From: an uncultured virus (IMG/VR IMGVR_UViG_3300043410_000946)
Lineage: Duplodnaviria > Heunggongvirae > Uroviricota > Caudoviricetes
Reading direction: 5' to 3' (one strand)
DNA length: 64,000 bases
IMG/VR virus record: IMGVR_UViG_3300043410_000946
This document shows positions 1 through 64,000 of the stretch, one piece after another (within the stretch, counting starts at the first letter, position 1; each line of letters starts with the position of its first letter). Below the pieces are notes generated by a model. The model saw only the letters and a list, made by a program, of their open reading frames with translations. It had not been told where the DNA came from and made no database searches. Both the position numbers and the translations under genes were made by a program.

Positions 1-593
1 TGTGCTGTTGAAGCAGCACCTGCTGGGTCATAGTTTGTTGCTAGTGAGTCAGCATATGACTTAGCATTGTTTTCTGCTGTAGTCGCTGCTCCTGCTGCAT
101 CATAATTAACTGCAAGGCTATCTGCATAGAAATTTGCATCAGAAATTGCTTCTGACTTAGCAGTTGCAATACGATCTGTGATTGTATTTCCAGTTGATGA
201 ATCTACTGTAGGATCACCAATAAGATCATCTACACGACCACGAGTAGCAACTCTGTCTCCAGGTGCTGTTCCACCAATAGTTACCCAGCCATCTGCATTA
301 AGAACAATGTCATTTGAATTAGATGTAATTGTAACTGTGTTGTCACTTTCAATGTTTGTTGCATAAAGTGATCCGTCAAGAGTAATATCTTGTGTCGCAA
401 ATGAGCCAGAGCCGTCACGGAGAACTACTGTGTCTGCCTCATTGTTTGGAGTTGCTGCTCCACCAATAAGACCAATGATGTAGTTTTGGTCATCTGTGCT
501 CTTTGTAAGAATGTTATATCCATTGATTGTACCTGTTGTACCTTCAACGACAAGGCCACTCTTTACCTTAAAATCTTTATTAATTGTTGCCAT
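1..593 (-). CDS. Tail fiber / virion structural protein, N-terminal part (runs off the window edge)
   Basis: ATG at 593 with a GGAG RBS; open frame MATINKDFKVKSGLVVEG... to position 1; lies among virion genes. Confidence 0.6.
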   Translation of the reverse strand, partial: MATINKDFKVKSGLVVEGTTGTINGYNILTKSTDDQNYIIGLIGGAATPNNEADTVVLRDGSGSFATQDITLDGSLYATNIESDNTVTITSNSNDIVLNADGWVTIGGTAPGDRVATRGRVDDLIGDPTVDSSTGNTITDRIATAKSEAISDANFYADSLAVNYDAAGAATTAENNAKSYADSLATNYDPAGAASTA

Positions 594-612
594 TTTTATA
601 TCTCCTTTTTAA

Positions 613-1059
613 TTATGCCTTAAGTCCCATACGTGCAAAACGTACAGTGACTGGCTTGATCGCAATATCTGGAGTGACTGTTAAAGCCACGGTATTTCCA
701 GTGCGAGAGACATTAATGGTGCCAATATTCCCATCATTGTCGATTGTTCCGTATTCGCTGACAGAAACATCTGCTCCATCAACAAGAATAGTTAGTTCGG
801 TTGCATAGAACTTATTGTCCCCTGCAGAGGTCTTTGCTATTGAAATGATATACTTGACCATACGCCAAACTGTTGCGTCAAAGTTATCAATAACAGTTAC
901 GTTCTCAATACCTGTGATTGTATTTTCATTGTTACCTGATGTTCCCAAGTCTGTTGATTGGGAAGCAAGGGTATCAATTAGGTCTTCGTAGTTTTCCTGA
1001 GTAGGTCTATCTCCTGTTTGGAATAAACTCTTAACTCCTGAGATTGATATTTTCGCCAT
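613..1059 (-). CDS. Putative virion structural (tail-associated) protein
   Basis: 148 aa ORF; leaderless start 6 nt after TGTTATAAT; beta-rich; FQTGDRPT motif seen in tail proteins. Confidence 0.55.
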   Translation of the reverse strand: MAKISISGVKSLFQTGDRPTQENYEDLIDTLASQSTDLGTSGNNENTITGIENVTVIDNFDATVWRMVKYIISIAKTSAGDNKFYATELTILVDGADVSVSEYGTIDNDGNIGTINVSRTGNTVALTVTPDIAIKPVTVRFARMGLKA

Positions 1060-1093
1060 ACGGATATTATAACACTAATTTGAAACTATTTAA

Positions 1094-1318
1094 TCAGAGA
1101 ATATAGTTACTATAGCCAATTACCTGAAGTGGGATTGCTGGAGTATTTCCTAGACCAATCTTTTCAATTTGAATTGCCGTGAATCTAACTCTAAATGGCA
1201 AAATTTCATTTATTCTGACTTCTCTTACTGGTTCAACAATTTTTATAATTGGAAAATCAACTTGCTCTATTCTGTTTGTCTTGTGTCCAAGCGTATCTAC
1301 AATTATTGCTGTTGCCAT
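1094..1318 (-). CDS. Hypothetical protein (virion module)
   Basis: 74 aa ORF coupled to the upstream gene. Confidence 0.55.
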   Translation of the reverse strand: MATAIIVDTLGHKTNRIEQVDFPIIKIVEPVREVRINEILPFRVRFTAIQIEKIGLGNTPAIPLQVIGYSNYIL

Positions 1319-1722
1319 TAGTCTGTTACATCTTCAAGAATCTTCATGCTACCCTGGCATACTGTCCAGACTCTTGTAGGATCAGATAATTGAATATCAA
1401 AGATGTCTCCCGTTTGTAAAACATTAGACTCTTCTGCTGTAAGCCAAACTGTAAACTCTCCAATTAGGTCATCTTCATCTGCAGCAGGGTGTAGCGCCAT
1501 AATTGTTGTGGCATTGTCTGTGATCACTCCTAAATCTGCAACATTGTTTGGACGCTTGATCTTCATAGAAATTGTCCAGTCGGGAATGTTGAGTGGGTCT
1601 TTTGCATCGTCCGTGGCGTAAACCTTAAATCCAGATGTATCTCCACGAACAACGGTCCACAATACTGTTGGCGGTTTGTTACCAATATCGTATGATGATG
1701 CTGTTCCTCTTAAAGTTGCCAT
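1318..1722 (-). CDS. Putative baseplate/tail Ig-like (BppU N-terminal-like) protein
   Basis: WTVVRGDT...FDIQL...WTV pattern; paralogous to 10401-10769 and 11635-12018. Confidence 0.5.
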   Translation of the reverse strand: MATLRGTASSYDIGNKPPTVLWTVVRGDTSGFKVYATDDAKDPLNIPDWTISMKIKRPNNVADLGVITDNATTIMALHPAADEDDLIGEFTVWLTAEESNVLQTGDIFDIQLSDPTRVWTVCQGSMKILEDVTD

Positions 1723-1741
1723 TTATTTATTATATCATTGA

Positions 1742-2254
1742 TTAGGCTAGGCCGTCTCTCAATGCCCCCCAAGTTCCATTTCCTTTTGCCTCAACAATAA
1801 TTGTTCCATTTGAATTAGAATATGAAACTACGCCAACTGCTCCAGAGCCACCAACTGGTCTAGAATTTGTTAGTCCACCAGATTCTGCTACATATAAAAC
1901 ATCTCCTGTTGCAAAACCAGAAGTATTTACATTTCCCAAAACTCCAGCAACAACCGCAATACCACTAGATCCATTTTCAAGTGGTTGCTTTAAGAGGCCA
2001 AGAATTGGGCCTGTTGTTGATGAAAGAGATTTTCCTACAGTTGTTGCTGTTGTGTATCCAGTTGCGTATACAGGTGTTCCAGCAGGAAGTGACTCTCCAG
2101 AAGTATTAATTACATTAACTTGAATAACTGATAAATCTAATGAAGACAATACTTGGCTTACCTCAGATGCTAAATTTTTAATGTCACCATGCACATTTAC
2201 TGGGTCAGTTGACTCTGGATAGGGTAGTGGGTAGTTTCCTGTGGTGTTTGTCAT
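1742..2254 (-). CDS. Putative virion structural protein
   Basis: N-terminal LPYPESTDPVNVHGDI motif typical of actinophage tail proteins; C-terminal GTPVY...GDVLYV domain. Confidence 0.55.
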   Translation of the reverse strand: MTNTTGNYPLPYPESTDPVNVHGDIKNLASEVSQVLSSLDLSVIQVNVINTSGESLPAGTPVYATGYTTATTVGKSLSSTTGPILGLLKQPLENGSSGIAVVAGVLGNVNTSGFATGDVLYVAESGGLTNSRPVGGSGAVGVVSYSNSNGTIIVEAKGNGTWGALRDGLA

Positions 2255-2389
2255 AATGATTCATTATACCACTTTTAAAAACCTGCATTTTTATTTTTTT
2301 ATGCTAAAACTTGACCTACTGGGCAAAATCATGTTATACTTGGAAGTAATAAACCCTGAAAAGGGTTTTTCGTTTCTAAGGAGGAACAG

Positions 2390-2938
2390 ATGAATATAAC
2401 ACAGGATAAACAAAAACTCATCGGAATACTCACGATTATAGTGATGGCAGCACAAGGACTTAATACTGCCAACGCTAGTGAACGCAATAATTTAAGTACT
2501 GAAATTGCGGTGCCTGCAGATATAGCCTCGAAAGAGGCTTTAAGTGTTTCTACAGACCAAAAATTGAAGAAGTTTGAAAACAAGGGTTCTCTTACCGATG
2601 GTGAACTCAAGGAACTTCTATATCTTGTTGGCTTTCGGGGCAACAATTTGAAGGAGGCTTGGGCAGTTGCCAAAAAAGAGTCTAACGGACAGCCAGTTCG
2701 TTTCAACGGCAATGTAAAGACTGGAGATAACTCATATGGGATATTTCAGATTAATATGCTTGGAATGCTTGGAACAGAGCGTAGAAGCAAGTTTGAACTT
2801 GTAACTAATTCTGATCTTTTAAATCCAGTTATTAACGCACAGATTGCCTTTCATATGTCTAATGGTGGAGAAGACTGGTCTGCATGGCATGGCCTAACAC
2901 CTAGAACAAGGGAATGGATGAAGCAATTTCCTAACTAA
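2390..2938 (+). CDS. Secreted lytic transglycosylase / lysozyme-like protein
   Basis: Hydrophobic N-terminus; AVAKKESNG, SYGIFQIN and WSAW motifs of SLT-like enzymes; own TTGACC-N18-TATACT promoter at 2311-2340. Confidence 0.75.
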   Translation: MNITQDKQKLIGILTIIVMAAQGLNTANASERNNLSTEIAVPADIASKEALSVSTDQKLKKFENKGSLTDGELKELLYLVGFRGNNLKEAWAVAKKESNGQPVRFNGNVKTGDNSYGIFQINMLGMLGTERRSKFELVTNSDLLNPVINAQIAFHMSNGGEDWSAWHGLTPRTREWMKQFPN

Positions 2939-2950
2939 TAACAATTAAGG

Positions 2951-2986
2951 ATAGGGGCACATGGGAAACTATGTGCCTCTATTTTT
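2951..2986. terminator. Intrinsic terminator between convergent genes
   Basis: ATAGGGGCACAT / ATGTGCCTCTAT stem followed by a T run. Confidence 0.7.
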
Positions 2987-4001
2987 ATGCCCAGATTGCT
3001 GCTGAGCAGTTCCTGCATAACGAAGACTTTGCCGACTTGATAGCGTCTTGCCTATTGCTGCCAAACCAAAGATCTTCTAGACTGCTATCTTTTAGATTTC
3101 CATACATAGTAACGAAATCAAAGTCATCACAGCATAAGAATACATCACCGTTGGCATTAATGTGGATCCACTCATTTGCTCTGTCTGTAAGTCCAATACC
3201 TCCACGGCATCCAACAACCTCTTTTTCAGAAATATCAAAGTTCTTATCTATTGCTACCCTATTAGTTAGTACTCTTAATTCGTCTAGTTTGCCAGCACGA
3301 TCATACAGATTATTATATTTGTATACCCTGGCATTTGGGAAAAGACCCTGGAGGGCTTTAAAGGACTTGTTTAGCGATCCAGTCTCTGGATCTAGGTCTA
3401 AGTCTAGTGCGTTCTCTAAAAGGTCTACCCAGCCCCCATTTTGGGTAAGTGATAGATGGTCTATGCCGTTTACCTGAATGTGAAACATATCTTGTTTTGT
3501 AAAATACTCTAACTTTTCGTGAGCATAGGCAACATTACTAACTACTTTATTAAATATAGACTTATTCATTCCAACAAGTTTTGACCACTCTTCTTCATCT
3601 GCTGATGGGATGTTTAAAAGAAGACCCTTGATTACATCCTTATATTCATATATTTTATCAACCTTTGATTTTGTCAAAGCAACGCCATTTGTTAATATAA
3701 AGGTTTTTACCTTTTGTCTTCTTAACATTTCTAGCATTTCGTCAAAATGCTTGTAAAGTAAAATTTCGTTATAATGTGCACTGTAAAAAAATGAAAACAG
3801 TGGGTGTACAAATTTTCCTTTAGATTTTTTTATTTGAATAATAATGTCCTCAAATAACTCTATTGGCATGTCTGTTTTGGCAAATTCTGGGTTCTTAGTA
3901 TGTCCTACTGGACAGAACCAGCACTTTGCATTACATAAACCATTTGGATCAATCTGGACTGCTTTTAACTTGTACCCATTGTCTAGATTGCTATATATCA
4001 T
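2985..4001 (-). CDS. Radical SAM protein with SPASM/twitch domain
   Basis: CNAKCWFC (CxxxCxxC); C-terminal C...ANGDVFLCC...YGNL...CRNC. Confidence 0.85.
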   Translation of the reverse strand: MIYSNLDNGYKLKAVQIDPNGLCNAKCWFCPVGHTKNPEFAKTDMPIELFEDIIIQIKKSKGKFVHPLFSFFYSAHYNEILLYKHFDEMLEMLRRQKVKTFILTNGVALTKSKVDKIYEYKDVIKGLLLNIPSADEEEWSKLVGMNKSIFNKVVSNVAYAHEKLEYFTKQDMFHIQVNGIDHLSLTQNGGWVDLLENALDLDLDPETGSLNKSFKALQGLFPNARVYKYNNLYDRAGKLDELRVLTNRVAIDKNFDISEKEVVGCRGGIGLTDRANEWIHINANGDVFLCCDDFDFVTMYGNLKDSSLEDLWFGSNRQDAIKSAKSSLCRNCSAAIWA

Positions 4002-4177
4002 TATTCTGATTCTTGTTTAGGTAAAAACTTCTGTGATTCTGGATCAAAAATATATCCAACCTGGATATCTTCTACCTCTGTTACTTCTTGTATACCAGAA
4101 TACTCTGCTGACTCTGATACCTCAAAAATAAAATCTACAACATTGTCTGTAACTACCGCAAATTTTCTATGTGACAT
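4001..4177 (-). CDS. Small tail-fiber accessory-type protein
   Basis: Coupled ATG at 4177; FAVV...IQVGYIFD pattern resembles 5590-6334. Confidence 0.45.
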   Translation of the reverse strand: MSHRKFAVVTDNVVDFIFEVSESAEYSGIQEVTEVEDIQVGYIFDPESQKFLPKQESE

Positions 4178-4419
4178 TATTCTACCTCTTCTGTATAAGA
4201 CACTTTTTCTTGTCCCCACTTACCTTCTGGGCATTCTGCATTTGGCAACTTAACCTTTAGGTTCATGATACAACCGCATTTTGTACATTGGTGTGTTGCT
4301 GAAATATAAAACGGACATTCTTTACAAATAGCAAATCTTGCATCTGCTACTTCTGTTTTTACCCTACCTATATTTTTATTAAATAGGTCCCAAGGTCTTG
4401 CTGGCTTGTTTTCTGACAT
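4177..4419 (-). CDS. Cys-rich DUF6171-like protein
   Basis: PWDL...CxxC...CxxCGCxM...K..L..A.CP.GKW; paralogs at 5342 and 13394. Confidence 0.65.
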   Translation of the reverse strand: MSENKPARPWDLFNKNIGRVKTEVADARFAICKECPFYISATHQCTKCGCIMNLKVKLPNAECPEGKWGQEKVSYTEEVE

Positions 4420-4448
4420 TTTGGTCTCCTTAATAAAAGTATATCATA

Positions 4449-5348
4449 CTAGGACTCTTTATAGTCAAAATCAACAAAGCAGTTTGCCCATGTATCCACC
4501 ACACCTTTATTTGCCACGGAATATAAGGGGTCACTTATCTTACACTCATAAAAATCTTCAATTCTTTTAAAAGAATCTTGATCATTCTTTGAATATATTT
4601 CTGGGCTTCCGTCCCACTGCCTTTTTCTTTTTTTACCGTCATAATCATGGTATATATAGTTTGATGGTGGGGCAACAATCTTTACTCCCTTTTCATAAAA
4701 CCGTATAGATAGCGTTTGCTCTTCTCCATTAAAATATATGTTTTGGTCATACGGGGTATTCAAAAACAATTCAGATTTTCCAAAAGCCATTCCAGCACAA
4801 AAATATCCAGTCAACATTCCAAATTCTCCGCCTACATACTCCCTATACTTGCAGGCATACCTAAGTGTGCCCTTTTCTAGAATTGCTTTTACCACAGTTG
4901 GATTTTCCATTTTAATACAATCAATATTGCCAAAATTGTCATATACATACGGATGAGGATAAGAACTTATGATTATGTCACCCTCCCAAAATTCTTGACA
5001 TTTTTTATAATCTAAAATAAGCCTTTCATCCCAATCTTGTGAAAATTGAGAATGACTATCTACCTGTAAAAAAAAGTCATGATCTTTTGTAATAAATGAT
5101 TGAATGAGACCTCTTGCGTATCCTACTCCAGTAGACTCAGAGTAATGCACTTTCTTATATGTGTAACTATCTGTGTTAAATAGTTCAAATAAGGATTCTA
5201 ATTTTGGGTGTTTGTCATCATCATCTTGAGAAAGTATACAAACATGTATTCTTGATAAATTTTTGGCTTTTGATAATAGACTATAAACTGTATTTGTTAA
5301 CTCTGCATCTCTAAAAGAAGCAATCGAAACAAATATTGTGTCTACCAT
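4449..5348 (-). CDS. Glycosyltransferase, GlcNAc-transferase (Gnt1/GT60-like) family
   Basis: IFVSIASFRD, GVGYAR, FFLQVDSH..F...WD and FNGEE motifs; start moved to the coupled ATG at 5348. Confidence 0.75.
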   Translation of the reverse strand: MVDTIFVSIASFRDAELTNTVYSLLSKAKNLSRIHVCILSQDDDDKHPKLESLFELFNTDSYTYKKVHYSESTGVGYARGLIQSFITKDHDFFLQVDSHSQFSQDWDERLILDYKKCQEFWEGDIIISSYPHPYVYDNFGNIDCIKMENPTVVKAILEKGTLRYACKYREYVGGEFGMLTGYFCAGMAFGKSELFLNTPYDQNIYFNGEEQTLSIRFYEKGVKIVAPPSNYIYHDYDGKKRKRQWDGSPEIYSKNDQDSFKRIEDFYECKISDPLYSVANKGVVDTWANCFVDFDYKES

Positions 5349-5590
5349 TTCCCTAGCGGACATGTTGCCTTTGCCAGACCAGTTTTGGCTTTCATAAAAC
5401 AGCCACATTTTTTGCACTGTTTTGTAACTTGAAGAAGTTCTGGGCAACCAAGGCAAATATCATATCTGCGTGAATGCTCTGCTTCATCAACTTTTTCTAC
5501 ATTAGGATCTAATAGATCCCACGGCTTTACAGCCCTATCTTTTTCTGCTGACTTCTTTTTAAATTTTTGCCACGCTGACTCTTCTGTCAT
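5342..5590 (-). CDS. Cys-rich DUF6171-like protein
   Basis: PWDL...CLGC...QCKKCGCFMKAK...CPLGKW. Confidence 0.65.
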   Translation of the reverse strand: MTEESAWQKFKKKSAEKDRAVKPWDLLDPNVEKVDEAEHSRRYDICLGCPELLQVTKQCKKCGCFMKAKTGLAKATCPLGKW

Positions 5591-5952
5591 TAACTTACCC
5601 TTTCGAATCTAGGATTACTGAGCATTACAGCATTCATTAGTTCATGATCTTCATTTTTAGGATATGTTTGTATCCATCTGACCACACCATCTACAACATA
5701 AGCATAAAACTCATATTTTTCTCCATCACCGCTTAGTGTATGAAAATCAGAATTAGTTGCTGATACAAATTTTTCACCGTCCCAAAAGTCACCAAGTTCT
5801 GGAGTAAAATTAAGATGAGAATATGGAATTATTTTTGGGCTAGAAGACAATATGTCAATCATTACTTGCTCTGTTACAAACATAGAGGTTACATGCTCAT
5901 CTTCTACATAAATTATAAACTCGTGTATTGTTGGTTGCTCTTGACTAGTCAT
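5590..5952 (-). CDS. Tail-fiber accessory-type protein
   Basis: SSPKII...PELGDFWDGEKF...LSNP; paralog of 5945-6334. Confidence 0.5.
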   Translation of the reverse strand: MTSQEQPTIHEFIIYVEDEHVTSMFVTEQVMIDILSSSPKIIPYSHLNFTPELGDFWDGEKFVSATNSDFHTLSGDGEKYEFYAYVVDGVVRWIQTYPKNEDHELMNAVMLSNPRFERVS

Positions 5953-6334
5953 TTACATCCTCAAATGTTATAGTTGGGTTACTCTTCAATGCTGCGATCT
6001 TCATATTTGATTCTTCATCCCCTGGGTAAGATAAAAAAAGCCTATGTGCGTTATCAACTAGAAAAGAAAACGAATAATGCTTTTCTGCCATAAAAGGTTG
6101 CTCTTTAGTAGAAATACCAGACTCACCAACAAAGTCTGTCCCATTCCAGACATCTCCAATCTTTGGTAGATAACCAATTTTGGAAATATCAATTACTGAT
6201 GGACTCATAGATAGGCAATCAAAAAGACTTAACTGAAACTCTTCTTCTGGTATATTGCTATCTTCGTTAAACCTAATTGATTCAAAAAATATCTTGTCTT
6301 CATCAATATTTAAATAAAAATTTCTAGTTTTCAC
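5945..6334 (-). CDS. Tail-fiber accessory-type protein
   Basis: SPSVID...PKIGDVWNGTDF...LKSNP. Confidence 0.5.
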   Translation of the reverse strand: MKTRNFYLNIDEDKIFFESIRFNEDSNIPEEEFQLSLFDCLSMSPSVIDISKIGYLPKIGDVWNGTDFVGESGISTKEQPFMAEKHYSFSFLVDNAHRLFLSYPGDEESNMKIAALKSNPTITFEDVND

Positions 6335-6367
6335 ATTTCCTCCTAATAATTATTATACACCATAGAC

Positions 6368-7933
6368 TTATCCACAGCCGTACGGCTCAACTATAGTTCT
6401 AGTTGTTCCACAGTTGCTTGTCTGGTTTGTACAGTAATCAATTTGGAATGATCCACAGCAATAAGAACTACCATCTGTCCAAGTTGTAACTGTACATCCA
6501 CCACTAGATGTTGTAGTCGCTGCTGCAGTAGTTGCTGCTGCGGTAGTTGTGGCAGGTGCTGATGTCGCATTTGCAATACAGGTTCCGTATGTATTAGGGC
6601 ATCCATTTGGTGTTATACAGTATGTTCTTGTTCCTGCTAAGCCAGTTGATGTAGTACAGTCTTCTGTTCCAGATCCATAAGGACAACATCCAGCAATTCC
6701 ACAAGGACTATCAACTGTACATCCAGCAGGTGCTGCTGTAGTTGTAGTCGGTGCTGCAGTTGTAGTTGCTGCAGCAGTTGTTGTTGCAGGTGCTGATGTA
6801 GTAGTTGGCTCACAGCATCTCCAAGCATAAGGCACACCAAATGGAACATAGAATGAACCACAAGGTGTATTTACATCTGTGCTTGTTCCTGTTCCACTTC
6901 CACTAGTTGATGTTGAATATCCAGATGGACAAGCAGGTGCAGTAGATCCACCAATTGTATACAAAACAGATCCGCTAGGTGCAGATGTTGTTGGTGTTGA
7001 AGTTGTCGTAATTGTTGTACTTGCAGTTGCAAGAGTTTGATTAGATGAACTCTTAGCATTCACAGTAAATGTATAAGAAGTATTTTCTGACAAAGAACTA
7101 AAAGTATAAGATGTTGAGTTAGTAGTTGTTGGAACTGGACCAATTGACACTTCATACCACGCTGTTCCTGCTGGAGCATTTGACCATGATGCAGTAACAC
7201 TACTTGATGTTGATGACGTACTTGTAATTCCAAATGAAGGAGATGATGTTGTTGGCGCTGCAGTAGTTGTTGTGGTTGTTGTGGTTGTTGTTATAGTTCC
7301 ATTACAAATGTTACAAGATGTAGTAGCATTTGAAAATGCCTGTGTTGTTTGCAGTCCTGTTTGATTTGGCCCAGAGTAAAGTCTTAAAGTGGCGCTTTTT
7401 GATGTACTACATGATCCTACATATCCAGACCAAGATCCAGATGATCCAGAACCATATACTGGATCAATCCATCCAGTTGAAGCGGTTACTGCCCAAGACT
7501 GTGCTCCAGTTCCAGAAAATGTTAGATAGAGTGTGTCGCAGTCGCTGCTTTCCACCATTGAGTCAATAACTGGATAAGATGGAGATGAAGTTGTTGTTGG
7601 TGTTGGACCAGCAGTAGTAGTTGTTGTTACTGGAGGTGGACCAGAGGTTGTTGTTGGTGGTGGTGCTGAAGTAGTTGTAGTAACAACTGGAACATAATTA
7701 TAATAAATAAAAGATACACTAGATTCATAATCAACAAGGTCATTTGGGTTTGGAATCTGAGAAACAATTTTGTTTGATAGATTTGAGTCAGAGGTATCTG
7801 TTGAAGAACTTCCAGAATATGTAAGTCCTGCTGATTGAATTGCTGTAATTGCTTGAGTATTTGTAAGTCCAGAAAGATTTGGAACTAAAACCATTCCTTT
7901 TGATGAGGACCAAAAACCAGAAGACCCAAGCAT
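6368..7933 (-). CDS. PASTA + FN3 + Thr-rich/Cys-rich putative adhesin (receptor-binding virion protein)
   Basis: N-terminal VPNLSGLT..QA...IQSAGL...IVSQIPNP (PASTA); VTASW...YEV...YTFSSLSENTSYTFTV (FN3); long Thr/Pro runs; Cys-rich C-terminus. Confidence 0.7.
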   Translation of the reverse strand: MLGSSGFWSSSKGMVLVPNLSGLTNTQAITAIQSAGLTYSGSSSTDTSDSNLSNKIVSQIPNPNDLVDYESSVSFIYYNYVPVVTTTTSAPPPTTTSGPPPVTTTTTAGPTPTTTSSPSYPVIDSMVESSDCDTLYLTFSGTGAQSWAVTASTGWIDPVYGSGSSGSWSGYVGSCSTSKSATLRLYSGPNQTGLQTTQAFSNATTSCNICNGTITTTTTTTTTTAAPTTSSPSFGITSTSSTSSSVTASWSNAPAGTAWYEVSIGPVPTTTNSTSYTFSSLSENTSYTFTVNAKSSSNQTLATASTTITTTSTPTTSAPSGSVLYTIGGSTAPACPSGYSTSTSGSGTGTSTDVNTPCGSFYVPFGVPYAWRCCEPTTTSAPATTTAAATTTAAPTTTTAAPAGCTVDSPCGIAGCCPYGSGTEDCTTSTGLAGTRTYCITPNGCPNTYGTCIANATSAPATTTAAATTAAATTTSSGGCTVTTWTDGSSYCCGSFQIDYCTNQTSNCGTTRTIVEPYGCG

Positions 7934-7940
7934 TCTTTGC

Positions 7941-8573
7941 CTACGCCTTCAAATCGCCTATAAGTATCCAGGTATTTACATCATCTTTAACTAAGACAGC
8001 ACCAGAATATTGTGCAGCAATTTTCTTATTAGAATTTTTACTATTAATTGTAACTCCAACAGTTTCTCCAGTAATGGATACCTCTCCTGCGCCTTTTCTA
8101 ATAATTTCTATTCTCTGACCAACAATAAAAGGTGTTGTACTGTTTAACGGAACAGTTATTGTAACATCTGATCCAGATGAAACACGAATAGTCTTTCCTG
8201 CATCAGAAAGTCCTAAAGTTTTATTTGCAGATACTGATGAGAGAGATGCAGCATCATTGTAATCTCTCCATACACCATTGTAGTAGTACTGAAGTTGGTT
8301 AATTACATTTCCATCAGCGTCATTTCTAACAAACGCAACTACACCATTTGTTGGGGAAGTAATAATTGCATCTCTTGCTGCAGGGTTTTGAAAATTATTT
8401 ATACCTGCACGAGCATTTAATACTGACTGTGCGTCAAGTGTTGAAATAAATGTCTGAGTTGCTGACCAGTTATATGGAGAGTTTGTGTTAATTGATCCAC
8501 CAATTGGATACCAGGTATCAGTCTCTTGATCATACATATAAGCAATTTTGCTAGTTGTACTTGTTGATGTCAT
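7941..8573 (-). CDS. Tail fiber-like protein
   Basis: LSDAGK...ITVP...FIVGQRI...GAGEV...QYS...WILIGDL C-terminal tail domain. Confidence 0.65.
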   Translation of the reverse strand: MTSTSTTSKIAYMYDQETDTWYPIGGSINTNSPYNWSATQTFISTLDAQSVLNARAGINNFQNPAARDAIITSPTNGVVAFVRNDADGNVINQLQYYYNGVWRDYNDAASLSSVSANKTLGLSDAGKTIRVSSGSDVTITVPLNSTTPFIVGQRIEIIRKGAGEVSITGETVGVTINSKNSNKKIAAQYSGAVLVKDDVNTWILIGDLKA

Positions 8574-8574
8574 A

Positions 8575-8790
8575 TTACATACCTGCCAATCTTAAGTCTT
8601 CTTCTGTTAATCCTAAAGCAACAAACTTGGCAATGGCTGCCTCTTTGTCTCTAGTCGCCTTCAATTTTGCGTCAATAACAATTTTTGCTTCTTCTGTAAC
8701 AGTTTTGTACGCTACATACTCTTCATCTGTCATTGGTCTTGACACTCCGTCAATTACGATATCTGGATTTACTTTTTTAGGTTTAGCCAT
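8575..8790 (-). CDS. Hypothetical protein (tail assembly-like)
   Basis: RPMTDEEY...LGLTEEDL pattern. Confidence 0.5.
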   Translation of the reverse strand: MAKPKKVNPDIVIDGVSRPMTDEEYVAYKTVTEEAKIVIDAKLKATRDKEAAIAKFVALGLTEEDLRLAGM

Positions 8791-9791
8791 TATTCAAAAC
8801 TCCAAACTTGATATGTACCAGCATCAAAATTGCCTGTTGGTGATAATGCAATTTGAACTGAAGTGATTTCAGATGTATTTTTATAGTAACCAAAATATTG
8901 TCCAGAAGAATTATCCGCAATTGTTGAAACTGGCTTTAATGCTGCCTGCGAATTTGCAAGGTCAACAGAAATAGTTAAATCATGAGTGACATCATCTGCA
9001 AAAACAGGGGAGTGCAATGAACTTGCAGAAATAAGCCCTCCAGTATTTACATAGTTTGGTCCAGAGTCATTATTGAATCTAACAGTTATCATTGCTGAGT
9101 CAGTTGCATCATCATGGCTCCAGTCTTTTAATACAATAAAGACTTTTTCTCCAGAAATTCCAGAAACACTGAATCCAGTTCCAGATAAAGTTCCAGATCC
9201 CTTTAATGTCCAAGACTTTTGATCTACCCATGCTGGCAGTCCAGAAACGGCTTGCAAGATCTGTCCATTTGTTCCAATTGAAAGTTTTGCAATATCATCT
9301 GGTCCTGCACCATAAACTAAATCTCCTGCTGCATCAACAATTCCAGGAATTTCTGTGATAGCAACCCAGGCAGTCGTTCCTGCGTCATATACATATCCTC
9401 TAACTGGACTTGCGCTTTTATCAATCCAAATTACACCATCAACCAAATCTTCTGTTGGCGCAGTTGGTGAATAAACAACTGTAGAGTATTCTGTTACATT
9501 TGATAGTCCGCTATTTGCATCCATCCAAATGTATCCGTCTTCAGGGGATGTTGGTGCTGACGTAAGGTAGTCTGATCCAATACCCAAAGTTTCTTGAGCC
9601 TGCACTCTATTCTTAATTTGTTGTAGGTGGTAGGCAAGTGATGGATTTACAAGTTGTGATGTATCGCTATTATTTTTATCATAGGTTGCTGAGCCATAAA
9701 GAAATAGCCTTAGAGCAGCCTGAATATCTGCAGCATCCTCAAAACCAGGGATCTTTGTATTAAATAAATTTCCAATATCTTCAGCAGCCAT
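8790..9791 (-). CDS. Virion/tail protein
   Basis: TKIPGFEDAADIQAALRL N-terminus; APT..DG.IW repeats; GDLVYG...LSIGTNGQIL. Confidence 0.6.
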   Translation of the reverse strand: MAAEDIGNLFNTKIPGFEDAADIQAALRLFLYGSATYDKNNSDTSQLVNPSLAYHLQQIKNRVQAQETLGIGSDYLTSAPTSPEDGYIWMDANSGLSNVTEYSTVVYSPTAPTEDLVDGVIWIDKSASPVRGYVYDAGTTAWVAITEIPGIVDAAGDLVYGAGPDDIAKLSIGTNGQILQAVSGLPAWVDQKSWTLKGSGTLSGTGFSVSGISGEKVFIVLKDWSHDDATDSAMITVRFNNDSGPNYVNTGGLISASSLHSPVFADDVTHDLTISVDLANSQAALKPVSTIADNSSGQYFGYYKNTSEITSVQIALSPTGNFDAGTYQVWSFE

Positions 9792-9810
9792 TTGTTATCA
9801 CCATCTTAGA

Positions 9811-10404
9811 TTATACCACTGTAATGAGTAAATGGACTATTACTTCGTTTTCCAGGTTTACCCAAGCCCCTTCAAAAAATTCAACTGCTGTAACCTCAAT
9901 TGGTAGAACATAATCTCCAGTACCAGGGTCTAGAACAAGTTCTGACAAGTTAATAACATGTGATACTGGATTTAAGTTTCCAGAAATAGAGCACTGAACG
10001 TTAAAATTTTGAGAGGTTATATTTGGAATAGAGTCTATGCTGACAATATTCGTCACCTTAACATTTAAAGTTTTCTTTCCATCAACAAAAATTGCCTGCC
10101 TATTTGTGCTATGGATATTTGGCAATAGTTTTACTGCTGGAACCCAGGTATCTGTGCCACTAACATTTATATATTGATACATATAAAGATATTCATTATC
10201 TGGATCAGATGGCAGTGTGTTAATATACATATCAAAAATCTTAGGTGTTACTGGAAGTTGGTCTGGATTAGAAATTGGGTTTCCATTTCCAACAAAAATA
10301 TTACTACCTCTTTCTCCAGATGGACCAATATTTACATCGACAGTGATTGCTGCTGGTCCACCTAAAACTGTTAAATCTTCTGAGGCTAGTAATGAAATTG
10401 TCAT
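9811..10404 (-). CDS. Virion structural protein
   Basis: GPSGERGS; virion gene context. Confidence 0.5.
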   Translation of the reverse strand: MTISLLASEDLTVLGGPAAITVDVNIGPSGERGSNIFVGNGNPISNPDQLPVTPKIFDMYINTLPSDPDNEYLYMYQYINVSGTDTWVPAVKLLPNIHSTNRQAIFVDGKKTLNVKVTNIVSIDSIPNITSQNFNVQCSISGNLNPVSHVINLSELVLDPGTGDYVLPIEVTAVEFFEGAWVNLENEVIVHLLITVV

Positions 10405-10769
10405 GGCTGAAGGTTTGCTCCGCTAACTTCTTCTGTCACAGTTATTGTTCCAGTAAGAACTGTGTATGTCTTTGCTGGACTTGTAGATTGAATCTGAATA
10501 TCGTATGCGTATGTTGTTGCTGGTGAAAGTTGTCTACCAATTGAAGGAGGAATCTGACAAGCAATATAAGTATTATCGTCTGATACTAAAGCCTCTGCTT
10601 CGAGTTGTGCTGGAACTCCATCCTTACCTCTTACCTCTGCAATTGTAAAAGCAACTGTTCCGTAGTTTGAAAGGTCAAAAACTGTTCCATCTGTCTTTTT
10701 TGGGTATACGTTAAAATCGTAGGTGTCACCACGATAGTAGTTAATGTTTAATTCTCCTGGAAATGCCAT
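10401..10769 (-). CDS. Baseplate/tail Ig-like protein
   Basis: YYRGDT...YAYDIQI...TVLTGTITVTEEV. Confidence 0.55.
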   Translation of the reverse strand: MAFPGELNINYYRGDTYDFNVYPKKTDGTVFDLSNYGTVAFTIAEVRGKDGVPAQLEAEALVSDDNTYIACQIPPSIGRQLSPATTYAYDIQIQSTSPAKTYTVLTGTITVTEEVSGANLQP

Positions 10770-10787
10770 AATAATCCTCCTGGTTTA

Positions 10788-11528
10788 TTATACCACGCTG
10801 ACATATATTGAATCTAAGACTGCAACGGCATCAAAATCTGTTCTCAACTGAGGAACTGCGCCATTACCCCAAATGTCTTTGTTTTCAACAAACAGGTGGT
10901 GGGTTACAGAAAGGCTGTAATCGCCTTGATACTTAAAACTACCAATCAATTTTTGGTCTTCTTTTTCTGTCATTGGAAAGAATATTCTAGACCACACCTC
11001 AGTATTTGGGCTATAGGTTGTTAACTGAAAGTTATAGGTTATAAAAACTTGAGATCCAAGATTTAGTCCCTTAAAGTTAAAATTTCTAGAATTAGGGTTC
11101 CAAAGGCTTACTGTGTCTTTTGGCAAGAATTCTTCATTCTTAAGGTTTGACCCCATTACTAGACTTACCCAGCCATCTTCGCTTCTTGTTACTCCAAGAC
11201 GAATAATTTGCTTGTCATCATTTAGATATGATGCCCATCCAGCCTGCTGCCCTGAAGATGATAAAGAACTTATTCCGTCTTGCCCATTTTTACCTGGAGA
11301 TCCTTTTTCGCCTTTTTCGCCTTTTGGTCCTTCTGGACCTTGTGGCCCTATACTTCCATCTTTACCATCTTTGCCATCTCTACCTGCTGGACCCTGTGGG
11401 CCAACTGGACCAGGTACTGGAAGAAAAGTCAAAGCATTTTCTTGATAATCGTTTTGACCTTGTGCCACCTGTGCAGCATATGTAGATTTTTTAGGGCTTG
11501 GAAAATCCATTGACTTAGATACGGACAT
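10788..11528 (-). CDS. Collagen-like repeat protein
   Basis: Gly-X-Y run GPVGPQGPAGRDGKDG... Confidence 0.75.
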   Translation of the reverse strand: MSVSKSMDFPSPKKSTYAAQVAQGQNDYQENALTFLPVPGPVGPQGPAGRDGKDGKDGSIGPQGPEGPKGEKGEKGSPGKNGQDGISSLSSSGQQAGWASYLNDDKQIIRLGVTRSEDGWVSLVMGSNLKNEEFLPKDTVSLWNPNSRNFNFKGLNLGSQVFITYNFQLTTYSPNTEVWSRIFFPMTEKEDQKLIGSFKYQGDYSLSVTHHLFVENKDIWGNGAVPQLRTDFDAVAVLDSIYVSVV

Positions 11529-11634
11529 AGAGACATTATCTCATGTTATTTAGTCTGAATTTTAAATACTTTATCTTTAATTCTGATCAGTGGTGGCAAT
11601 TCTGGACGGGGAGCAGAAACTTTAACTACAGCCA

Positions 11635-12018
11635 TTATAGTCCTCCAGTAATATCACCAAGTACTGAGATAGTGCCAATAACTGGTGTCCAAACTGTTTC
11701 TCCATCAATTGTAACTTGTAGGTCAAATGATAACTCTGCTACAACGCTTCTATAACCACTACCCCAAAGTTCTGTAATTGAAGAAGGAGCAAGAATATCA
11801 ACATACCCTGGAAAAGCAGTAACTACAAGTTCGTCAAGGTAATCAGATTGAGGATCATAAGAGGTTGCCTTGTATGTCCAGTCAGATGTATTAAAATAAG
11901 TGATTTCATCGTTTTCTAAGAACTCAATGCGTAGTGGTGAGGTATCTCCTCTAACTATGTTCCATCTAATATGAACTGGATCAGAACCAAAAATCTCAGG
12001 TGAGCAGCAACTTGTCAT
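11635..12018 (-). CDS. Baseplate/tail Ig-like protein
   Basis: WNIVRGDT...FDLQV...WTPVIGTI; paralog of 1318-1722. Confidence 0.5.
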   Translation of the reverse strand: MTSCCSPEIFGSDPVHIRWNIVRGDTSPLRIEFLENDEITYFNTSDWTYKATSYDPQSDYLDELVVTAFPGYVDILAPSSITELWGSGYRSVVAELSFDLQVTIDGETVWTPVIGTISVLGDITGGL

Positions 12019-12042
12019 AATAAATGATTATACCATAAAAAA

Positions 12043-12092
12043 TGCTAATACTCAGGGCGGTGGGTATGAAAGACAGCACCTAAGTATTAGCA
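12043..12092 (-). ncRNA. Candidate small hairpin RNA (14-bp stem, 22-nt loop)
   Basis: TGATATAAT promoter just upstream; stem TGCTAATACTTAGG/CCTGAGTATTAGCA with one GU pair; followed by a T run. Confidence 0.4.
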
Positions 12093-12291
12093 ATTTAAAT
12101 TATATCATATCAGGATAAAACGGACATTATTTTATATATATTAAAAAGTTTACCTAATTGTTACAATCCTATATGTCCGATTTGTTATAGTAAGTCATAG
12201 ATTGTCAGAGTTATGGATGGTGTATACTTTAAATATATAAAGAAAAGAAAACTATCTCTAAAGGGTTTATATATTATATATATTATATATA

Positions 12292-12600
12292 CTACTTTTT
12301 ATTTGAAGAAATATACTCTATAAATAAATCGTAAAGATGATCAATTTTATCTTTTTGTTCTTTGCGAATTTCTGCTGCTGACTCTTGTTCTCTCTTAATT
12401 GCTTTAATTTCATCTCGCATTGATGATCCGCCGTTTGTCTTTGTTTCTGCCCTTACATCTGATATTGCTTCGCAAAGATTATCGATTTTATCGTTCATAG
12501 GCTTTGTTTGTGTCTGAATGTACCACTTGATAAAGCCAGCAAGTAATGCTACAATTGATAGCGACGTTAGTATGATTCCGAGAAATTCTTGAGTGGTCAT
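12292..12600 (-). CDS. Membrane protein (N-terminal TM, NGGSSMRD motif; holin-like)
   Basis: Single hydrophobic helix followed by a coiled region. Confidence 0.55.
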   Translation of the reverse strand: MTTQEFLGIILTSLSIVALLAGFIKWYIQTQTKPMNDKIDNLCEAISDVRAETKTNGGSSMRDEIKAIKREQESAAEIRKEQKDKIDHLYDLFIEYISSNKK

Positions 12601-12626
12601 AGCATCTAATTATAAAAGGAATTTAT

Positions 12627-13397
12627 GTGAGATCTTCAATTTTGAAAACACTGTCCCATTCAACCGATATTATTATTTCGCCAGATGCAGATGGTGTCTT
12701 TTCGGCTGAGTTATTAAATCGTTATAATGGCTCTAAAGTCGTCGGCACATACGATAAGAACATTTTATGTCTCGCCGATGGTATAGATCCAAGTAAATGT
12801 CTTTTTGTTGATTGCGATATGAATCGAGAAGAGTTCGTTTCGATTGGAAACCATATGAGGCTTTTAAACGACGGCATGGCAAGTAAATCATTTAATCCAA
12901 ATGTCCATATTGCCAATACGGTATATACGAAAAAGTTTCCTTTTGCAACCGCTTTTTTAATCGCCGACGCAATAGAGGCTCAAACATCCCTATCCGACCA
13001 TATACGCATGGCATATGCAGATTCGACTCTAAAAAATATGGAGTCGTATGCAACAAATATGCGAAATTGGTCTGAGCGGATGAACCATCCTTCAGTAGAT
13101 TATATTATCGATATTTCCCAAGAAAAAGTAGATGCTGATAAGGAATTTAGAAAGACCAATCCAAGCCAAGCAATCGTCTCTAAGCGTTTTGGAAAGGCCA
13201 GGTATATAGAAACCCTCAACGATGCTTTTAAGGCCCTCAAAACGCCTCATGAGCCGATTCTGCAGGGTATAAAGTATATGGCTGACAAAGTAGGTATAAA
13301 CACAGTAGTCAGATATAATAAGGATATAATTTCATATGCAGAAGTCTTTATGGGCGAATATTCTGTTACATACGATCAGGAGGTAGATTGGAAATGA
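12627..13397 (+). CDS. DHH-like phosphoesterase-fold protein
   Basis: SPDADG, FVDCD and GNH motifs. Confidence 0.45.
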   Translation: MRSSILKTLSHSTDIIISPDADGVFSAELLNRYNGSKVVGTYDKNILCLADGIDPSKCLFVDCDMNREEFVSIGNHMRLLNDGMASKSFNPNVHIANTVYTKKFPFATAFLIADAIEAQTSLSDHIRMAYADSTLKNMESYATNMRNWSERMNHPSVDYIIDISQEKVDADKEFRKTNPSQAIVSKRFGKARYIETLNDAFKALKTPHEPILQGIKYMADKVGINTVVRYNKDIISYAEVFMGEYSVTYDQEVDWK

Positions 13398-13594
13398 GTG
13401 ATGATGTAAAGTTTACTGATCTTTTTGATCCTTCTCAGCCAAGAAGCGATCAAGATCTCATTGAATCCCGTCTGGAAATATGCAATTCTTGTGAATGGCT
13501 TCATAAACGACTACAAAAATGTCGTCAATGTGGATGTTTTATGAGATTAAAGTCTACTCTCAAACAAGCCAAGTGTCCTTTAGACAAATGGTGA
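13394..13594 (+). CDS. Cys-rich DUF6171-like protein
   Basis: CNSC...KCRQCGCFMRLK...AKCPLDKW. Confidence 0.65.
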   Translation: MSDDVKFTDLFDPSQPRSDQDLIESRLEICNSCEWLHKRLQKCRQCGCFMRLKSTLKQAKCPLDKW

Positions 13595-13731
13595 TTATTT
13601 AGACTTACCGCAATTGCAATTACCGCAATCACAGGTATCTTCTTTTACTGTATCTAGGGCTTCTTTCGATGTACCCTTTTTTGTTCCCAAAATTTGTAAT
13701 AGTTTCATAAGATCAGTATAGCAGAAAGTTT

Positions 13732-14304
13732 TTATAGTTGTTTATTTAAATACTTCACCATATTTTGCAAGATTGTTGCATTGTCATTTACTTGACCTAG
13801 CACCTTATTGCATGTAGAGCATAAAAGCCCTCTAATACACTTGCCACATGATGTAGATCCCTTGCAGCATGAATGATCATGATCTATTGATAAACGTTTA
13901 TTGTATTTTTCTGCTTCCCCACAAATTTTACAAACACCATTTTGGGATTTTTCTAGATCTACATAGTCATCTCGTGTCAAACCATATTTTTTAAGATTAG
14001 AGATATGTCCGATCAGAGGTTGACAAGTTTTGCAATATGTGTTTTTAGACCAGAAAGATGATTTAGGTAGATATTGCTCACAATAGCGACAATGAATTAG
14101 ATCCCCCTTCTTTTTCTTAGGCATAACTAACTTATGCTCATTACGCTTTAGATCTATCTCTCTTGTACAAACCTTGCAAAAATGTTTATAGCCATCAGGA
14201 GATTTTGCATATTTGTGAAATTCTGAAAAATTTTTAAAATTCTTGCATTTGGTACATTGTTTCTTATCTGCTAAAACTATTGGGTGTTCGTGTTGTTTTC
14301 TCAT
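13732..14304 (-). CDS. Endonuclease VII-family (HNH-type) nuclease
   Basis: YGLT...QNGVCKIC...LSIDHDH...IRGLLCSTCN; N-terminal Zn ribbons. Confidence 0.8.
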   Translation of the reverse strand: MRKQHEHPIVLADKKQCTKCKNFKNFSEFHKYAKSPDGYKHFCKVCTREIDLKRNEHKLVMPKKKKGDLIHCRYCEQYLPKSSFWSKNTYCKTCQPLIGHISNLKKYGLTRDDYVDLEKSQNGVCKICGEAEKYNKRLSIDHDHSCCKGSTSCGKCIRGLLCSTCNKVLGQVNDNATILQNMVKYLNKQL

Positions 14305-14487
14305 ACCTTTAGTATACCAGAATTTCAGATTTTATTCAGATTTTAGTTTTACCATTTCCTGAAAATATTGGTTTGGTGTACGATACAATATAACAAAAAA
14401 TAAAACCAAAAAAGATAGTGAGCACTTTTTCTCTACCTCTTTTGGTTTATTTGTTGATTGTGGGAGATCACTACACCCCCCAAAAAT

Positions 14488-14664
14488 CTAGATACTAGTA
14501 CCCTGCAAGTAACCATCAATACCCAACAGGTCACAAGTGACTTTCATGCGTTGATTCTGATTTAATGTAGATTTAAATAATTCAATAAAATCTAATACTT
14601 CTTGCTTAGATTGTAATTCAATATTGCGAGTGTTACCTGCCATAGATGTTAATGTTACCTTCAT
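14488..14664 (-). CDS. Small early protein, paralog of 17620-17805
   Basis: 58 aa MKVTLTSMAGNTRNIEL...MKVTCDLLGIDGYLQG, read manually. Confidence 0.6.
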   Translation of the reverse strand: MKVTLTSMAGNTRNIELQSKQEVLDFIELFKSTLNQNQRMKVTCDLLGIDGYLQGTSI

Positions 14665-14825
14665 GCGTAAGCCTCCTGTAATTCAGCAATTCTGTTTTGG
14701 ATAGATACATATGCGACTGCACATGTGTAGCAATATTCTTCTGTAGGGATTCCACCTAATACCATGGCATCTACGCCACTATAGACTAGTTCTGTTGATT
14801 CACAGCGTGGGTTATTGCATTTCAT
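14661..14825 (-). CDS. Small Zn-finger early protein
   Basis: GGAGG RBS; CNNPRC...CYTC. Confidence 0.55.
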   Translation of the reverse strand: MKCNNPRCESTELVYSGVDAMVLGGIPTEEYCYTCAVAYVSIQNRIAELQEAYA

Positions 14826-15062
14826 TAGTTTTCCTCCATAGGTTCTAGTTCTAATTCTGTTACACATTCATGGCATATAGGATAATCAAACCTATAGTCA
14901 AACTTATCATCATCTAAGTTGTCTAAACAATTCTCACAATATGTTAGGTCATTCATTAGTTGCCCCCTTTGAGCACTTACATGGGTTAATTGTTATTGTG
15001 TTACCTTGCATGGTAACTGTTGCTAGTGTTGAGCAACCATCACATAGATAGATATGCATAGG

Positions 15063-15257
15063 TTACTTACCTACCTTCCATGATGAGTAGCGAATACCAC
15101 AGTCATCATCATAGAAAGAGAAGCGTGTGATATTCTGCTCACATACTTCACAGAAAGTGTAGTAATCAGCATCATCAGCGTTGTGTGCAACAACTGAGAT
15201 AGCAGACTTATTTGGGACATGCTTTGTGCATGTATCTTGAATTGTTAGTGTAGTCAT
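15063..15257 (-). CDS. Small early protein
   Basis: GAAAGGTGG RBS; promoter upstream; CxxH...CxxC. Confidence 0.6.
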   Translation of the reverse strand: MTTLTIQDTCTKHVPNKSAISVVAHNADDADYYTFCEVCEQNITRFSFYDDDCGIRYSSWKVGK

Positions 15258-15741
15258 TTGAGACCACCTTTCTTTTTGTTAATTTATTTAATCTTATTTA
15301 ATTTTTCTTATGTAATAATACTAGCAGATACCCTGCAAAATATCAACTTACTAGCCAGTATTTTCACATATTGAGACGCTCAGCCTGTGTGATTTAGGTC
15401 ACTTATTTGCTACGCTCATATAACAATTTGTTATCTTATTTGGTAGGCTCATTGACCTTTTGCCCTATTTAATTTTCTATAAGAGAATAATAACACATAA
15501 TACCCCAAAAGTCAAGGGTCTAGACGGCGTGTCGCATGTGATTTAGACCACAGTACATATAGGACAAAACGGACATGTGCCTCGGGCCCCCTGTGGATAA
15601 CCCTGTGTATAACTAATGTGGTGTATATCACAAAAATAGTTTGCAGAAACACCCAAAAACACCCCCTATTTGTCGTACCCCCATGCTAGACTTTCTATAT
15701 AGAAAGTTAAGGAAAGACCTTAAACTAGAAAGGAATTAGAA

Positions 15742-15924
15742 ATGACTAATTCAATGCATGAAAGAGCGAAAGGTTTCGCTACAGTTTCAGACTACCCTAG
15801 AGGGTTAATGAATGAATGTGTGTGTGGGCAGGTTGTCCTAGCACCTAAGTTATTCCATGACGGATGTGCATGGTGTGATACCCATAACGACTACGCTACT
15901 AAATGCGTAGCGCTACATAACTAA
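15742..15924 (+). CDS. Small early protein
   Basis: GAAAGGA RBS downstream of the 15671 promoter. Confidence 0.6.
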   Translation: MTNSMHERAKGFATVSDYPRGLMNECVCGQVVLAPKLFHDGCAWCDTHNDYATKCVALHN

Positions 15925-15960
15925 ATATAAATAATTAACTACTAAAGAAAGGTTCAACTA

Positions 15961-16200
15961 ATGAACACTAATGAATACTATGAAGAAATCCGTAAGGATA
16001 TTGCTAAAGATTTTGGTCTAGAGGCAGGTGGCTATATGCCACGCCCTAAATACTACATAACAGTAAGAGAGGCTCAACGCCTTAACAATAAGTACCCTGC
16101 TACAGGTTCAACACGATTTGATATTGTGCCAAACCCTAAAGCGGTTGTAATAATTAAACGACTAAAGGCAATTCGTATTGCTAACAATTGGAAAGGATAA
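15961..16200 (+). CDS. Small early protein
   Basis: GAAAGGT RBS. Confidence 0.6.
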   Translation: MNTNEYYEEIRKDIAKDFGLEAGGYMPRPKYYITVREAQRLNNKYPATGSTRFDIVPNPKAVVIIKRLKAIRIANNWKG

Positions 16201-16202
16201 AA

Positions 16203-16370
16203 ATGAGTATTTATATCTCACTTAAATCAGTGTGTGGAGAAAAATCTGCACAAGTTGATATCTATGATGTTGAATTAAATCCAGATGGTGTTATCTGTTG
16301 CGATAATTGCCAATCAATCTTGATGTGTCGCAAGGCATGGGACTTTTTATATAAAGGAGTAAAGAAATGA
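16203..16370 (+). CDS. Small Cys-containing early protein
   Basis: GAAAGGA RBS; ATG at 16203. Confidence 0.55.
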   Translation: MSIYISLKSVCGEKSAQVDIYDVELNPDGVICCDNCQSILMCRKAWDFLYKGVKK

Positions 16371-16732
16371 AAACCCTACAAGAAAAACTAAATGAGGCTG
16401 CAAAAGCACTTGAGCCAATTCTAGAAGAAACACTAAAAGAAATTGAGGAAAACTAATGAACGAAATAACAAAAGCATTTGAAGATGCAATTCAATTGGAT
16501 CATTTAACACTTGAACAACTAAAAGATTTAGAAAAGATTCTCAATAAAATAGTTATTCAATCAAACGCATAAATATGCGCCCCGAGAATTTGCCTCGGGA
16601 AAATGTGGTCTAAATCACAATCCCTTATTTCCCAAATGTCCGTTTTGTCCTCTCCAATTTGTCGTACCCCTGTGTTATGCTTAAGGCATAGAAAGTTGAG
16701 AAAGGTTCTCAAACTAGAAAGGTTAGGTCAAA

Positions 16733-16993
16733 ATGACTAACACAAATATCGTCAAGGCACTTGATAGTGCTATCGTTTCAGGCTACAAATCTTGGAGCCA
16801 TGTTCCATATCACTACAATGACTACAATGTAAAGGGTAATGACCCTACTTGTAAGCATGAATCTTGGACAGATGTTCAAGGTGTCTCAACTAGACAACCA
16901 TACTTCAATCGCTATTGCGATTCATGTGGTTATCGTAAATTGTTCGTGATGTATGCAAAGTATTGCAGAACTACAAAGAAAGGTCGTAAATAA
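16733..16993 (+). CDS. Small Zn-ribbon early protein
   Basis: RBS; CKH...CDSC. Confidence 0.6.
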   Translation: MTNTNIVKALDSAIVSGYKSWSHVPYHYNDYNVKGNDPTCKHESWTDVQGVSTRQPYFNRYCDSCGYRKLFVMYAKYCRTTKKGRK

Positions 16994-16994
16994 T

Positions 16995-17201
16995 ATGACT
17001 ATTGAAATTTTTAGAATGACTGGCGAAGGTGCTGGTTGGGTTGATATTTCAGAAGCAACTTCTGATGAAAAAATGAATATTGAATTAGGTCTAATGACTA
17101 ACCAATTTCAAATGATGTGTTTCAAATGTCATAAGCCAATTCCAAAAGGAAATGTTTGCTTTGACCATAAAGATGTGAAAGGGGGTATCTACCTTGACTA
17201 A
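16995..17201 (+). CDS. Small early protein
   Basis: GAAAGGT RBS; CFKC...C..H. Confidence 0.55.
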   Translation: MTIEIFRMTGEGAGWVDISEATSDEKMNIELGLMTNQFQMMCFKCHKPIPKGNVCFDHKDVKGGIYLD

Positions 17202-17619
17202 GAAAATTGTTCTAGTTACTTTTGTAACTGATGCTGATTCTGATTTGAAAGCAGTATTTAATTTAAATAAAGTGTTTGCAAAACTTTCTGATGATGAGTT
17301 AGAAAAGTTTGAAGCATTTCAGGTTTTGGATGCAGAGTAAAATCTGCTCCAAAAATCCCGATGCAGCGATCAAGATTCCTCGGGCCGTGTGGTATAAATC
17401 ACATTCAAAATGTCCGTTTTGTGCGTGTCTAAACTTGACTTTTTGAGATTTATCTGCTAGTATTACTACTATAACAATTAAATAAAGGACAAAAAGGCTA
17501 ATGAGCCTAAGCAAATAAATGTGACTAGTATCACAGTGAGCCTTAGCAAATAAATAGCCAATTTGTCAGACCCCCCTGATAGGATAGTCTTATCAACTTA
17601 AAAAGAAAGGTGACAACTT

Positions 17620-17805
17620 ATGTCATATAAAGTCCGTCTTGAGACTGCAAATGGTTCAGTCCATAATGTATCTCTTCCCTCAAAAGGTGCAGTAGCACAA
17701 TTCATCTCAACTTATCCAAATCAGATTCCAATTGGAATCTCAATGCGTGTGTCATGTGACGCACTATGTGTTTCAGGTATAATTCGTGGAAAGAAGGTTC
17801 TTTAA
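17620..17805 (+). CDS. Small early protein, paralog of 14488-14664
   Basis: GAAAGGTG RBS after the 17564 promoter. Confidence 0.6.
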   Translation: MSYKVRLETANGSVHNVSLPSKGAVAQFISTYPNQIPIGISMRVSCDALCVSGIIRGKKVL

Positions 17806-17806
17806 T

Positions 17807-18067
17807 ATGACTAACACAATTCAATTCGCTTATTTTCCCTTTGAACACAAGGGAATTCAATTCGTTTCTAAAATTGCAGAAACCTGCTCATACCTTCCTC
17901 AAATCGTAAATATTGGTGAAGAATTTATCGCCATGAATAAGGGTGCAATAGATGAACTTATGCCAATGCTTGAGGATTTATCTACTGAGGAAATCCTTGA
18001 ATCCCTTGCAGTTATCAACGAAGGCGGAACAGAAATGTTTCTTGAATTGGTAGGTGTTGCAGAATGA
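17807..18067 (+). CDS. Hypothetical early protein
   Basis: ATG at 17807; operon context. Confidence 0.55.
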   Translation: MTNTIQFAYFPFEHKGIQFVSKIAETCSYLPQIVNIGEEFIAMNKGAIDELMPMLEDLSTEEILESLAVINEGGTEMFLELVGVAE

Positions 18068-18367
18068 TGACTCGTAAAGACTATGTAGAAACCGCAAAAA
18101 TTCTAAATAAGTTTATTGAGAGAATTGACTCTCATGAATTTAATGATTTAGTTTTTGAATTTAGTGAGTGGTTCTTAGAAGATAACCCAAGATTCATAAC
18201 AGAAAAGTTTGAGGAGGCTTGCTATAATGTCAGCAAATAGAATCTTAACAACGCTAGTGCAACTAATGTTAGTTGGTGGTTGTATTGCAGTAATTCGTTT
18301 AATGTGGTTTGATTTAAAAAATGATTTGAATGAAATCAAAAACGATTTGCGTAAAAAGTAAATCAAT

Positions 18368-18394
18368 AATCCTGAGTAAGATTTAAAACTGCTC
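18368..18394 (+). ncRNA. Repeated 3'-UTR H-type pseudoknot, copy 1
   Basis: AATC-CT-GAGTA-A-GATT-TAAAAC-TGCTC. Confidence 0.65.
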
Positions 18395-18562
18395 AAAAAT
18401 TCCCGAGACCCTCGGCGCTGACGGCGTGTCGTGATCCATGTGAGATTTATCACATTAGTTGAGCGTCTCATTATTTGAAAATACTCCATAGTAACTTGAT
18501 AATTGTCGCACCCATAGTGTAAGATATTTATATCAAGTTAATTAAAGAAAGAAGGTCGCCTC

Positions 18563-18763
18563 ATGGCTAATCTATACTCCATCCCTTCCCTACTAGTGGG
18601 AAAGACATATCGCTCAAAGACCCTAACAGGTGAAATTGTAAGTGCAGAACCTCACCCTGCACCAATTTGGTATGAAGGCGCAGAAGCCTATCTAATTGAG
18701 GTTAAAAACCCTGCTTCTATTCACACCTCTTACAGAACAGTTGCAGTAAAGACTAGTAACTAG
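18563..18763 (+). CDS. Small early protein
   Basis: GAAGGT RBS after the 18504 promoter. Confidence 0.6.
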   Translation: MANLYSIPSLLVGKTYRSKTLTGEIVSAEPHPAPIWYEGAEAYLIEVKNPASIHTSYRTVAVKTSN

Positions 18764-18769
18764 GTAGGT

Positions 18770-18803
18770 GACTAGTCATGGGCGCCCCAACCTATGACTA
18801 GTC
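18770..18803 (+). terminator. Stem-loop after gene (terminator-like)
   Basis: GACTAGTCAT.../...ATGACTAGTC inverted repeat. Confidence 0.45.
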
Positions 18804-19120
18804 CTGTACCCACCAACCCATGACCATTCATATATAACAAAAGTTTATTAAGATAAAGGATTATGTCCATGTGATTTTGATCACAAAATAATTTTAAGAA
18901 ACTTTAAAAATATCCCCCAATTTGTCCCCACTTTAGGATAAGATTAAGTTATTAAGTAGAAAGAAGGAAGACCCATGGAAGATACTTGTATAGGTTGTAA
19001 TGAGAACGCAGTTAGCATTACAGAATTGTATTGCTTAGATTGCTACCTTGACCATTACGCAGAATCACTTGCAGTCGCAGAAGAAATTAACCAACTATTT
19101 ACAGTAAAGGAAGCCAACTA

Positions 19121-19336
19121 ATGGACTATGAATATGTAATTACAAGTGCCTATGACGGAGAAGCCCCTCATTGGACACAACGCTATGAAAAAGAATATGG
19201 CGCATGGGAGAATTTCTTTCTCTTTACTGATTGGGGTATGGCTAAGGAATACCGCACAGTTAATCTATACACACCAACAGGTAAGTGTTATACCAAGATA
19301 TTCTATCGTGACGGAAGGGTAGTAGTGAAAGCCTAA
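19121..19336 (+). CDS. Hypothetical early protein
   Basis: AAGGA RBS; 71 aa ORF. Confidence 0.6.
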   Translation: MDYEYVITSAYDGEAPHWTQRYEKEYGAWENFFLFTDWGMAKEYRTVNLYTPTGKCYTKIFYRDGRVVVKA

Positions 19337-19472
19337 TGAATACCTATGATATTTGTGGCTCAGTAAGAATTGTAGCCAACTCAGAAGATGAAGCGTTAGA
19401 TATAATGGACAACCTAGTCCGCCAAGCACTAATTGAAGATTACCATGTAAATGAAATTGAGGTACAGTAATA

Positions 19473-19811
19473 ATGGGATACACAACAGCGCAAGAACTAG
19501 CAACAATTCTAGACCTTAACTCAAGCCTTGCCATGCACTTACAGGCTAATCACTATCCGCCAGTACCTACTAGCATGGTACAGCCTTGTATAGATGCTAT
19601 AGATGCATATCACGATGAGGACTATCAGCGTGAGATTGAATTGCCTGAAGGCGTATCATGGCGTGGCAACACAACTGCCCCTGCCTCAGCCATTGTAGAG
19701 GCACACCACCTAGACGCATGGCTACCTCATGCATGGGATTGTGATTGTGGAGATTGTGTCTATGCTGCTAATGAAGATAATGGATATGAAATGGGATTGG
19801 GGTTAGAATAA
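19473..19811 (+). CDS. Hypothetical protein (HLxxNHYPPVP / HHLDAW motifs)
   Basis: GAGG RBS; His-rich motifs. Confidence 0.65.
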   Translation: MGYTTAQELATILDLNSSLAMHLQANHYPPVPTSMVQPCIDAIDAYHDEDYQREIELPEGVSWRGNTTAPASAIVEAHHLDAWLPHAWDCDCGDCVYAANEDNGYEMGLGLE

Positions 19812-19812
19812 A

Positions 19813-20061
19813 ATGGCTGATACAATGAAAAGCATGGAACTCGTATATGCAGATAAGTTAAACGCCTCCCAGTTAATGGTGGGGGACTTAATTAAAATTG
19901 ATGGTGACTTGGTTGAAGTAACCGCTATTGAAGATGACGCAACAGGTGATAACTATTCAATTACTTACACTAATGACTATGGTGATGAAGAAGTACATGA
20001 ATGCACATATGATGCAATATTCAAACTATATATCTATCGTGAAGAAGAAGTAGAAGACTAA
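19813..20061 (+). CDS. Small SH3/KOW-like protein
   Basis: LMVGDLIKIDG...VTAI pattern. Confidence 0.5.
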   Translation: MADTMKSMELVYADKLNASQLMVGDLIKIDGDLVEVTAIEDDATGDNYSITYTNDYGDEEVHECTYDAIFKLYIYREEEVED

Positions 20062-20293
20062 AATCCCCGAGACCGTGTGATCTTTCTCACATAGATCCAA
20101 TTTGACATTTTTAAGATATGTCTGCTAGTATTAAGTTATGAAGAAATCAGCAGAAGAATTACGCAGGCTTATGGAATTACGGCGTTCCAATGCAGCCTCT
20201 GCTGTACCCTCAAAAAAGAAATATACTCGCAAGGGTAGAAAATGTCAGGCAGAAATGCTACAATTAAAGTACAACCTAAAGTAAGGACCCCCT

Positions 20294-21013
20294 ATGAAAC
20301 TACTACGCTCTAAAGATAGAAAGGTGGCTAATCTTGTCACAAAAAATGGAAAGCAAGCAGCAATTGCAAATACCTTTGGATTACCTGCAGGAAAAAACTA
20401 TTCATGTCCTGGTGCAACGACTGTCTGCGAAAGTGTTTGCTACGCAGGTCGCCTTGAAAAAGTATTCCCAACAGTAAAAAAGAATCTACTTCATAACTGG
20501 AACCTACTTAAGGACGCTAATCTTGATGAGATGATTGTTATGCTTGAAGAGATGATTGTTGATTTCAAAAAAGATTGCGATAAGAAAGACGCCCCTAAGT
20601 TATTCCGCATTCACTGGGATGGCGATTTCTTTAATGATACTTATACTATGGCCTGGAAATATATAATTATTCAACACGATGATGTACAATTTTGGGTCTA
20701 TACTCGTGTAAAAGAATCTGCAGAAATGCTAAACGGATTAGAGAATCTTTCTTTGTACTATTCTACAGATAGCGACAATAAAGAGATTGGAATTAATCTA
20801 AAGAAGACCCAAGGTATCAAATTGGCTTATCTTGCTAAGAACTTTGCAATTGGTCAAGAAGACATGAAGGCCCTTACAAATAAGCCAGGCGCCAAGTGTC
20901 CTGAAAATAAAAAGGCCATTCCACTTATTAGCAATGCAGGCTCAGCATGTGTATCTTGCTCACTGTGTGTATTTAATAAGGCTGATATTGTATTCAGTGC
21001 GAGTAAGAAATGA
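20294..21013 (+). CDS. Gp88-like (radical-SAM-like Fe-S) phage protein
   Basis: FGLPAG..SCPGAT..C..VCYA; FRIHWDGDFF; FWVYTR; CP...CVSCSLC. Confidence 0.7.
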   Translation: MKLLRSKDRKVANLVTKNGKQAAIANTFGLPAGKNYSCPGATTVCESVCYAGRLEKVFPTVKKNLLHNWNLLKDANLDEMIVMLEEMIVDFKKDCDKKDAPKLFRIHWDGDFFNDTYTMAWKYIIIQHDDVQFWVYTRVKESAEMLNGLENLSLYYSTDSDNKEIGINLKKTQGIKLAYLAKNFAIGQEDMKALTNKPGAKCPENKKAIPLISNAGSACVSCSLCVFNKADIVFSASKK

Positions 21014-21330
21014 GTTTCTTATTCTATGCAGCAATGACAACGCTTGTACTTATAAGCATTCTAGGAGGAGCAGGGAACTAAGGATCCCCTGCAAAATCCT
21101 CGGCGCCCCTGTGATATTTATCACAAGATAATTTACGACTACGATTTGATATTTCTGAGATTTCCTGCTAGACTTATATCATAAGCAAAACCAAGATGGT
21201 CTGGCTTGTTTGGTGTGATTAAGGTCACAGTCCAAATAGTGAGATTATTAAGATTTTGATTTGTATTTCTGAGATTTTTCAGTTATACTTAATACATAAG
21301 GAAAACCCAAACAGAAAAGGAAAAACAAAA

Positions 21331-21495
21331 ATGGCAGTAGCAACACAGAACTACAAGGTAGGCGACCTCTTTACAACACAGAAGTCAAAGGTTACAGGAA
21401 CTATCGCAGAGATTATTCCACAGGCTAATGGTAATGTTCGTGTAAAACTTGATGTTAATGGTCAGGCTCGTTACACAACTTGGACAGCAAAGTAA
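21331..21495 (+). CDS. Small SH3-like protein
   Basis: AAAGGA RBS; YKVGD...GTI...VRVKL. Confidence 0.6.
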   Translation: MAVATQNYKVGDLFTTQKSKVTGTIAEIIPQANGNVRVKLDVNGQARYTTWTAK

Positions 21496-21561
21496 GTTTG
21501 GCAATAACGCCAAAATAAAAACACGCCCCACAGAAATGCGTGTCTAAACAAATAGAGTGGG

Positions 21562-21589
21562 ACAACCTGAGTAAGTTGTAAAACTGCTC
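21562..21589 (+). ncRNA. Repeated pseudoknot, copy 2
   Basis: ACAAC-CT-GAGTA-A-GTTGT-AAAAC-TGCTC. Confidence 0.65.
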
Positions 21590-21632
21590 ACTCAAAACCC
21601 CCAAAGACCCAAACAGAAAAGGAAATAACACA

Positions 21633-22046
21633 ATGGCTAGAGCAATCTCAGTTAAGGTAGCAACAACTAAGGTAATCAAGGCACTTGAGGCTTCACTTGC
21701 AAAGTTAGAAAGTGATTTTGCCTCACAAGAAGCAAACAAGGCAAAGTATGATGAGGCTAAGAAGGCTTGGGCAAAGGAAGTTGGAAAACTTGCAGTTGCT
21801 CAAATCGCAAAGGCTGAAAATCTATCTGCTAACAAGCGTTACAATGGTGAGATTAACCTTGACTTTAATCTCCCTGCTGGTTCTATTGAACTACCTGATG
21901 AACCACAGCAGGATTTTGTAACAATGCACTCATGGCAATATGAAAATCAAAAGAGTGAAATTGAAAATGCAATTCGTATTCTCAAGATGACTGATGAGGA
22001 AACAGTAAGTGCCTCAACTTTTAAGTCAATCGCTCAGTATCTCTAA
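21633..22046 (+). CDS. Hypothetical protein
   Basis: AAAGGA RBS; 137 aa. Confidence 0.7.
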   Translation: MARAISVKVATTKVIKALEASLAKLESDFASQEANKAKYDEAKKAWAKEVGKLAVAQIAKAENLSANKRYNGEINLDFNLPAGSIELPDEPQQDFVTMHSWQYENQKSEIENAIRILKMTDEETVSASTFKSIAQYL

Positions 22047-22055
22047 TTAACAAAC

Positions 22056-22082
22056 TCACCTGAGTAAGTGATAAAACTGCTC
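22056..22082 (+). ncRNA. Repeated pseudoknot, copy 3
   Basis: TCAC-CT-GAGTA-A-GTGA-TAAAAC-TGCTC, 4 nt before tRNA-Trp. Confidence 0.65.
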
Positions 22083-22086
22083 ACCT

Positions 22087-22157
22087 ATCGCCCAAGTGTT
22101 ACGGTAGCATGACGATCTCCAAAGTCGTTGGACAAGGTTCAATTCCTTGGGGCGGTG
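22087..22157 (+). tRNA. tRNA-Trp(CCA)
   Basis: ATCGCCC/GGGCGGT acceptor; ACGAT-CTCCAAA-GTCGT; CAAGG-TTCAATT-CCTTG. Confidence 0.85.
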
Positions 22158-22286
22158 CAAAGTTTTGGCCCGATGGCCATGTGATTAATCTCACACCGTT
22201 ATGATCGTAGGTTTACGTCCTAGGATTTGCATTTGTCAGACCACCCTGCTAGAATTATATTATTACCCCCTACGAAAGGACATCTA

Positions 22287-22778
22287 ATGGGATTAGACAT
22301 GTATCTCTCAGCACGAAAGTATGTTGAGAAAATTGACTGGAAGAAAATGCAAGAGGACTATAACACTCCTTATGCAGATGCAACTTACCCTAACTATGCA
22401 GAGATTGTTTCTCTTGCAGGCTTGTCAGGATTAGATAAAGATATCTATGGCGCTCATGTTTCTGTAACTGCATTGTATTGGCGCAAGGCTAATGCGATTC
22501 ATAATTGGTTTGTTAATAATGTTCAGCATGGCAACGATGACTGTGGTGAGTACTATGTCTCCCATGAAAAAATAGCAGAGTTGCTAAATGTTTGTGAGGA
22601 AGCATACAAGACTAAGAACCATAAAGTCCTTGAGCCTATTGGTGGATTCTTCTTTGGTTCAACAGATATTGACGAGTGGTATTGGGAAAGTATCAAGCGC
22701 ACCATCAAGGAAATCAAGTCTATCAAGAAGCATAAAGACTATGACCGCTTATCCTTCTACTACTCTTCATCATGGTAG
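22287..22778 (+). CDS. Conserved phage protein (MGLDMY...YWRKANAIHNWF)
   Basis: GAAAGGA RBS; recognisable phage family motif. Confidence 0.7.
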   Translation: MGLDMYLSARKYVEKIDWKKMQEDYNTPYADATYPNYAEIVSLAGLSGLDKDIYGAHVSVTALYWRKANAIHNWFVNNVQHGNDDCGEYYVSHEKIAELLNVCEEAYKTKNHKVLEPIGGFFFGSTDIDEWYWESIKRTIKEIKSIKKHKDYDRLSFYYSSSW

Positions 22779-23359
22779 GAGATAGCATGGAATGGATTAA
22801 ATATTCATTTGTCTGTAATGGCGAATGCGATGCTTTGCTAGAGTTTACCTTCAAGGATGGCTTTGACTGGCCTAGTGGTGTGGTAGAAGTCACATGTCCT
22901 TGTGGGTCCAATACCACACTTTTGTCAGTGGATAATGCTACAATTAATAATAACAACGAACAGAAAGAAGATAGCCCAATGAATGCAACAACAGAATACC
23001 TTGAGTCAATGGTTTCATCCCTACAGGAGCAACTCAAGTCTCATCAGAACTGCGATTACTGGAAGCGTGAGAATGGCCGTATTCAGTCACAAATCATTGA
23101 CACACTTAATGATGCAATTGAAGATACCTATAAGTCACGCAATGAAATCATTACTGAGATTGCAGAAATCATTGACTATGCATTAACCAAAGAAATTCAA
23201 TTTACTGCAACAATGCGTTTTGTTGGAACCATTTCAGTACCAGCGCTTGAAGCAGAAGACTTTGATTTATCAGGAGTACTTGATGAAGCATATGTTGATA
23301 TTAATAATGGCGATGTAATTATTGACTCATATGAATTATATGATGCTGAAGAGTGTTAG
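22772..23359 (+). CDS. Hypothetical protein; Zn-ribbon N-terminal module plus C-terminal module with an internal start near 22980
   Basis: CNGEC...CPC; internal promoter at 22923. Confidence 0.55.
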   Translation: MVGDSMEWIKYSFVCNGECDALLEFTFKDGFDWPSGVVEVTCPCGSNTTLLSVDNATINNNNEQKEDSPMNATTEYLESMVSSLQEQLKSHQNCDYWKRENGRIQSQIIDTLNDAIEDTYKSRNEIITEIAEIIDYALTKEIQFTATMRFVGTISVPALEAEDFDLSGVLDEAYVDINNGDVIIDSYELYDAEEC

Positions 23360-23384
23360 TTTCTGATAGGGGGCTATCTAGAGA

Positions 23385-23411
23385 GGACCTGAGCATGTCT
23401 TTAAACTGCTC
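23385..23411 (+). ncRNA. Repeated pseudoknot, copy 4
   Basis: GGAC-CT-GAGCA-T-GTCT-TTAAAC-TGCTC. Confidence 0.65.
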
Positions 23412-23574
23412 CTCAATTCCCGCAAAAACCTCGGGGGCGCTGTGATTAATATCACACTGTGTTTAAGATCACCTTTAAGAAATGTCCGTTTTGCCCCATG
23501 TCTAACTAGTCTGATTTGCATTTGTCGCCCCTGACTGCTAGAATTATTACATATCAAAAAGAAAGAAGGAAAAA

Positions 23575-24591
23575 ATGGCTCATGAACTAGAAACTCAAAA
23601 CGGCGTTGCATCTTTTGCATCATTCAGAGAACCTGCTTGGCATGGTCTTGGAACTGTTTTCACAGAAGAAAAAACAACTGCACAAATGCTTGAGGCTGCG
23701 AACCTCTCTAATTGGAATGTTCGTCTTGAAGATGTAACAATGCCTACTAATCTTACATCAGATAAAAACTATCAGTATGTATTGCGTACTAACCCTACAG
23801 ATAATACTCAAACAGATGTTTTGGGTATTGTTGGAGAGCGTTACCATGTTATGCAAAATGAAGATTTATTCTCATTTGGTGATAACATTCTAGATGGTGG
23901 TGGTCGTTGGGAAACTGCTGGCGCTATTCGTGGTGGTCGTGTTGTGTTTGGCTCTCTTGCATTAGAGCGTGAAACAGTTCTAGACCCTAGCGGTGTTGCA
24001 GATAAGGTAAAAACTTATCTTCTCATTAACACATCACATGACGGGTCTATTGCAATTCAGGCTTCAATCACACCTGTTCGTGTTGTATGCGCTAACACTC
24101 TTAACATGGCACTTGGTCGCACAAAGCGTAAGGGTGGCGTAAAGCAATCTTTCAAGATTCGTCACACTCAAACAGCAAGTGGCAAGGTGCAGATTGCTCG
24201 TGAGACTCTTGGTCTTGCTAATGCATACATGGACGAATTCGACAAGATGGCAAAGCAACTTTTTGAAACAGAAGTTAATGCTAAAGTGTTTAACGACATT
24301 TTGCTTGCCTCATATCCAAAGCCTGAGAAAGATGCAAAGGGCGCAATCAAGAAGTGGGAAAACAAAATCGACACCATTAACGACATCTACACAGGTGAAT
24401 TTAATGGCATGATTGCTGGCACAGGCTGGGGCGCATTTAATGCACTTACAGAACGCCTTGATTGGTATCGCTCTGCTCGTGGTGGCAATAACGAATCTAT
24501 CTTGGCAAGTGCAAGTGGATTTGACCCTGCAATTAACGCAGAAAAGAATCGCTTGCTAACTGTTGTGCAGAATGTTTTGCAAGTAGCATAA
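23575..24591 (+). CDS. DUF932/DUF945-family phage protein
   Basis: MAHELE...PAWHGLG...WETAGAIRGGRVVF...NTSHDGS...PVRVVCANTL...IRHT. Confidence 0.85.
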   Translation: MAHELETQNGVASFASFREPAWHGLGTVFTEEKTTAQMLEAANLSNWNVRLEDVTMPTNLTSDKNYQYVLRTNPTDNTQTDVLGIVGERYHVMQNEDLFSFGDNILDGGGRWETAGAIRGGRVVFGSLALERETVLDPSGVADKVKTYLLINTSHDGSIAIQASITPVRVVCANTLNMALGRTKRKGGVKQSFKIRHTQTASGKVQIARETLGLANAYMDEFDKMAKQLFETEVNAKVFNDILLASYPKPEKDAKGAIKKWENKIDTINDIYTGEFNGMIAGTGWGAFNALTERLDWYRSARGGNNESILASASGFDPAINAEKNRLLTVVQNVLQVA

Positions 24592-24597
24592 CAAAAT

Positions 24598-24624
24598 AAT
24601 CCTGAGCATGATTTAAAACTGCTC
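24598..24624 (+). ncRNA. Repeated pseudoknot, copy 5
   Basis: AATC-CT-GAGCA-T-GATT-TAAAAC-TGCTC. Confidence 0.65.
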
Positions 24625-25156
24625 TCCGCTCTGCGGATCATAATAAATAAATATGCACGTGGATGCATAAAAATCCTCGGGGCCTGTGATGCAAATCACA
24701 TGACATTTCCTGTGGATAACTTTAAGATGAGTTGATATTTTTCCCCAAACCTGCTATCCTGAATACATGACTCAAACAACCTATAAACCATATACCATAG
24801 ACGAACTAGTTACCTCTATCTATGAGGATAACCTAGAACATTTTGAGCAATCTACAGAAGACTGTGATTGTATTATTCATCAAGCCATGTGGCTTATTGT
24901 CAAGCATTGGGAGGGATAATGTACGACATTAACAATAACTGTATTGTTTGTGATGAGTATATCTTTGACCAACATAAGAAGTCTTGTGAATACTATGTAG
25001 ATGAGGACTATTTAACATTTACTAGGCGTATTAGAGAGATAGCAAATAATACTGAGATTCATATGTGATGAAGATCACATTCAATACCCTGGCCCCTGAC
25101 TTGCATTTGTCAGACCAAAACCTTATAATTAATACATACAAGAAAAGGAGACCCAA

Positions 25157-25327
25157 ATGCCAACATATGATGTGAAGGTAGTCGTAGAATACTTCTATGA
25201 GGTAGAAGCAGATAACGCAGAGCAAGCAGAACAAATGGGCTGGGAATATGAAGACTATTCTTATGGCGCAGAAGTTTATTCCATTGATGTAGATGAACAG
25301 CCTGAAGAAGATGAGGAAGAAAACTAA
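25157..25327 (+). CDS. Small acidic protein (EVEADNAEQAE motif)
   Basis: AGGAG RBS after the 25108 promoter; read manually. Confidence 0.6.
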   Translation: MPTYDVKVVVEYFYEVEADNAEQAEQMGWEYEDYSYGAEVYSIDVDEQPEEDEEEN

Positions 25328-25530
25328 TGGACATTACAAGTCGTGAAGTAACCTATCGCTCTGCCGTTGAGCAAATCTTTTTCTCAGACGGAACTGAACT
25401 CTGTATCACTATTGGTACTGACACATCTGGTGGCGGTAGCATTGATATTGAATATGACTGGGTAACTGGTAAGCCTGATTGGGCTGAGTTCCTAGATGAA
25501 GATACATTAGTAAACTATGAGGTAATTTAA
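25327..25530 (+). CDS. Hypothetical protein
   Basis: Coupled ORF. Confidence 0.55.
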   Translation: MDITSREVTYRSAVEQIFFSDGTELCITIGTDTSGGGSIDIEYDWVTGKPDWAEFLDEDTLVNYEVI

Positions 25531-25739
25531 TGGACTATTTAATTAATTATATAAAGTTACATATCACAAGTCTGGAGCAAGACGCTGAAGAACTAGATAA
25601 GCAGATGGGCTTCTATGACGACCTTGACTGTGATGAGTATAAGGATTTGGAGATAGAGGATATCTTTAATAATGGACAAATAGCCGCAATGCACCATATC
25701 CTACAAATAGCGCTTGACTATAAAGCCACACTCGTGTAA
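25530..25739 (+). CDS. Hypothetical protein
   Basis: Coupled ORF; GAGG RBS. Confidence 0.55.
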   Translation: MDYLINYIKLHITSLEQDAEELDKQMGFYDDLDCDEYKDLEIEDIFNNGQIAAMHHILQIALDYKATLV

Positions 25740-25768
25740 AATTAATATATAACCCAAAGGAGACCCAA

Positions 25769-26041
25769 ATGGAAGAATCATCAAGTAAGTTACCACCACA
25801 CTATCAGCAACTCGTAGACGCAGGTGTATCAGGAATTGACATCATGCATGGTATGTTAAAGATTGATATGTTAGAGGCAGAGGCCCGTTATACAGAGGCA
25901 CAACGCATTGAGGAAGAGAACGACTACTCTGACGCAATGGAATCTATGGACAGGAAGTATGAAGAGGGATTTCTTGACGCCCTGTCTATGATGTATAAAT
26001 ATACATATGATATCTCGTTTGCTATTGCAGACAAGAACTGA
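25769..26041 (+). CDS. Hypothetical protein
   Basis: AAGGAG RBS. Confidence 0.6.
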   Translation: MEESSSKLPPHYQQLVDAGVSGIDIMHGMLKIDMLEAEARYTEAQRIEEENDYSDAMESMDRKYEEGFLDALSMMYKYTYDISFAIADKN

Positions 26042-26209
26042 TAGAATTATATAAGAGGAGACCCAAATGAAAGATGAAGTAAGACAGTTACTTAGTGACC
26101 TAGATAAGCCAATTAAGGTTAAAGAGTGTATTGAGTGTGGTTATATTTTGCCTACCAAGACTATTCCTGATACCTGCCCAAATTGCAAAAGAACTGTGGA
26201 GAAGTAACT

Positions 26210-26485
26210 ATGGGAATGCGTGATGAATCTTGGTGTGCTGACTGCGGAGCAGGCATGCACTATACAGATAACGAAGATGCAATCTGTGGAGAATGTGCTG
26301 TAGAGCGAGGCACGGACTTAGTAGAAACGATCATTAGATATCTTGAGAATCAAAAGAATGAATTCGAACATCGCCTTGAACTTGCAGATGGAGCGGATTC
26401 CGTGTATCATTATCTAGAGGGCTGTGTTGAGACCTCTGACCTATTTCTACATAAAGTAAAGGACCTGTATCAAAATGGATTTTAG
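26210..26485 (+). CDS. Zn-ribbon hypothetical protein
   Basis: CADC...CGEC. Confidence 0.55.
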   Translation: MGMRDESWCADCGAGMHYTDNEDAICGECAVERGTDLVETIIRYLENQKNEFEHRLELADGADSVYHYLEGCVETSDLFLHKVKDLYQNGF

Positions 26486-26921
26486 AGAAATGACAATGGA
26501 TGAGTGGGAAATTGCATTTAAGCCAATCCCTAATCATATAGACGAAAATGCTGCATTCCAAAACGAGGACGGCATTGGAATAATGTTTGAGACATATGGA
26601 GCAGAGGTAGAGTTTGTAAAGAAAGCAGACCCTAGACACATCTGGACCTATGGTGACGGAGATGATGGAGAGTCTCATATCTGGAATGGTTGGCACTTTG
26701 TAAATAGACTAGGATACTTTATTACTGAAGAGCCTTGCCCTGAAGGTGTAGAGATTCAAGTTAATTTAAATGATTACTATTATTTCTGTGAAGGGTGCCA
26801 TCAAGAATGGGAAGGCGCTGCTGGCCATCTAGTTAATGATACATTGGGTGAGATTGAGAAATGCCCAGCATGCGCTACCATGGAAGAAATGAAAGAGTAC
26901 GAAGTTAACCTTCCTGCATAG
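26475..26921 (+). CDS. Hypothetical protein
   Basis: FETYG.E...IWT...GWHFVNRLGY plus C-terminal CxxC pair. Confidence 0.65.
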   Translation: MDFREMTMDEWEIAFKPIPNHIDENAAFQNEDGIGIMFETYGAEVEFVKKADPRHIWTYGDGDDGESHIWNGWHFVNRLGYFITEEPCPEGVEIQVNLNDYYYFCEGCHQEWEGAAGHLVNDTLGEIEKCPACATMEEMKEYEVNLPA

Positions 26922-27037
26922 CAGGCCATAGGCTAGTGAGAATGGGTCCTCACTGGCCACTGGGGGAGGCAGGGTAAACCTGCAGTGGACTTGCCTCCCC
27001 AACAATTTTTTGGTATAATCATAAAGAGAGGAGCAAC

Positions 27038-27265
27038 ATGGCTAGAGGTAGATTATTTAGAGAACCTGTTAATACAAATGAAACAAGACGAGCAGAAAAA
27101 CTAGCAAGGCTTCTTACAGAAGATTTTGGGGCAGACTTAGAACGCATTGGATATTACTTAGTTAGAAACCACCCCATGATTGTGTATAGGAGATTTGAGG
27201 TTTTGAACTTGGCAGCACAAGAAGAGTATGATAAACTAGTAGGAGAGATGAAAGGTACAAAATGA
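27038..27265 (+). CDS. Hypothetical protein
   Basis: TGGTATAAT promoter and GAGGAG RBS. Confidence 0.6.
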   Translation: MARGRLFREPVNTNETRRAEKLARLLTEDFGADLERIGYYLVRNHPMIVYRRFEVLNLAAQEEYDKLVGEMKGTK

Positions 27266-27558
27266 ATTTTGCAGATAAGGCTGGAGTAATTGGACAGTTA
27301 TGGATTGAGTTTCGTAACGATGAAGACTTCAGCAAGTTCATGGAATACAACGACCTAGGTTGCCCACTAGCATACATGATTGCGGAGGGTATTGCAGAAC
27401 CAACACCACTAGGAACTGATATGGTAGAAGAAACATTCAAGATGTTTTCTATGCTAGTTGATGTGACTGAGGAACAGATTGATGAACTTGAAAATATCAA
27501 TTTGATTAGCGTTCTGGAACTTGGCTACAAGAATCGTCAGGCTAAAGAAGAAGAGTAA
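27262..27558 (+). CDS. Hypothetical protein
   Basis: Coupled ORF; YNDLGCPLAY. Confidence 0.6.
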   Translation: MNFADKAGVIGQLWIEFRNDEDFSKFMEYNDLGCPLAYMIAEGIAEPTPLGTDMVEETFKMFSMLVDVTEEQIDELENINLISVLELGYKNRQAKEEE

Positions 27559-27599
27559 GTGATCTTAAAGTGGGGGCTACGGCCCCTGCTTTTGCCTGC

Positions 27600-28630
27600 G
27601 CCCCCGAGGATCTGGACAAATAGGACATATCTCCCAAACCACATTTTCTGGACATATCATTACGATCCCAAACATTTTTCTCCCAGATATTACGATCAAA
27701 CATTTATTTTCCCCAAACTAAGATTACGAAGATCAAATATTTTTTCCCAAACCTTATACCATATCAAACCTTGTTTGTCAAACACATCTCCTTATATCAA
27801 ACAAATAGTGGTTTGTCAACTATAGTGTTTTATACTATAGGTATTACGATCAAGATCTTTTTATCCCCTGCCCTGGCGCAGCCCCCCGTTTGTCGGTGGT
27901 ACCTGGTAGAATACGGGCTTTACGATCCCACCCAAAACGGCAGGGGATCTAGGAATCCTCTGATACCAAATCCCCCTAGTACTATATACAAACCTTTATA
28001 TCTGATATAAAACAATTATTTAAAACAAATTGTTTTTTATTTATTTCTTTTTATTTATTTAAATAATAATTAATTTATCAAACAAATGTCGACAAAATGG
28101 ATCAAATTTGTCATATAATTTGCGTAGCAAATATAGTTGACAAATACTTATGTTTGGTATATAATGCATGGCCCAATATGAATTTGACAAAGGTTTGAAT
28201 GTTTGGTATAGGGGGAAAAGGTGGTTTGACATTACGGCCCCTTCTATGATATGCTCTATACTCCACTTCCCTCCACTATCCTCCACTTTAAGAATGTCTA
28301 AATAAATATTCAGTAAGATTTATCTGTGGATAAACCTGTGGATAACTATGTAGAAATGGTACCATATAGACTGTAGAAATGGTATCCTAGCCTGTGGATA
28401 ACTCTGAATATAGGGGTACAATCTCTCTGAAAATAGGGGTATAAAACCTAACAAATACACTCCAAACCTAACAAACCTAACATATCAAACCTAACAAATA
28501 AGGTATTTGAACACCTTAAAACCTAACAACCTAAGTGTCTATAACACCTTAGACTGTGGATAACTTTCCAAAACCTAACAATCCTGATGCTTTAACAAAC
28601 ACCCATTATCATATATTTGTGGATGACCCT
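27600..28630. other. Candidate replication origin
   Basis: DnaA boxes TGTGGATAA at 28325, 28337, 28393, 28555; AT-rich tract about 28005-28080; ATTACGA and AACCTAACA repeats; no credible ORF. Confidence 0.6.
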
Positions 28631-28844
28631 ATAGAAGAAATGTCTATAAAATCTAAATTTGATCTATCAAAATGTACTATTTGTCAGGGTATATCAGTAG
28701 GCATAGACAACCATTCAGAACCTAGATGCAGGCTATGCTACAATAAAGATATGCCAAAAGTATTATGTTTTGATTGTGGATATTTCTATGAAGCACCTTA
28801 TGGAACAAAAGACATTACGAAGCAGTGTCCAAAATGCCAGGGAT

Positions 28845-29162
28845 CTAAACAGCCTTAATCGCCTTATTGACCATTCTTATCAACATTCGTCTAGTAACCC
28901 TATCAGCGTTAAATGTCTCAGTATATCCGTTTTGAGGCATATCCTCTTTAGTCAGATAATATCCGTATCTTTCTCTTAGTGTGTTTAGTACTATAGATTC
29001 GACTGCTCTTGCCTTATCCCGTTCGAAAAAATGCCAATAGGAGACGAGTAGCCATCCTTTGGTCCTATGGGCAGCAAACCTCTTACCGCTTATATCTGAT
29101 ATCCCTATCTTGACAGCCCTATGAACTGGGCTATATAGGATATAGAGGATTGCTTCATTCAT
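28845..29162 (-). CDS. T5orf172 / GIY-YIG-like nuclease domain protein
   Basis: LYIL...VKIGIS...RF..H...E...GYTETF; leaderless ATG after TATAAT. Confidence 0.65.
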   Translation of the reverse strand: MNEAILYILYSPVHRAVKIGISDISGKRFAAHRTKGWLLVSYWHFFERDKARAVESIVLNTLRERYGYYLTKEDMPQNGYTETFNADRVTRRMLIRMVNKAIKAV

Positions 29163-29210
29163 AGGTCTATTATACTTGACATACCCTCGCCTATATGGGA
29201 TACTTATAGC

Positions 29211-29501
29211 ATGACTGTTTGGAAAGTATCTGCAACTGACGCTAACTCTATCTTGAGCCAGGATGCTATTGAGATCCTGCAAAAGTTAGAAGACCACAAA
29301 AATAGGCTTGAGATAGAAGAATATAATAAACTACTCAAGAAACTAGCCAAAGCCTACCCAGAGTTTAAATCCCAGATCTATTCTCTTAAGATTAGAACTG
29401 ATGACGATGGCAATAGGAAGAAGCCTAAGAACCTCAAAGAGGCTATGCAACTATCTCATGCTGAGAGAAAGCAACAGATTAGGCAGGCATTCCCTAGATG
29501 A
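29211..29501 (+). CDS. Hypothetical protein
   Basis: 96 aa ORF divergent from 29162. Confidence 0.5.
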   Translation: MTVWKVSATDANSILSQDAIEILQKLEDHKNRLEIEEYNKLLKKLAKAYPEFKSQIYSLKIRTDDDGNRKKPKNLKEAMQLSHAERKQQIRQAFPR

Positions 29502-29987
29502 CATGTAAGCATACCTGGTATATGAGGGAGCATGGGATTACTTGTACCAAGTGTCTCATTATCTGGGATAAGGACACCGATAGTGAGTCGCAAGACTCAT
29601 AGGATGGTTTGGATATCTCTATTTCGCCGCCGAACTTTAAAGACTTGACTTATTTTGCGCCGTAGGATATACTTGATACATGACAAAAATTACTAAAACT
29701 TTAGGATATCTTAATCTATTCTTCGTACTTTACTCATTTGCTATGGGTATCTACTCTCTTACAGAGTCTCCAATCAATTACTACAAAACTGGCTTTTGGC
29801 TTATGGTCTTGATTGCTAACCTTGGTGCTTACTTACAGTATTTGGGTAATCGTGACTAGGAAGTGTTATGTCTGCCGTCGCCATATTGACGACAAGTCCA
29901 CCTTCTATGTAAGCCCTGCCACTGGTAGGGTTGCTGAAACTGGTGTTGCATTCTGTATGGAATGTATCCCTGCAGCAGATAAAATCA

Positions 29988-30197
29988 ATGCTAGTTAGCC
30001 TTGAGATTCCAGATCCATTTGAGGTCTTTGTAGAGAACAAATATGCAAACTTCAAGGGTATGCGCTATGACTTCTTTGCTCGTGAGTGGACTGGCTCATG
30101 CTATAGTTGTGGAGAAGAACTTTATGCTCCAAACAAAAAAGATTATATTAAAACAAGATTATCACATACACGAAATGAGTGTTTAGGGGGTTACTAA
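29988..30197 (+). CDS. Small Zn-finger protein
   Basis: CYSC...H...C. Confidence 0.55.
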   Translation: MLVSLEIPDPFEVFVENKYANFKGMRYDFFAREWTGSCYSCGEELYAPNKKDYIKTRLSHTRNECLGGY

Positions 30198-30706
30198 TGG
30201 AACTAGGACTTTTACTATCTAATACACCTACGCAGTCCTATGAGGCTTACTGGGCTGATGCTGGTCTTACAATGATTGCTGAGGCTATTGCTGAATTCCG
30301 TGGTCAAACCTACGGAGAGTATGGCTATGGCAATTTGCTTACCTCAAACTCTGGTGAACCTGAGTATATCAATGATGTATTTGAGATGCGTTGTTATTGT
30401 TGGTGTGATGCTGGTTGGGACGAAAACCCTGATCATCCACATGCCAAAGGATGTCCTCCAAACTTCTTATACAAGAAAAATGGTTTAATCATTAATTGGT
30501 ATAAACACGCTGGGCGTGGTGTCACCTCAAATATGGAATATCCAGGTGCTAAGAACTGGTTCAAGGCTGTTTCTACATGTATTGAGAGCATTAAAGAGTA
30601 TAGTAATCCTAGTGAGTATTGTGACCATATGTTTGTTACCCCCGAAAATAAGGCTAAGGGAATCTGCGGTAGATGCGGTATTTCTTTTGATGAGTGGCAT
30701 GGATGA
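30197..30706 (+). CDS. Hypothetical protein with duplicated C-terminal Zn-ribbon
   Basis: PNF.YK...I.WYKH.GR; C-terminus shared with 33622-34002. Confidence 0.65.
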   Translation: MELGLLLSNTPTQSYEAYWADAGLTMIAEAIAEFRGQTYGEYGYGNLLTSNSGEPEYINDVFEMRCYCWCDAGWDENPDHPHAKGCPPNFLYKKNGLIINWYKHAGRGVTSNMEYPGAKNWFKAVSTCIESIKEYSNPSEYCDHMFVTPENKAKGICGRCGISFDEWHG

Positions 30707-30710
30707 AAAG
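30617..30710 (+). repeat. 94-bp direct repeat, copy 1
   Basis: Near-identical to 33913-34006. Confidence 0.85.
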
Positions 30711-31038
30711 CAAATCACAAATGAGACGAATTAACAAGACTGCTGAGTTTGATCCATTACGAAGTACTAATGTATTTCTTGAGCATACTGAGAACTGGAT
30801 TTATTGCCATGATATGCAAACTTGCTATGGTGATTTTTGTACCCTGCACAATCGCTCAGATCACCCTATGAGGCACTTGCCACAATCGTTTAGATTTGAT
30901 AGAATGATTATGGAAAGAATTTGTGAGCATGGGACAGGACACCCTGATCCAGATGAATTTAGAATTAGGAATGGAGAAGATGATGGAGTCCATGGATGCT
31001 GCGGATGTTGCAGGGGAATTACCTTCCAAGTGGAATAA
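30703..31038 (+). CDS. Cys/His-rich hypothetical protein
   Basis: C..HNRSDH.M...MERICEHGTGHPDPD...HGCCGCC. Confidence 0.65.
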   Translation: MKSKSQMRRINKTAEFDPLRSTNVFLEHTENWIYCHDMQTCYGDFCTLHNRSDHPMRHLPQSFRFDRMIMERICEHGTGHPDPDEFRIRNGEDDGVHGCCGCCRGITFQVE

Positions 31039-31396
31039 GATTGCCTACTGTGGTAAAGGTTGGTATTGGATTCTTGATGAGTTAGATAAGAAACTAACTT
31101 ATTTAGATCCTAACTACAAGATTGTTCAAATCAAAGAAAAATTTGGTGGTTTAAGATTTTACTTTGATACTGAAAATGTTGGGGTAGCAAGAGATATCAT
31201 GTATGACTGCCAAGCAGATGCTTACTACAAGGCTTCTGAAACATGTGAAACCTGTGGAAAAGGATCTTTTCGTGGCAAAGAGTATTATGACATTACAGTA
31301 AAACTTCGTGATGATGGTTGGTATAGAACACTTTGTGATCCTTGTGATGAAATAAGAAAGGCAAAGCGTGAACGACTTACCCAAGAACTTATTTGA
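30923..31396 (+). CDS. Conserved phage protein (GW..I...QIKEKFGGLRFY...CETCG); start uncertain
   Basis: Recognisable phage family motif. Confidence 0.65.
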   Translation: MSMGQDTLIQMNLELGMEKMMESMDAADVAGELPSKWNKIAYCGKGWYWILDELDKKLTYLDPNYKIVQIKEKFGGLRFYFDTENVGVARDIMYDCQADAYYKASETCETCGKGSFRGKEYYDITVKLRDDGWYRTLCDPCDEIRKAKRERLTQELI

Positions 31397-31556
31397 CAAT
31401 ATCACTCAAAAAGGATATGATTGGGGTATAGTATGTGTAGAACATAAGAAGCATATACCTTGCAGGACTTGTTTATATCAATCCCCTGCGACAATTCCAT
31501 ATTCAGAACAAGATGAAGATATTAAAATAGTTAGAGATTATCATAGGAGTAAATAA
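31368..31556 (+). CDS. Hypothetical protein
   Basis: CVEH...PCRTC. Confidence 0.5.
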   Translation: MNDLPKNLFDNITQKGYDWGIVCVEHKKHIPCRTCLYQSPATIPYSEQDEDIKIVRDYHRSK

Positions 31557-31924
31557 TGGAAGACGAATGGTTTGAACCAAGCGAGTCATACGACTCTCTA
31601 GTTGCATCTGCTGGAACTATTATTAAGGACTGGAACATTGGTGATTGGCAGGGTGATTATGTATACCTGCTAAAAAATGGCGATAAGTTTGGGTTTACCG
31701 TAGTGGGATATGGATCATGTTCTGTTTGCGATGCCCTGCAAAGTTGCGAAAACCAAGAAGAAGTTGATATACTAAAGAAGTCAATCATTGATGATATTTT
31801 CTGGGGTACTGTAGAAGAAGTAGAATCATATATTACTAATGCTGATGCCAATCGTTGGTATTTTTATGAGCATGACTGGAAGACTATTAAGAGAGAACTA
31901 AAAGCAGAATTAAGAAAGGGTTAA
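31556..31924 (+). CDS. Hypothetical protein
   Basis: AGGAG RBS; GYGSCSVCD. Confidence 0.65.
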   Translation: MEDEWFEPSESYDSLVASAGTIIKDWNIGDWQGDYVYLLKNGDKFGFTVVGYGSCSVCDALQSCENQEEVDILKKSIIDDIFWGTVEEVESYITNADANRWYFYEHDWKTIKRELKAELRKG

Positions 31925-32008
31925 GATGTATACCTATATAACTACAACTACATATCGTCCACGATACAAATTTCGTGCCAGAACATATAATAGAATTAGG
32001 ATAAAGAA

Positions 32009-32461
32009 GTGAGAGATTCAGTACAATACCTTGATGATTTAGCCAATCATTTTGCTCATCGTGATTGGGATTATACTAGAAATCATGGTATCAAGCATAT
32101 TAGATATGTGGATAATGATAGGGATGGTTTAGGATATAGGCTTGCAAGAAGTTTTAGATGGCTACTTAAGCGACCAGCATACTTTCCGCTATCTTTAAAA
32201 ATGAGTTTATGGCTTTCAGCATACGCTTTAAAGAAACAAGATAACTTACCAGATGGACATTTAGATGGCGGTAATGTAATCACTCATTGGGAAGAGACTG
32301 GAGAATATTTACAGATGGTTCAGCCTAGTGTTGGAGCATTACTAGTAAATTTTCTAAAAGAAGAACCTGATCATAAACATGCAAAGATAATTATTGCTGA
32401 ATTAGATAGACTATCAAACCGATATAGTGAAAGAATTAAGAATGGGGAAACAAGTGAATAA
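32009..32461 (+). CDS. Hypothetical protein
   Basis: 150 aa ORF in operon. Confidence 0.55.
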   Translation: MRDSVQYLDDLANHFAHRDWDYTRNHGIKHIRYVDNDRDGLGYRLARSFRWLLKRPAYFPLSLKMSLWLSAYALKKQDNLPDGHLDGGNVITHWEETGEYLQMVQPSVGALLVNFLKEEPDHKHAKIIIAELDRLSNRYSERIKNGETSE

Positions 32462-33620
32462 GATAACGGATAAACTAATTAATTGGGCTTCTATTGTAGA
32501 AGATGAGGCTTTGAATCAGGCTAAGAATACTTCTTCTATGCCTTTTGTATACCCCCACCTTGCACTGATGCCTGATGTTCACTTTGGTCGTGGCTCTACA
32601 GTAGGCTCTGTAGTCCCTACAAAGGGTGCTATCATGCCTGCATGTGTTGGAGTAGACATTGGCTGTGGAATGATGGCTGTAAAGACCTCACACAAGATTG
32701 AGAATCTTCCTGAATTAAATAAGCAGGGCATTCGTGAATCAATTCAATCACAAATTCCACTATCTGCTGGTAAGTATAATAATCGTATTAAGGATGATGC
32801 ACAAGATGAAGTAGCAATGCTTCAAGTATATGCTCGTGATGCAGGGTTTAATCCTGATGAACTAGATAAGAACTGGCGTGTGCAACTTGGATCACTTGGT
32901 TCTGGAAACCACTTCATTGAAGTAACAGTAGATGAGGATGGGTATGTTTGGTTATTCCTTCACTCTGGTTCTCGTGGTATTGGTAATAAGATTGCTTCAA
33001 AGCATATTAAGATTGCACAGAACTATTGTTCCGATATCGGTACTATACTTCCTGATCAAGATTTAGCATATCTTGTTGAAGGCACACCAGAGTTTAATGA
33101 GTATATTGCTCAAATGAACTGGGCACAAACATTTGCAATGATGAATCGTGAAGTTATGATGAAGCGTGTTAAGGCTGCATTCAAGTACCATGCTGGAGAG
33201 TTTGAAGTACTTGAAGAGGTTAACTGTCACCATAACTTTACTCAACAAGAAGAACACTTTGGTGAAAAACTTTGGATTACTCGTAAGGGTGCAATCTCTG
33301 CTAAGGCTGGGCAACTTGGTTTGATCCCTGGCTCAATGGGTGATTTGTCATATGTTGTTGAAGGGCTTGGAAACCCAATGTCTTATAATTCTGCTCCACA
33401 TGGTGCAGGTCGTCAGCATTCTCGTGGTTCTGCTCGTAAGACATTTACGATGGAAGACCTTGAGGAAAAAATGCAGGGTATTGAATGGTCACACTCTTCA
33501 GCATTCCTTGATGAGCACCCTGGTGCATACAAGCCTATTGACAAAGTAATGCAAGATGCTGTAGAATTAGTTAAAGTAAAGCACACATTCAAACAAATTA
33601 TTAATGTTAAGGGAGACTAA
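32442..33620 (+). CDS. rtcB: RtcB RNA ligase
   Basis: MPDVH.G.G, GVDIGCG, LGSGNHFIE, HSGSRG, HHN, RKGA, PGSMG, HGAGR, AYK, VKG. Confidence 0.95.
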   Translation: MGKQVNKITDKLINWASIVEDEALNQAKNTSSMPFVYPHLALMPDVHFGRGSTVGSVVPTKGAIMPACVGVDIGCGMMAVKTSHKIENLPELNKQGIRESIQSQIPLSAGKYNNRIKDDAQDEVAMLQVYARDAGFNPDELDKNWRVQLGSLGSGNHFIEVTVDEDGYVWLFLHSGSRGIGNKIASKHIKIAQNYCSDIGTILPDQDLAYLVEGTPEFNEYIAQMNWAQTFAMMNREVMMKRVKAAFKYHAGEFEVLEEVNCHHNFTQQEEHFGEKLWITRKGAISAKAGQLGLIPGSMGDLSYVVEGLGNPMSYNSAPHGAGRQHSRGSARKTFTMEDLEEKMQGIEWSHSSAFLDEHPGAYKPIDKVMQDAVELVKVKHTFKQIINVKGD

Positions 33621-33621
33621 T

Positions 33622-34002
33622 ATGTATTCACCAATTATTATTTTTAATCCAAATGGGTTAACAGACTATCAAATGAAGATAGTTAAAGAAGCACTAGATG
33701 ATGCTTATCGTGCAGGGTATGAGACTGCCAAGGAGTTTTATCAGTTAAAGATGACTATTCCTACTAATCCAGGTTTTGATAGCACACTTACAGTACCGCC
33801 ACAACAATGGACTGTAAATAACTGCTCTCATGGAGTTGAAAAGGGTACATACCCAACTGCGGGTATGACTTTTGCAGACACTGAGGGTACATTTGCAGAC
33901 ACCAAGAATGCTTATTGTGGTCATATGTTCGTTACCCCTGAAAATAAGGCTAAGGGAATCTGTGGATTATGTGGCATATCATTTGATGAATGGCATGGAT
34001 GA
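33622..34002 (+). CDS. Hypothetical protein with duplicated C-terminal Zn-ribbon
   Basis: GGGAG RBS; C-terminus shared with 30197-30706. Confidence 0.6.
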   Translation: MYSPIIIFNPNGLTDYQMKIVKEALDDAYRAGYETAKEFYQLKMTIPTNPGFDSTLTVPPQQWTVNNCSHGVEKGTYPTAGMTFADTEGTFADTKNAYCGHMFVTPENKAKGICGLCGISFDEWHG

Positions 34003-34006
34003 AAAG
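33913..34006 (+). repeat. 94-bp direct repeat, copy 2
   Basis: Near-identical to 30617-30710. Confidence 0.85.
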
Positions 34007-34107
34007 AATATTAAAGTGGGCTGATGAACACCCAACAACACTATACCTAATTCTATGCAGCACTTTTATAATTGTTGGGTCATTATTTTATGGTAGTGGG
34101 TGCAATA

Positions 34108-34365
34108 ATGGCTAGTTATCCTAACAGACCTGAAAAAGATAATTGGTTTGATGATTTTGGAATGCCAATACTGGTTATTGGATTAGTTGCACTTGCAATT
34201 ATTATTGCAGTATTTTTTACAGTGCAAGCAAAAGAAAACAAAGATCCAGGTTCTGGTGTTGTTTTTGTTGAAGGTACAAGTATTTATAAAGTTTGCGACG
34301 GTAGCAATCTAATTATTCAAGGCAGAAGCACAGTAGTTATTCAAAATAGCAGGGAGTGTATGTAA
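34108..34365 (+). CDS. Membrane protein
   Basis: One TM helix. Confidence 0.55.
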   Translation: MASYPNRPEKDNWFDDFGMPILVIGLVALAIIIAVFFTVQAKENKDPGSGVVFVEGTSIYKVCDGSNLIIQGRSTVVIQNSRECM

Positions 34366-34613
34366 TGGATAAAATTGAATGGCCAGAAGATCAATTAGAC
34401 TATTCAGATAGTTTTACTATTAAAGTAACTAAAGTTAACTATGGTGGCTTCTTTAATCATTGGGAAGCCAATATAGAATTTTCTGATACTAATGAGTATT
34501 ATTGTGAAGTTACCGCTCCAACTATGGGAGGGGCTATTGACGAAGTAATCAATTACCTGTATGATAGTAAGTATGAATGGACAAAGGATGATGCAAATGG
34601 TGCACCTAACTAA
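34365..34613 (+). CDS. Hypothetical protein
   Basis: Coupled ORF. Confidence 0.55.
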   Translation: MDKIEWPEDQLDYSDSFTIKVTKVNYGGFFNHWEANIEFSDTNEYYCEVTAPTMGGAIDEVINYLYDSKYEWTKDDANGAPN

Positions 34614-35142
34614 AATCTATACTAAGACTGGTGATAAAGGAATTACATCTACCGCAGATAATGTGCGTGTAGAAAAGTTTAGTCCACAAATTATTGCTAT
34701 TGGATCAATTGATGAAGCAAACTCTGCTATTGGTCTAATGACTCCAAATCCTATTCTTGATAAGATTCAGAATGATTTGTTTGATCTTGGTGCAGATGTG
34801 GCTGGCTCTGATACTGTGAAAATTAAACATAAACATATTACATACTTAGAGAAGATGATTGATGGATATGTTGTGACACAGGAGCCACTTAATTCTTTTG
34901 TACTACCTACTGGACCATTGCATTTTGCAAGAAGCCTAGTTCGCAGGGCAGAAAGAGATTTATGGTATGCAATTGAGATTGAAGAAATGTTAGATATTAC
35001 AATTAATCCATTAACTGCTACTTATCTTAATAGACTCTCCGATTTGCTATTTGTCATGGCTAGGGACTATAATAAAGGTAATGAAAAACTTTGGAAGCCA
35101 ATGGAGAGTGATGACAAAAATAACAAAATGCCCAACCTGTAA
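34597..35142 (+). CDS. ATP:cob(I)alamin adenosyltransferase, PduO type
   Basis: KIYTKTGDKG.T, GSIDEANS.IG, IQNDLFDLGA, FVLP, RRAER, YLNRLSDLLFVMAR. Confidence 0.9.
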   Translation: MVHLTKIYTKTGDKGITSTADNVRVEKFSPQIIAIGSIDEANSAIGLMTPNPILDKIQNDLFDLGADVAGSDTVKIKHKHITYLEKMIDGYVVTQEPLNSFVLPTGPLHFARSLVRRAERDLWYAIEIEEMLDITINPLTATYLNRLSDLLFVMARDYNKGNEKLWKPMESDDKNNKMPNL

Positions 35143-35256
35143 CGGCAATAGTAGTTTTGATTGGTTCTGGGATACACATCAAACCATGTCTGATGGAAAG
35201 ATATGGTGTGTAAATGTCAAGAGAGCCTAAGATTATGAAGATGGACTGGAAGTCCC

Positions 35257-35664
35257 TTGGATATGAAAGAGAGTATAAAGATGGAAGATTACGATGGGCT
35301 CCCATGGAAGTCTACAAGAATAGAGAGAACGAGGATAGTTCCACTAAGGCTGATTAGTAATTGGCTTGGTGGCATTGCTTCTGATCATTTACTCAAGGGT
35401 GTATTTCTTGATGAAGAGGGTAATTATGGATGGCGCTATAAATACCACGCAAAAATGTGGAAGTATTTAAATAAGCCCTATGAAAAATGGGGAACCTATT
35501 ATCGTCTTGACACAAGTTGGCTTGAGGGTTTACAATTAGACATGATGGGCTCTGCATGGGATGATTATGATAGTGATGGATTTGCTTATTGGGAATACTC
35601 ATGGCAGGAAGATCCAGTTACTGGTGATGCATGGAGAATTATAAAGCCTGACTTGCAAGGTTAA
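35257..35664 (+). CDS. Hypothetical protein (start uncertain)
   Basis: 135 aa ORF. Confidence 0.5.
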   Translation: MDMKESIKMEDYDGLPWKSTRIERTRIVPLRLISNWLGGIASDHLLKGVFLDEEGNYGWRYKYHAKMWKYLNKPYEKWGTYYRLDTSWLEGLQLDMMGSAWDDYDSDGFAYWEYSWQEDPVTGDAWRIIKPDLQG

Positions 35665-35718
35665 AAACTTTATGCTATAATTAAATAACAACCTTAACCA
35701 CTAGTGGGTTAAGTATTT

Positions 35719-35786
35719 ATCGTGGGTACTGGGTACTGATTGGCCTCCAAAACCGATCTTGCTGGGTTCGACTCCTAGACACGGTG
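35719..35786 (+). tRNA. Atypical tRNA-Trp(CCA) with reduced D-arm
   Basis: T-arm CTGGG-TTCGACT-CCTAG; anticodon loop CTCCAAA; D region only GTAC-TGG-GTAC. Confidence 0.55.
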
Positions 35787-35790
35787 CAAA

Positions 35791-35965
35791 CAAGGATCCG
35801 ACGGGAGACTTGGAATATGCCAGAACGAAGCGTTTGTCAGCAAGCGTGAGATTGGGCAGGTGGCCTTAACAGGTAAGACTAGTAATCTAAACACTTGGCA
35901 GGACTAAAGCGTATATCATACATTGATATTGTTGACTTGTCCTTGGTGGTAAAAGGCAATCCACC
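35791..35965 (+). ncRNA. Candidate multi-branched ncRNA in the tRNA operon
   Basis: Closing CAAGGA/TCCTTG, nested TGCCA/TGGCA and AGATT/AATCT, several hairpins; no ORF. Confidence 0.45.
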
Positions 35966-36044
35966 TATTCACAATTAAAAACTATTGCATGGGTTCTCTA
36001 AGTTGAAGCGATTGCAATAGTTTTTCTTTTGTAGTATACTAATA

Positions 36045-36121
36045 TGGCAGTGTAGAGCAGTTCGGAGTGCTCGTTGGCCTCATAAGCCAAAGGTCGTTGG
36101 TTCAAATCCAACCACTGCTAC
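36045..36121 (+). tRNA. tRNA-Met(CAT)
   Basis: TTGGC-CTCATAA-GCCAA; cloverleaf. Confidence 0.9.
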
Positions 36122-36202
36122 ATCACACACGCTTCAAGGTGGAGCAGCGGACTGTAAATCCGTCGTCGATAGACATGCTTGGTTCGATTCCAAGGTGTGG
36201 TA
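36122..36202 (+). tRNA. tRNA-Tyr(GTA)
   Basis: GCGGA-CTGTAAA-TCCGT; long variable arm. Confidence 0.85.
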
Positions 36203-36203
36203 C

Positions 36204-36280
36204 GCTCCATTAGTCCAATTGGTAGAGGCGCATGACTTAGGATCATGATGTTGGGAGTTCAAGTCTCTCATGGAGCACCA
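36204..36280 (+). tRNA. tRNA-Leu(TAG), short variable loop
   Basis: CATGA-CTTAGGA-TCATG; encoded CCA. Confidence 0.85.
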
Positions 36281-36281
36281 G

Positions 36282-36354
36282 GCCCCTCTAGCCCAGCGGT
36301 AGAGGCGGTGGACTTAAAATCCATACAGCACTGGTTCGAATCCAGTGAGGGGCA
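36282..36354 (+). tRNA. tRNA-Leu(TAA), short variable loop
   Basis: GTGGA-CTTAAAA-TCCAT. Confidence 0.85.
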
Positions 36355-36355
36355 C

Positions 36356-36511
36356 ATGGAAGAATATAAGGTAAGAAGAATGCTTGAACTAGCAAACAAA
36401 TTGCAAAAATTTGAAATAGCATTAAGATTGAAATGTGAGATTTGTGGACCAATCTTGCGTGGTGATAATCCTAATAGATATCCAAAATGTAAAAAACATA
36501 TTGACAAGTAG
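36356..36511 (+). CDS. Small Zn-finger protein inside the tRNA cluster
   Basis: ATG just after the tRNA; CEIC...C..H. Confidence 0.4.
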   Translation: MEEYKVRRMLELANKLQKFEIALRLKCEICGPILRGDNPNRYPKCKKHIDK

Positions 36512-36539
36512 GTTCGCACCTGCTATAATTAAATATATT

Positions 36540-36613
36540 GCGGATGTTGCATATTGGTAGTGCCTCTGCCTTCCAAGCAGAAGGGGTGAGTTCGATTCTC
36601 ATCATCCGCTCCA
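36540..36613 (+). tRNA. tRNA-Gly(TCC)
   Basis: TCTGC-CTTCCAA-GCAGA; encoded CCA; TTGACA/TATAAT promoter upstream. Confidence 0.9.
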
Positions 36614-36614
36614 G

Positions 36615-36686
36615 GCCTCCATCGTCTATCGGTTAGGACTTCAGATTTTCAATCTGGCAAGACGGGTTCGACTCCCGTTGGAGGTA
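36615..36686 (+). tRNA. tRNA-Glu(TTC)
   Basis: TCAGA-TTTTCAA-TCTGG. Confidence 0.9.
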
Positions 36687-36687
36687 C

Positions 36688-36770
36688 GGAAATATGGCAG
36701 AGTGGTCGAATGCAACGGTTTGCTAAATCGTAGATCGAAAGATCCATAGGTTCGAATCCTATTATTTCCG
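36688..36770 (+). tRNA. tRNA-Ser(GCT)
   Basis: ACGGT-TTGCTAA-ATCGT; variable arm GATC-GAAA-GATC. Confidence 0.9.
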
Positions 36771-36774
36771 CTGA

Positions 36775-36845
36775 TTCTCCTTCGTCCAACGGTAGGACTC
36801 CAGTTTTTGGCACTGGCAATCTTGGTTCGAATCCAGGGGGAGAAG
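36775..36845 (+). tRNA. tRNA-Gln(TTG)
   Basis: CCAGT-TTTTGGC-ACTGG. Confidence 0.9.
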
Positions 36846-36959
36846 CAAAGTTGACACAACGAGTGATTAGGAGTAGAATAGAACTATGCATCCTTTATTT
36901 GGTTTAGTATTTTTCTTTGCTGGTTGGTTTGTTTGTTATGTACAAATGAAAGATTATAA

Positions 36960-37427
36960 ATGAAACCTACTGCAATTATTTTTGATGTTGACGGAACACT
37001 AGCCAACATTGAGCCATATCTTCACCATATCAGAAATCTTGATAATGTGGATAACTTTAAAAAAGATTTTGATAAGTTTCATGAAGAGTCTGTTAATGCT
37101 AGACCTAACATGGAAGTTGTTCAAATGGTAAATCATGCTGTTGCTGATGGTCACGCCATTCTTGTTGTAACATCTAGAAAAGAAATGTGGAGACCACATA
37201 CTTCTATGTGGCTTGCAGTAAACGATATACGATCACATGCATTATTCATGCGTAGTAATAATGATGATAGAAAAGATTATGATGTAAAGCGTGACATATT
37301 AAAAAAGATTAATTCAATGTGGATAGTTGTCCACGCAGTTGATGATAATCCAGCAGTCATTAGACTGTGGGAAGAAAATAATATTCCAACTACAAAAATT
37401 GGGAATTGGGACGGAGATACGAATTGA
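36960..37427 (+). CDS. HAD-family phosphatase (T4 PNKP 3'-phosphatase-like)
   Basis: FDVDGTLA, VTSR, LFMR...DDR.D..VK, VDD. Confidence 0.8.
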   Translation: MKPTAIIFDVDGTLANIEPYLHHIRNLDNVDNFKKDFDKFHEESVNARPNMEVVQMVNHAVADGHAILVVTSRKEMWRPHTSMWLAVNDIRSHALFMRSNNDDRKDYDVKRDILKKINSMWIVVHAVDDNPAVIRLWEENNIPTTKIGNWDGDTN

Positions 37428-37663
37428 TTATACTATTAACAATATCTGCTTTTATTGGTGGGTATATTACATGTTATTTTGTTATGACAAGTGGAGTTGA
37501 ACAATAATGAGAAAGTATACTGTTGATCTTGGTGACGATGAGTTTATTACAATCCCAGAAAATATACGATACCAGATTGTTCAGGACCATCTAACTAAGT
37601 CGTACCACTGGGTGATTGGCTTTGGAATGCTCATTATAGGCTTTCTGTTGGGGGTTATAGCCT

Positions 37664-37933
37664 GTGGCTGATCCAAACCAGACACCTGCTAGGGGAGACT
37701 GGGCATGCCCCTGTAGTGGCTGCCAGAAGGCTGTAGCGTGGGAGAGAAAACAATTAATTCAGGCCTTAGTTGACTATGATATCTGGTACTTAAAATATCG
37801 TGGTTCATCATTTGACTCTATTACTGGAGAATTGCTATGGGCTAAAGATGATGCTGAAGCATTCCACGAAGGTATCCAGTATGCAATTAAACTAATTGAA
37901 GATAGAGCGCCAAAACCTAAAGCAAGAAAGTAA
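37664..37933 (+). CDS. Hypothetical protein
   Basis: CPCSGC motif. Confidence 0.5.
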   Translation: MADPNQTPARGDWACPCSGCQKAVAWERKQLIQALVDYDIWYLKYRGSSFDSITGELLWAKDDAEAFHEGIQYAIKLIEDRAPKPKARK

Positions 37934-37939
37934 AGACTA

Positions 37940-38013
37940 GCACCAGTAGCCAAGTTGGTCAAGGCCCCGAACTCATAATTCGGTTATCGTAGGTTCAAGT
38001 CCTACCTGGTGTA
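37940..38013 (+). tRNA. tRNA-Met/Ile2(CAT)
   Basis: CCGAA-CTCATAA-TTCGG. Confidence 0.85.
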
Positions 38014-38017
38014 CTAT

Positions 38018-38089
38018 ACCTCCGTAACTCAGCGGAAGAGTGACTGCCTTCTAAGCAGTAAGTCGTTGGTTCGAATCCAATCGGGGGTG
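38018..38089 (+). tRNA. tRNA-Arg(TCT)
   Basis: ACTGC-CTTCTAA-GCAGT. Confidence 0.9.
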
Positions 38090-38093
38090 CAAA

Positions 38094-38702
38094 TTAGAAA
38101 GAGATAATGATTTGATCTCTGTTAGATACTGCGTATCCTGAGAACAATTCATCTACTGCTTTTTTAGCGCCTGTTGCATATCCATCGTGAATATCGCAAA
38201 CAATCTTTCCACCCTTAGACATTCTGTCCTTAAAGAATAGTAGTGAGTCTTTTGTTGGCTGATAAAGATCAACATCGATATGTACCAATGCAAACTTTAC
38301 ATCCTTAACATCATTAAATCTATCTGGAATCCAGCCATTATAAAGTTTTACCTTTGGGTTTGCACCAAAAAGAGATAGTGCTCTTGTGATTGTAGATTCA
38401 AATGTGTTTGTGTTATAGAATGGATTGTCATTCTCACCAACTTCTGATAGTCCCTTCCAGGAATCGAATAAGTGTAGCATTGTCTTGTTGTGGTGCTCAA
38501 GGATAACTGCTGTTGATCCATAGAAAACTCCACACTCAGCAAAGTCACCGCTTATATCTGCCTGTTCTTTAGCAATGTTAAATAGGTTATAGATTCTTTC
38601 AAAATCAGGATTGCTCCTGTCATAATTTAGAGATGCATTTTTGCTCTCTATCTCATCAATTGACGCAATAAATTGTGCGTCTTGTTCCCAAGTTGTTGTC
38701 AT
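38094..38702 (-). CDS. TylF/MycF-family O-methyltransferase
   Basis: GDFAECGVFYG, LFDSWKGL, VHIDVDLY. Confidence 0.85.
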   Translation of the reverse strand: MTTTWEQDAQFIASIDEIESKNASLNYDRSNPDFERIYNLFNIAKEQADISGDFAECGVFYGSTAVILEHHNKTMLHLFDSWKGLSEVGENDNPFYNTNTFESTITRALSLFGANPKVKLYNGWIPDRFNDVKDVKFALVHIDVDLYQPTKDSLLFFKDRMSKGGKIVCDIHDGYATGAKKAVDELFSGYAVSNRDQIIISF

Positions 38703-38835
38703 TTTTCTCCCCTTTTACTTCTTTGGATGTTTTACTTCATACGGAGCAATCTTTGCTTTGATTGTCCCGTCTTTCCGCATTTTTACAATCCAACCATCTT
38801 TGATTTGTATTGGATTAAATGATCCACGCTTCTTC

Positions 38836-39453
38836 TTAGGCATCCTTATCACCTAATCTTACGTTATTTCTAGTAGGACGCATGTCTCTAAAATTAAAAA
38901 ATGATTCTTGAGGCTTTGGTTGTTCCTGTGGTTGTGGCTGTGGTGTTTCATCAGCCTTTCCTAGTGAAGCATCGTATGCTGCCATTTCTCTTTCTCCATC
39001 CATTCCGCCACATTGTGGGCATTGAGAACATGTTAGTTCATTTGCTGCACAGTAATCACATTCACAACCCTCATATGTTTGTGTTGGCATGATTGGATTT
39101 TCTGGCATTGGTTCATCTGCCTTTACGGTCCAGATATCTACAACTCTTTTATCTTTAATTCCTGATCCTATTTGTCTTCCAAAGTTCATCATGTATTGTG
39201 GCTTCTTCATTCCTGCTGCAGGATTAATATGTGAAGATGGATTTGCTGGAGTTGGATCTGTTACAGTAGCATTATAAGCAACATCCATTGGAGTTTCTGA
39301 CTTACTTGCATCTGGTACATTTGCATATAGTGCTCTTACTTGTGCACCTGCTTCTGCTTCTGTACCGTGGCATCCTGCGACATGTCCTTCATCGCTTACT
39401 ACTGGATATCCAGAGCAACCGTTAGAACCCTTTTCGCCAATATGGTATGGCAT
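38836..39453 (-). CDS. Hypothetical protein (MPYHI...GCSGYPVV...GCH N-terminus)
   Basis: 205 aa ORF. Confidence 0.6.
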   Translation of the reverse strand: MPYHIGEKGSNGCSGYPVVSDEGHVAGCHGTEAEAGAQVRALYANVPDASKSETPMDVAYNATVTDPTPANPSSHINPAAGMKKPQYMMNFGRQIGSGIKDKRVVDIWTVKADEPMPENPIMPTQTYEGCECDYCAANELTCSQCPQCGGMDGEREMAAYDASLGKADETPQPQPQEQPKPQESFFNFRDMRPTRNNVRLGDKDA

Positions 39454-39454
39454 G

Positions 39455-39910
39455 TTATTCCATCTCTACATCTTTAAGCGATGCACGAAGTTGCCAGCAC
39501 CACTTTTGAAGTGCAGTCTGACGATCTGCCATAAAATTTGCAAGACCATTCTGCTTTGCAGCAGTTGCAGCATCAAAACCTGCAATATATCTCATGATAG
39601 CAATATCGAATGAATTACATAGATCGGCAATCATAGATTCTGGATCTGTTGAAACTGGGTTTTCTGGAATAACACTTAGTGATGCCAGACGGGAAAGAGA
39701 AAATGGGGCATAAGAATTAACATCAAGCATTCGAATCCACTCAGCAAAGGTATCAATAGCACCATCTAGGTCAGCATAGATATCATCTAGTTTATCGTGC
39801 CACTGTGGGAAGTCATCTCCTTCAACATTCCAGTGATACCCCTTTGCTTTATAGGCCAAAGCAACGGCATCTGCTGTAAGACCCTTAAGTGTATTAATTA
39901 ACTCTTCCAT
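39455..39910 (-). CDS. dps: Dps / ferritin-like DNA protection protein
   Basis: YHWNVEG.DF...H...IY......D..AE; leaderless ATG after TGGTATAAT. Confidence 0.9.
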   Translation of the reverse strand: MEELINTLKGLTADAVALAYKAKGYHWNVEGDDFPQWHDKLDDIYADLDGAIDTFAEWIRMLDVNSYAPFSLSRLASLSVIPENPVSTDPESMIADLCNSFDIAIMRYIAGFDAATAAKQNGLANFMADRQTALQKWCWQLRASLKDVEME

Positions 39911-39928
39911 AACTACCATTATACCAGA

Positions 39929-41227
39929 CTATAATCTTTCAATACTAATAAAGTTATTGTTAAAACTTGGACCAAAAACCACACTTATTCTCCAGCCAAT
40001 CGTGTTTGATGTGTCTCTTAATAGCCATGTATCTGTTGCGCCTGCAACTGTAAACTGATAACTAGGAATAAGATATGTTGGTGTTGTTGTAATTGTGACT
40101 GCAGATCCTGATGGAATTGTTACGCCAGAGATACCGTTTTGTGAATAAACATCGCTACCATATACATTATAAGTTCCGCTTACTGTTGATAACTGTAAAC
40201 TGCGATTTCCAGATGCTGGTATTCTTGCCCTTAAATTACCTAACGTAACATCCACACCAGCATCTACAAACCCACTGGCTTTAAATAAAAATTCTCCACC
40301 AACACCTGAAGGTGCTTTTGTTAGATCAAGTGATACACCTCTTGCAGTACCACCTTGCTCAAAAATTCTTAATTGATTTCTATAAACATCTATTGTTACG
40401 CCACCATTAAGGCTTGTGTTGGTAACTGGTTTATTTAAAAACATTTCTCCACCTTCATCACCAGATGAGGTAGTAATATTAAATTTTCCAGAAAGAGAAA
40501 GGTCTGTTCCATCATATGTCAATCCAGCAAGGTTTGCAAGTGTTTGATTCTTCCACAAACTTGAAGCGGTATCGTAAGCAAGAATATCATTATCTGCAGG
40601 AGTAGAAGAATATCCACTACCAATTAAAACATCGTGTAATTCGTTAATCTCAAAACCATTTTGTACCTTAACAAAAATTTCACCATTGACTTGCTGTCCT
40701 CTTGTAACTACACCAAGAAAAACTAAATGTGCAGGTGCAACTGGCTTATTTGCTAAACCAAAGATATATGCTCCGTTTACTCCAAGCCAAACAGGATCTC
40801 CTGTATTTGCGGTAGATGTATCAATGCCTGCAACTAAACCTTCAGTAACAACATAAACAAAACCATTTTTTGAAACAGATGCTTCAGTTAAACCCATAGT
40901 CTTTGATGATGTAGACTCAGAAGCATTTGATGCAACATTTACTGGAATATTTGTTGAACTATTTCCATTGCCATTAAGAACTGTGTATACTGGTGTTCCT
41001 ACAGGAATAGTTGGATCTCCAATATACTTTACTTCATGCTTTACTGTACTTGTATAGTTTTGGATCCATTCAGTATTGTAATCTGTACCGTCGACTTTTG
41101 CAAGAATATCTCCAGCGTCTCCACCTGGTGGAACTCCAACACCATTTTCTCCATCGGCACCTGCAGGGCCAGTTGGCCCCATTGGGCCTGGTGCACCATT
41201 TGCGTCAGGGCTAGTGAAGCGTGACAT
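39929..41227 (-). CDS. Virion fiber protein with short collagen segment
   Basis: GAPGPMGPTGPAG; GG..GDILAK....YNTEW; QNGFEINELHDV. Confidence 0.65.
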   Translation of the reverse strand: MSRFTSPDANGAPGPMGPTGPAGADGENGVGVPPGGDAGDILAKVDGTDYNTEWIQNYTSTVKHEVKYIGDPTIPVGTPVYTVLNGNGNSSTNIPVNVASNASESTSSKTMGLTEASVSKNGFVYVVTEGLVAGIDTSTANTGDPVWLGVNGAYIFGLANKPVAPAHLVFLGVVTRGQQVNGEIFVKVQNGFEINELHDVLIGSGYSSTPADNDILAYDTASSLWKNQTLANLAGLTYDGTDLSLSGKFNITTSSGDEGGEMFLNKPVTNTSLNGGVTIDVYRNQLRIFEQGGTARGVSLDLTKAPSGVGGEFLFKASGFVDAGVDVTLGNLRARIPASGNRSLQLSTVSGTYNVYGSDVYSQNGISGVTIPSGSAVTITTTPTYLIPSYQFTVAGATDTWLLRDTSNTIGWRISVVFGPSFNNNFISIERL

Positions 41228-41502
41228 TATGGCTCAAGTCCAGTCTGTAAGATTGCAACATTTGCTCCATCTACATCTGAGATTGCATAAAGTGCATCTT
41301 TGCCAGGGAGTTCAATTGCCCAACCATTATTAGGAGCAATGCGATATCCATAATTTGTTGTAGTAACACCCTCTCCTCCAATAAACACATAAGCATCTGT
41401 GTTTACATTTTGAAGGGTAATGTCCATTCCAGAATGAAGTCCTGGTGGTGTTAGGCGTGTAGCCTCTGTATTGCTTAATGTTGTTAGGGCATGCATAGTC
41501 AT
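41227..41502 (-). CDS. Small virion-associated protein
   Basis: ITLQN...VFIGG..VT..NYG pattern; leaderless start. Confidence 0.55.
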   Translation of the reverse strand: MTMHALTTLSNTEATRLTPPGLHSGMDITLQNVNTDAYVFIGGEGVTTTNYGYRIAPNNGWAIELPGKDALYAISDVDGANVAILQTGLEP

Positions 41503-41528
41503 GCTGTAATTATACCATCATTATAATT

Positions 41529-41554
41529 GAGCAGTTTATAGACATACTCAGGTC
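41529..41554 (-). ncRNA. Repeated pseudoknot, copy 6
   Basis: Minus strand GAC-CT-GAGTA-T-GTC-TATAAAC-TGCTC just after the holin-like gene stop. Confidence 0.6.
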
Positions 41555-41560
41555 AATTAG

Positions 41561-41860
41561 TTACTTCTTATCAGAAGTCTTCTTAGCAACAGCCTTTTTC
41601 GCTGGCGTTGCTTTCTTTGCTACTGGCTTAACAACCTTAACAGCCTTAAGAGCCTGTTCAACCTCTGCAACTTCTGGAAGTCTTCCAAAAGCCTTGTCAT
41701 TAGGATTGATTGCTCGTAGTGCTACTGGTGCTACCGCTGCAAGCAGTGAGTATGCCAAAGTCTTTGGGTCTGTGACCCCAGACATGTATAGCGCAAGTGC
41801 TGCTGATAGTGCTGATCTTCCATAAGATCCAAGCATTGCCTTTAGTTGTGCATTATTCAT
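41561..41860 (-). CDS. Holin-like membrane protein
   Basis: SYGRS...hydrophobic...LRAINPND.AFG; Lys/Ala tail. Confidence 0.6.
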   Translation of the reverse strand: MNNAQLKAMLGSYGRSALSAALALYMSGVTDPKTLAYSLLAAVAPVALRAINPNDKAFGRLPEVAEVEQALKAVKVVKPVAKKATPAKKAVAKKTSDKK

Positions 41861-41870
41861 AGTATTCCTC

Positions 41871-42029
41871 CTAGGATATGAACTTTGTTAGTACTGTAAA
41901 ACCAGTCCACAGACCAATAATTCCTGCAACTCCTGCAAAAACTGGTGGTGCTGGTACTGGTAATTTGAATGCTGCAAATACTACACCGCATCCAAAACCT
42001 GTTAACATAGATAAAATAATTTCATTCAT
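41871..42029 (-). CDS. XapX / DUF1427-like small membrane protein
   Basis: G..F...KLPVPAPP..AG..GIIG; read manually. Confidence 0.7.
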   Translation of the reverse strand: MNEIILSMLTGFGCGVVFAAFKLPVPAPPVFAGVAGIIGLWTGFTVLTKFIS

Positions 42030-42174
42030 CTTTATTCCCCCGTCAATTCTTGGTAGTGATTAGTGCATACATCTATTATGCTTAATTCTGAGTTTGACCA
42101 AACTTTTTCAGATTCGTTATCGCACCCATAGATCATGCATAAAGAGCAATCGCTACCAAAGTCTTTTAATCTTA

Positions 42175-42660
42175 TCACTCATCTATTTTACCATAGTCAT
42201 CTGGAAGCAACTTTTTCAACTCTTTGAATGCTACAGATATCTTTTTCATGCTTTCATAGTTAGGAATCATGCCCATGGTATCCCCATATTGATCAAAATA
42301 CTCTATTAATGGGTCAATCTCATCAACAAATAGGCCTAGACCATCTTGAACATTCTCTATATATTCAAATGCCCAAGATCTAGAGTCAGATAGGAACTTA
42401 ATAAAGTCATCCTTTATTTCATTCTCAGCCTTCATTTCTGCACGAGATTGTTCTCCAAAATACTCAACAAGTATTACATTGTCAAGTTCTGCCTGCTTTA
42501 GTTTGATAGACAGTCTCTTATTCTTTACCCACATAACTGATGAGGATATAAAGAAAAACAAGAAAATAACTGCTGCTGCAATTGATACTGTTGTACTAAT
42601 CATTAAGTTCTCTCCATATATACTCATTAATACTTCCATCCCTTGGAAACTCTTCATCAA
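42175..42660 (-). CDS. Membrane-anchored hypothetical protein (start uncertain)
   Basis: TM helix; FIKFLSDSRSWAFEYIE. Confidence 0.6.
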   Translation of the reverse strand: MMKSFQGMEVLMSIYGENLMISTTVSIAAAVIFLFFFISSSVMWVKNKRLSIKLKQAELDNVILVEYFGEQSRAEMKAENEIKDDFIKFLSDSRSWAFEYIENVQDGLGLFVDEIDPLIEYFDQYGDTMGMIPNYESMKKISVAFKELKKLLPDDYGKIDE

Positions 42661-42810
42661 ACCAGATCTCTGAATTAGAGTTGCTGCTCATCTGGATTCC
42701 ATTTTCCAATTGTTACAATACCGTGGCATCTGTCACAAACATCATATACATTAAGTGTGTACGGACACTTTGATATCCTGCTTTTATGACCCAATATAAA
42801 ACAAATAGCC

Positions 42811-43059
42811 TTAAGCATATTCATCCCTTCCACCTTCTCTAACTAAAAGAACAATCGCTCCATTGGCCTCTAAAGCCTTTTTTGCTCTAACCATGTACTC
42901 AACGGCTCTCATTTTATCTTCACCAGTGAGTCTCATAAAGTGTGGTTCGCTTGCCCTTAGAGTAATAAAGTGTTCATTATCTACCACCTCAAGAACAAAA
43001 CCATTTGGACAGAAGTGTGCAACAGATTGAAATGCCCTACTCATTTCTGGTGTATACAT
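42811..43059 (-). CDS. Hypothetical protein
   Basis: Coupled ORF. Confidence 0.6.
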   Translation of the reverse strand: MYTPEMSRAFQSVAHFCPNGFVLEVVDNEHFITLRASEPHFMRLTGEDKMRAVEYMVRAKKALEANGAIVLLVREGGRDEYA

Positions 43060-43265
43060 TAGTCTTTTCTCCAGTGCAAGTATGACTTAATATATACCGC
43101 CATGTAAGCGATTGACCCAAGGTAGAATCCATATTGCTTGGTCTGTGTTGCATATACCAACCAAAGACATTCATTTATAAACAATACGAACCATCCCCAA
43201 ATAGTTTTACGACCAATAAAAAATGTTCCAGTAACGCCAACACAGGCTAGTACCCACGACCACAT
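43059..43265 (-). CDS. Small PnuC-like membrane protein
   Basis: Three hydrophobic segments; W..Y....QYG. Confidence 0.5.
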   Translation of the reverse strand: MWSWVLACVGVTGTFFIGRKTIWGWFVLFINECLWLVYATQTKQYGFYLGSIAYMAVYIKSYLHWRKD

Positions 43266-43292
43266 ATTTTCCTCTATTTCTCTAATATTCCA

Positions 43293-43730
43293 TTATACCA
43301 AAGATGGGTAGTCTGTGCAAATCCCAGCAGGAATATGGTGATTTTCTTTATTTGTTAAATCTAAATCAACAAGGATTGATCTGTATGTGGTTGGTCTTAG
43401 TGGGTATGTCCAAATATGACCACTGCTAACTAATGCAAAATCATCAACTTGATGCCAGAAAAAATTAGAGTCCGCATGATTCTCAATAAAGTGATTTAGT
43501 GCATTTAAATTTTTGCAATGAAACCATGCGTGTGGACGAATTTGATAAAATTCTTCTGGAGATACAAAGTATTGTGGAAAATCATGTCCAAAATAAATTG
43601 CGTTGTCATGCCACCAGACATCGACTTCAACATCGTATCCCTCTTTAATTGCTGCCAAGATATAATTTGGCATATTTTCAAACTGTGGGAAAGGTCCAAT
43701 AACATTTCCTCTATGTGCTATCTTAATCAT
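43293..43730 (-). CDS. GDPD/PLC-like phosphodiesterase
   Basis: IAHRGN...EN...GYDVEVDV...GHD...WFHCKN...GICTDY. Confidence 0.8.
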   Translation of the reverse strand: MIKIAHRGNVIGPFPQFENMPNYILAAIKEGYDVEVDVWWHDNAIYFGHDFPQYFVSPEEFYQIRPHAWFHCKNLNALNHFIENHADSNFFWHQVDDFALVSSGHIWTYPLRPTTYRSILVDLDLTNKENHHIPAGICTDYPSLV

Positions 43731-44511
43731 TTATCCTCCTTATAAAGTTTCTAACTTCATCCTCATAACCATAGTCGACCTTGTGTACAAAAAATATATT
43801 TTCTATTGGCTGGTCATCTGTAAAGAATGAAGAAATCTGGCTTTGCTTTTTATTAATAATCTCATCTACTAAGTATAAAGGAATATTTCCATATCCAATA
43901 ATACCAGGATAATCTTTTATATTATTAGAAAAGTGTTTTGCTATTGTAGGGAATATAAACTCCTCATAGCAGTGCCCTTCCCTATCATACAATGCTGTAC
44001 TAGATATCATGCGGTAAAGTTTATCAGCAATATCACTCTTAAGCACCATACCCTCAACCAAACACTTCTCTATGCCACGAACAAAAATACCTTTTTCATA
44101 TTCTGTAAAAACATCCATCTTTGTATTAAGCGCATATTCCATCTGATCACGTTTTTCTTGTGTAGGCATTGGCATACATACATCTACTCCATCTATGTAT
44201 TCCTCTAATCCATTTTTAATAAAAAGCATTTTTGGATAAAAAATAACTTCGTAGTCAAAGCAGTATTGATTTGCATAATTGTGATTTGAGGTTAGCGCTT
44301 TTGTTTTTGTATCATATTGCTTGTGGTTAAATCTATCACTGTTTATAATAACATTATTCATAGATGATATCCTATTAAAATTGAAGTCTTCAAACTCTTT
44401 ATTAACATGAATAACAATCAATGGGTCTTTAATAAACTTATTTATATTATTGATCATATCTTCTACAACATCTATATCTTTATAGACAAGGCAATTAAAC
44501 ATAATCTTCAT
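43723..44511 (-). CDS. Putative glycan-modifying protein / glycosyltransferase
   Basis: IVIHVN...EE.IFPT...HKV; glycan operon context. Confidence 0.45.
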   Translation of the reverse strand: MKIMFNCLVYKDIDVVEDMINNINKFIKDPLIVIHVNKEFEDFNFNRISSMNNVIINSDRFNHKQYDTKTKALTSNHNYANQYCFDYEVIFYPKMLFIKNGLEEYIDGVDVCMPMPTQEKRDQMEYALNTKMDVFTEYEKGIFVRGIEKCLVEGMVLKSDIADKLYRMISSTALYDREGHCYEEFIFPTIAKHFSNNIKDYPGIIGYGNIPLYLVDEIINKKQSQISSFFTDDQPIENIFFVHKVDYGYEDEVRNFIRRIND

Positions 44512-45866
44512 CTAAAAGACCTCAAGTAACTATCTAAATCTTCTGGCGTTCCTATGCCCCACATTTTTGTTGCCTCTGATGTATAAATTCGTTTGCCATC
44601 CTGAATTGCCTCATTAAAGACAGGGCAGGTATAGAATTCTCCGTTGACCCTTATGTCTTTTTTAATCATTTGCTCTGCATATTTTACAAAATCAGATCCA
44701 CGCTTCCAGTAGTAGATTCCAACTGTCGCATTATCGCTAATTGGTTTCTTCTCAGCAACCTCAGTAACCAGTCCGAACTCATCTACCTTTGCATATGACC
44801 ACTTTGGGTGGGTAGACTTAAATGTAACAATGCCACCATCTGCATTCTTACTATTCATATCATAGATAAACTCTCTGCTATCCCAATCAACAATCTGGTC
44901 TGAGTTTGCCATAACTAGTGGATCTTCGCTATTGATAAATTCCTTTGCCATCAAACATGTGACTGCTGCACCCTCAGTTAGTCCATCCACCTGAACAATA
45001 TTACAGTCTGGCGTTATGGCATTAAGCAAATATCCAAGGTTATACTTCTCATAGTGTTCCCTCTGAACTATGTAGGTATATGTTGCTGAGATAGCCAAGT
45101 TATCGACTACCGCCTGAATCATTGGCTTGTTATTTACATCTATAAGTGGCTTTGGAAATACATACCCTGCCTCTGCAAACCTGCTTCCTGCACCTGCCAT
45201 TGGAATTAATACATTTATATTAGAACCTTTCCAAGACCCCTTTTTATTTAACAATAGACCAACTGCCTTATCAATTTTATCTTCTGTAAGATCTTGCCTA
45301 TCTTTTACTGGAATCAGTGTTGCCCCACTATCCATTGCAGATATTCTTCCTACAATACTATCTTCAAATATAACCACATCATCTGGGATATATCCAAAAT
45401 GAGACATGGCTTTCCAATAAATTTCTGGATGAGGCTTTGGAAACGATACATCTTCATTACTAACAATAAAATCAATTAGTTCTGATATTCCAAGTTTGGC
45501 CAAGCAAATATCAATTGTGGATCTAATACTGTTACTTGCTACTGCAACATTTATTCCTGCCGATTTAATCTTTGAAATAAAACTAATTAATTGCTTATCC
45601 TGTTGAAGATCAGAAAATCTCTCAGTGGTGAAGGTCTGCTTAAGACTTGAGATCTCTGAGTAAAACTCTTGTGGGAGACCAGTTCTTTTTGTTAGAATAG
45701 CCAACTTGTTTTTTGTTGGCAACCCCTCGTATATATTTTTTTGATCATGCTCAGATATAACATACCTGTCTGATATTGTTGCTAAAGCAAGATTTAGTGA
45801 TTCATAGTGTATCTGTTTGCTATCAACCAGCACACCATCTAAATCAAAAATCACTAACCTATTCAT
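44508..45866 (-). CDS. HAD phosphatase fused to nucleotidyltransferase (GT-A)
   Basis: FDLDGVL, KPHPEIY, FEDS; IPMAGAGSRF...PKPLI; EKKPIS; GIGTPEDL. Confidence 0.85.
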   Translation of the reverse strand: MNRLVIFDLDGVLVDSKQIHYESLNLALATISDRYVISEHDQKNIYEGLPTKNKLAILTKRTGLPQEFYSEISSLKQTFTTERFSDLQQDKQLISFISKIKSAGINVAVASNSIRSTIDICLAKLGISELIDFIVSNEDVSFPKPHPEIYWKAMSHFGYIPDDVVIFEDSIVGRISAMDSGATLIPVKDRQDLTEDKIDKAVGLLLNKKGSWKGSNINVLIPMAGAGSRFAEAGYVFPKPLIDVNNKPMIQAVVDNLAISATYTYIVQREHYEKYNLGYLLNAITPDCNIVQVDGLTEGAAVTCLMAKEFINSEDPLVMANSDQIVDWDSREFIYDMNSKNADGGIVTFKSTHPKWSYAKVDEFGLVTEVAEKKPISDNATVGIYYWKRGSDFVKYAEQMIKKDIRVNGEFYTCPVFNEAIQDGKRIYTSEATKMWGIGTPEDLDSYLRSFR

Positions 45867-46868
45867 TTACATCTCATCAGTCTTATCAAAAAATGTTCTG
45901 AATGCATCATCAGATTCAATGGTTTCAACTATTTTTTCTGCGCTTCTAGGCATATTTGGTATACCAATATACTTGTGTCCACGATTTGTTGCAACTAGTT
46001 GATAAAAATGATGGATTGCTTCTTGTGCATGTGCAAGTTTGTCTGGCCCTGGTTGATCGTGAAATGTTACCAATGGCGTCATAAGTTCTACCATAGTGTT
46101 GTTTGGCTGCATAAAGAAAGCATTTGTCAATCCAGAACTAGTTAAAGATACAAGAGTCTTAACAGAATAAAAGAAGTTAATCTGATCTTCAAACGACTTA
46201 AAGTCTTCTGGACAAATAATTTCAAAGCCTTTTTCTGCAAAGTATCTTTCTAGAATTTTTTCATTATCAATTCTATTATCATGCTTTGCACTTAAACCAT
46301 CATGGAGTTGTCTTGACCAGTCTCTATCGCCCATATACTTTCTGCTTAGATATACATTTCTATATGGTTCGACATTTTTATCTTTTACATAATGCTTGTA
46401 TGCCTCAAACACTCTGTTACCAGAATTTGCAACATACTGATTTGTAATCATTACATGGAAGTTACTAACATTGACTGCATCATATCCTCTTGTATCTACT
46501 TCATATACTGTAAATCCCTTATCTCTTATAACTTTAAAGAAAAAGTCGTAGAACAAATTATGTCTATCAAACCATATGTTTGCGACATCAATATACACCT
46601 CTGCATTAGGAACATCATCTAATGCCTTGAGAGCAGGGCCAACAGAGTCATTAAAGAAGTGATATGGTCCAGAACTTAGGCTAATCAAAACCTTTTCCTT
46701 AGTAGACTTTATCGTAAGCACTTTATCAGATTCTGGAACGGGATCCTCTAAGAACGGCATCATGAACATGTATGGGCCATGCATACCGTTTATGCGTAAA
46801 CTGTGAGCACCTTCAAAATAATCAAATGCTGAATTTGTTTTTGTCAGACCTATCACTGTTGATGACAT
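45867..46868 (-). CDS. GT61 / DUF563-family glycosyltransferase
   Basis: YHFFND; VYLSR; RI.NE; F..I.PE...FEDQI..F; SGLTN..FM. Confidence 0.75.
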   Translation of the reverse strand: MSSTVIGLTKTNSAFDYFEGAHSLRINGMHGPYMFMMPFLEDPVPESDKVLTIKSTKEKVLISLSSGPYHFFNDSVGPALKALDDVPNAEVYIDVANIWFDRHNLFYDFFFKVIRDKGFTVYEVDTRGYDAVNVSNFHVMITNQYVANSGNRVFEAYKHYVKDKNVEPYRNVYLSRKYMGDRDWSRQLHDGLSAKHDNRIDNEKILERYFAEKGFEIICPEDFKSFEDQINFFYSVKTLVSLTSSGLTNAFFMQPNNTMVELMTPLVTFHDQPGPDKLAHAQEAIHHFYQLVATNRGHKYIGIPNMPRSAEKIVETIESDDAFRTFFDKTDEM

Positions 46869-47157
46869 CTGAAGACCTTTCTATTGTTAACGCTTCCCAG
46901 ACATTAGCCCAATCGGATTTTTCCTTGTGACTATTAAACTCTTTAGATATTATACCATTTTCTAGGTATACCCCACCCCATACGCCCCACTCTTTTTGTG
47001 AAACGCCAACAGCAAAGCACATTCTGCTTACTGGACAATCCGAACAGAGACTATCAACGGCTGGTCTTAGTAGTTCATCATCTTCGTACTTTTCAAAAAA
47101 TATATTTGTGTCGTAGTCAAGACATAAACCTTCATCTTTCCATTCAAACTTTGGCAT
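46822..47157 (-). CDS. whiB: WhiB-family transcription factor
   Basis: W...LC...FF...CSDCPV...C...EWGVWGG. Confidence 0.9.
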   Translation of the reverse strand: MPKFEWKDEGLCLDYDTNIFFEKYEDDELLRPAVDSLCSDCPVSRMCFAVGVSQKEWGVWGGVYLENGIISKEFNSHKEKSDWANVWEALTIERSSDVINSDRSDKNKFSI

Positions 47158-47158
47158 G

Positions 47159-47368
47159 TTAACCTACAAACTTATCAGGGATGTCCCAACCAGTCTCAGT
47201 TAAAGCAAATCGCTTTTGAAGATGCCACTTTCCATTTACATATGCCCCAAACTTTGATGTTCTAGCCTTGTCTGATGCATAGGAATGAACAACTGTCCAC
47301 CCATCCCAGAATAGCCCCTTATTTCTTGAAACAATCTCTTCCATTTTATCTAATGAATTGATTTTCAT
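47159..47368 (-). CDS. Hypothetical protein
   Basis: L.WDGWTV motif. Confidence 0.6.
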   Translation of the reverse strand: MKINSLDKMEEIVSRNKGLFWDGWTVVHSYASDKARTSKFGAYVNGKWHLQKRFALTETGWDIPDKFVG

Positions 47369-47377
47369 AATATTCTC

Positions 47378-47740
47378 CTAGTAATTAAAGATTCCAACTT
47401 CGACATTATTTAATTGTGCTTGCGATACTAGTTTAGACGCTTGTTCTCCTGGTAAGGAAAAGAACGCAAAATAGTTAAAACTTTCCATGTTTTCAGAGAT
47501 CCAAGATGGAGCAACCTTAAACACTTTTACCTTTTTACCTCTAGACTTCAGGCCCTGCATTGAGATGTTTGTAAACTCAGATACCATATCGTTTACATTT
47601 CCTGGACCTGCTGAATATATGTAGAGTTCGTTATCTGCATTGCTCAGTGTTGATAAAACAACACCCATTGCACGAAGGAACACCTTGTAGTCATTAAAAC
47701 CACTAGTCCCCTGCACTCCCACTATCATTTGTTTCTCCAT
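47378..47740 (-). CDS. SLOG/YspA-like protein
   Basis: VGVQGT..FNDY..F Rossmann-like start. Confidence 0.45.
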   Translation of the reverse strand: MEKQMIVGVQGTSGFNDYKVFLRAMGVVLSTLSNADNELYIYSAGPGNVNDMVSEFTNISMQGLKSRGKKVKVFKVAPSWISENMESFNYFAFFSLPGEQASKLVSQAQLNNVEVGIFNY

Positions 47741-48128
47741 CTCTAAGTTGATCCATTATGAACAACATTCTGTTTAATTGTACCTTATCCATACCCATGA
47801 TGTCAACTACTGATGTTGACTCTTTGTCTATTCCGTTTGAATCGCATATGGCTGTATAAAAAATATTATCCTTAATCCAAAATGCCTCACCATCCATGAT
47901 GATTACTTTTACATTAGTCTTTTTTTCATGCTTATACGATTGTGTATTCTTATTTATCTTAACATTGATATCGTCTGGAATGAGTGGTTTGACTACCTCA
48001 AAGATATGAGACTGGCTATATCGAATAACAAAGTCATCTTTCTTTATCCTTGTCTTATTTCTACTATTAAAAAACATGATAACAGAAACCCCAAGGATTG
48101 CACCAACAAGATAGTCTACACTGATCAT
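47703..48128 (-). CDS. Membrane-anchored hypothetical protein
   Basis: N-terminal TM; leaderless start. Confidence 0.6.
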   Translation of the reverse strand: MISVDYLVGAILGVSVIMFFNSRNKTRIKKDDFVIRYSQSHIFEVVKPLIPDDINVKINKNTQSYKHEKKTNVKVIIMDGEAFWIKDNIFYTAICDSNGIDKESTSVVDIMGMDKVQLNRMLFIMDQLRDGETNDSGSAGD

Positions 48129-48130
48129 AA

Positions 48131-48469
48131 TTAAATTATATCATTTTTCAAAAACAAAATCCTGATAATCTCTTTTAGCATTGTTTGAGTTTCTGGATCA
48201 AGTTTGTCTACTTCTTCTTTATCTAATGCCTTTTCAGTAATGGTTACAACAGGATTTTGTTCAGTAATGTCCATTGACAAAAATCTATTTTCCCAAAGAA
48301 ACATTATTTCTCTAGAAAAACACGACTGAGTTTCATTGTATAGTTCTGGATATAGTTCTTTAAAACTATCAGTGAAGTTATAAAGAAACTCTCCAGTTGT
48401 GCTATCAATGCCACAAACTTCTATTGCACCCTCAAGAAGCATCTTCTCGATTTGTGAGTTTTCATCCAT
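48131..48469 (-). CDS. Hypothetical protein, paralog of 60207-60461
   Basis: L.GAIEV.GIDS.TGE.LY. Confidence 0.6.
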   Translation of the reverse strand: MDENSQIEKMLLEGAIEVCGIDSTTGEFLYNFTDSFKELYPELYNETQSCFSREIMFLWENRFLSMDITEQNPVVTITEKALDKEEVDKLDPETQTMLKEIIRILFLKNDII

Positions 48470-48763
48470 TTACTCTGAAGCATCTGTTCCAGTATTAGAT
48501 AGATAAAAATTTTCAAGAGTTGCGTAGTCTCTTGGACCTTCATGACTCTTTACAAAGTTATCATTTTCATCTGCAATAACAAAAGCAGGAAACATTGTGG
48601 AGTTTAGTTTTGTGCTAAGTTCCTTATAGTTATCCTGAGTATCTAAAACCAAAAATATATTTCCATTGGTATGATACTTTCTCATTAATTCAAATACTGA
48701 AGGCTTTGCCTCTTTGCAGAATGAACACCAGTCTGCAACAAACATATAAAACTTATTATTCAT
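48470..48763 (-). CDS. Thioredoxin-like protein
   Basis: ADWCSFCK and FP motif. Confidence 0.8.
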   Translation of the reverse strand: MNNKFYMFVADWCSFCKEAKPSVFELMRKYHTNGNIFLVLDTQDNYKELSTKLNSTMFPAFVIADENDNFVKSHEGPRDYATLENFYLSNTGTDASE

Positions 48764-49059
48764 TAGTATGAATCTCCCTTTGCTCTATTCTCTACCAACT
48801 TCTCACGCTCATCAAGGATAGTGATCGCAAAACTCATCATCTTTTTGTATCCCCCTGCGCTATCCATAATCTTATTATAATGATGACCACAGAATAGAAG
48901 GTCGCCGTTAATGCCAGTAACTTGTACTAGCGCTTCTGCACCACACTGATCACACCTGTCCTTTGGACTAAGCACCCAAGAGACTTCTGTTTCTTCTTTT
49001 AGCATTGTAAACATTATACTACTTCTTTCTGTTATCAGTTGAATAGAATCCAGGACCAT
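48763..49059 (-). CDS. Actinobacterial-type Zn-finger protein (DRCDxCGAxA...LLFCGHH)
   Basis: Motif seen directly. Confidence 0.65.
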   Translation of the reverse strand: MVLDSIQLITERSSIMFTMLKEETEVSWVLSPKDRCDQCGAEALVQVTGINGDLLFCGHHYNKIMDSAGGYKKMMSFAITILDEREKLVENRAKGDSY

Positions 49060-49204
49060 TCAGAATGAACCCTGCATTTAAGTATACACGGTTTAGTGCT
49101 GAATTGCAAGTCTCACAATTGTATCCTGGATCATCATCCATCATTGAACGAAATTTTTGTACTACTGTCTTACATTCTGGACAGGTGTAATCATATGTAG
49201 GCAT
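49019..49204 (-). CDS. FmdB-family Zn-ribbon protein
   Basis: MPTYDYTCPEC...CETC...GPGFYSTD. Confidence 0.85.
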   Translation of the reverse strand: MPTYDYTCPECKTVVQKFRSMMDDDPGYNCETCNSALNRVYLNAGFILNGPGFYSTDNRKK

Positions 49205-49611
49205 TACTTACCGCTCTTTTTCCTTGCTGCTGCTAGTGCTTCAAAGTCTTTGATCTTTGTTTCTCCAAGGTATCCCCAAGCATAACCATCATTGATCATC
49301 TTGTTATTAACAGACTCAGACTCTCCATTGATATATACCCAGCCCAAAATGCGACCATACTTTTCAGATGAGTCCATCTTTTCAGTGCGAATAACTACAG
49401 ACTTAGCATCCTTGAGTTGCTTCTTAAGGTATTCCTTTGCTTCAAGCCCAAGAACCTTTTCAGCCTTATCAGATGTGCGAGATTCAGGGGTATCAATACC
49501 AGCCAATCTTACACGAGATGCAAATAGGATATCAAATCCTAAATCAATAAGAACATCAATGGTATCTCCGTCAACAACATTTTCTACTTTTCTTACATAG
49601 TATTCATACAT
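49204..49611 (-). CDS. Thermonuclease (SNase-like)
   Basis: VVDGDTID, RVRLAGIDTPE, KYGRIL. Confidence 0.9.
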   Translation of the reverse strand: MYEYYVRKVENVVDGDTIDVLIDLGFDILFASRVRLAGIDTPESRTSDKAEKVLGLEAKEYLKKQLKDAKSVVIRTEKMDSSEKYGRILGWVYINGESESVNNKMINDGYAWGYLGETKIKDFEALAAARKKSGK

Positions 49612-50396
49612 TATTTGACACCCTTAATTTGACGATATGTTTCTTCATCAACTACACCAGTTGGCTTTAGGTTATTTTTTGTTTGGAAATTCTTTACAGC
49701 CTTTGCTGTTCCGTCTCCAAATTGTCCATCAGCAGTGATCTTTAATGCTGCCTGTACTTCCTTAACCTTTGCGCCCTTAGAACCCTTCTTTAAAGGCTTC
49801 CAGACTTGTACTGGTGGAACATCTACACCCTGAGACTTAACGACTTCTGCAAGAGCAGCCTTCTTTTCTTCTAGGGTTTTTGTTGTTGCTGTTGCTGCAT
49901 CTGGATAGTCCACCTGTCCATACCCTGCAATAAATACTGGTAGTCCCTTTTTGTTTGGACCATATGCACGAAGTTTAAAGCATGCTTCGCCACCATTTGA
50001 CTGGCTACCCTTTTTACCATCAGGGGATGTATTTCCTTCTCCACATAGAGCAGTTCCATCTCCATTATCCTTTACAATCCAACCAACATGGTCAATGTCA
50101 CGACCACCTGGGAAATTAAAGTAGACAACCCATCCTGGCTGTGGTCTATTGCCCTTTACTGGAACCCACTTGCCCATCTTCTTAAACGCTGCTACACCTG
50201 CTGGTGTATAAACAGTATTTGGAATCTTGATTCCAGCGGTATGGGCAGTCCAGTTAACAAAGGATCCACACCATGGCAAGAAGTTTGCCTTAGTGAATGC
50301 CCCATACTTTGTTTCATTATCCTTTGGACCTTCTACGGTCCCAATTTCTTTTCCAATTGTTTCTAGCAATAATGCTAGAGTACCTTTTGTTGCCAT
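49611..50396 (-). CDS. Endolysin: CHAP amidase plus peptidoglycan-binding domain
   Basis: PWCGSFV...HVG...EGNT; LKKGSKG..V..VQ..L...DG.FG..T..AV..FQ. Confidence 0.85.
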   Translation of the reverse strand: MATKGTLALLLETIGKEIGTVEGPKDNETKYGAFTKANFLPWCGSFVNWTAHTAGIKIPNTVYTPAGVAAFKKMGKWVPVKGNRPQPGWVVYFNFPGGRDIDHVGWIVKDNGDGTALCGEGNTSPDGKKGSQSNGGEACFKLRAYGPNKKGLPVFIAGYGQVDYPDAATATTKTLEEKKAALAEVVKSQGVDVPPVQVWKPLKKGSKGAKVKEVQAALKITADGQFGDGTAKAVKNFQTKNNLKPTGVVDEETYRQIKGVK

Positions 50397-50438
50397 GGTA
50401 TTCCTCCATCTATTTGTCTAAAGACACACTCTATTATA

Positions 50439-50717
50439 TCAGAACTCAGCCTGGCCTGTCAATCTGTTATGTGTTCTTATTCTGTGACAGTTTGCACAAA
50501 CAACTTCACATTTTGATATTTCTTTTTTTATTGCTGCCCATGAAAATCCATCATGGATCATTCTAGAGACATTATATTTTTTATCTTTTATGTGATCAAA
50601 ATCTAAAACAATATGATTAGTTTCTCCACAATCAACACAACCAGAAGCGACCTTAATCTCCATCAGTTTTTTCTTAAACTGTTGCTTATTATAATGCTTG
50701 AGTTCTTTATCAGTCAT
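50439..50717 (-). CDS. HNH endonuclease
   Basis: CVDCG...LDFDH...CEVVCANCHRIRT. Confidence 0.85.
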   Translation of the reverse strand: MTDKELKHYNKQQFKKKLMEIKVASGCVDCGETNHIVLDFDHIKDKKYNVSRMIHDGFSWAAIKKEISKCEVVCANCHRIRTHNRLTGQAEF

Positions 50718-50745
50718 TGATATTATTATACCGCTAAATATTTAG

Positions 50746-50827
50746 GTCCTATGCAGGTAATTCAAGCACTATGGCCCGTGGTCATAAATATGGGTAACTA
50801 ATCCATCTCTAAGGTCCTGCATAGGAC
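50746..50827. ncRNA. Candidate three-way-junction structured element
   Basis: Perfect 12-bp stem GTCCTATGCAGG/CCTGCATAGGAC enclosing two hairpins. Confidence 0.45.
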
Positions 50828-50851
50828 ACTATAATCATATCACTTTATTTG

Positions 50852-50925
50852 CGATCCGTACGGGACTTGAACCCGTGACCTCCACCGTGACAGGGTGGCG
50901 AACTAACCAACTATTCTAACGGACC
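50852..50925 (-). tRNA. tRNA-Asp(GTC)
   Basis: CCACC-CTGTCAC-GGTGG. Confidence 0.9.
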
Positions 50926-50927
50926 AA

Positions 50928-51003
50928 TGGCTGGGGATGCAGGCCTCGATCCTGCGACTTGCGAATTAACAGTTCGCCACTCTACCAACTGAGTTAATCC
51001 CCA
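50928..51003 (-). tRNA. tRNA-Asn(GTT)
   Basis: GCGAA-CTGTTAA-TTCGC; encoded CCA; atypical T-loop ATCGAGG. Confidence 0.85.
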
Positions 51004-51011
51004 CCGTTCTC

Positions 51012-51824
51012 TTAGTTAGAGAGAACCTGAACCACCTTTGCAGATGGATCAATACTATTCTTATTTGATGCAATTGCAACTGTTGCAGCAGATGTTGTGA
51101 ATTCTACTGAGCCAAACCAAGGAGCAACTGTTTTCATATTAGAAGTCTTACTTGTGTTTACTAGTATACCAGAAACATCAGCAAGTGCGCTATGATATTT
51201 TGCTCCAGATAAAGACCCTACAGAGATTACATCTGGAACACATGCTGGATACTGCAGAGCCTTTGTGCTATCATTTCCTGCTGCTGCATATACTGGAACA
51301 TTTGAAGACTTTAGCGTTGAAACCAAAGACCTAATTGATGAGTCCATTACTGCAACTGATCCACCTTGTGATGAGATCTTGCATTCTCCTGGCTTTGCAT
51401 TTGAGTTTGTAAGGTTATATGAAAATGATACAGCGCTTACATTAGACTTATTTGCATTTGTCCATGTCAATGCTTTGATAAAATCAGAACCATCCAGTGT
51501 TGAGACTGATGTTGCACCTGTTCTCTTGTTAATTGTAACTTCCTCTGTTTGAACTAAAACAAGTGTTGCTGTTGGGTTTTGTTCACGAGCAATTGAAGCC
51601 ATGATTGTTCCGTGATTTGACGGATCTGTTCCAAGTCCTGGCTTTAGAATAGCCTTGTTCACACACTTGTCTGATGCCAAACAAACAAATTCAACGCTTC
51701 CAGAAATCTTTGACGCATCAAAGTAACTATCTACGATTACAATTCTTTCACCAACTGCTGCCTGTGATTGAACTGGTACTACAACTGAAAACAATACTGC
51801 TACTAGTGCTACGATTTTCTTCAT
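51012..51824 (-). CDS. Secreted subtilisin-like (S8) protease
   Basis: Signal peptide; IVIVDS, NHGT, AAAGND, YPAC...VISVG, TSAA. Confidence 0.75.
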   Translation of the reverse strand: MKKIVALVAVLFSVVVPVQSQAAVGERIVIVDSYFDASKISGSVEFVCLASDKCVNKAILKPGLGTDPSNHGTIMASIAREQNPTATLVLVQTEEVTINKRTGATSVSTLDGSDFIKALTWTNANKSNVSAVSFSYNLTNSNAKPGECKISSQGGSVAVMDSSIRSLVSTLKSSNVPVYAAAGNDSTKALQYPACVPDVISVGSLSGAKYHSALADVSGILVNTSKTSNMKTVAPWFGSVEFTTSAATVAIASNKNSIDPSAKVVQVLSN

Positions 51825-51994
51825 TATTGACCTTCCATTAGTCTGATTACTACACAACATGGGTCGCCACCTTGGTCCCACTCTTCTACTTCTTCTTCAC
51901 TCATATACTGGTATCCACCATCATGAGTGTTGCAGTAGGGTTCTGTAACCCATCCCTCTTCAATGCCTAACATTAACCATTCATCGAACTTCAT
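51824..51994 (-). CDS. Small hypothetical protein
   Basis: Leaderless; GW...PYCNTHDG...GGDPC; read manually. Confidence 0.6.
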   Translation of the reverse strand: MKFDEWLMLGIEEGWVTEPYCNTHDGGYQYMSEEEVEEWDQGGDPCCVVIRLMEGQ

Positions 51995-52031
51995 ATTATA
52001 AGTATACCCTTTCAGATATTGCTTGTCAAAT

Positions 52032-53678
52032 CTATTTGCCGTTCCATTTTGCTAATTCATCTTGTAAAAGATCAAGACCCATTGGACCAAGTTTGAGCGC
52101 ATAGTTATGAAATTTCTTAAGGTCAAACTTATCACCAAGGCGTTTCTTTGCATCTTCACGAGCATCAAGCCAAACCTTCTCGCCAAGTTTATAAGTAACA
52201 GCCTGACCTGACCAAGAAATATAACGCTTTACTTCATTAACAGCATAATCATGATTTAGTAATGCAAACTCTTCCATAAACTTGACAGCACTATCAAAGT
52301 TCCAAACCTTACCCTCGTATGGGTCAGTGTACTCTAGGTGTAGTCCAATGTCTACTACTAGTCTTGCTGCTCTCATTGCTTGGCACATTAAGTACCCCAT
52401 TTTATATCCAGGGTCCTCAAAGTATCCAAGTTCATCCATTAGGCGTTCTGAGTATAATGCCCAACCTTCTCCATACCCTGAATTCCATGCATTTTCACGT
52501 TGGTAACGAGTTAGAGTTTCTTTATTTAAAATAGAATAAGCCATCTGCATATGGTGTCCAGGAACTGACTCATGAAACCAAGTAGAATAGTTTTCCCATG
52601 TAGTAAATCTAGTACGCCCTAATACTGGATAAATAGTCTTGCCTGGACGAGTCATATCGTCTGAAGGAGGGGTGTAGTATGGAGACGCATCAATTGTATT
52701 TTCATCTAATTCTACGCTACACTGTCTCATCGCAACAGGAATTGTAAAAACTGTTCCTGATAAATCTTTTATTGCTTGCTTTGTTACACCCTCAAGAAAT
52801 GCTTTAAAATTATCTTTTCCATCAATATAGTATTTTGGGTTATTGTTTAGATAATCACGTACCTCTACTAAACTATTAAACTCTCCCCATTCTTTTGATA
52901 ATTGCCACATGTCATGATTAATGCGATTAATCTCATCAATACCCCATTGATAAATTCTGAATGGATCAATATCCAAACCAGTATACTCTTTAACATTTTT
53001 TAGATATCTATCCTTACCAACAGCATAATTATTTTTAGCCATAGGCATATATTTAACTTCTAGCCATGCTGACAACTGTTCGCATGCTGCATCTGCATTT
53101 TTTGCTGCTTTCATAAGGCGTTTATCATTTTTATCTAAACCTTTTGCAAATTCCTGAAATGAACCAGAAGCATAATTATTTAAAACCTCAATCAAAAATT
53201 GAACACGAACTTTAGCGTTTACAATGTTAAGTCGTGCAACATCATTAAGGGCAGTAGTCCACTCAGTAAATGCTGCAGGAATCTTTTCCATACGCTTGAT
53301 AATATCAAGAATATCTCTGCGAGTTTCTTTTGGCATAACTTCAAAAACTTCAAATATTGATTGTGGTTCTGAGTATATTGAACCAAAATCTGCGTACATA
53401 TAAAAATCATTGGCATCATTGATATATGTTTCAATGTCTCTAAGGATAATCTTTTTAGCCAACTCATCGTGAGAATCTAGACATTTTGCCTCAGAGATCT
53501 TTTTATGGTATGATTTTGCTATTCTTACAAATGGATCAACTGGATGAAATGAATAATCATTCCAGTGTATGTTTTGATCCGTTTTATTTGCATATGTAGA
53601 GGCAATGGCATCATAGTCTAGAGTTTTATCAAAATATTCTTGACATAGTTTAAACACTAATGAGCGTGACTTAGCCAT
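52032..53678 (-). CDS. DUF885-family protein (zincin-like)
   Basis: HESVPGHHMQ, GYGEGWALYSE, RAARLVVDIGLH, EV.RY...GQA..YKLG, FDLKKFH. Confidence 0.9.
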   Translation of the reverse strand: MAKSRSLVFKLCQEYFDKTLDYDAIASTYANKTDQNIHWNDYSFHPVDPFVRIAKSYHKKISEAKCLDSHDELAKKIILRDIETYINDANDFYMYADFGSIYSEPQSIFEVFEVMPKETRRDILDIIKRMEKIPAAFTEWTTALNDVARLNIVNAKVRVQFLIEVLNNYASGSFQEFAKGLDKNDKRLMKAAKNADAACEQLSAWLEVKYMPMAKNNYAVGKDRYLKNVKEYTGLDIDPFRIYQWGIDEINRINHDMWQLSKEWGEFNSLVEVRDYLNNNPKYYIDGKDNFKAFLEGVTKQAIKDLSGTVFTIPVAMRQCSVELDENTIDASPYYTPPSDDMTRPGKTIYPVLGRTRFTTWENYSTWFHESVPGHHMQMAYSILNKETLTRYQRENAWNSGYGEGWALYSERLMDELGYFEDPGYKMGYLMCQAMRAARLVVDIGLHLEYTDPYEGKVWNFDSAVKFMEEFALLNHDYAVNEVKRYISWSGQAVTYKLGEKVWLDAREDAKKRLGDKFDLKKFHNYALKLGPMGLDLLQDELAKWNGK

Positions 53679-53779
53679 GTTAATCCCATCTAGTAGTATG
53701 CTGAATCCCCCTCTAAGATGGGGTATATCTAGTATACCAGCACTTAAAGGGGGAGTCAAATACCCTTAAATATGAGTAA

Positions 53780-54079
53780 TTATGCTATTTTTGATTTTGC
53801 TCTGCGTCTTTCTACTGCTTGGTCTTGTACTGTTACTGCATTTTTGTCTGTTGTAGAAAATGCTGCATTGATCTCATCTCTTGTAAGTTTCCCGTCATCC
53901 ATAAATGCACGAGATAACTTCTCAACTACTACCGCTACTGCACTAAGCCCAGCAACTGTCATAGCCTTTGCTACAGGAACTCCTGCAACTGCTCCTGCTC
54001 CAATAACTGCAAGTGCATTTGCTGCAAATGTTGCAACAATACGCATAAGGATGTTCCAAATATTTGTTATGCTATTCAT
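53780..54079 (-). CDS. Membrane protein (holin-like)
   Basis: Two TM segments; DDGKLT..EIN. Confidence 0.6.
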   Translation of the reverse strand: MNSITNIWNILMRIVATFAANALAVIGAGAVAGVPVAKAMTVAGLSAVAVVVEKLSRAFMDDGKLTRDEINAAFSTTDKNAVTVQDQAVERRRAKSKIA

Positions 54080-54081
54080 AT

Positions 54082-54252
54082 TTAGTCCTCCTCTCTATTT
54101 CTAATTGGATAACTTAATACCCAAGTTAGACATGTAATAATAATTCCATAACCAACTACGACTTTGGCACTTCCGTCCAAAACTACCCAGGCGATGAACA
54201 TGCCCAGAAGGGTCCACTGTTGATCAAGAATATCTTTTAATAGTTTTACCAT
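54082..54252 (-). CDS. Small membrane protein
   Basis: 56 aa hydrophobic ORF (QWTLLGMFIAWVVLDG), read manually. Confidence 0.6.
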   Translation of the reverse strand: MVKLLKDILDQQWTLLGMFIAWVVLDGSAKVVVGYGIIITCLTWVLSYPIRNREED

Positions 54253-56411
54253 CTTTCATTCCTCCTTGAACCGCCTGAATTTGTTCCACCACTTGGTCCA
54301 GATGAACCACCACCTGTAGGTGCTGATCCACCAGTTGCAGCCCCAACAGCATTTAATGCTGCACCTGCTGCCACTACTGTTGCTACAACCATTTCGGTTG
54401 CTTCTTTTCTTTCTTCTGGAGACATATCTGCTCCAATACTTCCAAGGGCTGCAAGAGCAGCACCTGGGTCTGTAAATAATTCTTCAACTAGTGCTCCAGG
54501 ATCTGATATTAGTTCAACCTGTGCAGCAACTTCTGCTGTAATAATAACAGCATTTCCATTTTCATCTGTTCTGACATCTACTGGTGTTGCAGGTGGAAGA
54601 TCAGCATAGGATATTCCAGATGCTTTTACTTCTGCTGCAGATAAAGATTCACCTGGTTGTAAGTTTGCTACTAAATTTTCTACTACTACTTCTTTTTGTG
54701 CTTCAGTTAACTTACCTTCTTCAGCAGCCTTCTTCAAGGCTTCTTCTTCTGCCTTGGCCTTTGCTGCTTCTTCTGCTTTCTTTGCTTCTAATGCTTTTGC
54801 TTCCTCTTCCGCTTTTGCTTTGGCTTCCGCATCAGCCTTAGCCTTAGCCTCTTCCTCTGCTAATCTTTCTGCTTCAGCCTTTGCTTCTGCTTCTGCTTTG
54901 GCTTTAGCCTCTGCCTCTGCTGCTAAACGATCTGCCTCTGCTTTTGCTTCAGCATCTGCTTTAGCCTGTGCTTCTTCTGCTGCTTTCTTTGCAGCCTCTT
55001 CAGCAGCAATACGATCTGCCTCTGCTTTCTTTGCTGCTTCTTCTGCTGCTATTCTGTCAGCCTCAGCCTTTGCTGCAGCCTCTGCTGCTGCTTTGGCTTC
55101 TGCTTCTGCTTTAATTCTTGCTTGCTCTGCTGCATATGCTTCTGCTGCAGCAACTCTTGCAGCCTCTGCTGCTATTGCTGCTTGTCTAGCAATCTCTGCT
55201 TGTCTTGCTTCTTCAGCAATTCTTGCTCTCTCTGCTTCTTCTGCAGCAAGTGTTGAAACAACCAATGTCTGTGCTGCTGTGACATTATTATTCATATTAG
55301 TAACTGCAACATCAACTGCTATAAGGGCAGATACTAGATTATTTTCTGCAGTTGTTAGATTAGTTTGTGCCTCTGTTAAATCTTCCTGCGCTACTTCAAG
55401 ATCTGTTTCTAATACATCAAGGGTTGCCTGAGCAACTTGAAGATCTGTTTGTGCTGTTTGCAATGCCGCAATCTGTTCTGGTGTTGCAGATGTAGTAGAA
55501 AATTCAGATGCAGGAATTACTGACCATGAGCCATCTCCATTGTATCTCATTAATGCAACTGATGCTCCACCACCATTTTCATAAAACCAAAATTCAAAAT
55601 CCTTACCAACTCCTGCTGTTGTTTGAACTGCAGCAGTTGATCCTCCACCACCCTTGTCATACCAATCATTAATAACTAGTTGTCCATCTAAATATAATCT
55701 TGTTCCATCATCTGCTGGTGCATAAATCCATTGTGTCCCAGTGTATTGTGGAGTCCAAATACCTTCCCACTTAACTTGGAAATCTTCAGGGTATGTGTTA
55801 GCAGGGCCTCCACCACCATACTGTTCATTAATTCCATTTGTGTCAGTAGTTACAGATACAACTGTTCCAGCACCTTGTGGAGGAGCATTATTATATCCAC
55901 GATCCTGATAAACAGTCATAGTCAGACCAGGACTTGTATTTTCATTAACTACTGCTGTTGCTGAGTCTACAATATCTAATTTAATTTCAACTGTGGCTGT
56001 TTGTGAATCTACTGCTATTTGAGAAATTTGTACATTTTCTTGAGCATCTTCTACTGCTACCGTTGCAGAATCAACCTGAGCCACAGCCACAGTAGCACTA
56101 TCTACTACTGCTTGAGCCTGTATGATAGAGTCCTGAGCCTGTGTGATAGTGGCTGTAATGGTCTCTGTAGGGCTTGTAATGGCTTCTGCTTGGGTTTCTA
56201 CCTGTGCCGTGGTTGTTTCAGCCTGAGTTATAGCAGTCTGCGCTGACTCAATAATGGCTGTAGGCGTTAAACTTGTCGCTGTAGATGTGTCTGATGGGGG
56301 TGTTTGGACCGTGACTGTTTCATCAGCATGCGCCTTTTGCTGTGGAGAAAGTAAAACCCACAGTGCTAGTAATAATGCTATAAGTGCTGATCGTTGAAGT
56401 AATCTTTTTAT
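54246..56411 (-). CDS. Secreted/surface protein with PA14 domain and EAK-rich stalk; probable ATA start
   Basis: Frame open to ATA 56411 with GGAGAGG RBS and a signal peptide ending AHA-D; PA14 motif F.VKWEG...ADDG.RLYLDGQLVINDW. Confidence 0.75.
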   Translation of the reverse strand: MKRLLQRSALIALLLALWVLLSPQQKAHADETVTVQTPPSDTSTATSLTPTAIIESAQTAITQAETTTAQVETQAEAITSPTETITATITQAQDSIIQAQAVVDSATVAVAQVDSATVAVEDAQENVQISQIAVDSQTATVEIKLDIVDSATAVVNENTSPGLTMTVYQDRGYNNAPPQGAGTVVSVTTDTNGINEQYGGGGPANTYPEDFQVKWEGIWTPQYTGTQWIYAPADDGTRLYLDGQLVINDWYDKGGGGSTAAVQTTAGVGKDFEFWFYENGGGASVALMRYNGDGSWSVIPASEFSTTSATPEQIAALQTAQTDLQVAQATLDVLETDLEVAQEDLTEAQTNLTTAENNLVSALIAVDVAVTNMNNNVTAAQTLVVSTLAAEEAERARIAEEARQAEIARQAAIAAEAARVAAAEAYAAEQARIKAEAEAKAAAEAAAKAEADRIAAEEAAKKAEADRIAAEEAAKKAAEEAQAKADAEAKAEADRLAAEAEAKAKAEAEAKAEAERLAEEEAKAKADAEAKAKAEEEAKALEAKKAEEAAKAKAEEEALKKAAEEGKLTEAQKEVVVENLVANLQPGESLSAAEVKASGISYADLPPATPVDVRTDENGNAVIITAEVAAQVELISDPGALVEELFTDPGAALAALGSIGADMSPEERKEATEMVVATVVAAGAALNAVGAATGGSAPTGGGSSGPSGGTNSGGSRRNERW

Positions 56412-56512
56412 TTCCTCTCCCCCTATTTACACGATGTGTAATAGGCTTATTATAGCATTTTATTGCAACAAAAAAGGGAGCCTATCTCTAGACTCCCCTA
56501 ATTGTTAGAAGA

Positions 56513-57535
56513 TTACTTCTTAAGTGCAACCTTAGCCTTTGGATTCTTAGCGTTCCACTTCTTAGCAAGAGCGTTGTACTCTGCCTTGTATGCTGCTGCT
56601 GCAACATCTGCTGCTGCCTTAGCAGTTGCAGTTGCTGTATCTGCTGCAGTCTTTGTAGCAGCGTGTGCTACCTTCTCTGCTGCAAGTGCTGCGTTTGCTG
56701 TAGCAAGGTCTGCCTTTGCTGCTGCAAGTTGTGCTTGAAGTGATGCAAGAGCATCCGCTGGATTTGTAACAGAAGCAAACTTTGTAACAGTCTTAACTGC
56801 TGGAGCGAATCCTGCAACATCTGTTGCTGTGATTGCTACTGAAAGTGCTGCTGTTCCTGCTACTGCAGGTGCTGTAAGATCAAATACGAATGTTCCTGTT
56901 GCTGTATCAGATACAGAAACTGAACCAAGTGTTGCATTGATTGCAGATACTGTTGGAACAGTTGTTACAACTGGATTTCCAAAGATATCTGTTGTCTTTG
57001 CGTAGACCTTTGAAACTGTTGAGATTGCTGCAGTATCTGCGCCTACAACTGAAAGGTTGTATGCAGGACCTGCTGATCCCTTAACATAGTAAGTTGTTGT
57101 GTTTCCACCAACTGTTACTACAACTGTTCCTGGATTTACTGACTTTGTAAACACATAGAAGTCAGCAGTTGTGCCTGTTCCTGTGCTAATTGAAAGTGTT
57201 GATGTACCTGCTGATGCAGTTACTGGTGCTGACACTGTTGCAAGTGCTGGCACGATTGATGCGTTTGTCGCAAGTGCTGAGACTACTGTTCCAGTGTCTA
57301 GTCCAGTGATAGCAATCTTAAGTGCATCTGCAGAGTCAACTGAGTTGTCTGCTGGCACTGGAAGTACTGCTGGATTTGATACAACTGTTCCTGTTGCTAC
57401 AGATGATCCACCTACAGATAATGCTGTAGATGCTGCCTGTGCAGGAAGAATTGCTAGAACTGAGCCAGTCAAGGCTGCAGCGATGACGACGGCGGTTTTC
57501 TTAAACGAATTCATTTTATTCCTTTTCTTGTTCAT
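56513..57535 (-). CDS. Secreted Ala/Thr-rich S-layer/Ig-like protein
   Basis: Signal peptide ending AQA; DIFGN; C-terminal YNALAKKWN. Confidence 0.65.
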   Translation of the reverse strand: MNKKRNKMNSFKKTAVVIAAALTGSVLAILPAQAASTALSVGGSSVATGTVVSNPAVLPVPADNSVDSADALKIAITGLDTGTVVSALATNASIVPALATVSAPVTASAGTSTLSISTGTGTTADFYVFTKSVNPGTVVVTVGGNTTTYYVKGSAGPAYNLSVVGADTAAISTVSKVYAKTTDIFGNPVVTTVPTVSAINATLGSVSVSDTATGTFVFDLTAPAVAGTAALSVAITATDVAGFAPAVKTVTKFASVTNPADALASLQAQLAAAKADLATANAALAAEKVAHAATKTAADTATATAKAAADVAAAAYKAEYNALAKKWNAKNPKAKVALKK

Positions 57536-59307
57536 ATTAGATTGAATCTATCCAAATAGTCTTTTACCTCTTTTGGCATAGGTTTATATTCTATCACACC
57601 TGTTAGAGGGTTGTCAACTTTAGGTCTATCCCTAAATGTATGAATCTCTACTTCAGCGTTATTATCCTTTGGGGTATGAGAGATAGCCCCAAAGATTGCA
57701 CCACACACGGCATCCGCTAAGTCTTTAGAAGATTTTCGTGGGTGGTCAACTTTATTATTTTTCATAATCTTGAGTTCGGTTAACTCCTCAAACAAAAGAT
57801 CGATTGCTGGCATTGCAAGTCTTTCCTCATATACTAGCATAGCCATGTCCTCATAGTGCTTTTTAGCAACAGAAACAGTATCAGTTCTCATTCCTACCTG
57901 CTTTAACTCATTTTGAATATCAAATGATTGCCAGCGGTCAAAGGATACTATTCCAATATTAAAACCAAGCCTTCTCAGGTTTTGGATCCACTGCTTTACT
58001 TCAGATAGGTTGACTGGTCCTTCTACTTTAGGCTCCCAGTATGCAACTGCATCAACAACTACTACTGGGGCAACTTGCTCATAATTATTAATTACCTGAA
58101 TATTTACCCACTTCTCTACATGGGCAATAGCAACAGCACACTTGTCATGCCTTTGGGCAAGGTCAGCATGTACATAATAAACCTTATCTGGATCTGGCTT
58201 AAATGATTCATCAAATCTTCTAAAGTTATCAAGTGGGTTTCTTAATGTCATGCATGATCTAACCTTATCTACCTGCTTAAAAAATGCATCAGTTGAATAT
58301 GTTGGTACACAAGCAAAGCGTTGCATGGCATCGCCTAGGTCAGTAAAGAATGAAACCTTAAAATCGTCAACTTTTCTTGTTGGATTAACAACCCATGTTG
58401 GTCTCTTTAGTGCAAATACTCCTGGGTACTTATATGAAAGAATTGTATCTTCATCCCAGGAAATTTCAAGAGAATTACCATCTGCATCTTCAGGAAGATC
58501 TTCATTCATAATAAACTTATGTGTCTTTGTTATTACATCTTTTTCTGCAATTACATCATCATATCTTTGTGAGATAAAGTCTCCAGGATAACGGGGGAAT
58601 GAGAGTAGTGCTACCTTGCCAAGATCTGGGAAACGGGAATCTACGGAAGCACGGAAGGCCTTGTAAATATTATCAGCAGTCTTACCTTGGTCATTTCCAG
58701 TTCCTACTTCTTGAGCAAAACCAGAAATTTCGTCAAGCACTGCAAGTAGAAGGTTTAAACCCTCATGTGATTCACGCTCTGAGTGACCAGAGTAAACAGT
58801 AATAGCATGATCAAACTCAATAGATTCTGCCTTTGGATTAAACTTACCTGCAAACCAAGGTGACTTCTCAATCTTTGTTTTAAAACCTTTAAAGAAAACG
58901 TTTTTGGCCTGCTGAGCGTTAATAGCAACGTTAATAATATCAATTGCATCTCCAGAAGGCTTTCCAAAATATCTAGCAGGATCTTTTAGACATAGAAGTT
59001 TGTATACAATATATGCACATGCTACTGTAGATGTAAAGTCTTTTCCAGATCCCTTGCCAAGTTGCAGGATAACTTCATTCTTTGTGTATTTCTTATAATA
59101 TCTTGTGCCCTCTTCTGCACCCATTAGATCAATCAAATCTTCTAGTTTGTAGATCTGACTCATAGCCTCAACAATGTCATACTGGATTGGAGACAGTGGT
59201 GGTTGATTTAGATAGTCTTCTCCCTCAACAAATGTCTTTGCATTTACTGGCTTTTCAGCAAAATTATTATCCTTGAGTACTTCTAAGAACTCATCAAACA
59301 TCAGCAA
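57532..59307 (-). CDS. terL: Terminase large subunit
   Basis: Walker A GKGSGKD; Walker B VLDE; nuclease HADLA...D, FDRW, KDLADA. Confidence 0.9.
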   Translation of the reverse strand: MLMFDEFLEVLKDNNFAEKPVNAKTFVEGEDYLNQPPLSPIQYDIVEAMSQIYKLEDLIDLMGAEEGTRYYKKYTKNEVILQLGKGSGKDFTSTVACAYIVYKLLCLKDPARYFGKPSGDAIDIINVAINAQQAKNVFFKGFKTKIEKSPWFAGKFNPKAESIEFDHAITVYSGHSERESHEGLNLLLAVLDEISGFAQEVGTGNDQGKTADNIYKAFRASVDSRFPDLGKVALLSFPRYPGDFISQRYDDVIAEKDVITKTHKFIMNEDLPEDADGNSLEISWDEDTILSYKYPGVFALKRPTWVVNPTRKVDDFKVSFFTDLGDAMQRFACVPTYSTDAFFKQVDKVRSCMTLRNPLDNFRRFDESFKPDPDKVYYVHADLAQRHDKCAVAIAHVEKWVNIQVINNYEQVAPVVVVDAVAYWEPKVEGPVNLSEVKQWIQNLRRLGFNIGIVSFDRWQSFDIQNELKQVGMRTDTVSVAKKHYEDMAMLVYEERLAMPAIDLLFEELTELKIMKNNKVDHPRKSSKDLADAVCGAIFGAISHTPKDNNAEVEIHTFRDRPKVDNPLTGVIEYKPMPKEVKDYLDRFNLI

Positions 59308-59827
59308 TCACCGTAATTACTTCTGACTCCTTTGATACTGATGAAAGTCTACGCATAATTTCATCACGAATCTGTGGATATTCAGATGCAATATCTCTAA
59401 GAATTCCAATTAGGATTTCTTGTCTTCTTTCAATCTCAAGCATTTCCTCTGCAAGTTCTTTGTTTTCAAGCAGACCTGCCTTCTGTAGCATGTCAATTCT
59501 TTTGGATTCAATGTCCATAACAAGTTTGATTGCCTGAGTCTTTGCTGTAAGATTGTTTGTCATAGATGCTTCATCAATAACCTCATATGATTTAGAGATC
59601 AACTTGCCATAATGTGTATCTGCAGCAGCAAGTGCTTCTTTTGCACGAGCACGAATTGCAGCATTGTTTGACGCACTAACTTTCCACTCATCAATATAAG
59701 CAACAACTCTTTGTCTTGGAATTGCTAAGTCTTTAGAGATTTGTGTTGGATCATTACCCTTAAGGTATTCTTCTACAACCTGATTAACTTGGTCTTGGTG
59801 CTTTACTAGGTCATCTTCAATTGACAT
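59294..59827 (-). CDS. Probable terminase small subunit
   Basis: N-terminal HTH, helical; directly upstream of TerL. Confidence 0.6.
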   Translation of the reverse strand: MSIEDDLVKHQDQVNQVVEEYLKGNDPTQISKDLAIPRQRVVAYIDEWKVSASNNAAIRARAKEALAAADTHYGKLISKSYEVIDEASMTNNLTAKTQAIKLVMDIESKRIDMLQKAGLLENKELAEEMLEIERRQEILIGILRDIASEYPQIRDEIMRRLSSVSKESEVITVIADV

Positions 59828-60062
59828 TGTATTTGCCCTCCAAGCGATTTATTTCATCTTTAATGTAGAAGATTGCCTTCTCTAAATCCTGAATTGTTTT
59901 TGACTCATCCTTAAGTCCTGCTCTCCATAGGTACTTAAAGGCATTGCCAATATTAAAGTTGCGATGACGAGTAATCTGAATACACTCAACGCCAGATGGA
60001 TCACTTGTATAATGTGATGGGTGGTTAACTTGGTCAACTGTAATGTTTAGGTTTGTAGTCAT
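59817..60062 (-). CDS. DUF3310-family protein
   Basis: VNHPSHY...ECI...GNAFKYLWRAG.K...DLEKA..Y. Confidence 0.85.
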   Translation of the reverse strand: MTTNLNITVDQVNHPSHYTSDPSGVECIQITRHRNFNIGNAFKYLWRAGLKDESKTIQDLEKAIFYIKDEINRLEGKYNVN

Positions 60063-60214
60063 CGTCTGCTCTTTCTTAATCCAAATTTTGCAAGGTAAAC
60101 ATATACTGTCTCAACGCTTACTCCGCACTCCTTAGCAATTTCCTCTGGAGACTTTCTGTCAATATGAAATCTTTTCTTTAACCAAAGTTCATTAGTGTAT
60201 AGTTTATTACTCAT
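60059..60214 (-). CDS. Small HTH DNA-binding protein
   Basis: SPEEIAKECGVSVETVYVYL; read manually. Confidence 0.7.
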   Translation of the reverse strand: MSNKLYTNELWLKKRFHIDRKSPEEIAKECGVSVETVYVYLAKFGLRKSRR

Positions 60215-60461
60215 CAAAGAACTCCGAATTAAACTTCCATTGCATGACTTCTGGGCCTTTGTCGATCATCTCAAACATACGCTCCTCAAAGTCTCCCTTT
60301 AGTTGTCTGTACAGTTTTGGATGAACAGACTTTAGTTTATCTGTTATATAGTATAGCATTTCTCCAGTCTTGCTGTCAATTCCAGAGATTTCTACAGCAC
60401 CCTGCAAAATCAAGTGCTCAATCAGAGCCTCAGACTTTGGGTTAGTTTTAGTTTGTTCCAA
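60207..60461 (-). CDS. Hypothetical protein, paralog of 48131-48469
   Basis: LILQGAVEISGIDSKTGEMLY. Confidence 0.6.
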   Translation of the reverse strand: MEQTKTNPKSEALIEHLILQGAVEISGIDSKTGEMLYYITDKLKSVHPKLYRQLKGDFEERMFEMIDKGPEVMQWKFNSEFFDE

Positions 60462-61041
60462 TTGCCTTGCTCCAATTCTTTAATGCCCAGTGCCCAATTC
60501 CACAAGCATCTGCAACATCATTATCAGTAATAGCCCTATCGTACTGAACATTGATAAAGTTAATAGTTCTTTGCTTTCTTAAGTCTCTTTCATAAGACTT
60601 TAGCCATGATTCAGATTTTCCTGGATTTTGAGATTTAATATATAGTTTTTCATCTTTGGAGATTTTTTTATTACCAATATAATTTTGCCATGTGATTGGG
60701 GCAACCTTGCCAATAACCTTTGTTCCAGACTGACCTGCTGCCCCAAGAATAGCCCCTTGAACTAATGCCAGATCTGCAGCAGTCTTAGGGCTATTCATGA
60801 ATACAGTATGCTCGATTACTATTGCTTCAAACCCACCATAATAATCAAAGAATGCTTTTACTTTTTGACCAGCATCCATAACCTTTTGATATGTATCTTT
60901 TCCTTGAAAGTTTATTTTACCAACTACACCCAATGTTTTTTGTTGGGTATCAAAAAGAGCAAAGGCAAGGCTATTTGTACTTGCGTCTATTGCACAAATA
61001 GTTTGTGGAGCCTTTGTTCCTATTGCCTCTGCTAGTTTCAC
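60448..61041 (-). CDS. RuvC-like Holliday junction resolvase
   Basis: AIDAST, IVIE, D..ADA.GIG. Confidence 0.8.
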   Translation of the reverse strand: MKLAEAIGTKAPQTICAIDASTNSLAFALFDTQQKTLGVVGKINFQGKDTYQKVMDAGQKVKAFFDYYGGFEAIVIEHTVFMNSPKTAADLALVQGAILGAAGQSGTKVIGKVAPITWQNYIGNKKISKDEKLYIKSQNPGKSESWLKSYERDLRKQRTINFINVQYDRAITDNDVADACGIGHWALKNWSKAIGTN

Positions 61042-61313
61042 TTTGAACTATTCCTAATCTGTTTTAATGCTTTGTTTACATCATTTGGATTGACAGTGCA
61101 CTTGGTACAAAGAGCGTCATCATTATAAATCGATAAGCCCTCTCCGCAACACTTACACTTTCTATTTTTACCTATTCGTCTTTGTCTTCTCTCTATAATA
61201 TATCTTGCTGCAATCTTTTCTTTTGTTGCTGCATCTCTACATTCTACAGAACAGTAGACCTGGTATTTTATTTGTGTTTCAAATACTTTGTCACACCATT
61301 GGCAATGTTTCAT
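61038..61313 (-). CDS. Zn-binding hypothetical protein
   Basis: Four CxxC-like motifs. Confidence 0.6.
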   Translation of the reverse strand: MKHCQWCDKVFETQIKYQVYCSVECRDAATKEKIAARYIIERRQRRIGKNRKCKCCGEGLSIYNDDALCTKCTVNPNDVNKALKQIRNSSK

Positions 61314-62091
61314 CTAGTGGCTCCAAGGACTTTATCTTAAGGTCGCCCTTACCAGCATCTGCACAAGCCTTTTTAATTGGACATGATTTACAAATTTTTG
61401 AATTAGAACGATAGTTTTTCTCAGGTAGGGTTCTATCGACCCAGGCCTTTCGAACATTTCTCATCCATTCAAATGTCTGGTCTACCCACCGACGATAATA
61501 ATCATTTACTTCTACAGGAAGGATTAGTAGTTCGTGGTTGTTTTTATTTTCATAAATAAGAACTGCCTTTGCCTTCTTGAGAATCTTCATATAGATAAGT
61601 AACTGGATCAAGTGGCCAGTCTTTGGCTTCATGTGTGCCTTTCGGTACTCAAAGCCTTCATTCATCATGGTCTTAATTTCTCCAAGGAGTTCTTCTCCCT
61701 GCCAATTAACCATGACATCTCCATACCCAAAGATAGGAGGATCATTGTGTGTAATCTTAAATTCTGCATCAACCAAGAAGTCTGGGACATTCTTCATTGC
61801 ATCCTGAATTCTTTCGTGTGACTTTGTACCAGCAGTCATATTTGCTGCGCTATACGGAGTTGCATCATCTTCAAACATCTGGCCATCGAATGCAAGATAC
61901 CAGTATCGTGGACACTCTCCATGCCCATAGGCAATTGTAGATGGTGCGAATGTCTTCTTTTGCGTATGCTTCTCAACACGGTTAACAATATATCCAGACT
62001 GAATCTTTTCAGTTAAGCCATCAGCATCAATGCTGTGTGGCTTTGGCTTGTCTTGTTTGACCATAATTTGTTGCAATAAACTTTTTGTCAT
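61291..62091 (-). CDS. Cas4-like PD-(D/E)xK exonuclease
   Basis: CPR, GT..H, G.GD...EIK, QL..Y, C..CP...C. Confidence 0.8.
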   Translation of the reverse strand: MTKSLLQQIMVKQDKPKPHSIDADGLTEKIQSGYIVNRVEKHTQKKTFAPSTIAYGHGECPRYWYLAFDGQMFEDDATPYSAANMTAGTKSHERIQDAMKNVPDFLVDAEFKITHNDPPIFGYGDVMVNWQGEELLGEIKTMMNEGFEYRKAHMKPKTGHLIQLLIYMKILKKAKAVLIYENKNNHELLILPVEVNDYYRRWVDQTFEWMRNVRKAWVDRTLPEKNYRSNSKICKSCPIKKACADAGKGDLKIKSLEPLDETLPMV

Positions 62092-62129
62092 GTATTACTC
62101 GTTTCTATTACCTATAAGTATATCAGAAA

Positions 62130-62438
62130 TTATCGGATTATGTATTTGAGTGCAGAGACAAGATTATTAATTGATTCTGCTGCTGTGTAGTATAAGTTCT
62201 TCTTTCCACGATCAGACTTATCCACATTGGCCATCCAGGTAGCCTTGAAAGACATTTTTGCTGCTATAGCCTGAAGTCTAACAATCTCAACTGTAGCCAC
62301 ATTTAGTGGGATATCTGGCTTGATAATAACCTTAGCAATAAATGTTAGGGCTGCGGTTAATTCCTCATCCTGCATATAGTCTGCAATCTCAGATAGTCCA
62401 TTAACCATATCAATAGTTGTTTGTTGCTCACTCATCAT
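62130..62438 (-). CDS. Hypothetical protein
   Basis: Helical 102 aa ORF in the recombination operon. Confidence 0.6.
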   Translation of the reverse strand: MMSEQQTTIDMVNGLSEIADYMQDEELTAALTFIAKVIIKPDIPLNVATVEIVRLQAIAAKMSFKATWMANVDKSDRGKKNLYYTAAESINNLVSALKYIIR

Positions 62439-62724
62439 AGTCTCCCGTTAATTGTTCTAGTAGTTCTACTTCTATTACTGCTAAGCGTACCTTCGCATTA
62501 CCCTCGCCAAGTATGAGAAATAATGCAGGATCATTCCCATTGCGTATAGCATCCGTTACTGCCTTAGCCCAAATATCTTTGTTTACTGTAATTCCCTTTG
62601 GATATTCTTTGAAGTCCACAGTAAAGTTTCTCCATGTAGCATCCCCCTTGTGTGTATTGCGACCAGAGTTCTTGTGTTGTTTAGCGCCAATGCGCTTTGA
62701 CTCACTCTTCTCGCTCATAGTCAC
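62428..62724 (-). CDS. Hjc-like PD-(D/E)xK nuclease
   Basis: E...NSG...KGD...VDFK. Confidence 0.6.
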   Translation of the reverse strand: MTMSEKSESKRIGAKQHKNSGRNTHKGDATWRNFTVDFKEYPKGITVNKDIWAKAVTDAIRNGNDPALFLILGEGNAKVRLAVIEVELLEQLTGDYDE

Positions 62725-62875
62725 GCCTCTTCTTCTTAAGTAGCACCTTACTAAGATGTTTATCCTTACACAGCCAGGTCATCTCATATGTTTCTGGATA
62801 TAGTCTTAGGCTTGGCACACTTGTCTTACATGTATGACAAATAAAGTCACCGTGGTATACAGTATATCTAGCCAT
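62702..62875 (-). CDS. Small Zn-ribbon protein
   Basis: CHTC...WLCKDKH; read manually. Confidence 0.55.
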   Translation of the reverse strand: MARYTVYHGDFICHTCKTSVPSLRLYPETYEMTWLCKDKHLSKVLLKKKRRDYEREE

Positions 62876-63881
62876 TTAGTTTGCTCTTAAGAGAATCTTG
62901 AAGATCTAGATCTTCTTTTACACGATTAACGAATGCTTCTCTTCCCTGAATCTTTGTGCCGTCTTCTAATTGATACCATGCACCTGTACGATTTACAAGG
63001 CCTGCTAACTCAGCGGTGTCCACCAAATCGCCAATACTATCAATGCCGAGATCATCGCCACGAAAATAAAAGTCATACTCTCCAGATTGGAAGCCAGGAG
63101 ATGTCTTAGAGAACTGAAGTTCCCAACGAACCTTTCTGCCAATCTTTTCTTCAATGAGTTTATCCCCAACATGAATCTTACCTTTCAGTGCTTGGTTATC
63201 TGATTCTGACGAAAATAGTTTAATAACCGTAGAGGAATAAAACTTAGTAGCCTGACCACCAGTAGGCTGCTGGCTAGTATACATAGCACTAATATTGTTG
63301 CGAGACTGACTAATAAGGACAAGAAGAGTAGGCTTAACTTTATTATTAGCATAGTTAAGCATCTTCCAAGCGTTGCTAAAGTCTCTTGACTCCGCACCGA
63401 TTTGCTTTGTGTTCTCAAGTTGCTTAAGTTCATCAGAATCCTTTTCAAAATAGATTGCAGGAAGCAATGATGTAATTGAGTCAACAACGATCATATCTAC
63501 TCCTGCCTCCATTAATTGTACACCCACATCTACCATTTCATTAATAGTACGAGCCTGAGAAACAATTAACTTTGATGTATCTACCCCAAGATTTTCTGCC
63601 CACTTCTTATCGTATGACATTTCAGCATCGATCCATGCACAGATCTTTCCTTCCTTCTGTGCTAGACCAATCATCTGTAGACACAGGGAGGACTTTGCGG
63701 ATGACTTTGAACCCCAAATAAGTATTTGTCTACCATACGGAAGCCCACCATTAAGAGCACGGTTTAGCCCAAAACTAGGTGTCTCTGCATACTCTGTCTC
63801 TGCAACAGAATCACCAACCATTACGCTCTTACGCAACTTAGGATTAAGTTGTGCTAGAACATCTTCAACTGTTACTGTCAT
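62868..63881 (-). CDS. recA: RecA/UvsX-like recombinase
   Basis: GGLPYGR, GSKSSAKS, WIDAE, VVDS, ISQ.R, PTGG.A..FYSS, GAWY. Confidence 0.9.
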   Translation of the reverse strand: MTVTVEDVLAQLNPKLRKSVMVGDSVAETEYAETPSFGLNRALNGGLPYGRQILIWGSKSSAKSSLCLQMIGLAQKEGKICAWIDAEMSYDKKWAENLGVDTSKLIVSQARTINEMVDVGVQLMEAGVDMIVVDSITSLLPAIYFEKDSDELKQLENTKQIGAESRDFSNAWKMLNYANNKVKPTLLVLISQSRNNISAMYTSQQPTGGQATKFYSSTVIKLFSSESDNQALKGKIHVGDKLIEEKIGRKVRWELQFSKTSPGFQSGEYDFYFRGDDLGIDSIGDLVDTAELAGLVNRTGAWYQLEDGTKIQGREAFVNRVKEDLDLQDSLKSKLNG

Positions 63882-64000
63882 TGGTTGTCCTCCAGCAATA
63901 GACTCTTTAGGTTGTCTAATTTAAACCCAGACCATATTTCATGTGGAGTCTCAACAATTGGTGCAGACTTAAATCCCATATCAATAAACTCTCTGGTTCT
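63878..64000 (-). CDS. NrdH/glutaredoxin-like protein, C-terminal part
   Basis: MGFKSAPIV...WSGFK.D.L. Confidence 0.7.
   Translation of the reverse strand, partial: RTREFIDMGFKSAPIVETPHEIWSGFKLDNLKSLLLEDNQ

Follow-up and report, generated by a model that had tools for sequence, protein, structure and literature searches.

Promoters with the geometry of the host PafBC motif in the small-gene block of a probable actinophage

Which factor reads the TGTC element that stands at -28 to -25 in front of a series of small phage genes? The window, that is, the whole stretch of 64,000 nucleotides analysed, was predicted to hold eleven early promoters with the geometry TGTCNN-N10-TANNNT (equal to TGTC-N12-TANNNT), built to the consensus of the host DNA-damage activator PafBC. 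All eleven hexamer pairs, with N10 between them, were found exact at their coordinates, and are given below.

15671..15692, + strand: -26/-10 promoter, TGTCGT, extended -10, no -35; gene start 15742
16660..16681, + strand: -26/-10 promoter, TGTCGT, extended -10; gene start 16733
17564..17585, + strand: -26/-10 promoter, TGTCAG, extended -10; gene start 17620
18504..18525, + strand: -26/-10 promoter, TGTCGC, TTGATA -35 at 18 bp; gene start 18563
18923..18944, + strand: -26/-10 promoter, TGTCCC, the sole site with neither a -35 nor an extended -10; gene start 18975
20243..20264, + strand: -26/-10 promoter, TGTCAG, within the 3' end of ORF 20138-20284 and upstream of the GP88-family gene 20294-21013
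22227..22255, + strand: dual promoter, TTGCAT -35, TGTCAG at 22234, extended -10; ATG 22287
22923..22944, + strand: -26/-10 promoter, TGTCAG, within ORF 22772-23359; in-frame RBS/ATG at 22979
23516..23544, + strand: dual promoter of the DUF932 gene 23575-24591, TGTCGC at 23523
25101..25129, + strand: dual promoter, TTGCAT -35, TGTCAG at 25108; gene start 25157
27891..27912, + strand: -26/-10 site, TGTCGG; no RBS or gene after it

An RBS and ATG follow 10/11 sites, the exception being 27891, and two sites (20243 and 22923) are located within upstream coding frames. The TTGCAT -35 at 17 bp was confirmed for the three dual promoters at 22234, 23523 and 25108. A -35 is thus present in 4/11 sites, with 18504 included, and an extended -10 in 8/11, while one site (18923) has neither. 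The published PafBC consensus is tGTCgg(N10)tA(N3)T (PMC8635444) and the phage geometry equals it, with the GTC triplet inside the -23 to -28 element and N10 before TANNNT at 11/11 sites. The strict hexamer TGTCRG is found in only 6/11, along with TGTCGY (4/11) and TGTCCC (1/11). Four of the five non-TGTCRG sites scored below 0 against the host recA profile, 18923 also scoring below 0, and the 22923 site was the top match among the sites. The latter is missing in 9/9 orthologues of the upstream part.

The statistical weight of the pattern depends on the region considered. Over the whole window the enrichment of the loose pattern is weak, with 19 matches against 12.2 expected (19 was reached in 6/100 shuffles); eight of these lie outside the original list, four on each strand. 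Between 15.5 and 28.1 kb, a region picked after the fact from the limits of the finding itself, the + strand holds 11 matches against 0.81 in 300 shuffles (maximum 5), the - strand holds one, and the other spacings from N4 to N23 give 0-3 matches each. The same scan was applied to 56 non-redundant genomes of relatives, whose pooled counts are not independent because the relatives share orthologous promoters. There, 519 gene-strand sites were found at N12 against 51-157 at other spacings, N18 (211) corresponding to the ordinary -35. TGTCAG occurs 387 times at this spacing against a background of 9.0 and is fixed in the 56 relatives. Variants with a single base changed at G, T or C stay near background (23/16, 14/11.5 and 8/17.3), and positions -24 and -23 tolerate change (27/12 and 44/24.8), the composition of 516 sites being A83/G10 at -24 and G80 at -23. 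The promoter of the DUF932 gene keeps the motif in 54/56 relatives with 38 different spacers. In the relatives the 20243 site is held at synonymous positions of ORF 20138, where Cys-Gln is encoded as TGT-CAG in 39/39 and TA closes the -10 codon in 39/39; GTC is retained by three Ser-Gln variants, and two relatives preserve the motif in a shifted frame. The original observation is confirmed.

The virus is probably a lake virus of actinobacteria, and its host probably belongs to Nanopelagicales. WhiB places the host at phylum level only (PMC12143481). The phage tRNAs, of which 7 of 13 are 74-84% identical to those of one acI genome, are uninformative for the host, and an Rfam search returned 12 tRNAs only. 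A single shared small gene (ORF 27262) occurs in 1/201 genomes of the host order; its profile matches only genome G007, itself in the alignment (1/201, 1/401), and its 110 homologue matches are all hypothetical or without a name. A phylum search for the adenosyltransferase gave 0/301 at a strict cut-off that missed the positive genome too. The genes of the sensor are kept: a WYL match was found in 150/151 genomes of the order Nanopelagicales and a PafC domain in 57/61 genomes of the host class. The probable hosts carry tandem pafB-pafC, followed by genes which we take to be tatA-tatC, and their PafB retains R46 and R50, the DNA-reading arginines. The -26/-10 motif precedes recA in 29/30 loci of these hosts. 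The presence of pafBC is thereby supported for the probable host order and class.

Further control sites were located in the same block. The CRP-type boxes with their phasing, the BldC-type repeats and the extended -10 or -35 in 10/11 sites had been missed by the original prediction.

15388..25079, unstranded: 16 CRP/GlxR-type palindromes TGTGA-N6-TCACA, ten perfect (17520, 18439, 18870, 20076, 21110, 21214, 22180, 23441, 24685, 25064) and six with one mismatch (15388, 15537, 15617, 16604, 17388, 22879)
15318..15346, - strand: ordinary -35/extended -10 promoter of the leftward arm, CRP-type box at -84.5
15487..15515, - strand: ordinary -35/-10 promoter, CRP-type box at -64.5
17435..17463, + strand: ordinary -35/extended -10 promoter, CRP-type box at -74.5
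20102..20131, + strand: ordinary TTGACA promoter of ORF 20138, CRP-type box at -54.5
21146..21174, + strand: ordinary -35/extended -10 promoter, CRP-type box at -63.5
21261..21289, + strand: ordinary -35/-10 promoter, CRP-type box at -74.5
24732..24760, + strand: ordinary -35/extended -10 promoter, CRP-type box at -74.5
16637..16650, + strand: BldC-type 9-bp direct repeat; others at 17411 (+), 23483 (+), 15575 (-) and 12126 (-)
15526..15533, unstranded: WhiA-type GACAC box; a second at 18423
15592..15612, - strand: pair of 9-mers resembling DnaA boxes, by a consensus which we assume; others at 24719, 28333, 28345, 28401 and 28563

The centres of the 16 CRP-type boxes lie at -54.5 to -102.5 relative to the downstream promoters and in helical phase (R = 0.88, matched by 0/5000 random sets); box positions form peaks in the relatives as well. 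A box stands in front of 9/11 TGTC sites and of the seven ordinary -35 promoters. An HTH_Crp_2 match was obtained in 2/3 acI genomes. Rex was set aside as reader of the palindromes, the inner bases being mostly T..A and not A..T, which we take to be the Rex pattern. The operator pattern of BldC (9-bp direct repeats, AT-rich tract then C) gives five predicted sites in the window and 90 repeats in the relatives against 0-3 in 5 shuffles. Near promoters these repeats keep one orientation throughout (65 vs 0), and an acI genome protein matches the solved BldC chains 6AMA/6AMK (E 1e-24). The WhiA-type boxes are separate from the TGTC element and lie farther upstream.

The sites are best explained as SigA-type promoters of the small-gene block of a large actinophage whose relatives include the Streptomyces cluster BE phages; the TGTC of these promoters is most likely read by the host PafBC-adapted RNA polymerase. 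Basal expression would come from SigA holoenzyme acting on the extended -10 or -35 elements, with support from host CRP at the phased upstream boxes and presumably with modulation at the BldC- and WhiA-type sites. Single-stranded DNA would then activate PafBC; it could arise through sunlight damage, while the incoming linear genome is processed, or as the phage recombines and replicates. PafB reads the GTC triplet in mycobacteria and may do likewise at the phage sites. The phage cassettes would be boosted, since the host alarm, in steering polymerase towards -26 promoters, would lift phage expression too. A PafBC-dependent promoter would be expected to lack a -35 consensus and so to be closed to SigA holoenzyme alone. 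The promoters may work without PafBC, since an extended -10 or -35 is present in 10/11 window sites and in 325/401 sites of the relatives (neither in 76/401). Because of these elements, the CRP-type boxes and the BldC-type repeats, PafBC is more likely an amplifier among several host inputs than the sole switch. The original prediction is partly supported: wiring of the phage genes to the host activator agrees with the geometry, with pafBC and the recA motif in the probable host order, and with the failure to find a phage reader, while a role as early or takeover genes and infection-made single-stranded DNA as the trigger are predictions. Its wording that PafBC would switch on the early programme is too strong: only 1/32 host recA sites have an extended -10 or -35, and the block also holds seven ordinary -35 promoters and phased CRP-type boxes. 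As judged from sequence, small-gene promoters built to the pattern of the host damage sensor, with sites of other regulators in front, suggest that the phage probably borrows the host alarm.

A phage-encoded adaptor could instead read the -26 box in the manner of T4 MotA/AsiA, independently of single-stranded DNA, the PafBC geometry being copied and the sites serving as delayed-early promoters. Ordinary -35 and -26 promoters coexist in the block, and ORF 20138, with its ordinary promoter, lies upstream of a -26 promoter, which fits two tiers. The phage favours a C-rich spacer and T at -28 (401/410 phage sites), unlike the host recA sites (C in 66%). It also encodes a binder of sigma-A domain 4, the WhiB-family protein, whose gene is the only recognisable phage transcription factor:

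46822..47157, - strand: phage WhiB-family gene

However, the contacts of WhiB upstream of -35 are non-specific. Besides WhiB, no sigma factor or other regulator was found by Pfam and PHROGs in the 118 window ORFs and 106/114 extra ORFs of a complete relative. The WYL domain was found in 0/5 complete relatives, and CRP-HTH and HTH_17 in 0/2 relatives each. A custom profile was run over 26,480 frames of phage and control origin; the control matched at E 1e-54, the best phage frame reached E 3.8, and no HTH-like frame of PafB/PafC type emerged from the phages. The 27891 site is identical at 19/22 bases to a site in Ca. Planktophila preceding a gene which we take, from its N-terminal sequence, to be carD-like. 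A phage reader of the motif, which would speak against the original prediction, was not detected as a WYL or PafB-like protein. No family is assigned to most genes of the phage, the small ones included, which leaves room for an unrecognised adaptor; this explanation is regarded as unlikely.

Equally unlikely is a decoy function, in which SigA and CRP alone drive the promoters, and the -26 boxes, like the other host boxes, serve chiefly to draw PafBC-polymerase, CRP, BldC, WhiA and DnaA away from host genes after genome replication. The extended -10 or -35 elements agree with this, as do the CRP boxes without mismatch, ten within 8 kb of phage DNA against none in one 1.33-Mb acI genome scanned, and the 27891 site without a gene. 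PafBC is also cited in PMC12848934 as a regulator of phage resistance in mycobacteria. The boxes are, however, oriented and spaced to each -10, as the phased CRP-type boxes and the one-way BldC-type repeats indicate, and genes follow nearly all TGTC sites; this register speaks against a decoy, because a decoy requires none.

Reading of the box by another host factor, either a different WYL protein or ClgR, is very improbable. ClgR was reportedly an earlier candidate reader of RecA-NDp, and acI genomes hold a third, longer WYL-containing frame of ~740 aa. TGTC also reads GACA on the opposite strand, and GACA is the core that WhiA and sigma domain 4 recognise. WhiA was nevertheless rejected as reader: it requires GACAC and works upstream of -35, whereas TGTC at -28 to -25 lacks the fifth base, G standing at -29 in only 7% of phage sites. 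The spacing, moreover, agrees exactly with the one at host recA and in the solved complex of PafBC. A chance or composition artefact, which the whole-window count and the region chosen after the fact might suggest, is refuted by the strand and spacing specificity, the RBS linkage, the conservation in relatives and the synonymous constraint.

If reading by PafBC-adapted polymerase is true, a lytic-type phage drives its own genes through the single-stranded-DNA-sensing activator of its host without encoding an adaptor. PafBC is a member of the WYL family, which elsewhere regulates anti-phage systems. Sunlight damage and cell state would be linked to infection of abundant freshwater bacteria, and there would be natural cases of PafBC promoters in which CRP, -35 and extended -10 elements also take part, a combination outside the scope of the solved complex. 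A wider and tentative possibility is that the first gene block of an abundant lake actinophage family is a multi-input reader of host state. Infection would trigger a feed-forward loop through PafBC, gated by CRP, BldC, WhiA and DnaA; the design would be old enough to persist, weakened, in the cultured Streptomyces BE phages, and an alarm linked to phage resistance would have become a phage activator.

The closest likeness is with the host PafBC-dependent promoters (RecA-NDp, recA P1-type), which are read by sigma adaptation and share the 22-nt tGTC..-N10-TANNNT, the invariant GTC at -27 to -25 and the canonical -10 (PMC8635444, PMC11804915). The same motif stands at recA of the probable hosts. 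The phage sites differ in the usual addition of an extended -10 or -35, in the upstream CRP-type boxes and in downstream genes that are not repair genes. Host recA promoters also show a LexA box, of which none was found in the window or in genome G006 and two in the 56 relatives (control search). A literature search returned no description of PafBC-type promoters on such a phage, nor of a class I CRP contact on PafBC-adapted polymerase. The T4 middle promoters (MotA box and -10, AsiA/MotA; named in PMC8635444) likewise belong to a lytic-type phage and are hybrids, pairing a canonical -10 with a nearby non-sigma upstream element; their adaptors are T4 proteins, whereas here no phage adaptor was found and the upstream element is a copy of one used by the host. 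The phage TGTCC-N4-TGYCC 9-bp repeat is close to the optimised whiI site among the BldC-bound repeats (PMC5859096), but is located on phage DNA. As in class I CRP/GlxR promoters, the TGTGA-N6-TCACA boxes stand upstream of the core promoter at intervals of ~10 bp. Class I promoters follow a spacing rule with optima defined in E. coli. The phage peaks (-64.5, -74.5 and -85.5, with start sites assumed) lie ~3 bp upstream of these optima, and the boxes are joined to a -26 core in 9/16 cases.

The Streptomyces cluster BE phages (Stanwilliamsviridae: Bmoc, Targaryen, Spilled, Tomas) carry in their terminal-repeat block a DUF932 orthologue (identity 53-54% for the best records), a separate promoter for each small gene, and BldC-like repeats. 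The surroundings of DUF932 in Rhodococcus phage Trina and Streptomyces phage Stigma gave no enrichment, with one site each at N12. In the four BE phages, most promoters lack TGTC at N12, which was counted 10 times against 1-4 times at other spacings; nine of these N12 sites lie before genes. Their sites differ in being mostly TGTCC(T/C/G) with a -35 (4/24 promoter-like rows in one tally) and in having no CRP boxes. This weaker version in cultured phages makes the proposed reading testable now.

The eleven plus-strand sites of the form TGTCNN-N10-TANNNT (15671..27912) were all recovered with the hexamers and at the exact coordinates of the original prediction, and an RBS and then an ATG lay downstream of 10, as had been claimed for most. 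The stated consensus TGTCRG applied to six sites and failed for the rest, four being TGTCGY and one TGTCCC. Across the whole window the loose pattern was unremarkable (19 matches, 12.2 expected; 19 was reached by 6 of 100 shuffles). In the 15.5-28.1 kb region, set from the limits of the predicted sites themselves, the plus strand showed 11 matches against 0.81 in shuffles (maximum 5 in 300), the minus strand showed one, and all other spacings from N4 to N23 yielded 0-3 each. The predicted TTGCAT at 17 bp was present at three sites and TTGATA at 18 bp at a fourth. An extended -10 was found in 8/11, and 18923 was the only site with neither an extended -10 nor a -35.

The same spacing was favoured in relatives. 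From 80 related loci, 56 were retained after dropping those sharing >30% of 25-mers; they gave 519 gene-strand N12 sites against 51-157 at other spacings, the pooled counts containing orthologous promoters since every locus was taken around the same gene. The exception was N18 (211), where TTGTCA serves as an ordinary -35. Positions left free by the search pattern were mostly A at -24 (83%) and G at -23 (80%). Exact TGTCAG occurred 387 times in relatives against a background of 9.0; one-base changes at G, T or C fell near background and changes at -24 and -23 were tolerated. The promoter of the DUF932 gene (site 23523) kept the motif in 54/56 loci with 38 distinct spacers, and 53 of those had TTG at -35. 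Site 20243, lying within a 48-aa gene, was kept in 41/46 orthologues. Its Cys-Gln pair was TGT-CAG in 39/39, whereas CAG served 23/84 Gln codons in 21 window genes, and the -10 codon ended in TA in 39/39 while upstream codons were mostly variable. Three Ser-Gln variants read AGT-CAG, retaining GTC, and two relatives retained the motif in a shifted frame; on these sequence patterns, selection at 20243 acts on the DNA. The -26 sites are genuine promoter elements that are oriented, under selection and follow PafBC geometry.

Genomes of acI (order Nanopelagicales) were taken as probable hosts. The expectation that the host has pafBC held for this probable host order: a WYL match was found in 150/151 genomes, 149 of these having two or more. 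The PafC domain was present in 57/61 genomes across the class (55/59 without unpublished G634 and G627). In the Ca. Planktophila genome G007, two adjacent WYL genes lie upstream of genes which we take to be tatA-tatC-like. The motif NGTCRG-N10-TANNNT precedes recA in 29/30 loci of the probable hosts, and in G007 also genes presumed from their sequence to be carD-like, LysM-like and exonuclease-like; intergenic sites there numbered 11 at N10 against 0-4 at other spacings. The published consensus is tGTCgg(N10)tA(N3)T, its GTC triplet read by PafB R46 and R50, and the account describes no -35 consensus (PMC8635444). Aligned to solved chains, the G007 PafB keeps K5, R8, R46, R50, K52 and R56; W70, the wing tryptophan that touches polymerase in the mycobacterial structure (PMC8635444), is not kept. 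The acI PafB at L153:2138-3079 shows this combination of retained DNA-reading residues and absent W70. Taken together, host PafBC probably reads the -26 sites, as one of several inputs.

A phage-encoded adaptor reading these sites is doubtful. The WYL domain was found in 0/5 complete relatives searched, and CRP-type and HTH_17 domains were each found in 0/2. No PafB- or PafC-like HTH was detected in six-frame translations of the window, the 80 loci, G001, the complete relative G006 and the Streptomyces cluster BE phage Bmoc; the control scored E 1e-54, and no phage frame did better than E 3.8. Pfam (118 window ORFs and 106/114 G006-specific ORFs) and PHROGs (60 ORFs) searches gave WhiB alone as a regulator, with no phage adaptor recognisable; WhiB-DNA contacts are described as non-specific and upstream of -35 (PMC10243135). 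That the boxes act as decoys is equally doubtful, and that some other host factor reads them is quite improbable; host recA carries the same motif.

Host PafBC as reader has also to be set against the promoters' other elements. An extended -10 or a -35 accompanies 325/401 phage sites and 1/32 host recA sites, which makes strict PafBC dependence of the phage sites unlikely. The original prediction overlooked phased CRP-type boxes and BldC-type repeats. Ten perfect TGTGA-N6-TCACA boxes (0.02 expected) and six with one mismatch lie in 15.4-25.1 kb, and only three, with one mismatch, elsewhere in the window. They stand upstream of 9/11 -26 sites and of 7 ordinary -35 promoters. Assuming a start site 7 nt past the -10, their centres group at -54.5, -64.5, -74.5 and -85 (R = 0.88; 0/5000 random sets; p = 0.002 for the -26 class alone). 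Relatives show the same peaks, with a box at 205/434 strict sites. Upstream boxes in helical phase fit class I CRP activation. A CRP-family protein is encoded in 2/3 acI genomes, and a scan of G007 gave no perfect CRP box. The repeat TGTCC-N4-TGYCC occurs five times in the window and 90 times in relatives (0-3 in shuffles), near promoters always in a single orientation and mostly at one orthologous promoter. It is very similar to the whiI site bound by BldC (PMC5859096), and G007 encodes a protein matching BldC. WhiA-type and DnaA-type boxes are also present in the window. SigA and CRP would supply basal expression, above which PafBC, activated by 6-12 nt ssDNA (PMC11804915), would raise it; the ssDNA may come from prior damage, incoming-genome processing, or phage RecA, SSB and resolvases, whose genes are present.

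The window has 38% GC, 13 tRNAs, one WhiB gene and one RecA. One of its proteins has an identical copy on a 97.8-kb contig, and complete relatives measure 112-117 kb. The 15.3-27.6 kb block consists of small genes in a row, mostly without family, which from position and design would be early; in G006, 14/17 TGTCR sites fall inside the matching 13-kb block. A freshwater habitat was presumed from the phage type. Further features were as follows.

18371, 21566, 22059, 23388, 24601 (+), 41552 (-): CCTGAGYA-N-AAACTGCTC, each soon after a stop codon
15580, 16593, 17378, 18410, 21098, 23429, 24675 (+), 27609 (-): CCTCGG, opening many intergenic cassettes
12126-12185 and 42700-42752: regions of divergent promoters beyond the block that contain BldC-like and TGTTACAAT words
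22087-22158: solitary tRNA-Trp within the block, away from the other 12
22772-23359: resembles a Cys-rich small gene (ending alone in 9 relatives) fused to the next gene; promoter 22923 lies in the coding part, as does a CRP-like box at -64.5
27560-28560: few genes; besides DnaA-like boxes and three ordinary promoters it has short AT-rich repeats, and an inverted repeat comes after the -26 site 27891, which precedes no gene
32427-33620: RtcB ligase gene
34561-35142: cobalamin adenosyltransferase gene
39455-39919: ferritin-like gene
52032-53759: DUF885 gene

Among the genes of the complete relative are one for a B12-dependent ribonucleotide reductase and many for 2OG-Fe(II) oxygenases. The CCTGAGYA element folds into a short hairpin in which compensatory changes are lacking, has three copies in G006 and gave no Rfam match; it is possibly an RNA processing, antitermination or operator element. 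CCTCGG often lies immediately upstream of a CRP-type box. The last small gene of the block (27262-27558) has a homologue at L198:10126-10407, on an island of Ca. Planktophila versatilis (G007) that carries an integrase, a single anecdote as a host link; a PafBC-type site also stands upstream of a 516-aa Cys-rich gene there. WhiB marks the host at phylum level only (PMC12143481), and the isolated acI phages described are 39-kb and unrelated to this phage (PMC10202952).

The closest cultured matches of RecA (49%) and the DUF932 gene (54%) were in cluster BE phages, whose left genome end carries DUF932 as gene 2; by this comparison 27560-28560 may correspond to a genome end. Four BE phages (Bmoc, Targaryen, Spilled, Tomas) together had, in their first 11 kb, 10 gene-strand TGTC-N12-TANNNT sites against 1-4 at other spacings, nine of the 10 before genes; Rhodococcus phage Trina and Streptomyces phage Stigma showed no TGTC-N12 enrichment around DUF932. 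BE sites are mostly TGTCC with a -35 and, unlike the window, lack CRP boxes; a GGCCGCCCCGG word is placed similarly to CCTCGG. The likeness only suggests a weaker version of the -26 promoters. Literature on cluster BE terminal-repeat promoters gave no match. As the original prediction held, no description of phage promoters read by PafBC appeared among the matches listed for PafBC or pafBC with phages, phage promoters and CRP; a PafBC role in phage resistance is credited to Rafique et al. 2025 (PMC12848934). The phage -26 sites are conserved and, judged by sequence, appear to be a variant of the known PafBC promoter class, probably read by host PafBC among several inputs.

What the first reader, a model, noticed from the sequence alone, without database searches (positions are those of the whole stretch)
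18368..41554. Six copies of a compact, covarying H-type pseudoknot in 3' UTRs
Seen: consensus NNNC-CU-GAGYA-W-GNNN-WWAAAC-UGCUC at 18368, 21562, 22056, 23385, 24598 (+) and 41529-41554 (-). Stem 1 changes sequence yet keeps pairing (AAUC/GAUU twice, ACAAC/GUUGU, UCAC/GUGA, GGAC/GUCU, GAC/GUC). Stem 2 GAGYA/UGCUC alternates C-G and U-G, which points to RNA and to this strand. Every copy is in sense orientation about 6-70 nt after a stop codon, and one abuts tRNA-Trp. The invariant CU and AAAC loops suggest triplex or ligand contacts. I do not recognise it as a known family. Inference: a 3' exonuclease block, a processing signal, a protein-binding tag, or a released decoy RNA (type III antitoxins are pseudoknots of similar size).
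Basis: partly seen in the sequence, partly recalled or inferred. Interest (0 to 1): 0.8.

Follow-up and report, generated by a model that had tools for sequence, protein, structure and literature searches.

The report
Gene-end RNA knot of phages
The six repeats are real copies of a tiny knotted RNA fold that many phages, some bacteria and some RNA viruses place just past the end of a gene; it resembles a nuclease-blocking RNA of plant viruses and most likely caps the end of the upstream message, though its job is untested.

Summary
All six copies are confirmed. They belong to a widespread 27-nt H-type pseudoknot family with no Rfam match. Both stems covary: with stem 2 left free in the search, 214 of 226 copies keep at least 4 of 5 pairs and only 63 keep GAGYA/URCUC. 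The knot starts at the edge of a terminating ribosome (stop-to-core distance 8-12 nt in 81 of 197 lineages). RNA-end-making features lie on its 3' side: tRNAs 36 vs 2 upstream, hammerheads 7 vs 1, U-tracts about threefold enriched. Its fixed core lines up with coremin, the Xrn1-blocking RNA of plant viruses, and the same knot occurs in RdRp-encoding RNA-virus contigs. It fails two coremin tests (loop consensus; second hairpin far rarer) and occurs in genomes without RNase J. Best reading (about 0.42): a 3' cap on the upstream mRNA. Rivals: a 5'-to-3' RNase J block (0.22) or a ribosome bumper (0.16). No function was tested. This scan already reported the element on other DNA (eight notes listed); added here are unbiased stem-2 covariation, RNA-virus copies, RNase J-less hosts and a chromosomal peptide class.

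The parts
18368..18394 (+). Pseudoknot copy 1; stem 1 begins 6 nt after the stop of ORF 18209-18361; followed by a short GC hairpin and the next early-promoter cassette
21562..21589 (+). Pseudoknot copy 2; core 70 nt after the stop at 21495, 43 nt before the start of ORF 21633-22046
22056..22082 (+). Pseudoknot copy 3; stem 1 begins 9 nt after the stop of ORF 21633-22046; ends 4 nt before tRNA-Trp
22087..22158 (+). tRNA-Trp(CCA); its 5' cut by RNase P (inferred) would leave copy 3 at the 3' end of the upstream mRNA
   Evidence: processing is inference
23385..23411 (+). Pseudoknot copy 4; core 28 nt after the stop of ORF 22772-23359; followed by an early-promoter cassette
23575..24591 (+). DUF932 / TIGR03299 gene, the commonest named gene upstream of the knot in other loci (15 of 84 upstream ORFs scanned)
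24598..24624 (+). Pseudoknot copy 5; stem 1 begins 6 nt after the DUF932 stop; directly followed by a 5-bp hairpin, then a promoter-like site at 24732
41529..41554 (-). Pseudoknot copy 6; core 8 nt after the stop of ORF 41561-41860 (-), 26 nt before the start of ORF 41227-41502 (-)

Best explanation
A compact, tertiary-stabilised H-type RNA pseudoknot (3-4 bp stem 1 closed by C-G, 2-nt loop CU, 5-bp stem 2 starting with A-U, 1-nt linker, 6-nt loop ending AAAC) that acts in cis as a gene-end boundary. It sits just outside the footprint of the ribosome terminating at the upstream stop codon, so it stays folded. A new RNA end is then made a few bases 3' of it (RNase P at a tRNA, a hammerhead, a U-rich cut or stop site, or the end of the transcription unit). 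The knot becomes the last structure of the upstream mRNA and slows 3'-to-5' exonucleases (PNPase, RNase II/R), raising output of that gene. Shown: fold by covariation, spacing, 3'-side bias of processing features, spread. Inferred: base triples, the cuts, nuclease resistance, effect on expression.
For: tRNA within 130 nt downstream in 36 of 614 copies (gap 2-8 nt in 30) vs upstream in 2 of 616; hammerhead core downstream in 7 copies vs upstream in 1 (Rfam Hammerhead_3 matches). In L163 two successive genes each end gene-knot-hammerhead. U-rich tract right after the knot in 90 of 342 lineages vs 23-35 at other offsets. Upstream neighbour same-strand in 149, opposite in 16, none in 19 of 184 lineages; downstream 129, 32, 23. 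Upstream gene families recur while the downstream side varies: DUF932 15, DUF7249 6, RNR 4, anti-restriction 2 of 84. In this window copies 1, 4 and 5 end a unit just before the next promoter cassette. The DUF932 gene of Streptomyces phage Jay2Jay has a GC-rich inverted repeat in this place and no knot. Present where no RNase J passed the cut-off (G008, G009, G012; G003-G006) and in crAss phages. Engineered precedent: pseudoknots and xrRNAs protect pegRNA 3' ends (PMC8986804, passages).
Against: No experiment or read data. A plain hairpin would do as a 3' cap, so the conserved tertiary core is not explained; that core matches folds that resist attack from the 5' side. tRNA-linked copies are not independent (7 of 342 lineage representatives). 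In Firmicutes phages it sits before scaffold and capsid genes (8 of 85 downstream ORFs), where stabilising the downstream part would make more sense. In chromosomal peptide units it is followed by a hairpin-U terminator, making a cap partly redundant. In RNA-virus contigs 250 nt or more of RNA follows. A simple terminator or promoter scan showed no downstream bias (7 vs 7 and 2 vs 3 of 184).
Confidence: 0.42

Rival explanations
1. A prokaryotic xrRNA: it blocks 5'-to-3' decay (RNase J; Xrn1 in the RNA-virus copies), protecting the downstream cistron or tRNA, or leaving a stable small RNA that begins at the knot.
For: Same closing C-G pair, first loop C, stem length and AAAC-U register as coremin; a 7-nt loop one base shorter than this one blocks Xrn1 (PMC10520033); a Watson-Crick variant exists 8 nt into a viral 3' UTR (PMC10321173). 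The same 8-nt-loop knot follows the RdRp ORF in four RdRp-positive contigs, two of them in the gap before capsid genes. It precedes scaffold/capsid genes and the DUF2800 RNA. One partial hit in 5,426 E. coli genomes with one query variant.
Against: The second hairpin that coremin needs is far rarer: 24 of 214 (shuffles 9-17) vs 23 of 41 for coremin (shuffles 4-8); 37 of 391 vs 21-30. Loop position 2 is U, not the required G. Present in genomes with no RNase J over cut-off. A hammerhead cut 6-11 nt downstream, or a new promoter, leaves little to protect.
Confidence: 0.22
2. A ribosome bumper: a defined-sequence ribosome termination structure that stops post-termination scanning or re-initiation into the downstream tRNA, ribozyme, operator or gene.
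For: Stem 1 most often starts 5 nt after the stop (distance 8: 35 of 197 lineages; -4 to 7: only 7), i.e. +9 from the first stop base, the offset used for RNA outside the entry tunnel in PMC7518266. Coremin stalls scanning ribosomes, and its Watson-Crick form frameshifts without the second hairpin. Coremin copies sit further out (13-20 nt in 14 of 38), as a larger ribosome would predict (inference).
Against: Genome compaction plus avoidance of stalls explains the spacing without a ribosome role. 80 of 197 lineages lie more than 20 nt away; two window copies lie at 28 and 70. In at least 15 chromosomal loci the ribosome must read into the knot because its UGA is the stop.
Confidence: 0.16
3. 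A pseudoknot-type intrinsic terminator or pause: stem 2 plays the hairpin and the following U-tract releases RNA polymerase.
For: At least 6 U in 8 nt directly after the knot in 55 of 342 lineages vs 7-14 at other offsets.
Against: About three quarters of lineages and all six window copies lack the U-tract; U-tracts are as common before a nearby ribosome-binding site (19 of 75; 16 of 39) as elsewhere (51 of 206); tRNAs and hammerheads follow directly.
Confidence: 0.08
4. A protein-binding tag or released decoy RNA (for example a type III antitoxin mimic), possibly handled by the phage RtcB/Pnk.
For: Fixed unpaired bases; knot plus hammerhead could release a short RNA; the window encodes RtcB and a Pnk-type phosphatase.
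Against: Stem 2 sequence is free; spread over many bacterial phyla and RNA viruses needs a universal partner; copies are single and gene-anchored, not tandem; RtcB and Pnk are explained by the 13 tRNAs.
Confidence: 0.08
5. A small self-cleaving ribozyme or metabolite aptamer.
For: Size and loop layout resemble small aptamers (recalled); it neighbours known ribozymes.
Against: No Rfam match even at E 10 on 121 nt; neighbours are unrelated genes; it sits after stops rather than in leaders; a hammerhead next to it would be redundant.
Confidence: 0.04

Closest known systems
Coremin / xrRNA-C of beny-, cucumo-, umbra-, hypo- and chrysoviruses (PMC6546385, PMC10520033)
   Same: 3-4 bp hairpin closed by C-G, loop starting with C and ending A-(A/U), 6-nt spacer ending AAAC followed by U; placed just after or around stop codons; tandem copies occur.
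   Different: Loop is 8 nt with U at position 2 (coremin needs YG...AD); loop-spacer pairing is a full 5-bp covarying stem; second hairpin only weakly enriched; found in DNA phages and bacteria; the exact coremin pattern gave 47 viral loci, all on contigs of 10.4 kb or less.
xrRNA-WCC (Watson-Crick coremin; SPlV5; PMC10321173)
   Same: Canonical H-type pseudoknot on the coremin scaffold; natural example 8 nt into a 3' UTR.
   Different: WCC has a 4-nt loop, 3-bp stem 2, G as loop 1 and a G-C junction pair; here 8-nt loop, 5-bp stem 2, CU loop 1, A-U junction pair (215 of 226).
Luteoviral P1-P2 frameshift pseudoknots (BWYV type; described in PMC10321173)
   Same: Compact H-type fold, C in loop 1, A-rich loop over the stem-1 minor groove, 5-9 nt from the A-site codon.
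   Different: Follows stop codons; no slippery-site enrichment (10 vs 11 of 618).
Ribosome termination structure (PMC7518266)
   Same: Stable structure beginning at the edge of the terminating ribosome.
   Different: RTS is a statistical folding signal with no fixed fold or sequence; this is one conserved tertiary motif.
Type III antitoxin repeats and preQ1-I aptamers (recalled)
   Same: Similar size and H-type layout.
   Different: No Rfam match; not tandem, no toxin partner seen; not in leaders of queuosine genes.

Membership tests
Coremin (xrRNA-C) | Short hairpin 1 with pyrimidine-purine closing pair | tested here: met
   C-G in all six copies; next two pairs Watson-Crick in 388 and 385 of 391. 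The closing pair was fixed by the search patterns; 2 G-C and 1 U-A variants seen.
Coremin (xrRNA-C) | Spacer ending A-A-A-C-U at conserved distance | tested here: met
   All six copies; U after AAAC, paired with loop A, in 215 of 226 when left free.
Coremin (xrRNA-C) | Loop consensus YGAD / YGNNAD (G at position 2) | tested here: not met
   Loop is CUGAGYAW; position 2 is U, or C in 5 variants; consensus.
Coremin (xrRNA-C) | Second hairpin directly after the spacer | tested here: not met
   24 of 214 (shuffles 9-17) vs coremin control 23 of 41 (shuffles 4-8); 37 of 391 vs 21-30.
Coremin (xrRNA-C) | Stalls Xrn1 or another 5'-to-3' exonuclease | not testable with these tools
   Needs an in vitro assay.
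xrRNA-WCC | Watson-Crick loop-spacer pseudoknot | tested here: met
   214 of 226 keep at least 4 of 5 pairs with compensatory changes.
xrRNA-WCC | 4-nt loop, G in loop 1, G-C junction pair | tested here: not met
   8-nt loop, C-U, A-U junction.
-1 frameshift pseudoknot | Slippery heptamer 5-9 nt upstream | tested here: not met
   10 vs 11 control of 618.
Readthrough pseudoknot | Open frame continuing past the stop | tested here: inconclusive
   At least 30 open codons in 46 of 271 in frame vs 36.5 in other frames; median 9 vs 5.
Intrinsic terminator | U-tract directly after the stem | tested here: not met
   0 of 6 window copies; 167 of 618 family copies, enriched but a minority.
Type III antitoxin | Tandem pseudoknot repeats before a ToxN/TenpN/CptN gene | tested here: not met
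   Dispersed single copies; no Rfam hit; no such toxin among 75 of the window's ORFs scanned with PHROGs. Features recalled.
Any Rfam 15 family | Covariance-model match | tested here: not met
   window; 40 other loci.

The most novel reading that the evidence does not exclude
The knot is the prokaryotic, fully base-paired form of coremin: one mechanical RNA fold shared by DNA phages, bacterial chromosomes and RNA viruses, parked at the ribosome's edge, that blocks 5'-to-3' machines (RNase J, Xrn1, post-termination ribosomes) and also caps 3' ends. It would be a first exonuclease-resistant RNA class of bacteria and phages, and a likely ancestor or sister of the plant-virus motif whose structure is unsolved.
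Probability: 0.3. Interest if true: 0.85.

Novelty: new variant of a known kind. Interest (0 to 1): 0.68.

Why it matters
A 27-nt sequence-and-structure-conserved RNA that spans phages of many phyla, bacterial chromosomes and RNA viruses, yet is missing from Rfam, is unusual. It gives a fully paired, natural version of coremin, whose fold had not been solved in the 2023 papers read, and so a tractable structural model. If it blocks nucleases it adds a phage tool for shaping mRNA ends and gene dosage and a compact part for RNA engineering. Cultured phages carry it (Labelle, Amigo, ParMal1, CR191, phiNM4), so its direction of action can be tested directly.

Tried and rejected
Rfam at gathering and E-value thresholds: no hit to the motif. 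Expression data: no RNA holder listed for 18000-25200, so no reads were laid. No whole genome is held for the window; the nearest virus record (G001) holds one copy, identical to copy 6. Literature searches for the motif letters, DUF805, small pseudoknot motifs and xrRNA with RNase J found nothing relevant; 6 supplement files of PMC10690425 had no match, 3 could not be searched; the supplement of PMC5737381 could not be read, so a prior listing there is not excluded. Rejected: a DNA-level promoter or operator (strand-specific G-U pairs, covariation); frameshift signal; selenocysteine readthrough in the peptide class (a second stop follows at once in several loci); a hidden ncRNA gene upstream of the chromosomal copies (it is a short ORF). 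Peptides had no Pfam or NCBIfam match. No covariance model, R-scape test or phylum-wide prevalence survey was run.
Full report
Observation. With up to two mismatches the pattern finds only these six and none in 100 shuffles; a descriptor that demands only the pairing and the core finds the same six and none in 20 Markov controls. Counted on the six, 98.1% of cells pair, three of four stem-1 pairs change on both sides, and sliding the partners drops pairing to 28-44%. The window is part of a tailed phage with 13 tRNAs, RtcB and a Pnk-type phosphatase. The best 15 protein matches of its DUF932 gene are Streptomyces phages, so an actinobacterial host is likely (inference). Rfam 15 has no match to the motif in the window or in 40 other loci.

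Family and fold. Genome records name Saccharibacteria, Aminicenantes, cyanobacteria, Firmicutes, Proteobacteria, Bacteroidota and others; some are probably phage contigs in bins. In 391 distinct copies the two pairs next to the closing C-G are Watson-Crick in 388 and 385 (167 and 142 expected), the third pairs in 295, the fourth is at chance; the Y-R pair of stem 2 is C-G 273, U-G 106, U-A 12, never C-A. Because that pattern fixed stem 2, I ran two scans that fixed stem 1 and the loops and left stem 2 free. Of 226 distinct copies, 214 keep at least 4 of 5 pairs and only 63 keep the window's sequence; the middle pair is G-C 151, A-U 43, U-A 9, C-G 4, and the junction A-U holds in 215. Both stems are therefore real. 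The fixed part is the closing C-G, the first loop C, the A-U junction and AAAC; these were largely fixed by my patterns, and only 11 near-variants were seen among secondary hits. Base triples are inferred.

Position. Of 373 copies with enough flank, grouped into 216 lineages, 197 had an upstream ORF. The stop ends 8-12 nt before the closing C in 81, exactly 8 nt in 35, and between -4 and 7 nt in only 7; 80 lie beyond 20 nt; the opposite-strand control gives 3 of 211 at 8-12. Annotated phages agree: the gene ends 8 nt before the match in Labelle, ParMal1 and Amigo. A distance of 8 puts the first paired base at +9 from the first stop base, the offset taken as the edge of the ribosome entry tunnel in PMC7518266 (passages). 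There is no slippery-site signal (10 vs 11 of 618) and only a weak open-frame excess (46 vs 36.5 of 271).

What lies on each side. Among 629 distinct copies, a tRNA follows within 130 nt in 36 of 614 (gap 2-8 nt in 30) and precedes in 2 of 616; a hammerhead core follows in 7 and precedes in 1. These are not independent: 7 of 342 lineage representatives have the tRNA. A U-rich tract follows directly in 90 of 342 lineages against 23-35 at other offsets, but not in any window copy and no more often at unit ends. I scanned 84 of 96 upstream and 85 of 95 downstream ORFs, leaving out close duplicates by eye: upstream gave DUF932 15, DUF7249 6, ribonucleotide reductase 4, anti-restriction 2, Hsp20 1; downstream gave head scaffold 8, PhoH 3. 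In this window copies 1, 4 and 5 close a short early unit just before the next promoter cassette, copy 3 precedes tRNA-Trp, and copies 2 and 6 lie between co-directional genes. The DUF932 gene of phage Jay2Jay carries a GC-rich inverted repeat and no knot (one example). Against a pure 3' role, Lactobacillus, Anoxybacillus and Staphylococcus phages place it between the minor head genes and scaffold plus capsid.

Link to coremin. Earlier notes of this scan pointed to coremin; I checked it. I read parts 1-4 of 6 of PMC10520033 and PMC10321173 and passages of PMC6546385. Coremin has the same short stem closed by C-G, a loop starting with C, and a spacer whose A16-A20 are essential; a 7-nt loop CGAGUAA, one base shorter than this loop, blocks Xrn1; it stalls scanning ribosomes; a Watson-Crick form exists. 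Two defining features fail here: G at loop position 2, and the second hairpin (24 of 214, shuffles 9-17, against 23 of 41 for coremin, shuffles 4-8). The exact coremin pattern occurs in 47 viral loci, all on short contigs, and lies further from the stop (13-20 nt in 14 of 38). New here: of 19 loci on short contigs that I examined, four carry the 8-nt-loop knot after a Pfam RdRp ORF, one with two tandem copies before an S-domain coat gene and one before a dicistro-like capsid gene. So the same knot is used by RNA viruses of lineages usually eukaryotic (own knowledge). It works like a coremin-type boundary in layout but is not a member by the published criteria.

Hosts. RNase J passed the cut-off in 1 of 5 and 2 of 5 genomes tested; it was not found in two single-chromosome records (G008, G009) whose knot is chromosomal, and crAss phages carry the knot. 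Bins can be incomplete. One 36-nt variant gave one partial hit in 5,426 E. coli genomes; four variants against cultured phages listed mainly phages of Firmicutes, Actinobacteria, cyanobacteria, alphaproteobacteria, Vibrio and crAss types (one search showed 60 of 144 rows). This is a hint, not a survey.

A chromosomal class. Of 177 copies without a long ORF close upstream, 17 have a Shine-Dalgarno-led short ORF whose stop is the knot's own UGA; 15 encode a 20-26 residue peptide with a His-Cys...Gly-Cys pattern. Several have a promoter before and a terminator after, and neighbours vary. No Pfam or NCBIfam match. The last Cys codon lies 7 nt before stem 1, inside the usual spacing, which may be chance.

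Verdict. The fold, spacing and spread are shown; function is not. The 3'-side bias of end-making features, the recurring upstream genes, the missing second hairpin and RNase J-less hosts favour a 3' cap (0.42); 3'-joined pseudoknots do stabilise engineered RNAs (PMC8986804, passages). The tertiary core, the RNA-virus copies and the scaffold placement keep a 5'-to-3' block (0.22) and a ribosome bumper (0.16) alive, and these may coexist. I found no paper describing it in ten searches; two key supplements could not be fully read. The scan has reported it before on other DNA. New variant of a known kind; interest 0.68.

Noticed in passing
window 15380-25100: Repeated early-gene cassettes: CCTCGG-type hairpin (7 of 8 in this stretch), GTGAY-N4-RTCAC palindromes (8), extended -10 promoter-like sites (5) and DnaA-box-like 9-mers (15592, 15604, 24711); looks like a regulated early promoter array.
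   Followed up: partly
window 17330-17352: Possible decayed copy: GAGTAA and CTGCTC remain after a stop codon but stem 1 is gone.
   Followed up: no
window 32427-33620 and 36960-37427: RtcB-family RNA ligase and Pnk-type phosphatase beside a tRNA cluster: a tRNA repair kit.
   Followed up: partly
L140, L148, L150, L154, L158, L169, L176, L180, L185 near the match: Unannotated-type 20-26 aa Cys peptide genes of anaerobic bacteria, as stand-alone promoter-ORF-knot-terminator units, ending at the knot's UGA.
   Followed up: partly
L163 1448-1830: Genes separated by repeated knot-plus-type III hammerhead units; further variant knots nearby.
   Followed up: partly
L192 1526-1686, L216 1342-1499: Rfam DUF2800 RNA begins 1 nt after the knot.
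   Followed up: partly
L220 about 250-400: The knot lies between two copies of a CRISPR-like repeat, apparently as a spacer taken from a phage.
   Followed up: no
L722 about 800-1010; L760 about 2960-3150: RNA-virus contigs (tombus-like; dicistro-like) with the knot between RdRp and capsid genes, tandem in L722.
   Followed up: partly
L077, L102, L121, L130, L133, L094 upstream of the match: A recurring GC-rich hairpin element (GGGUCGC-ACCC-like) just upstream of the knot in marine or freshwater phages; no Rfam hit in those tested.
   Followed up: no
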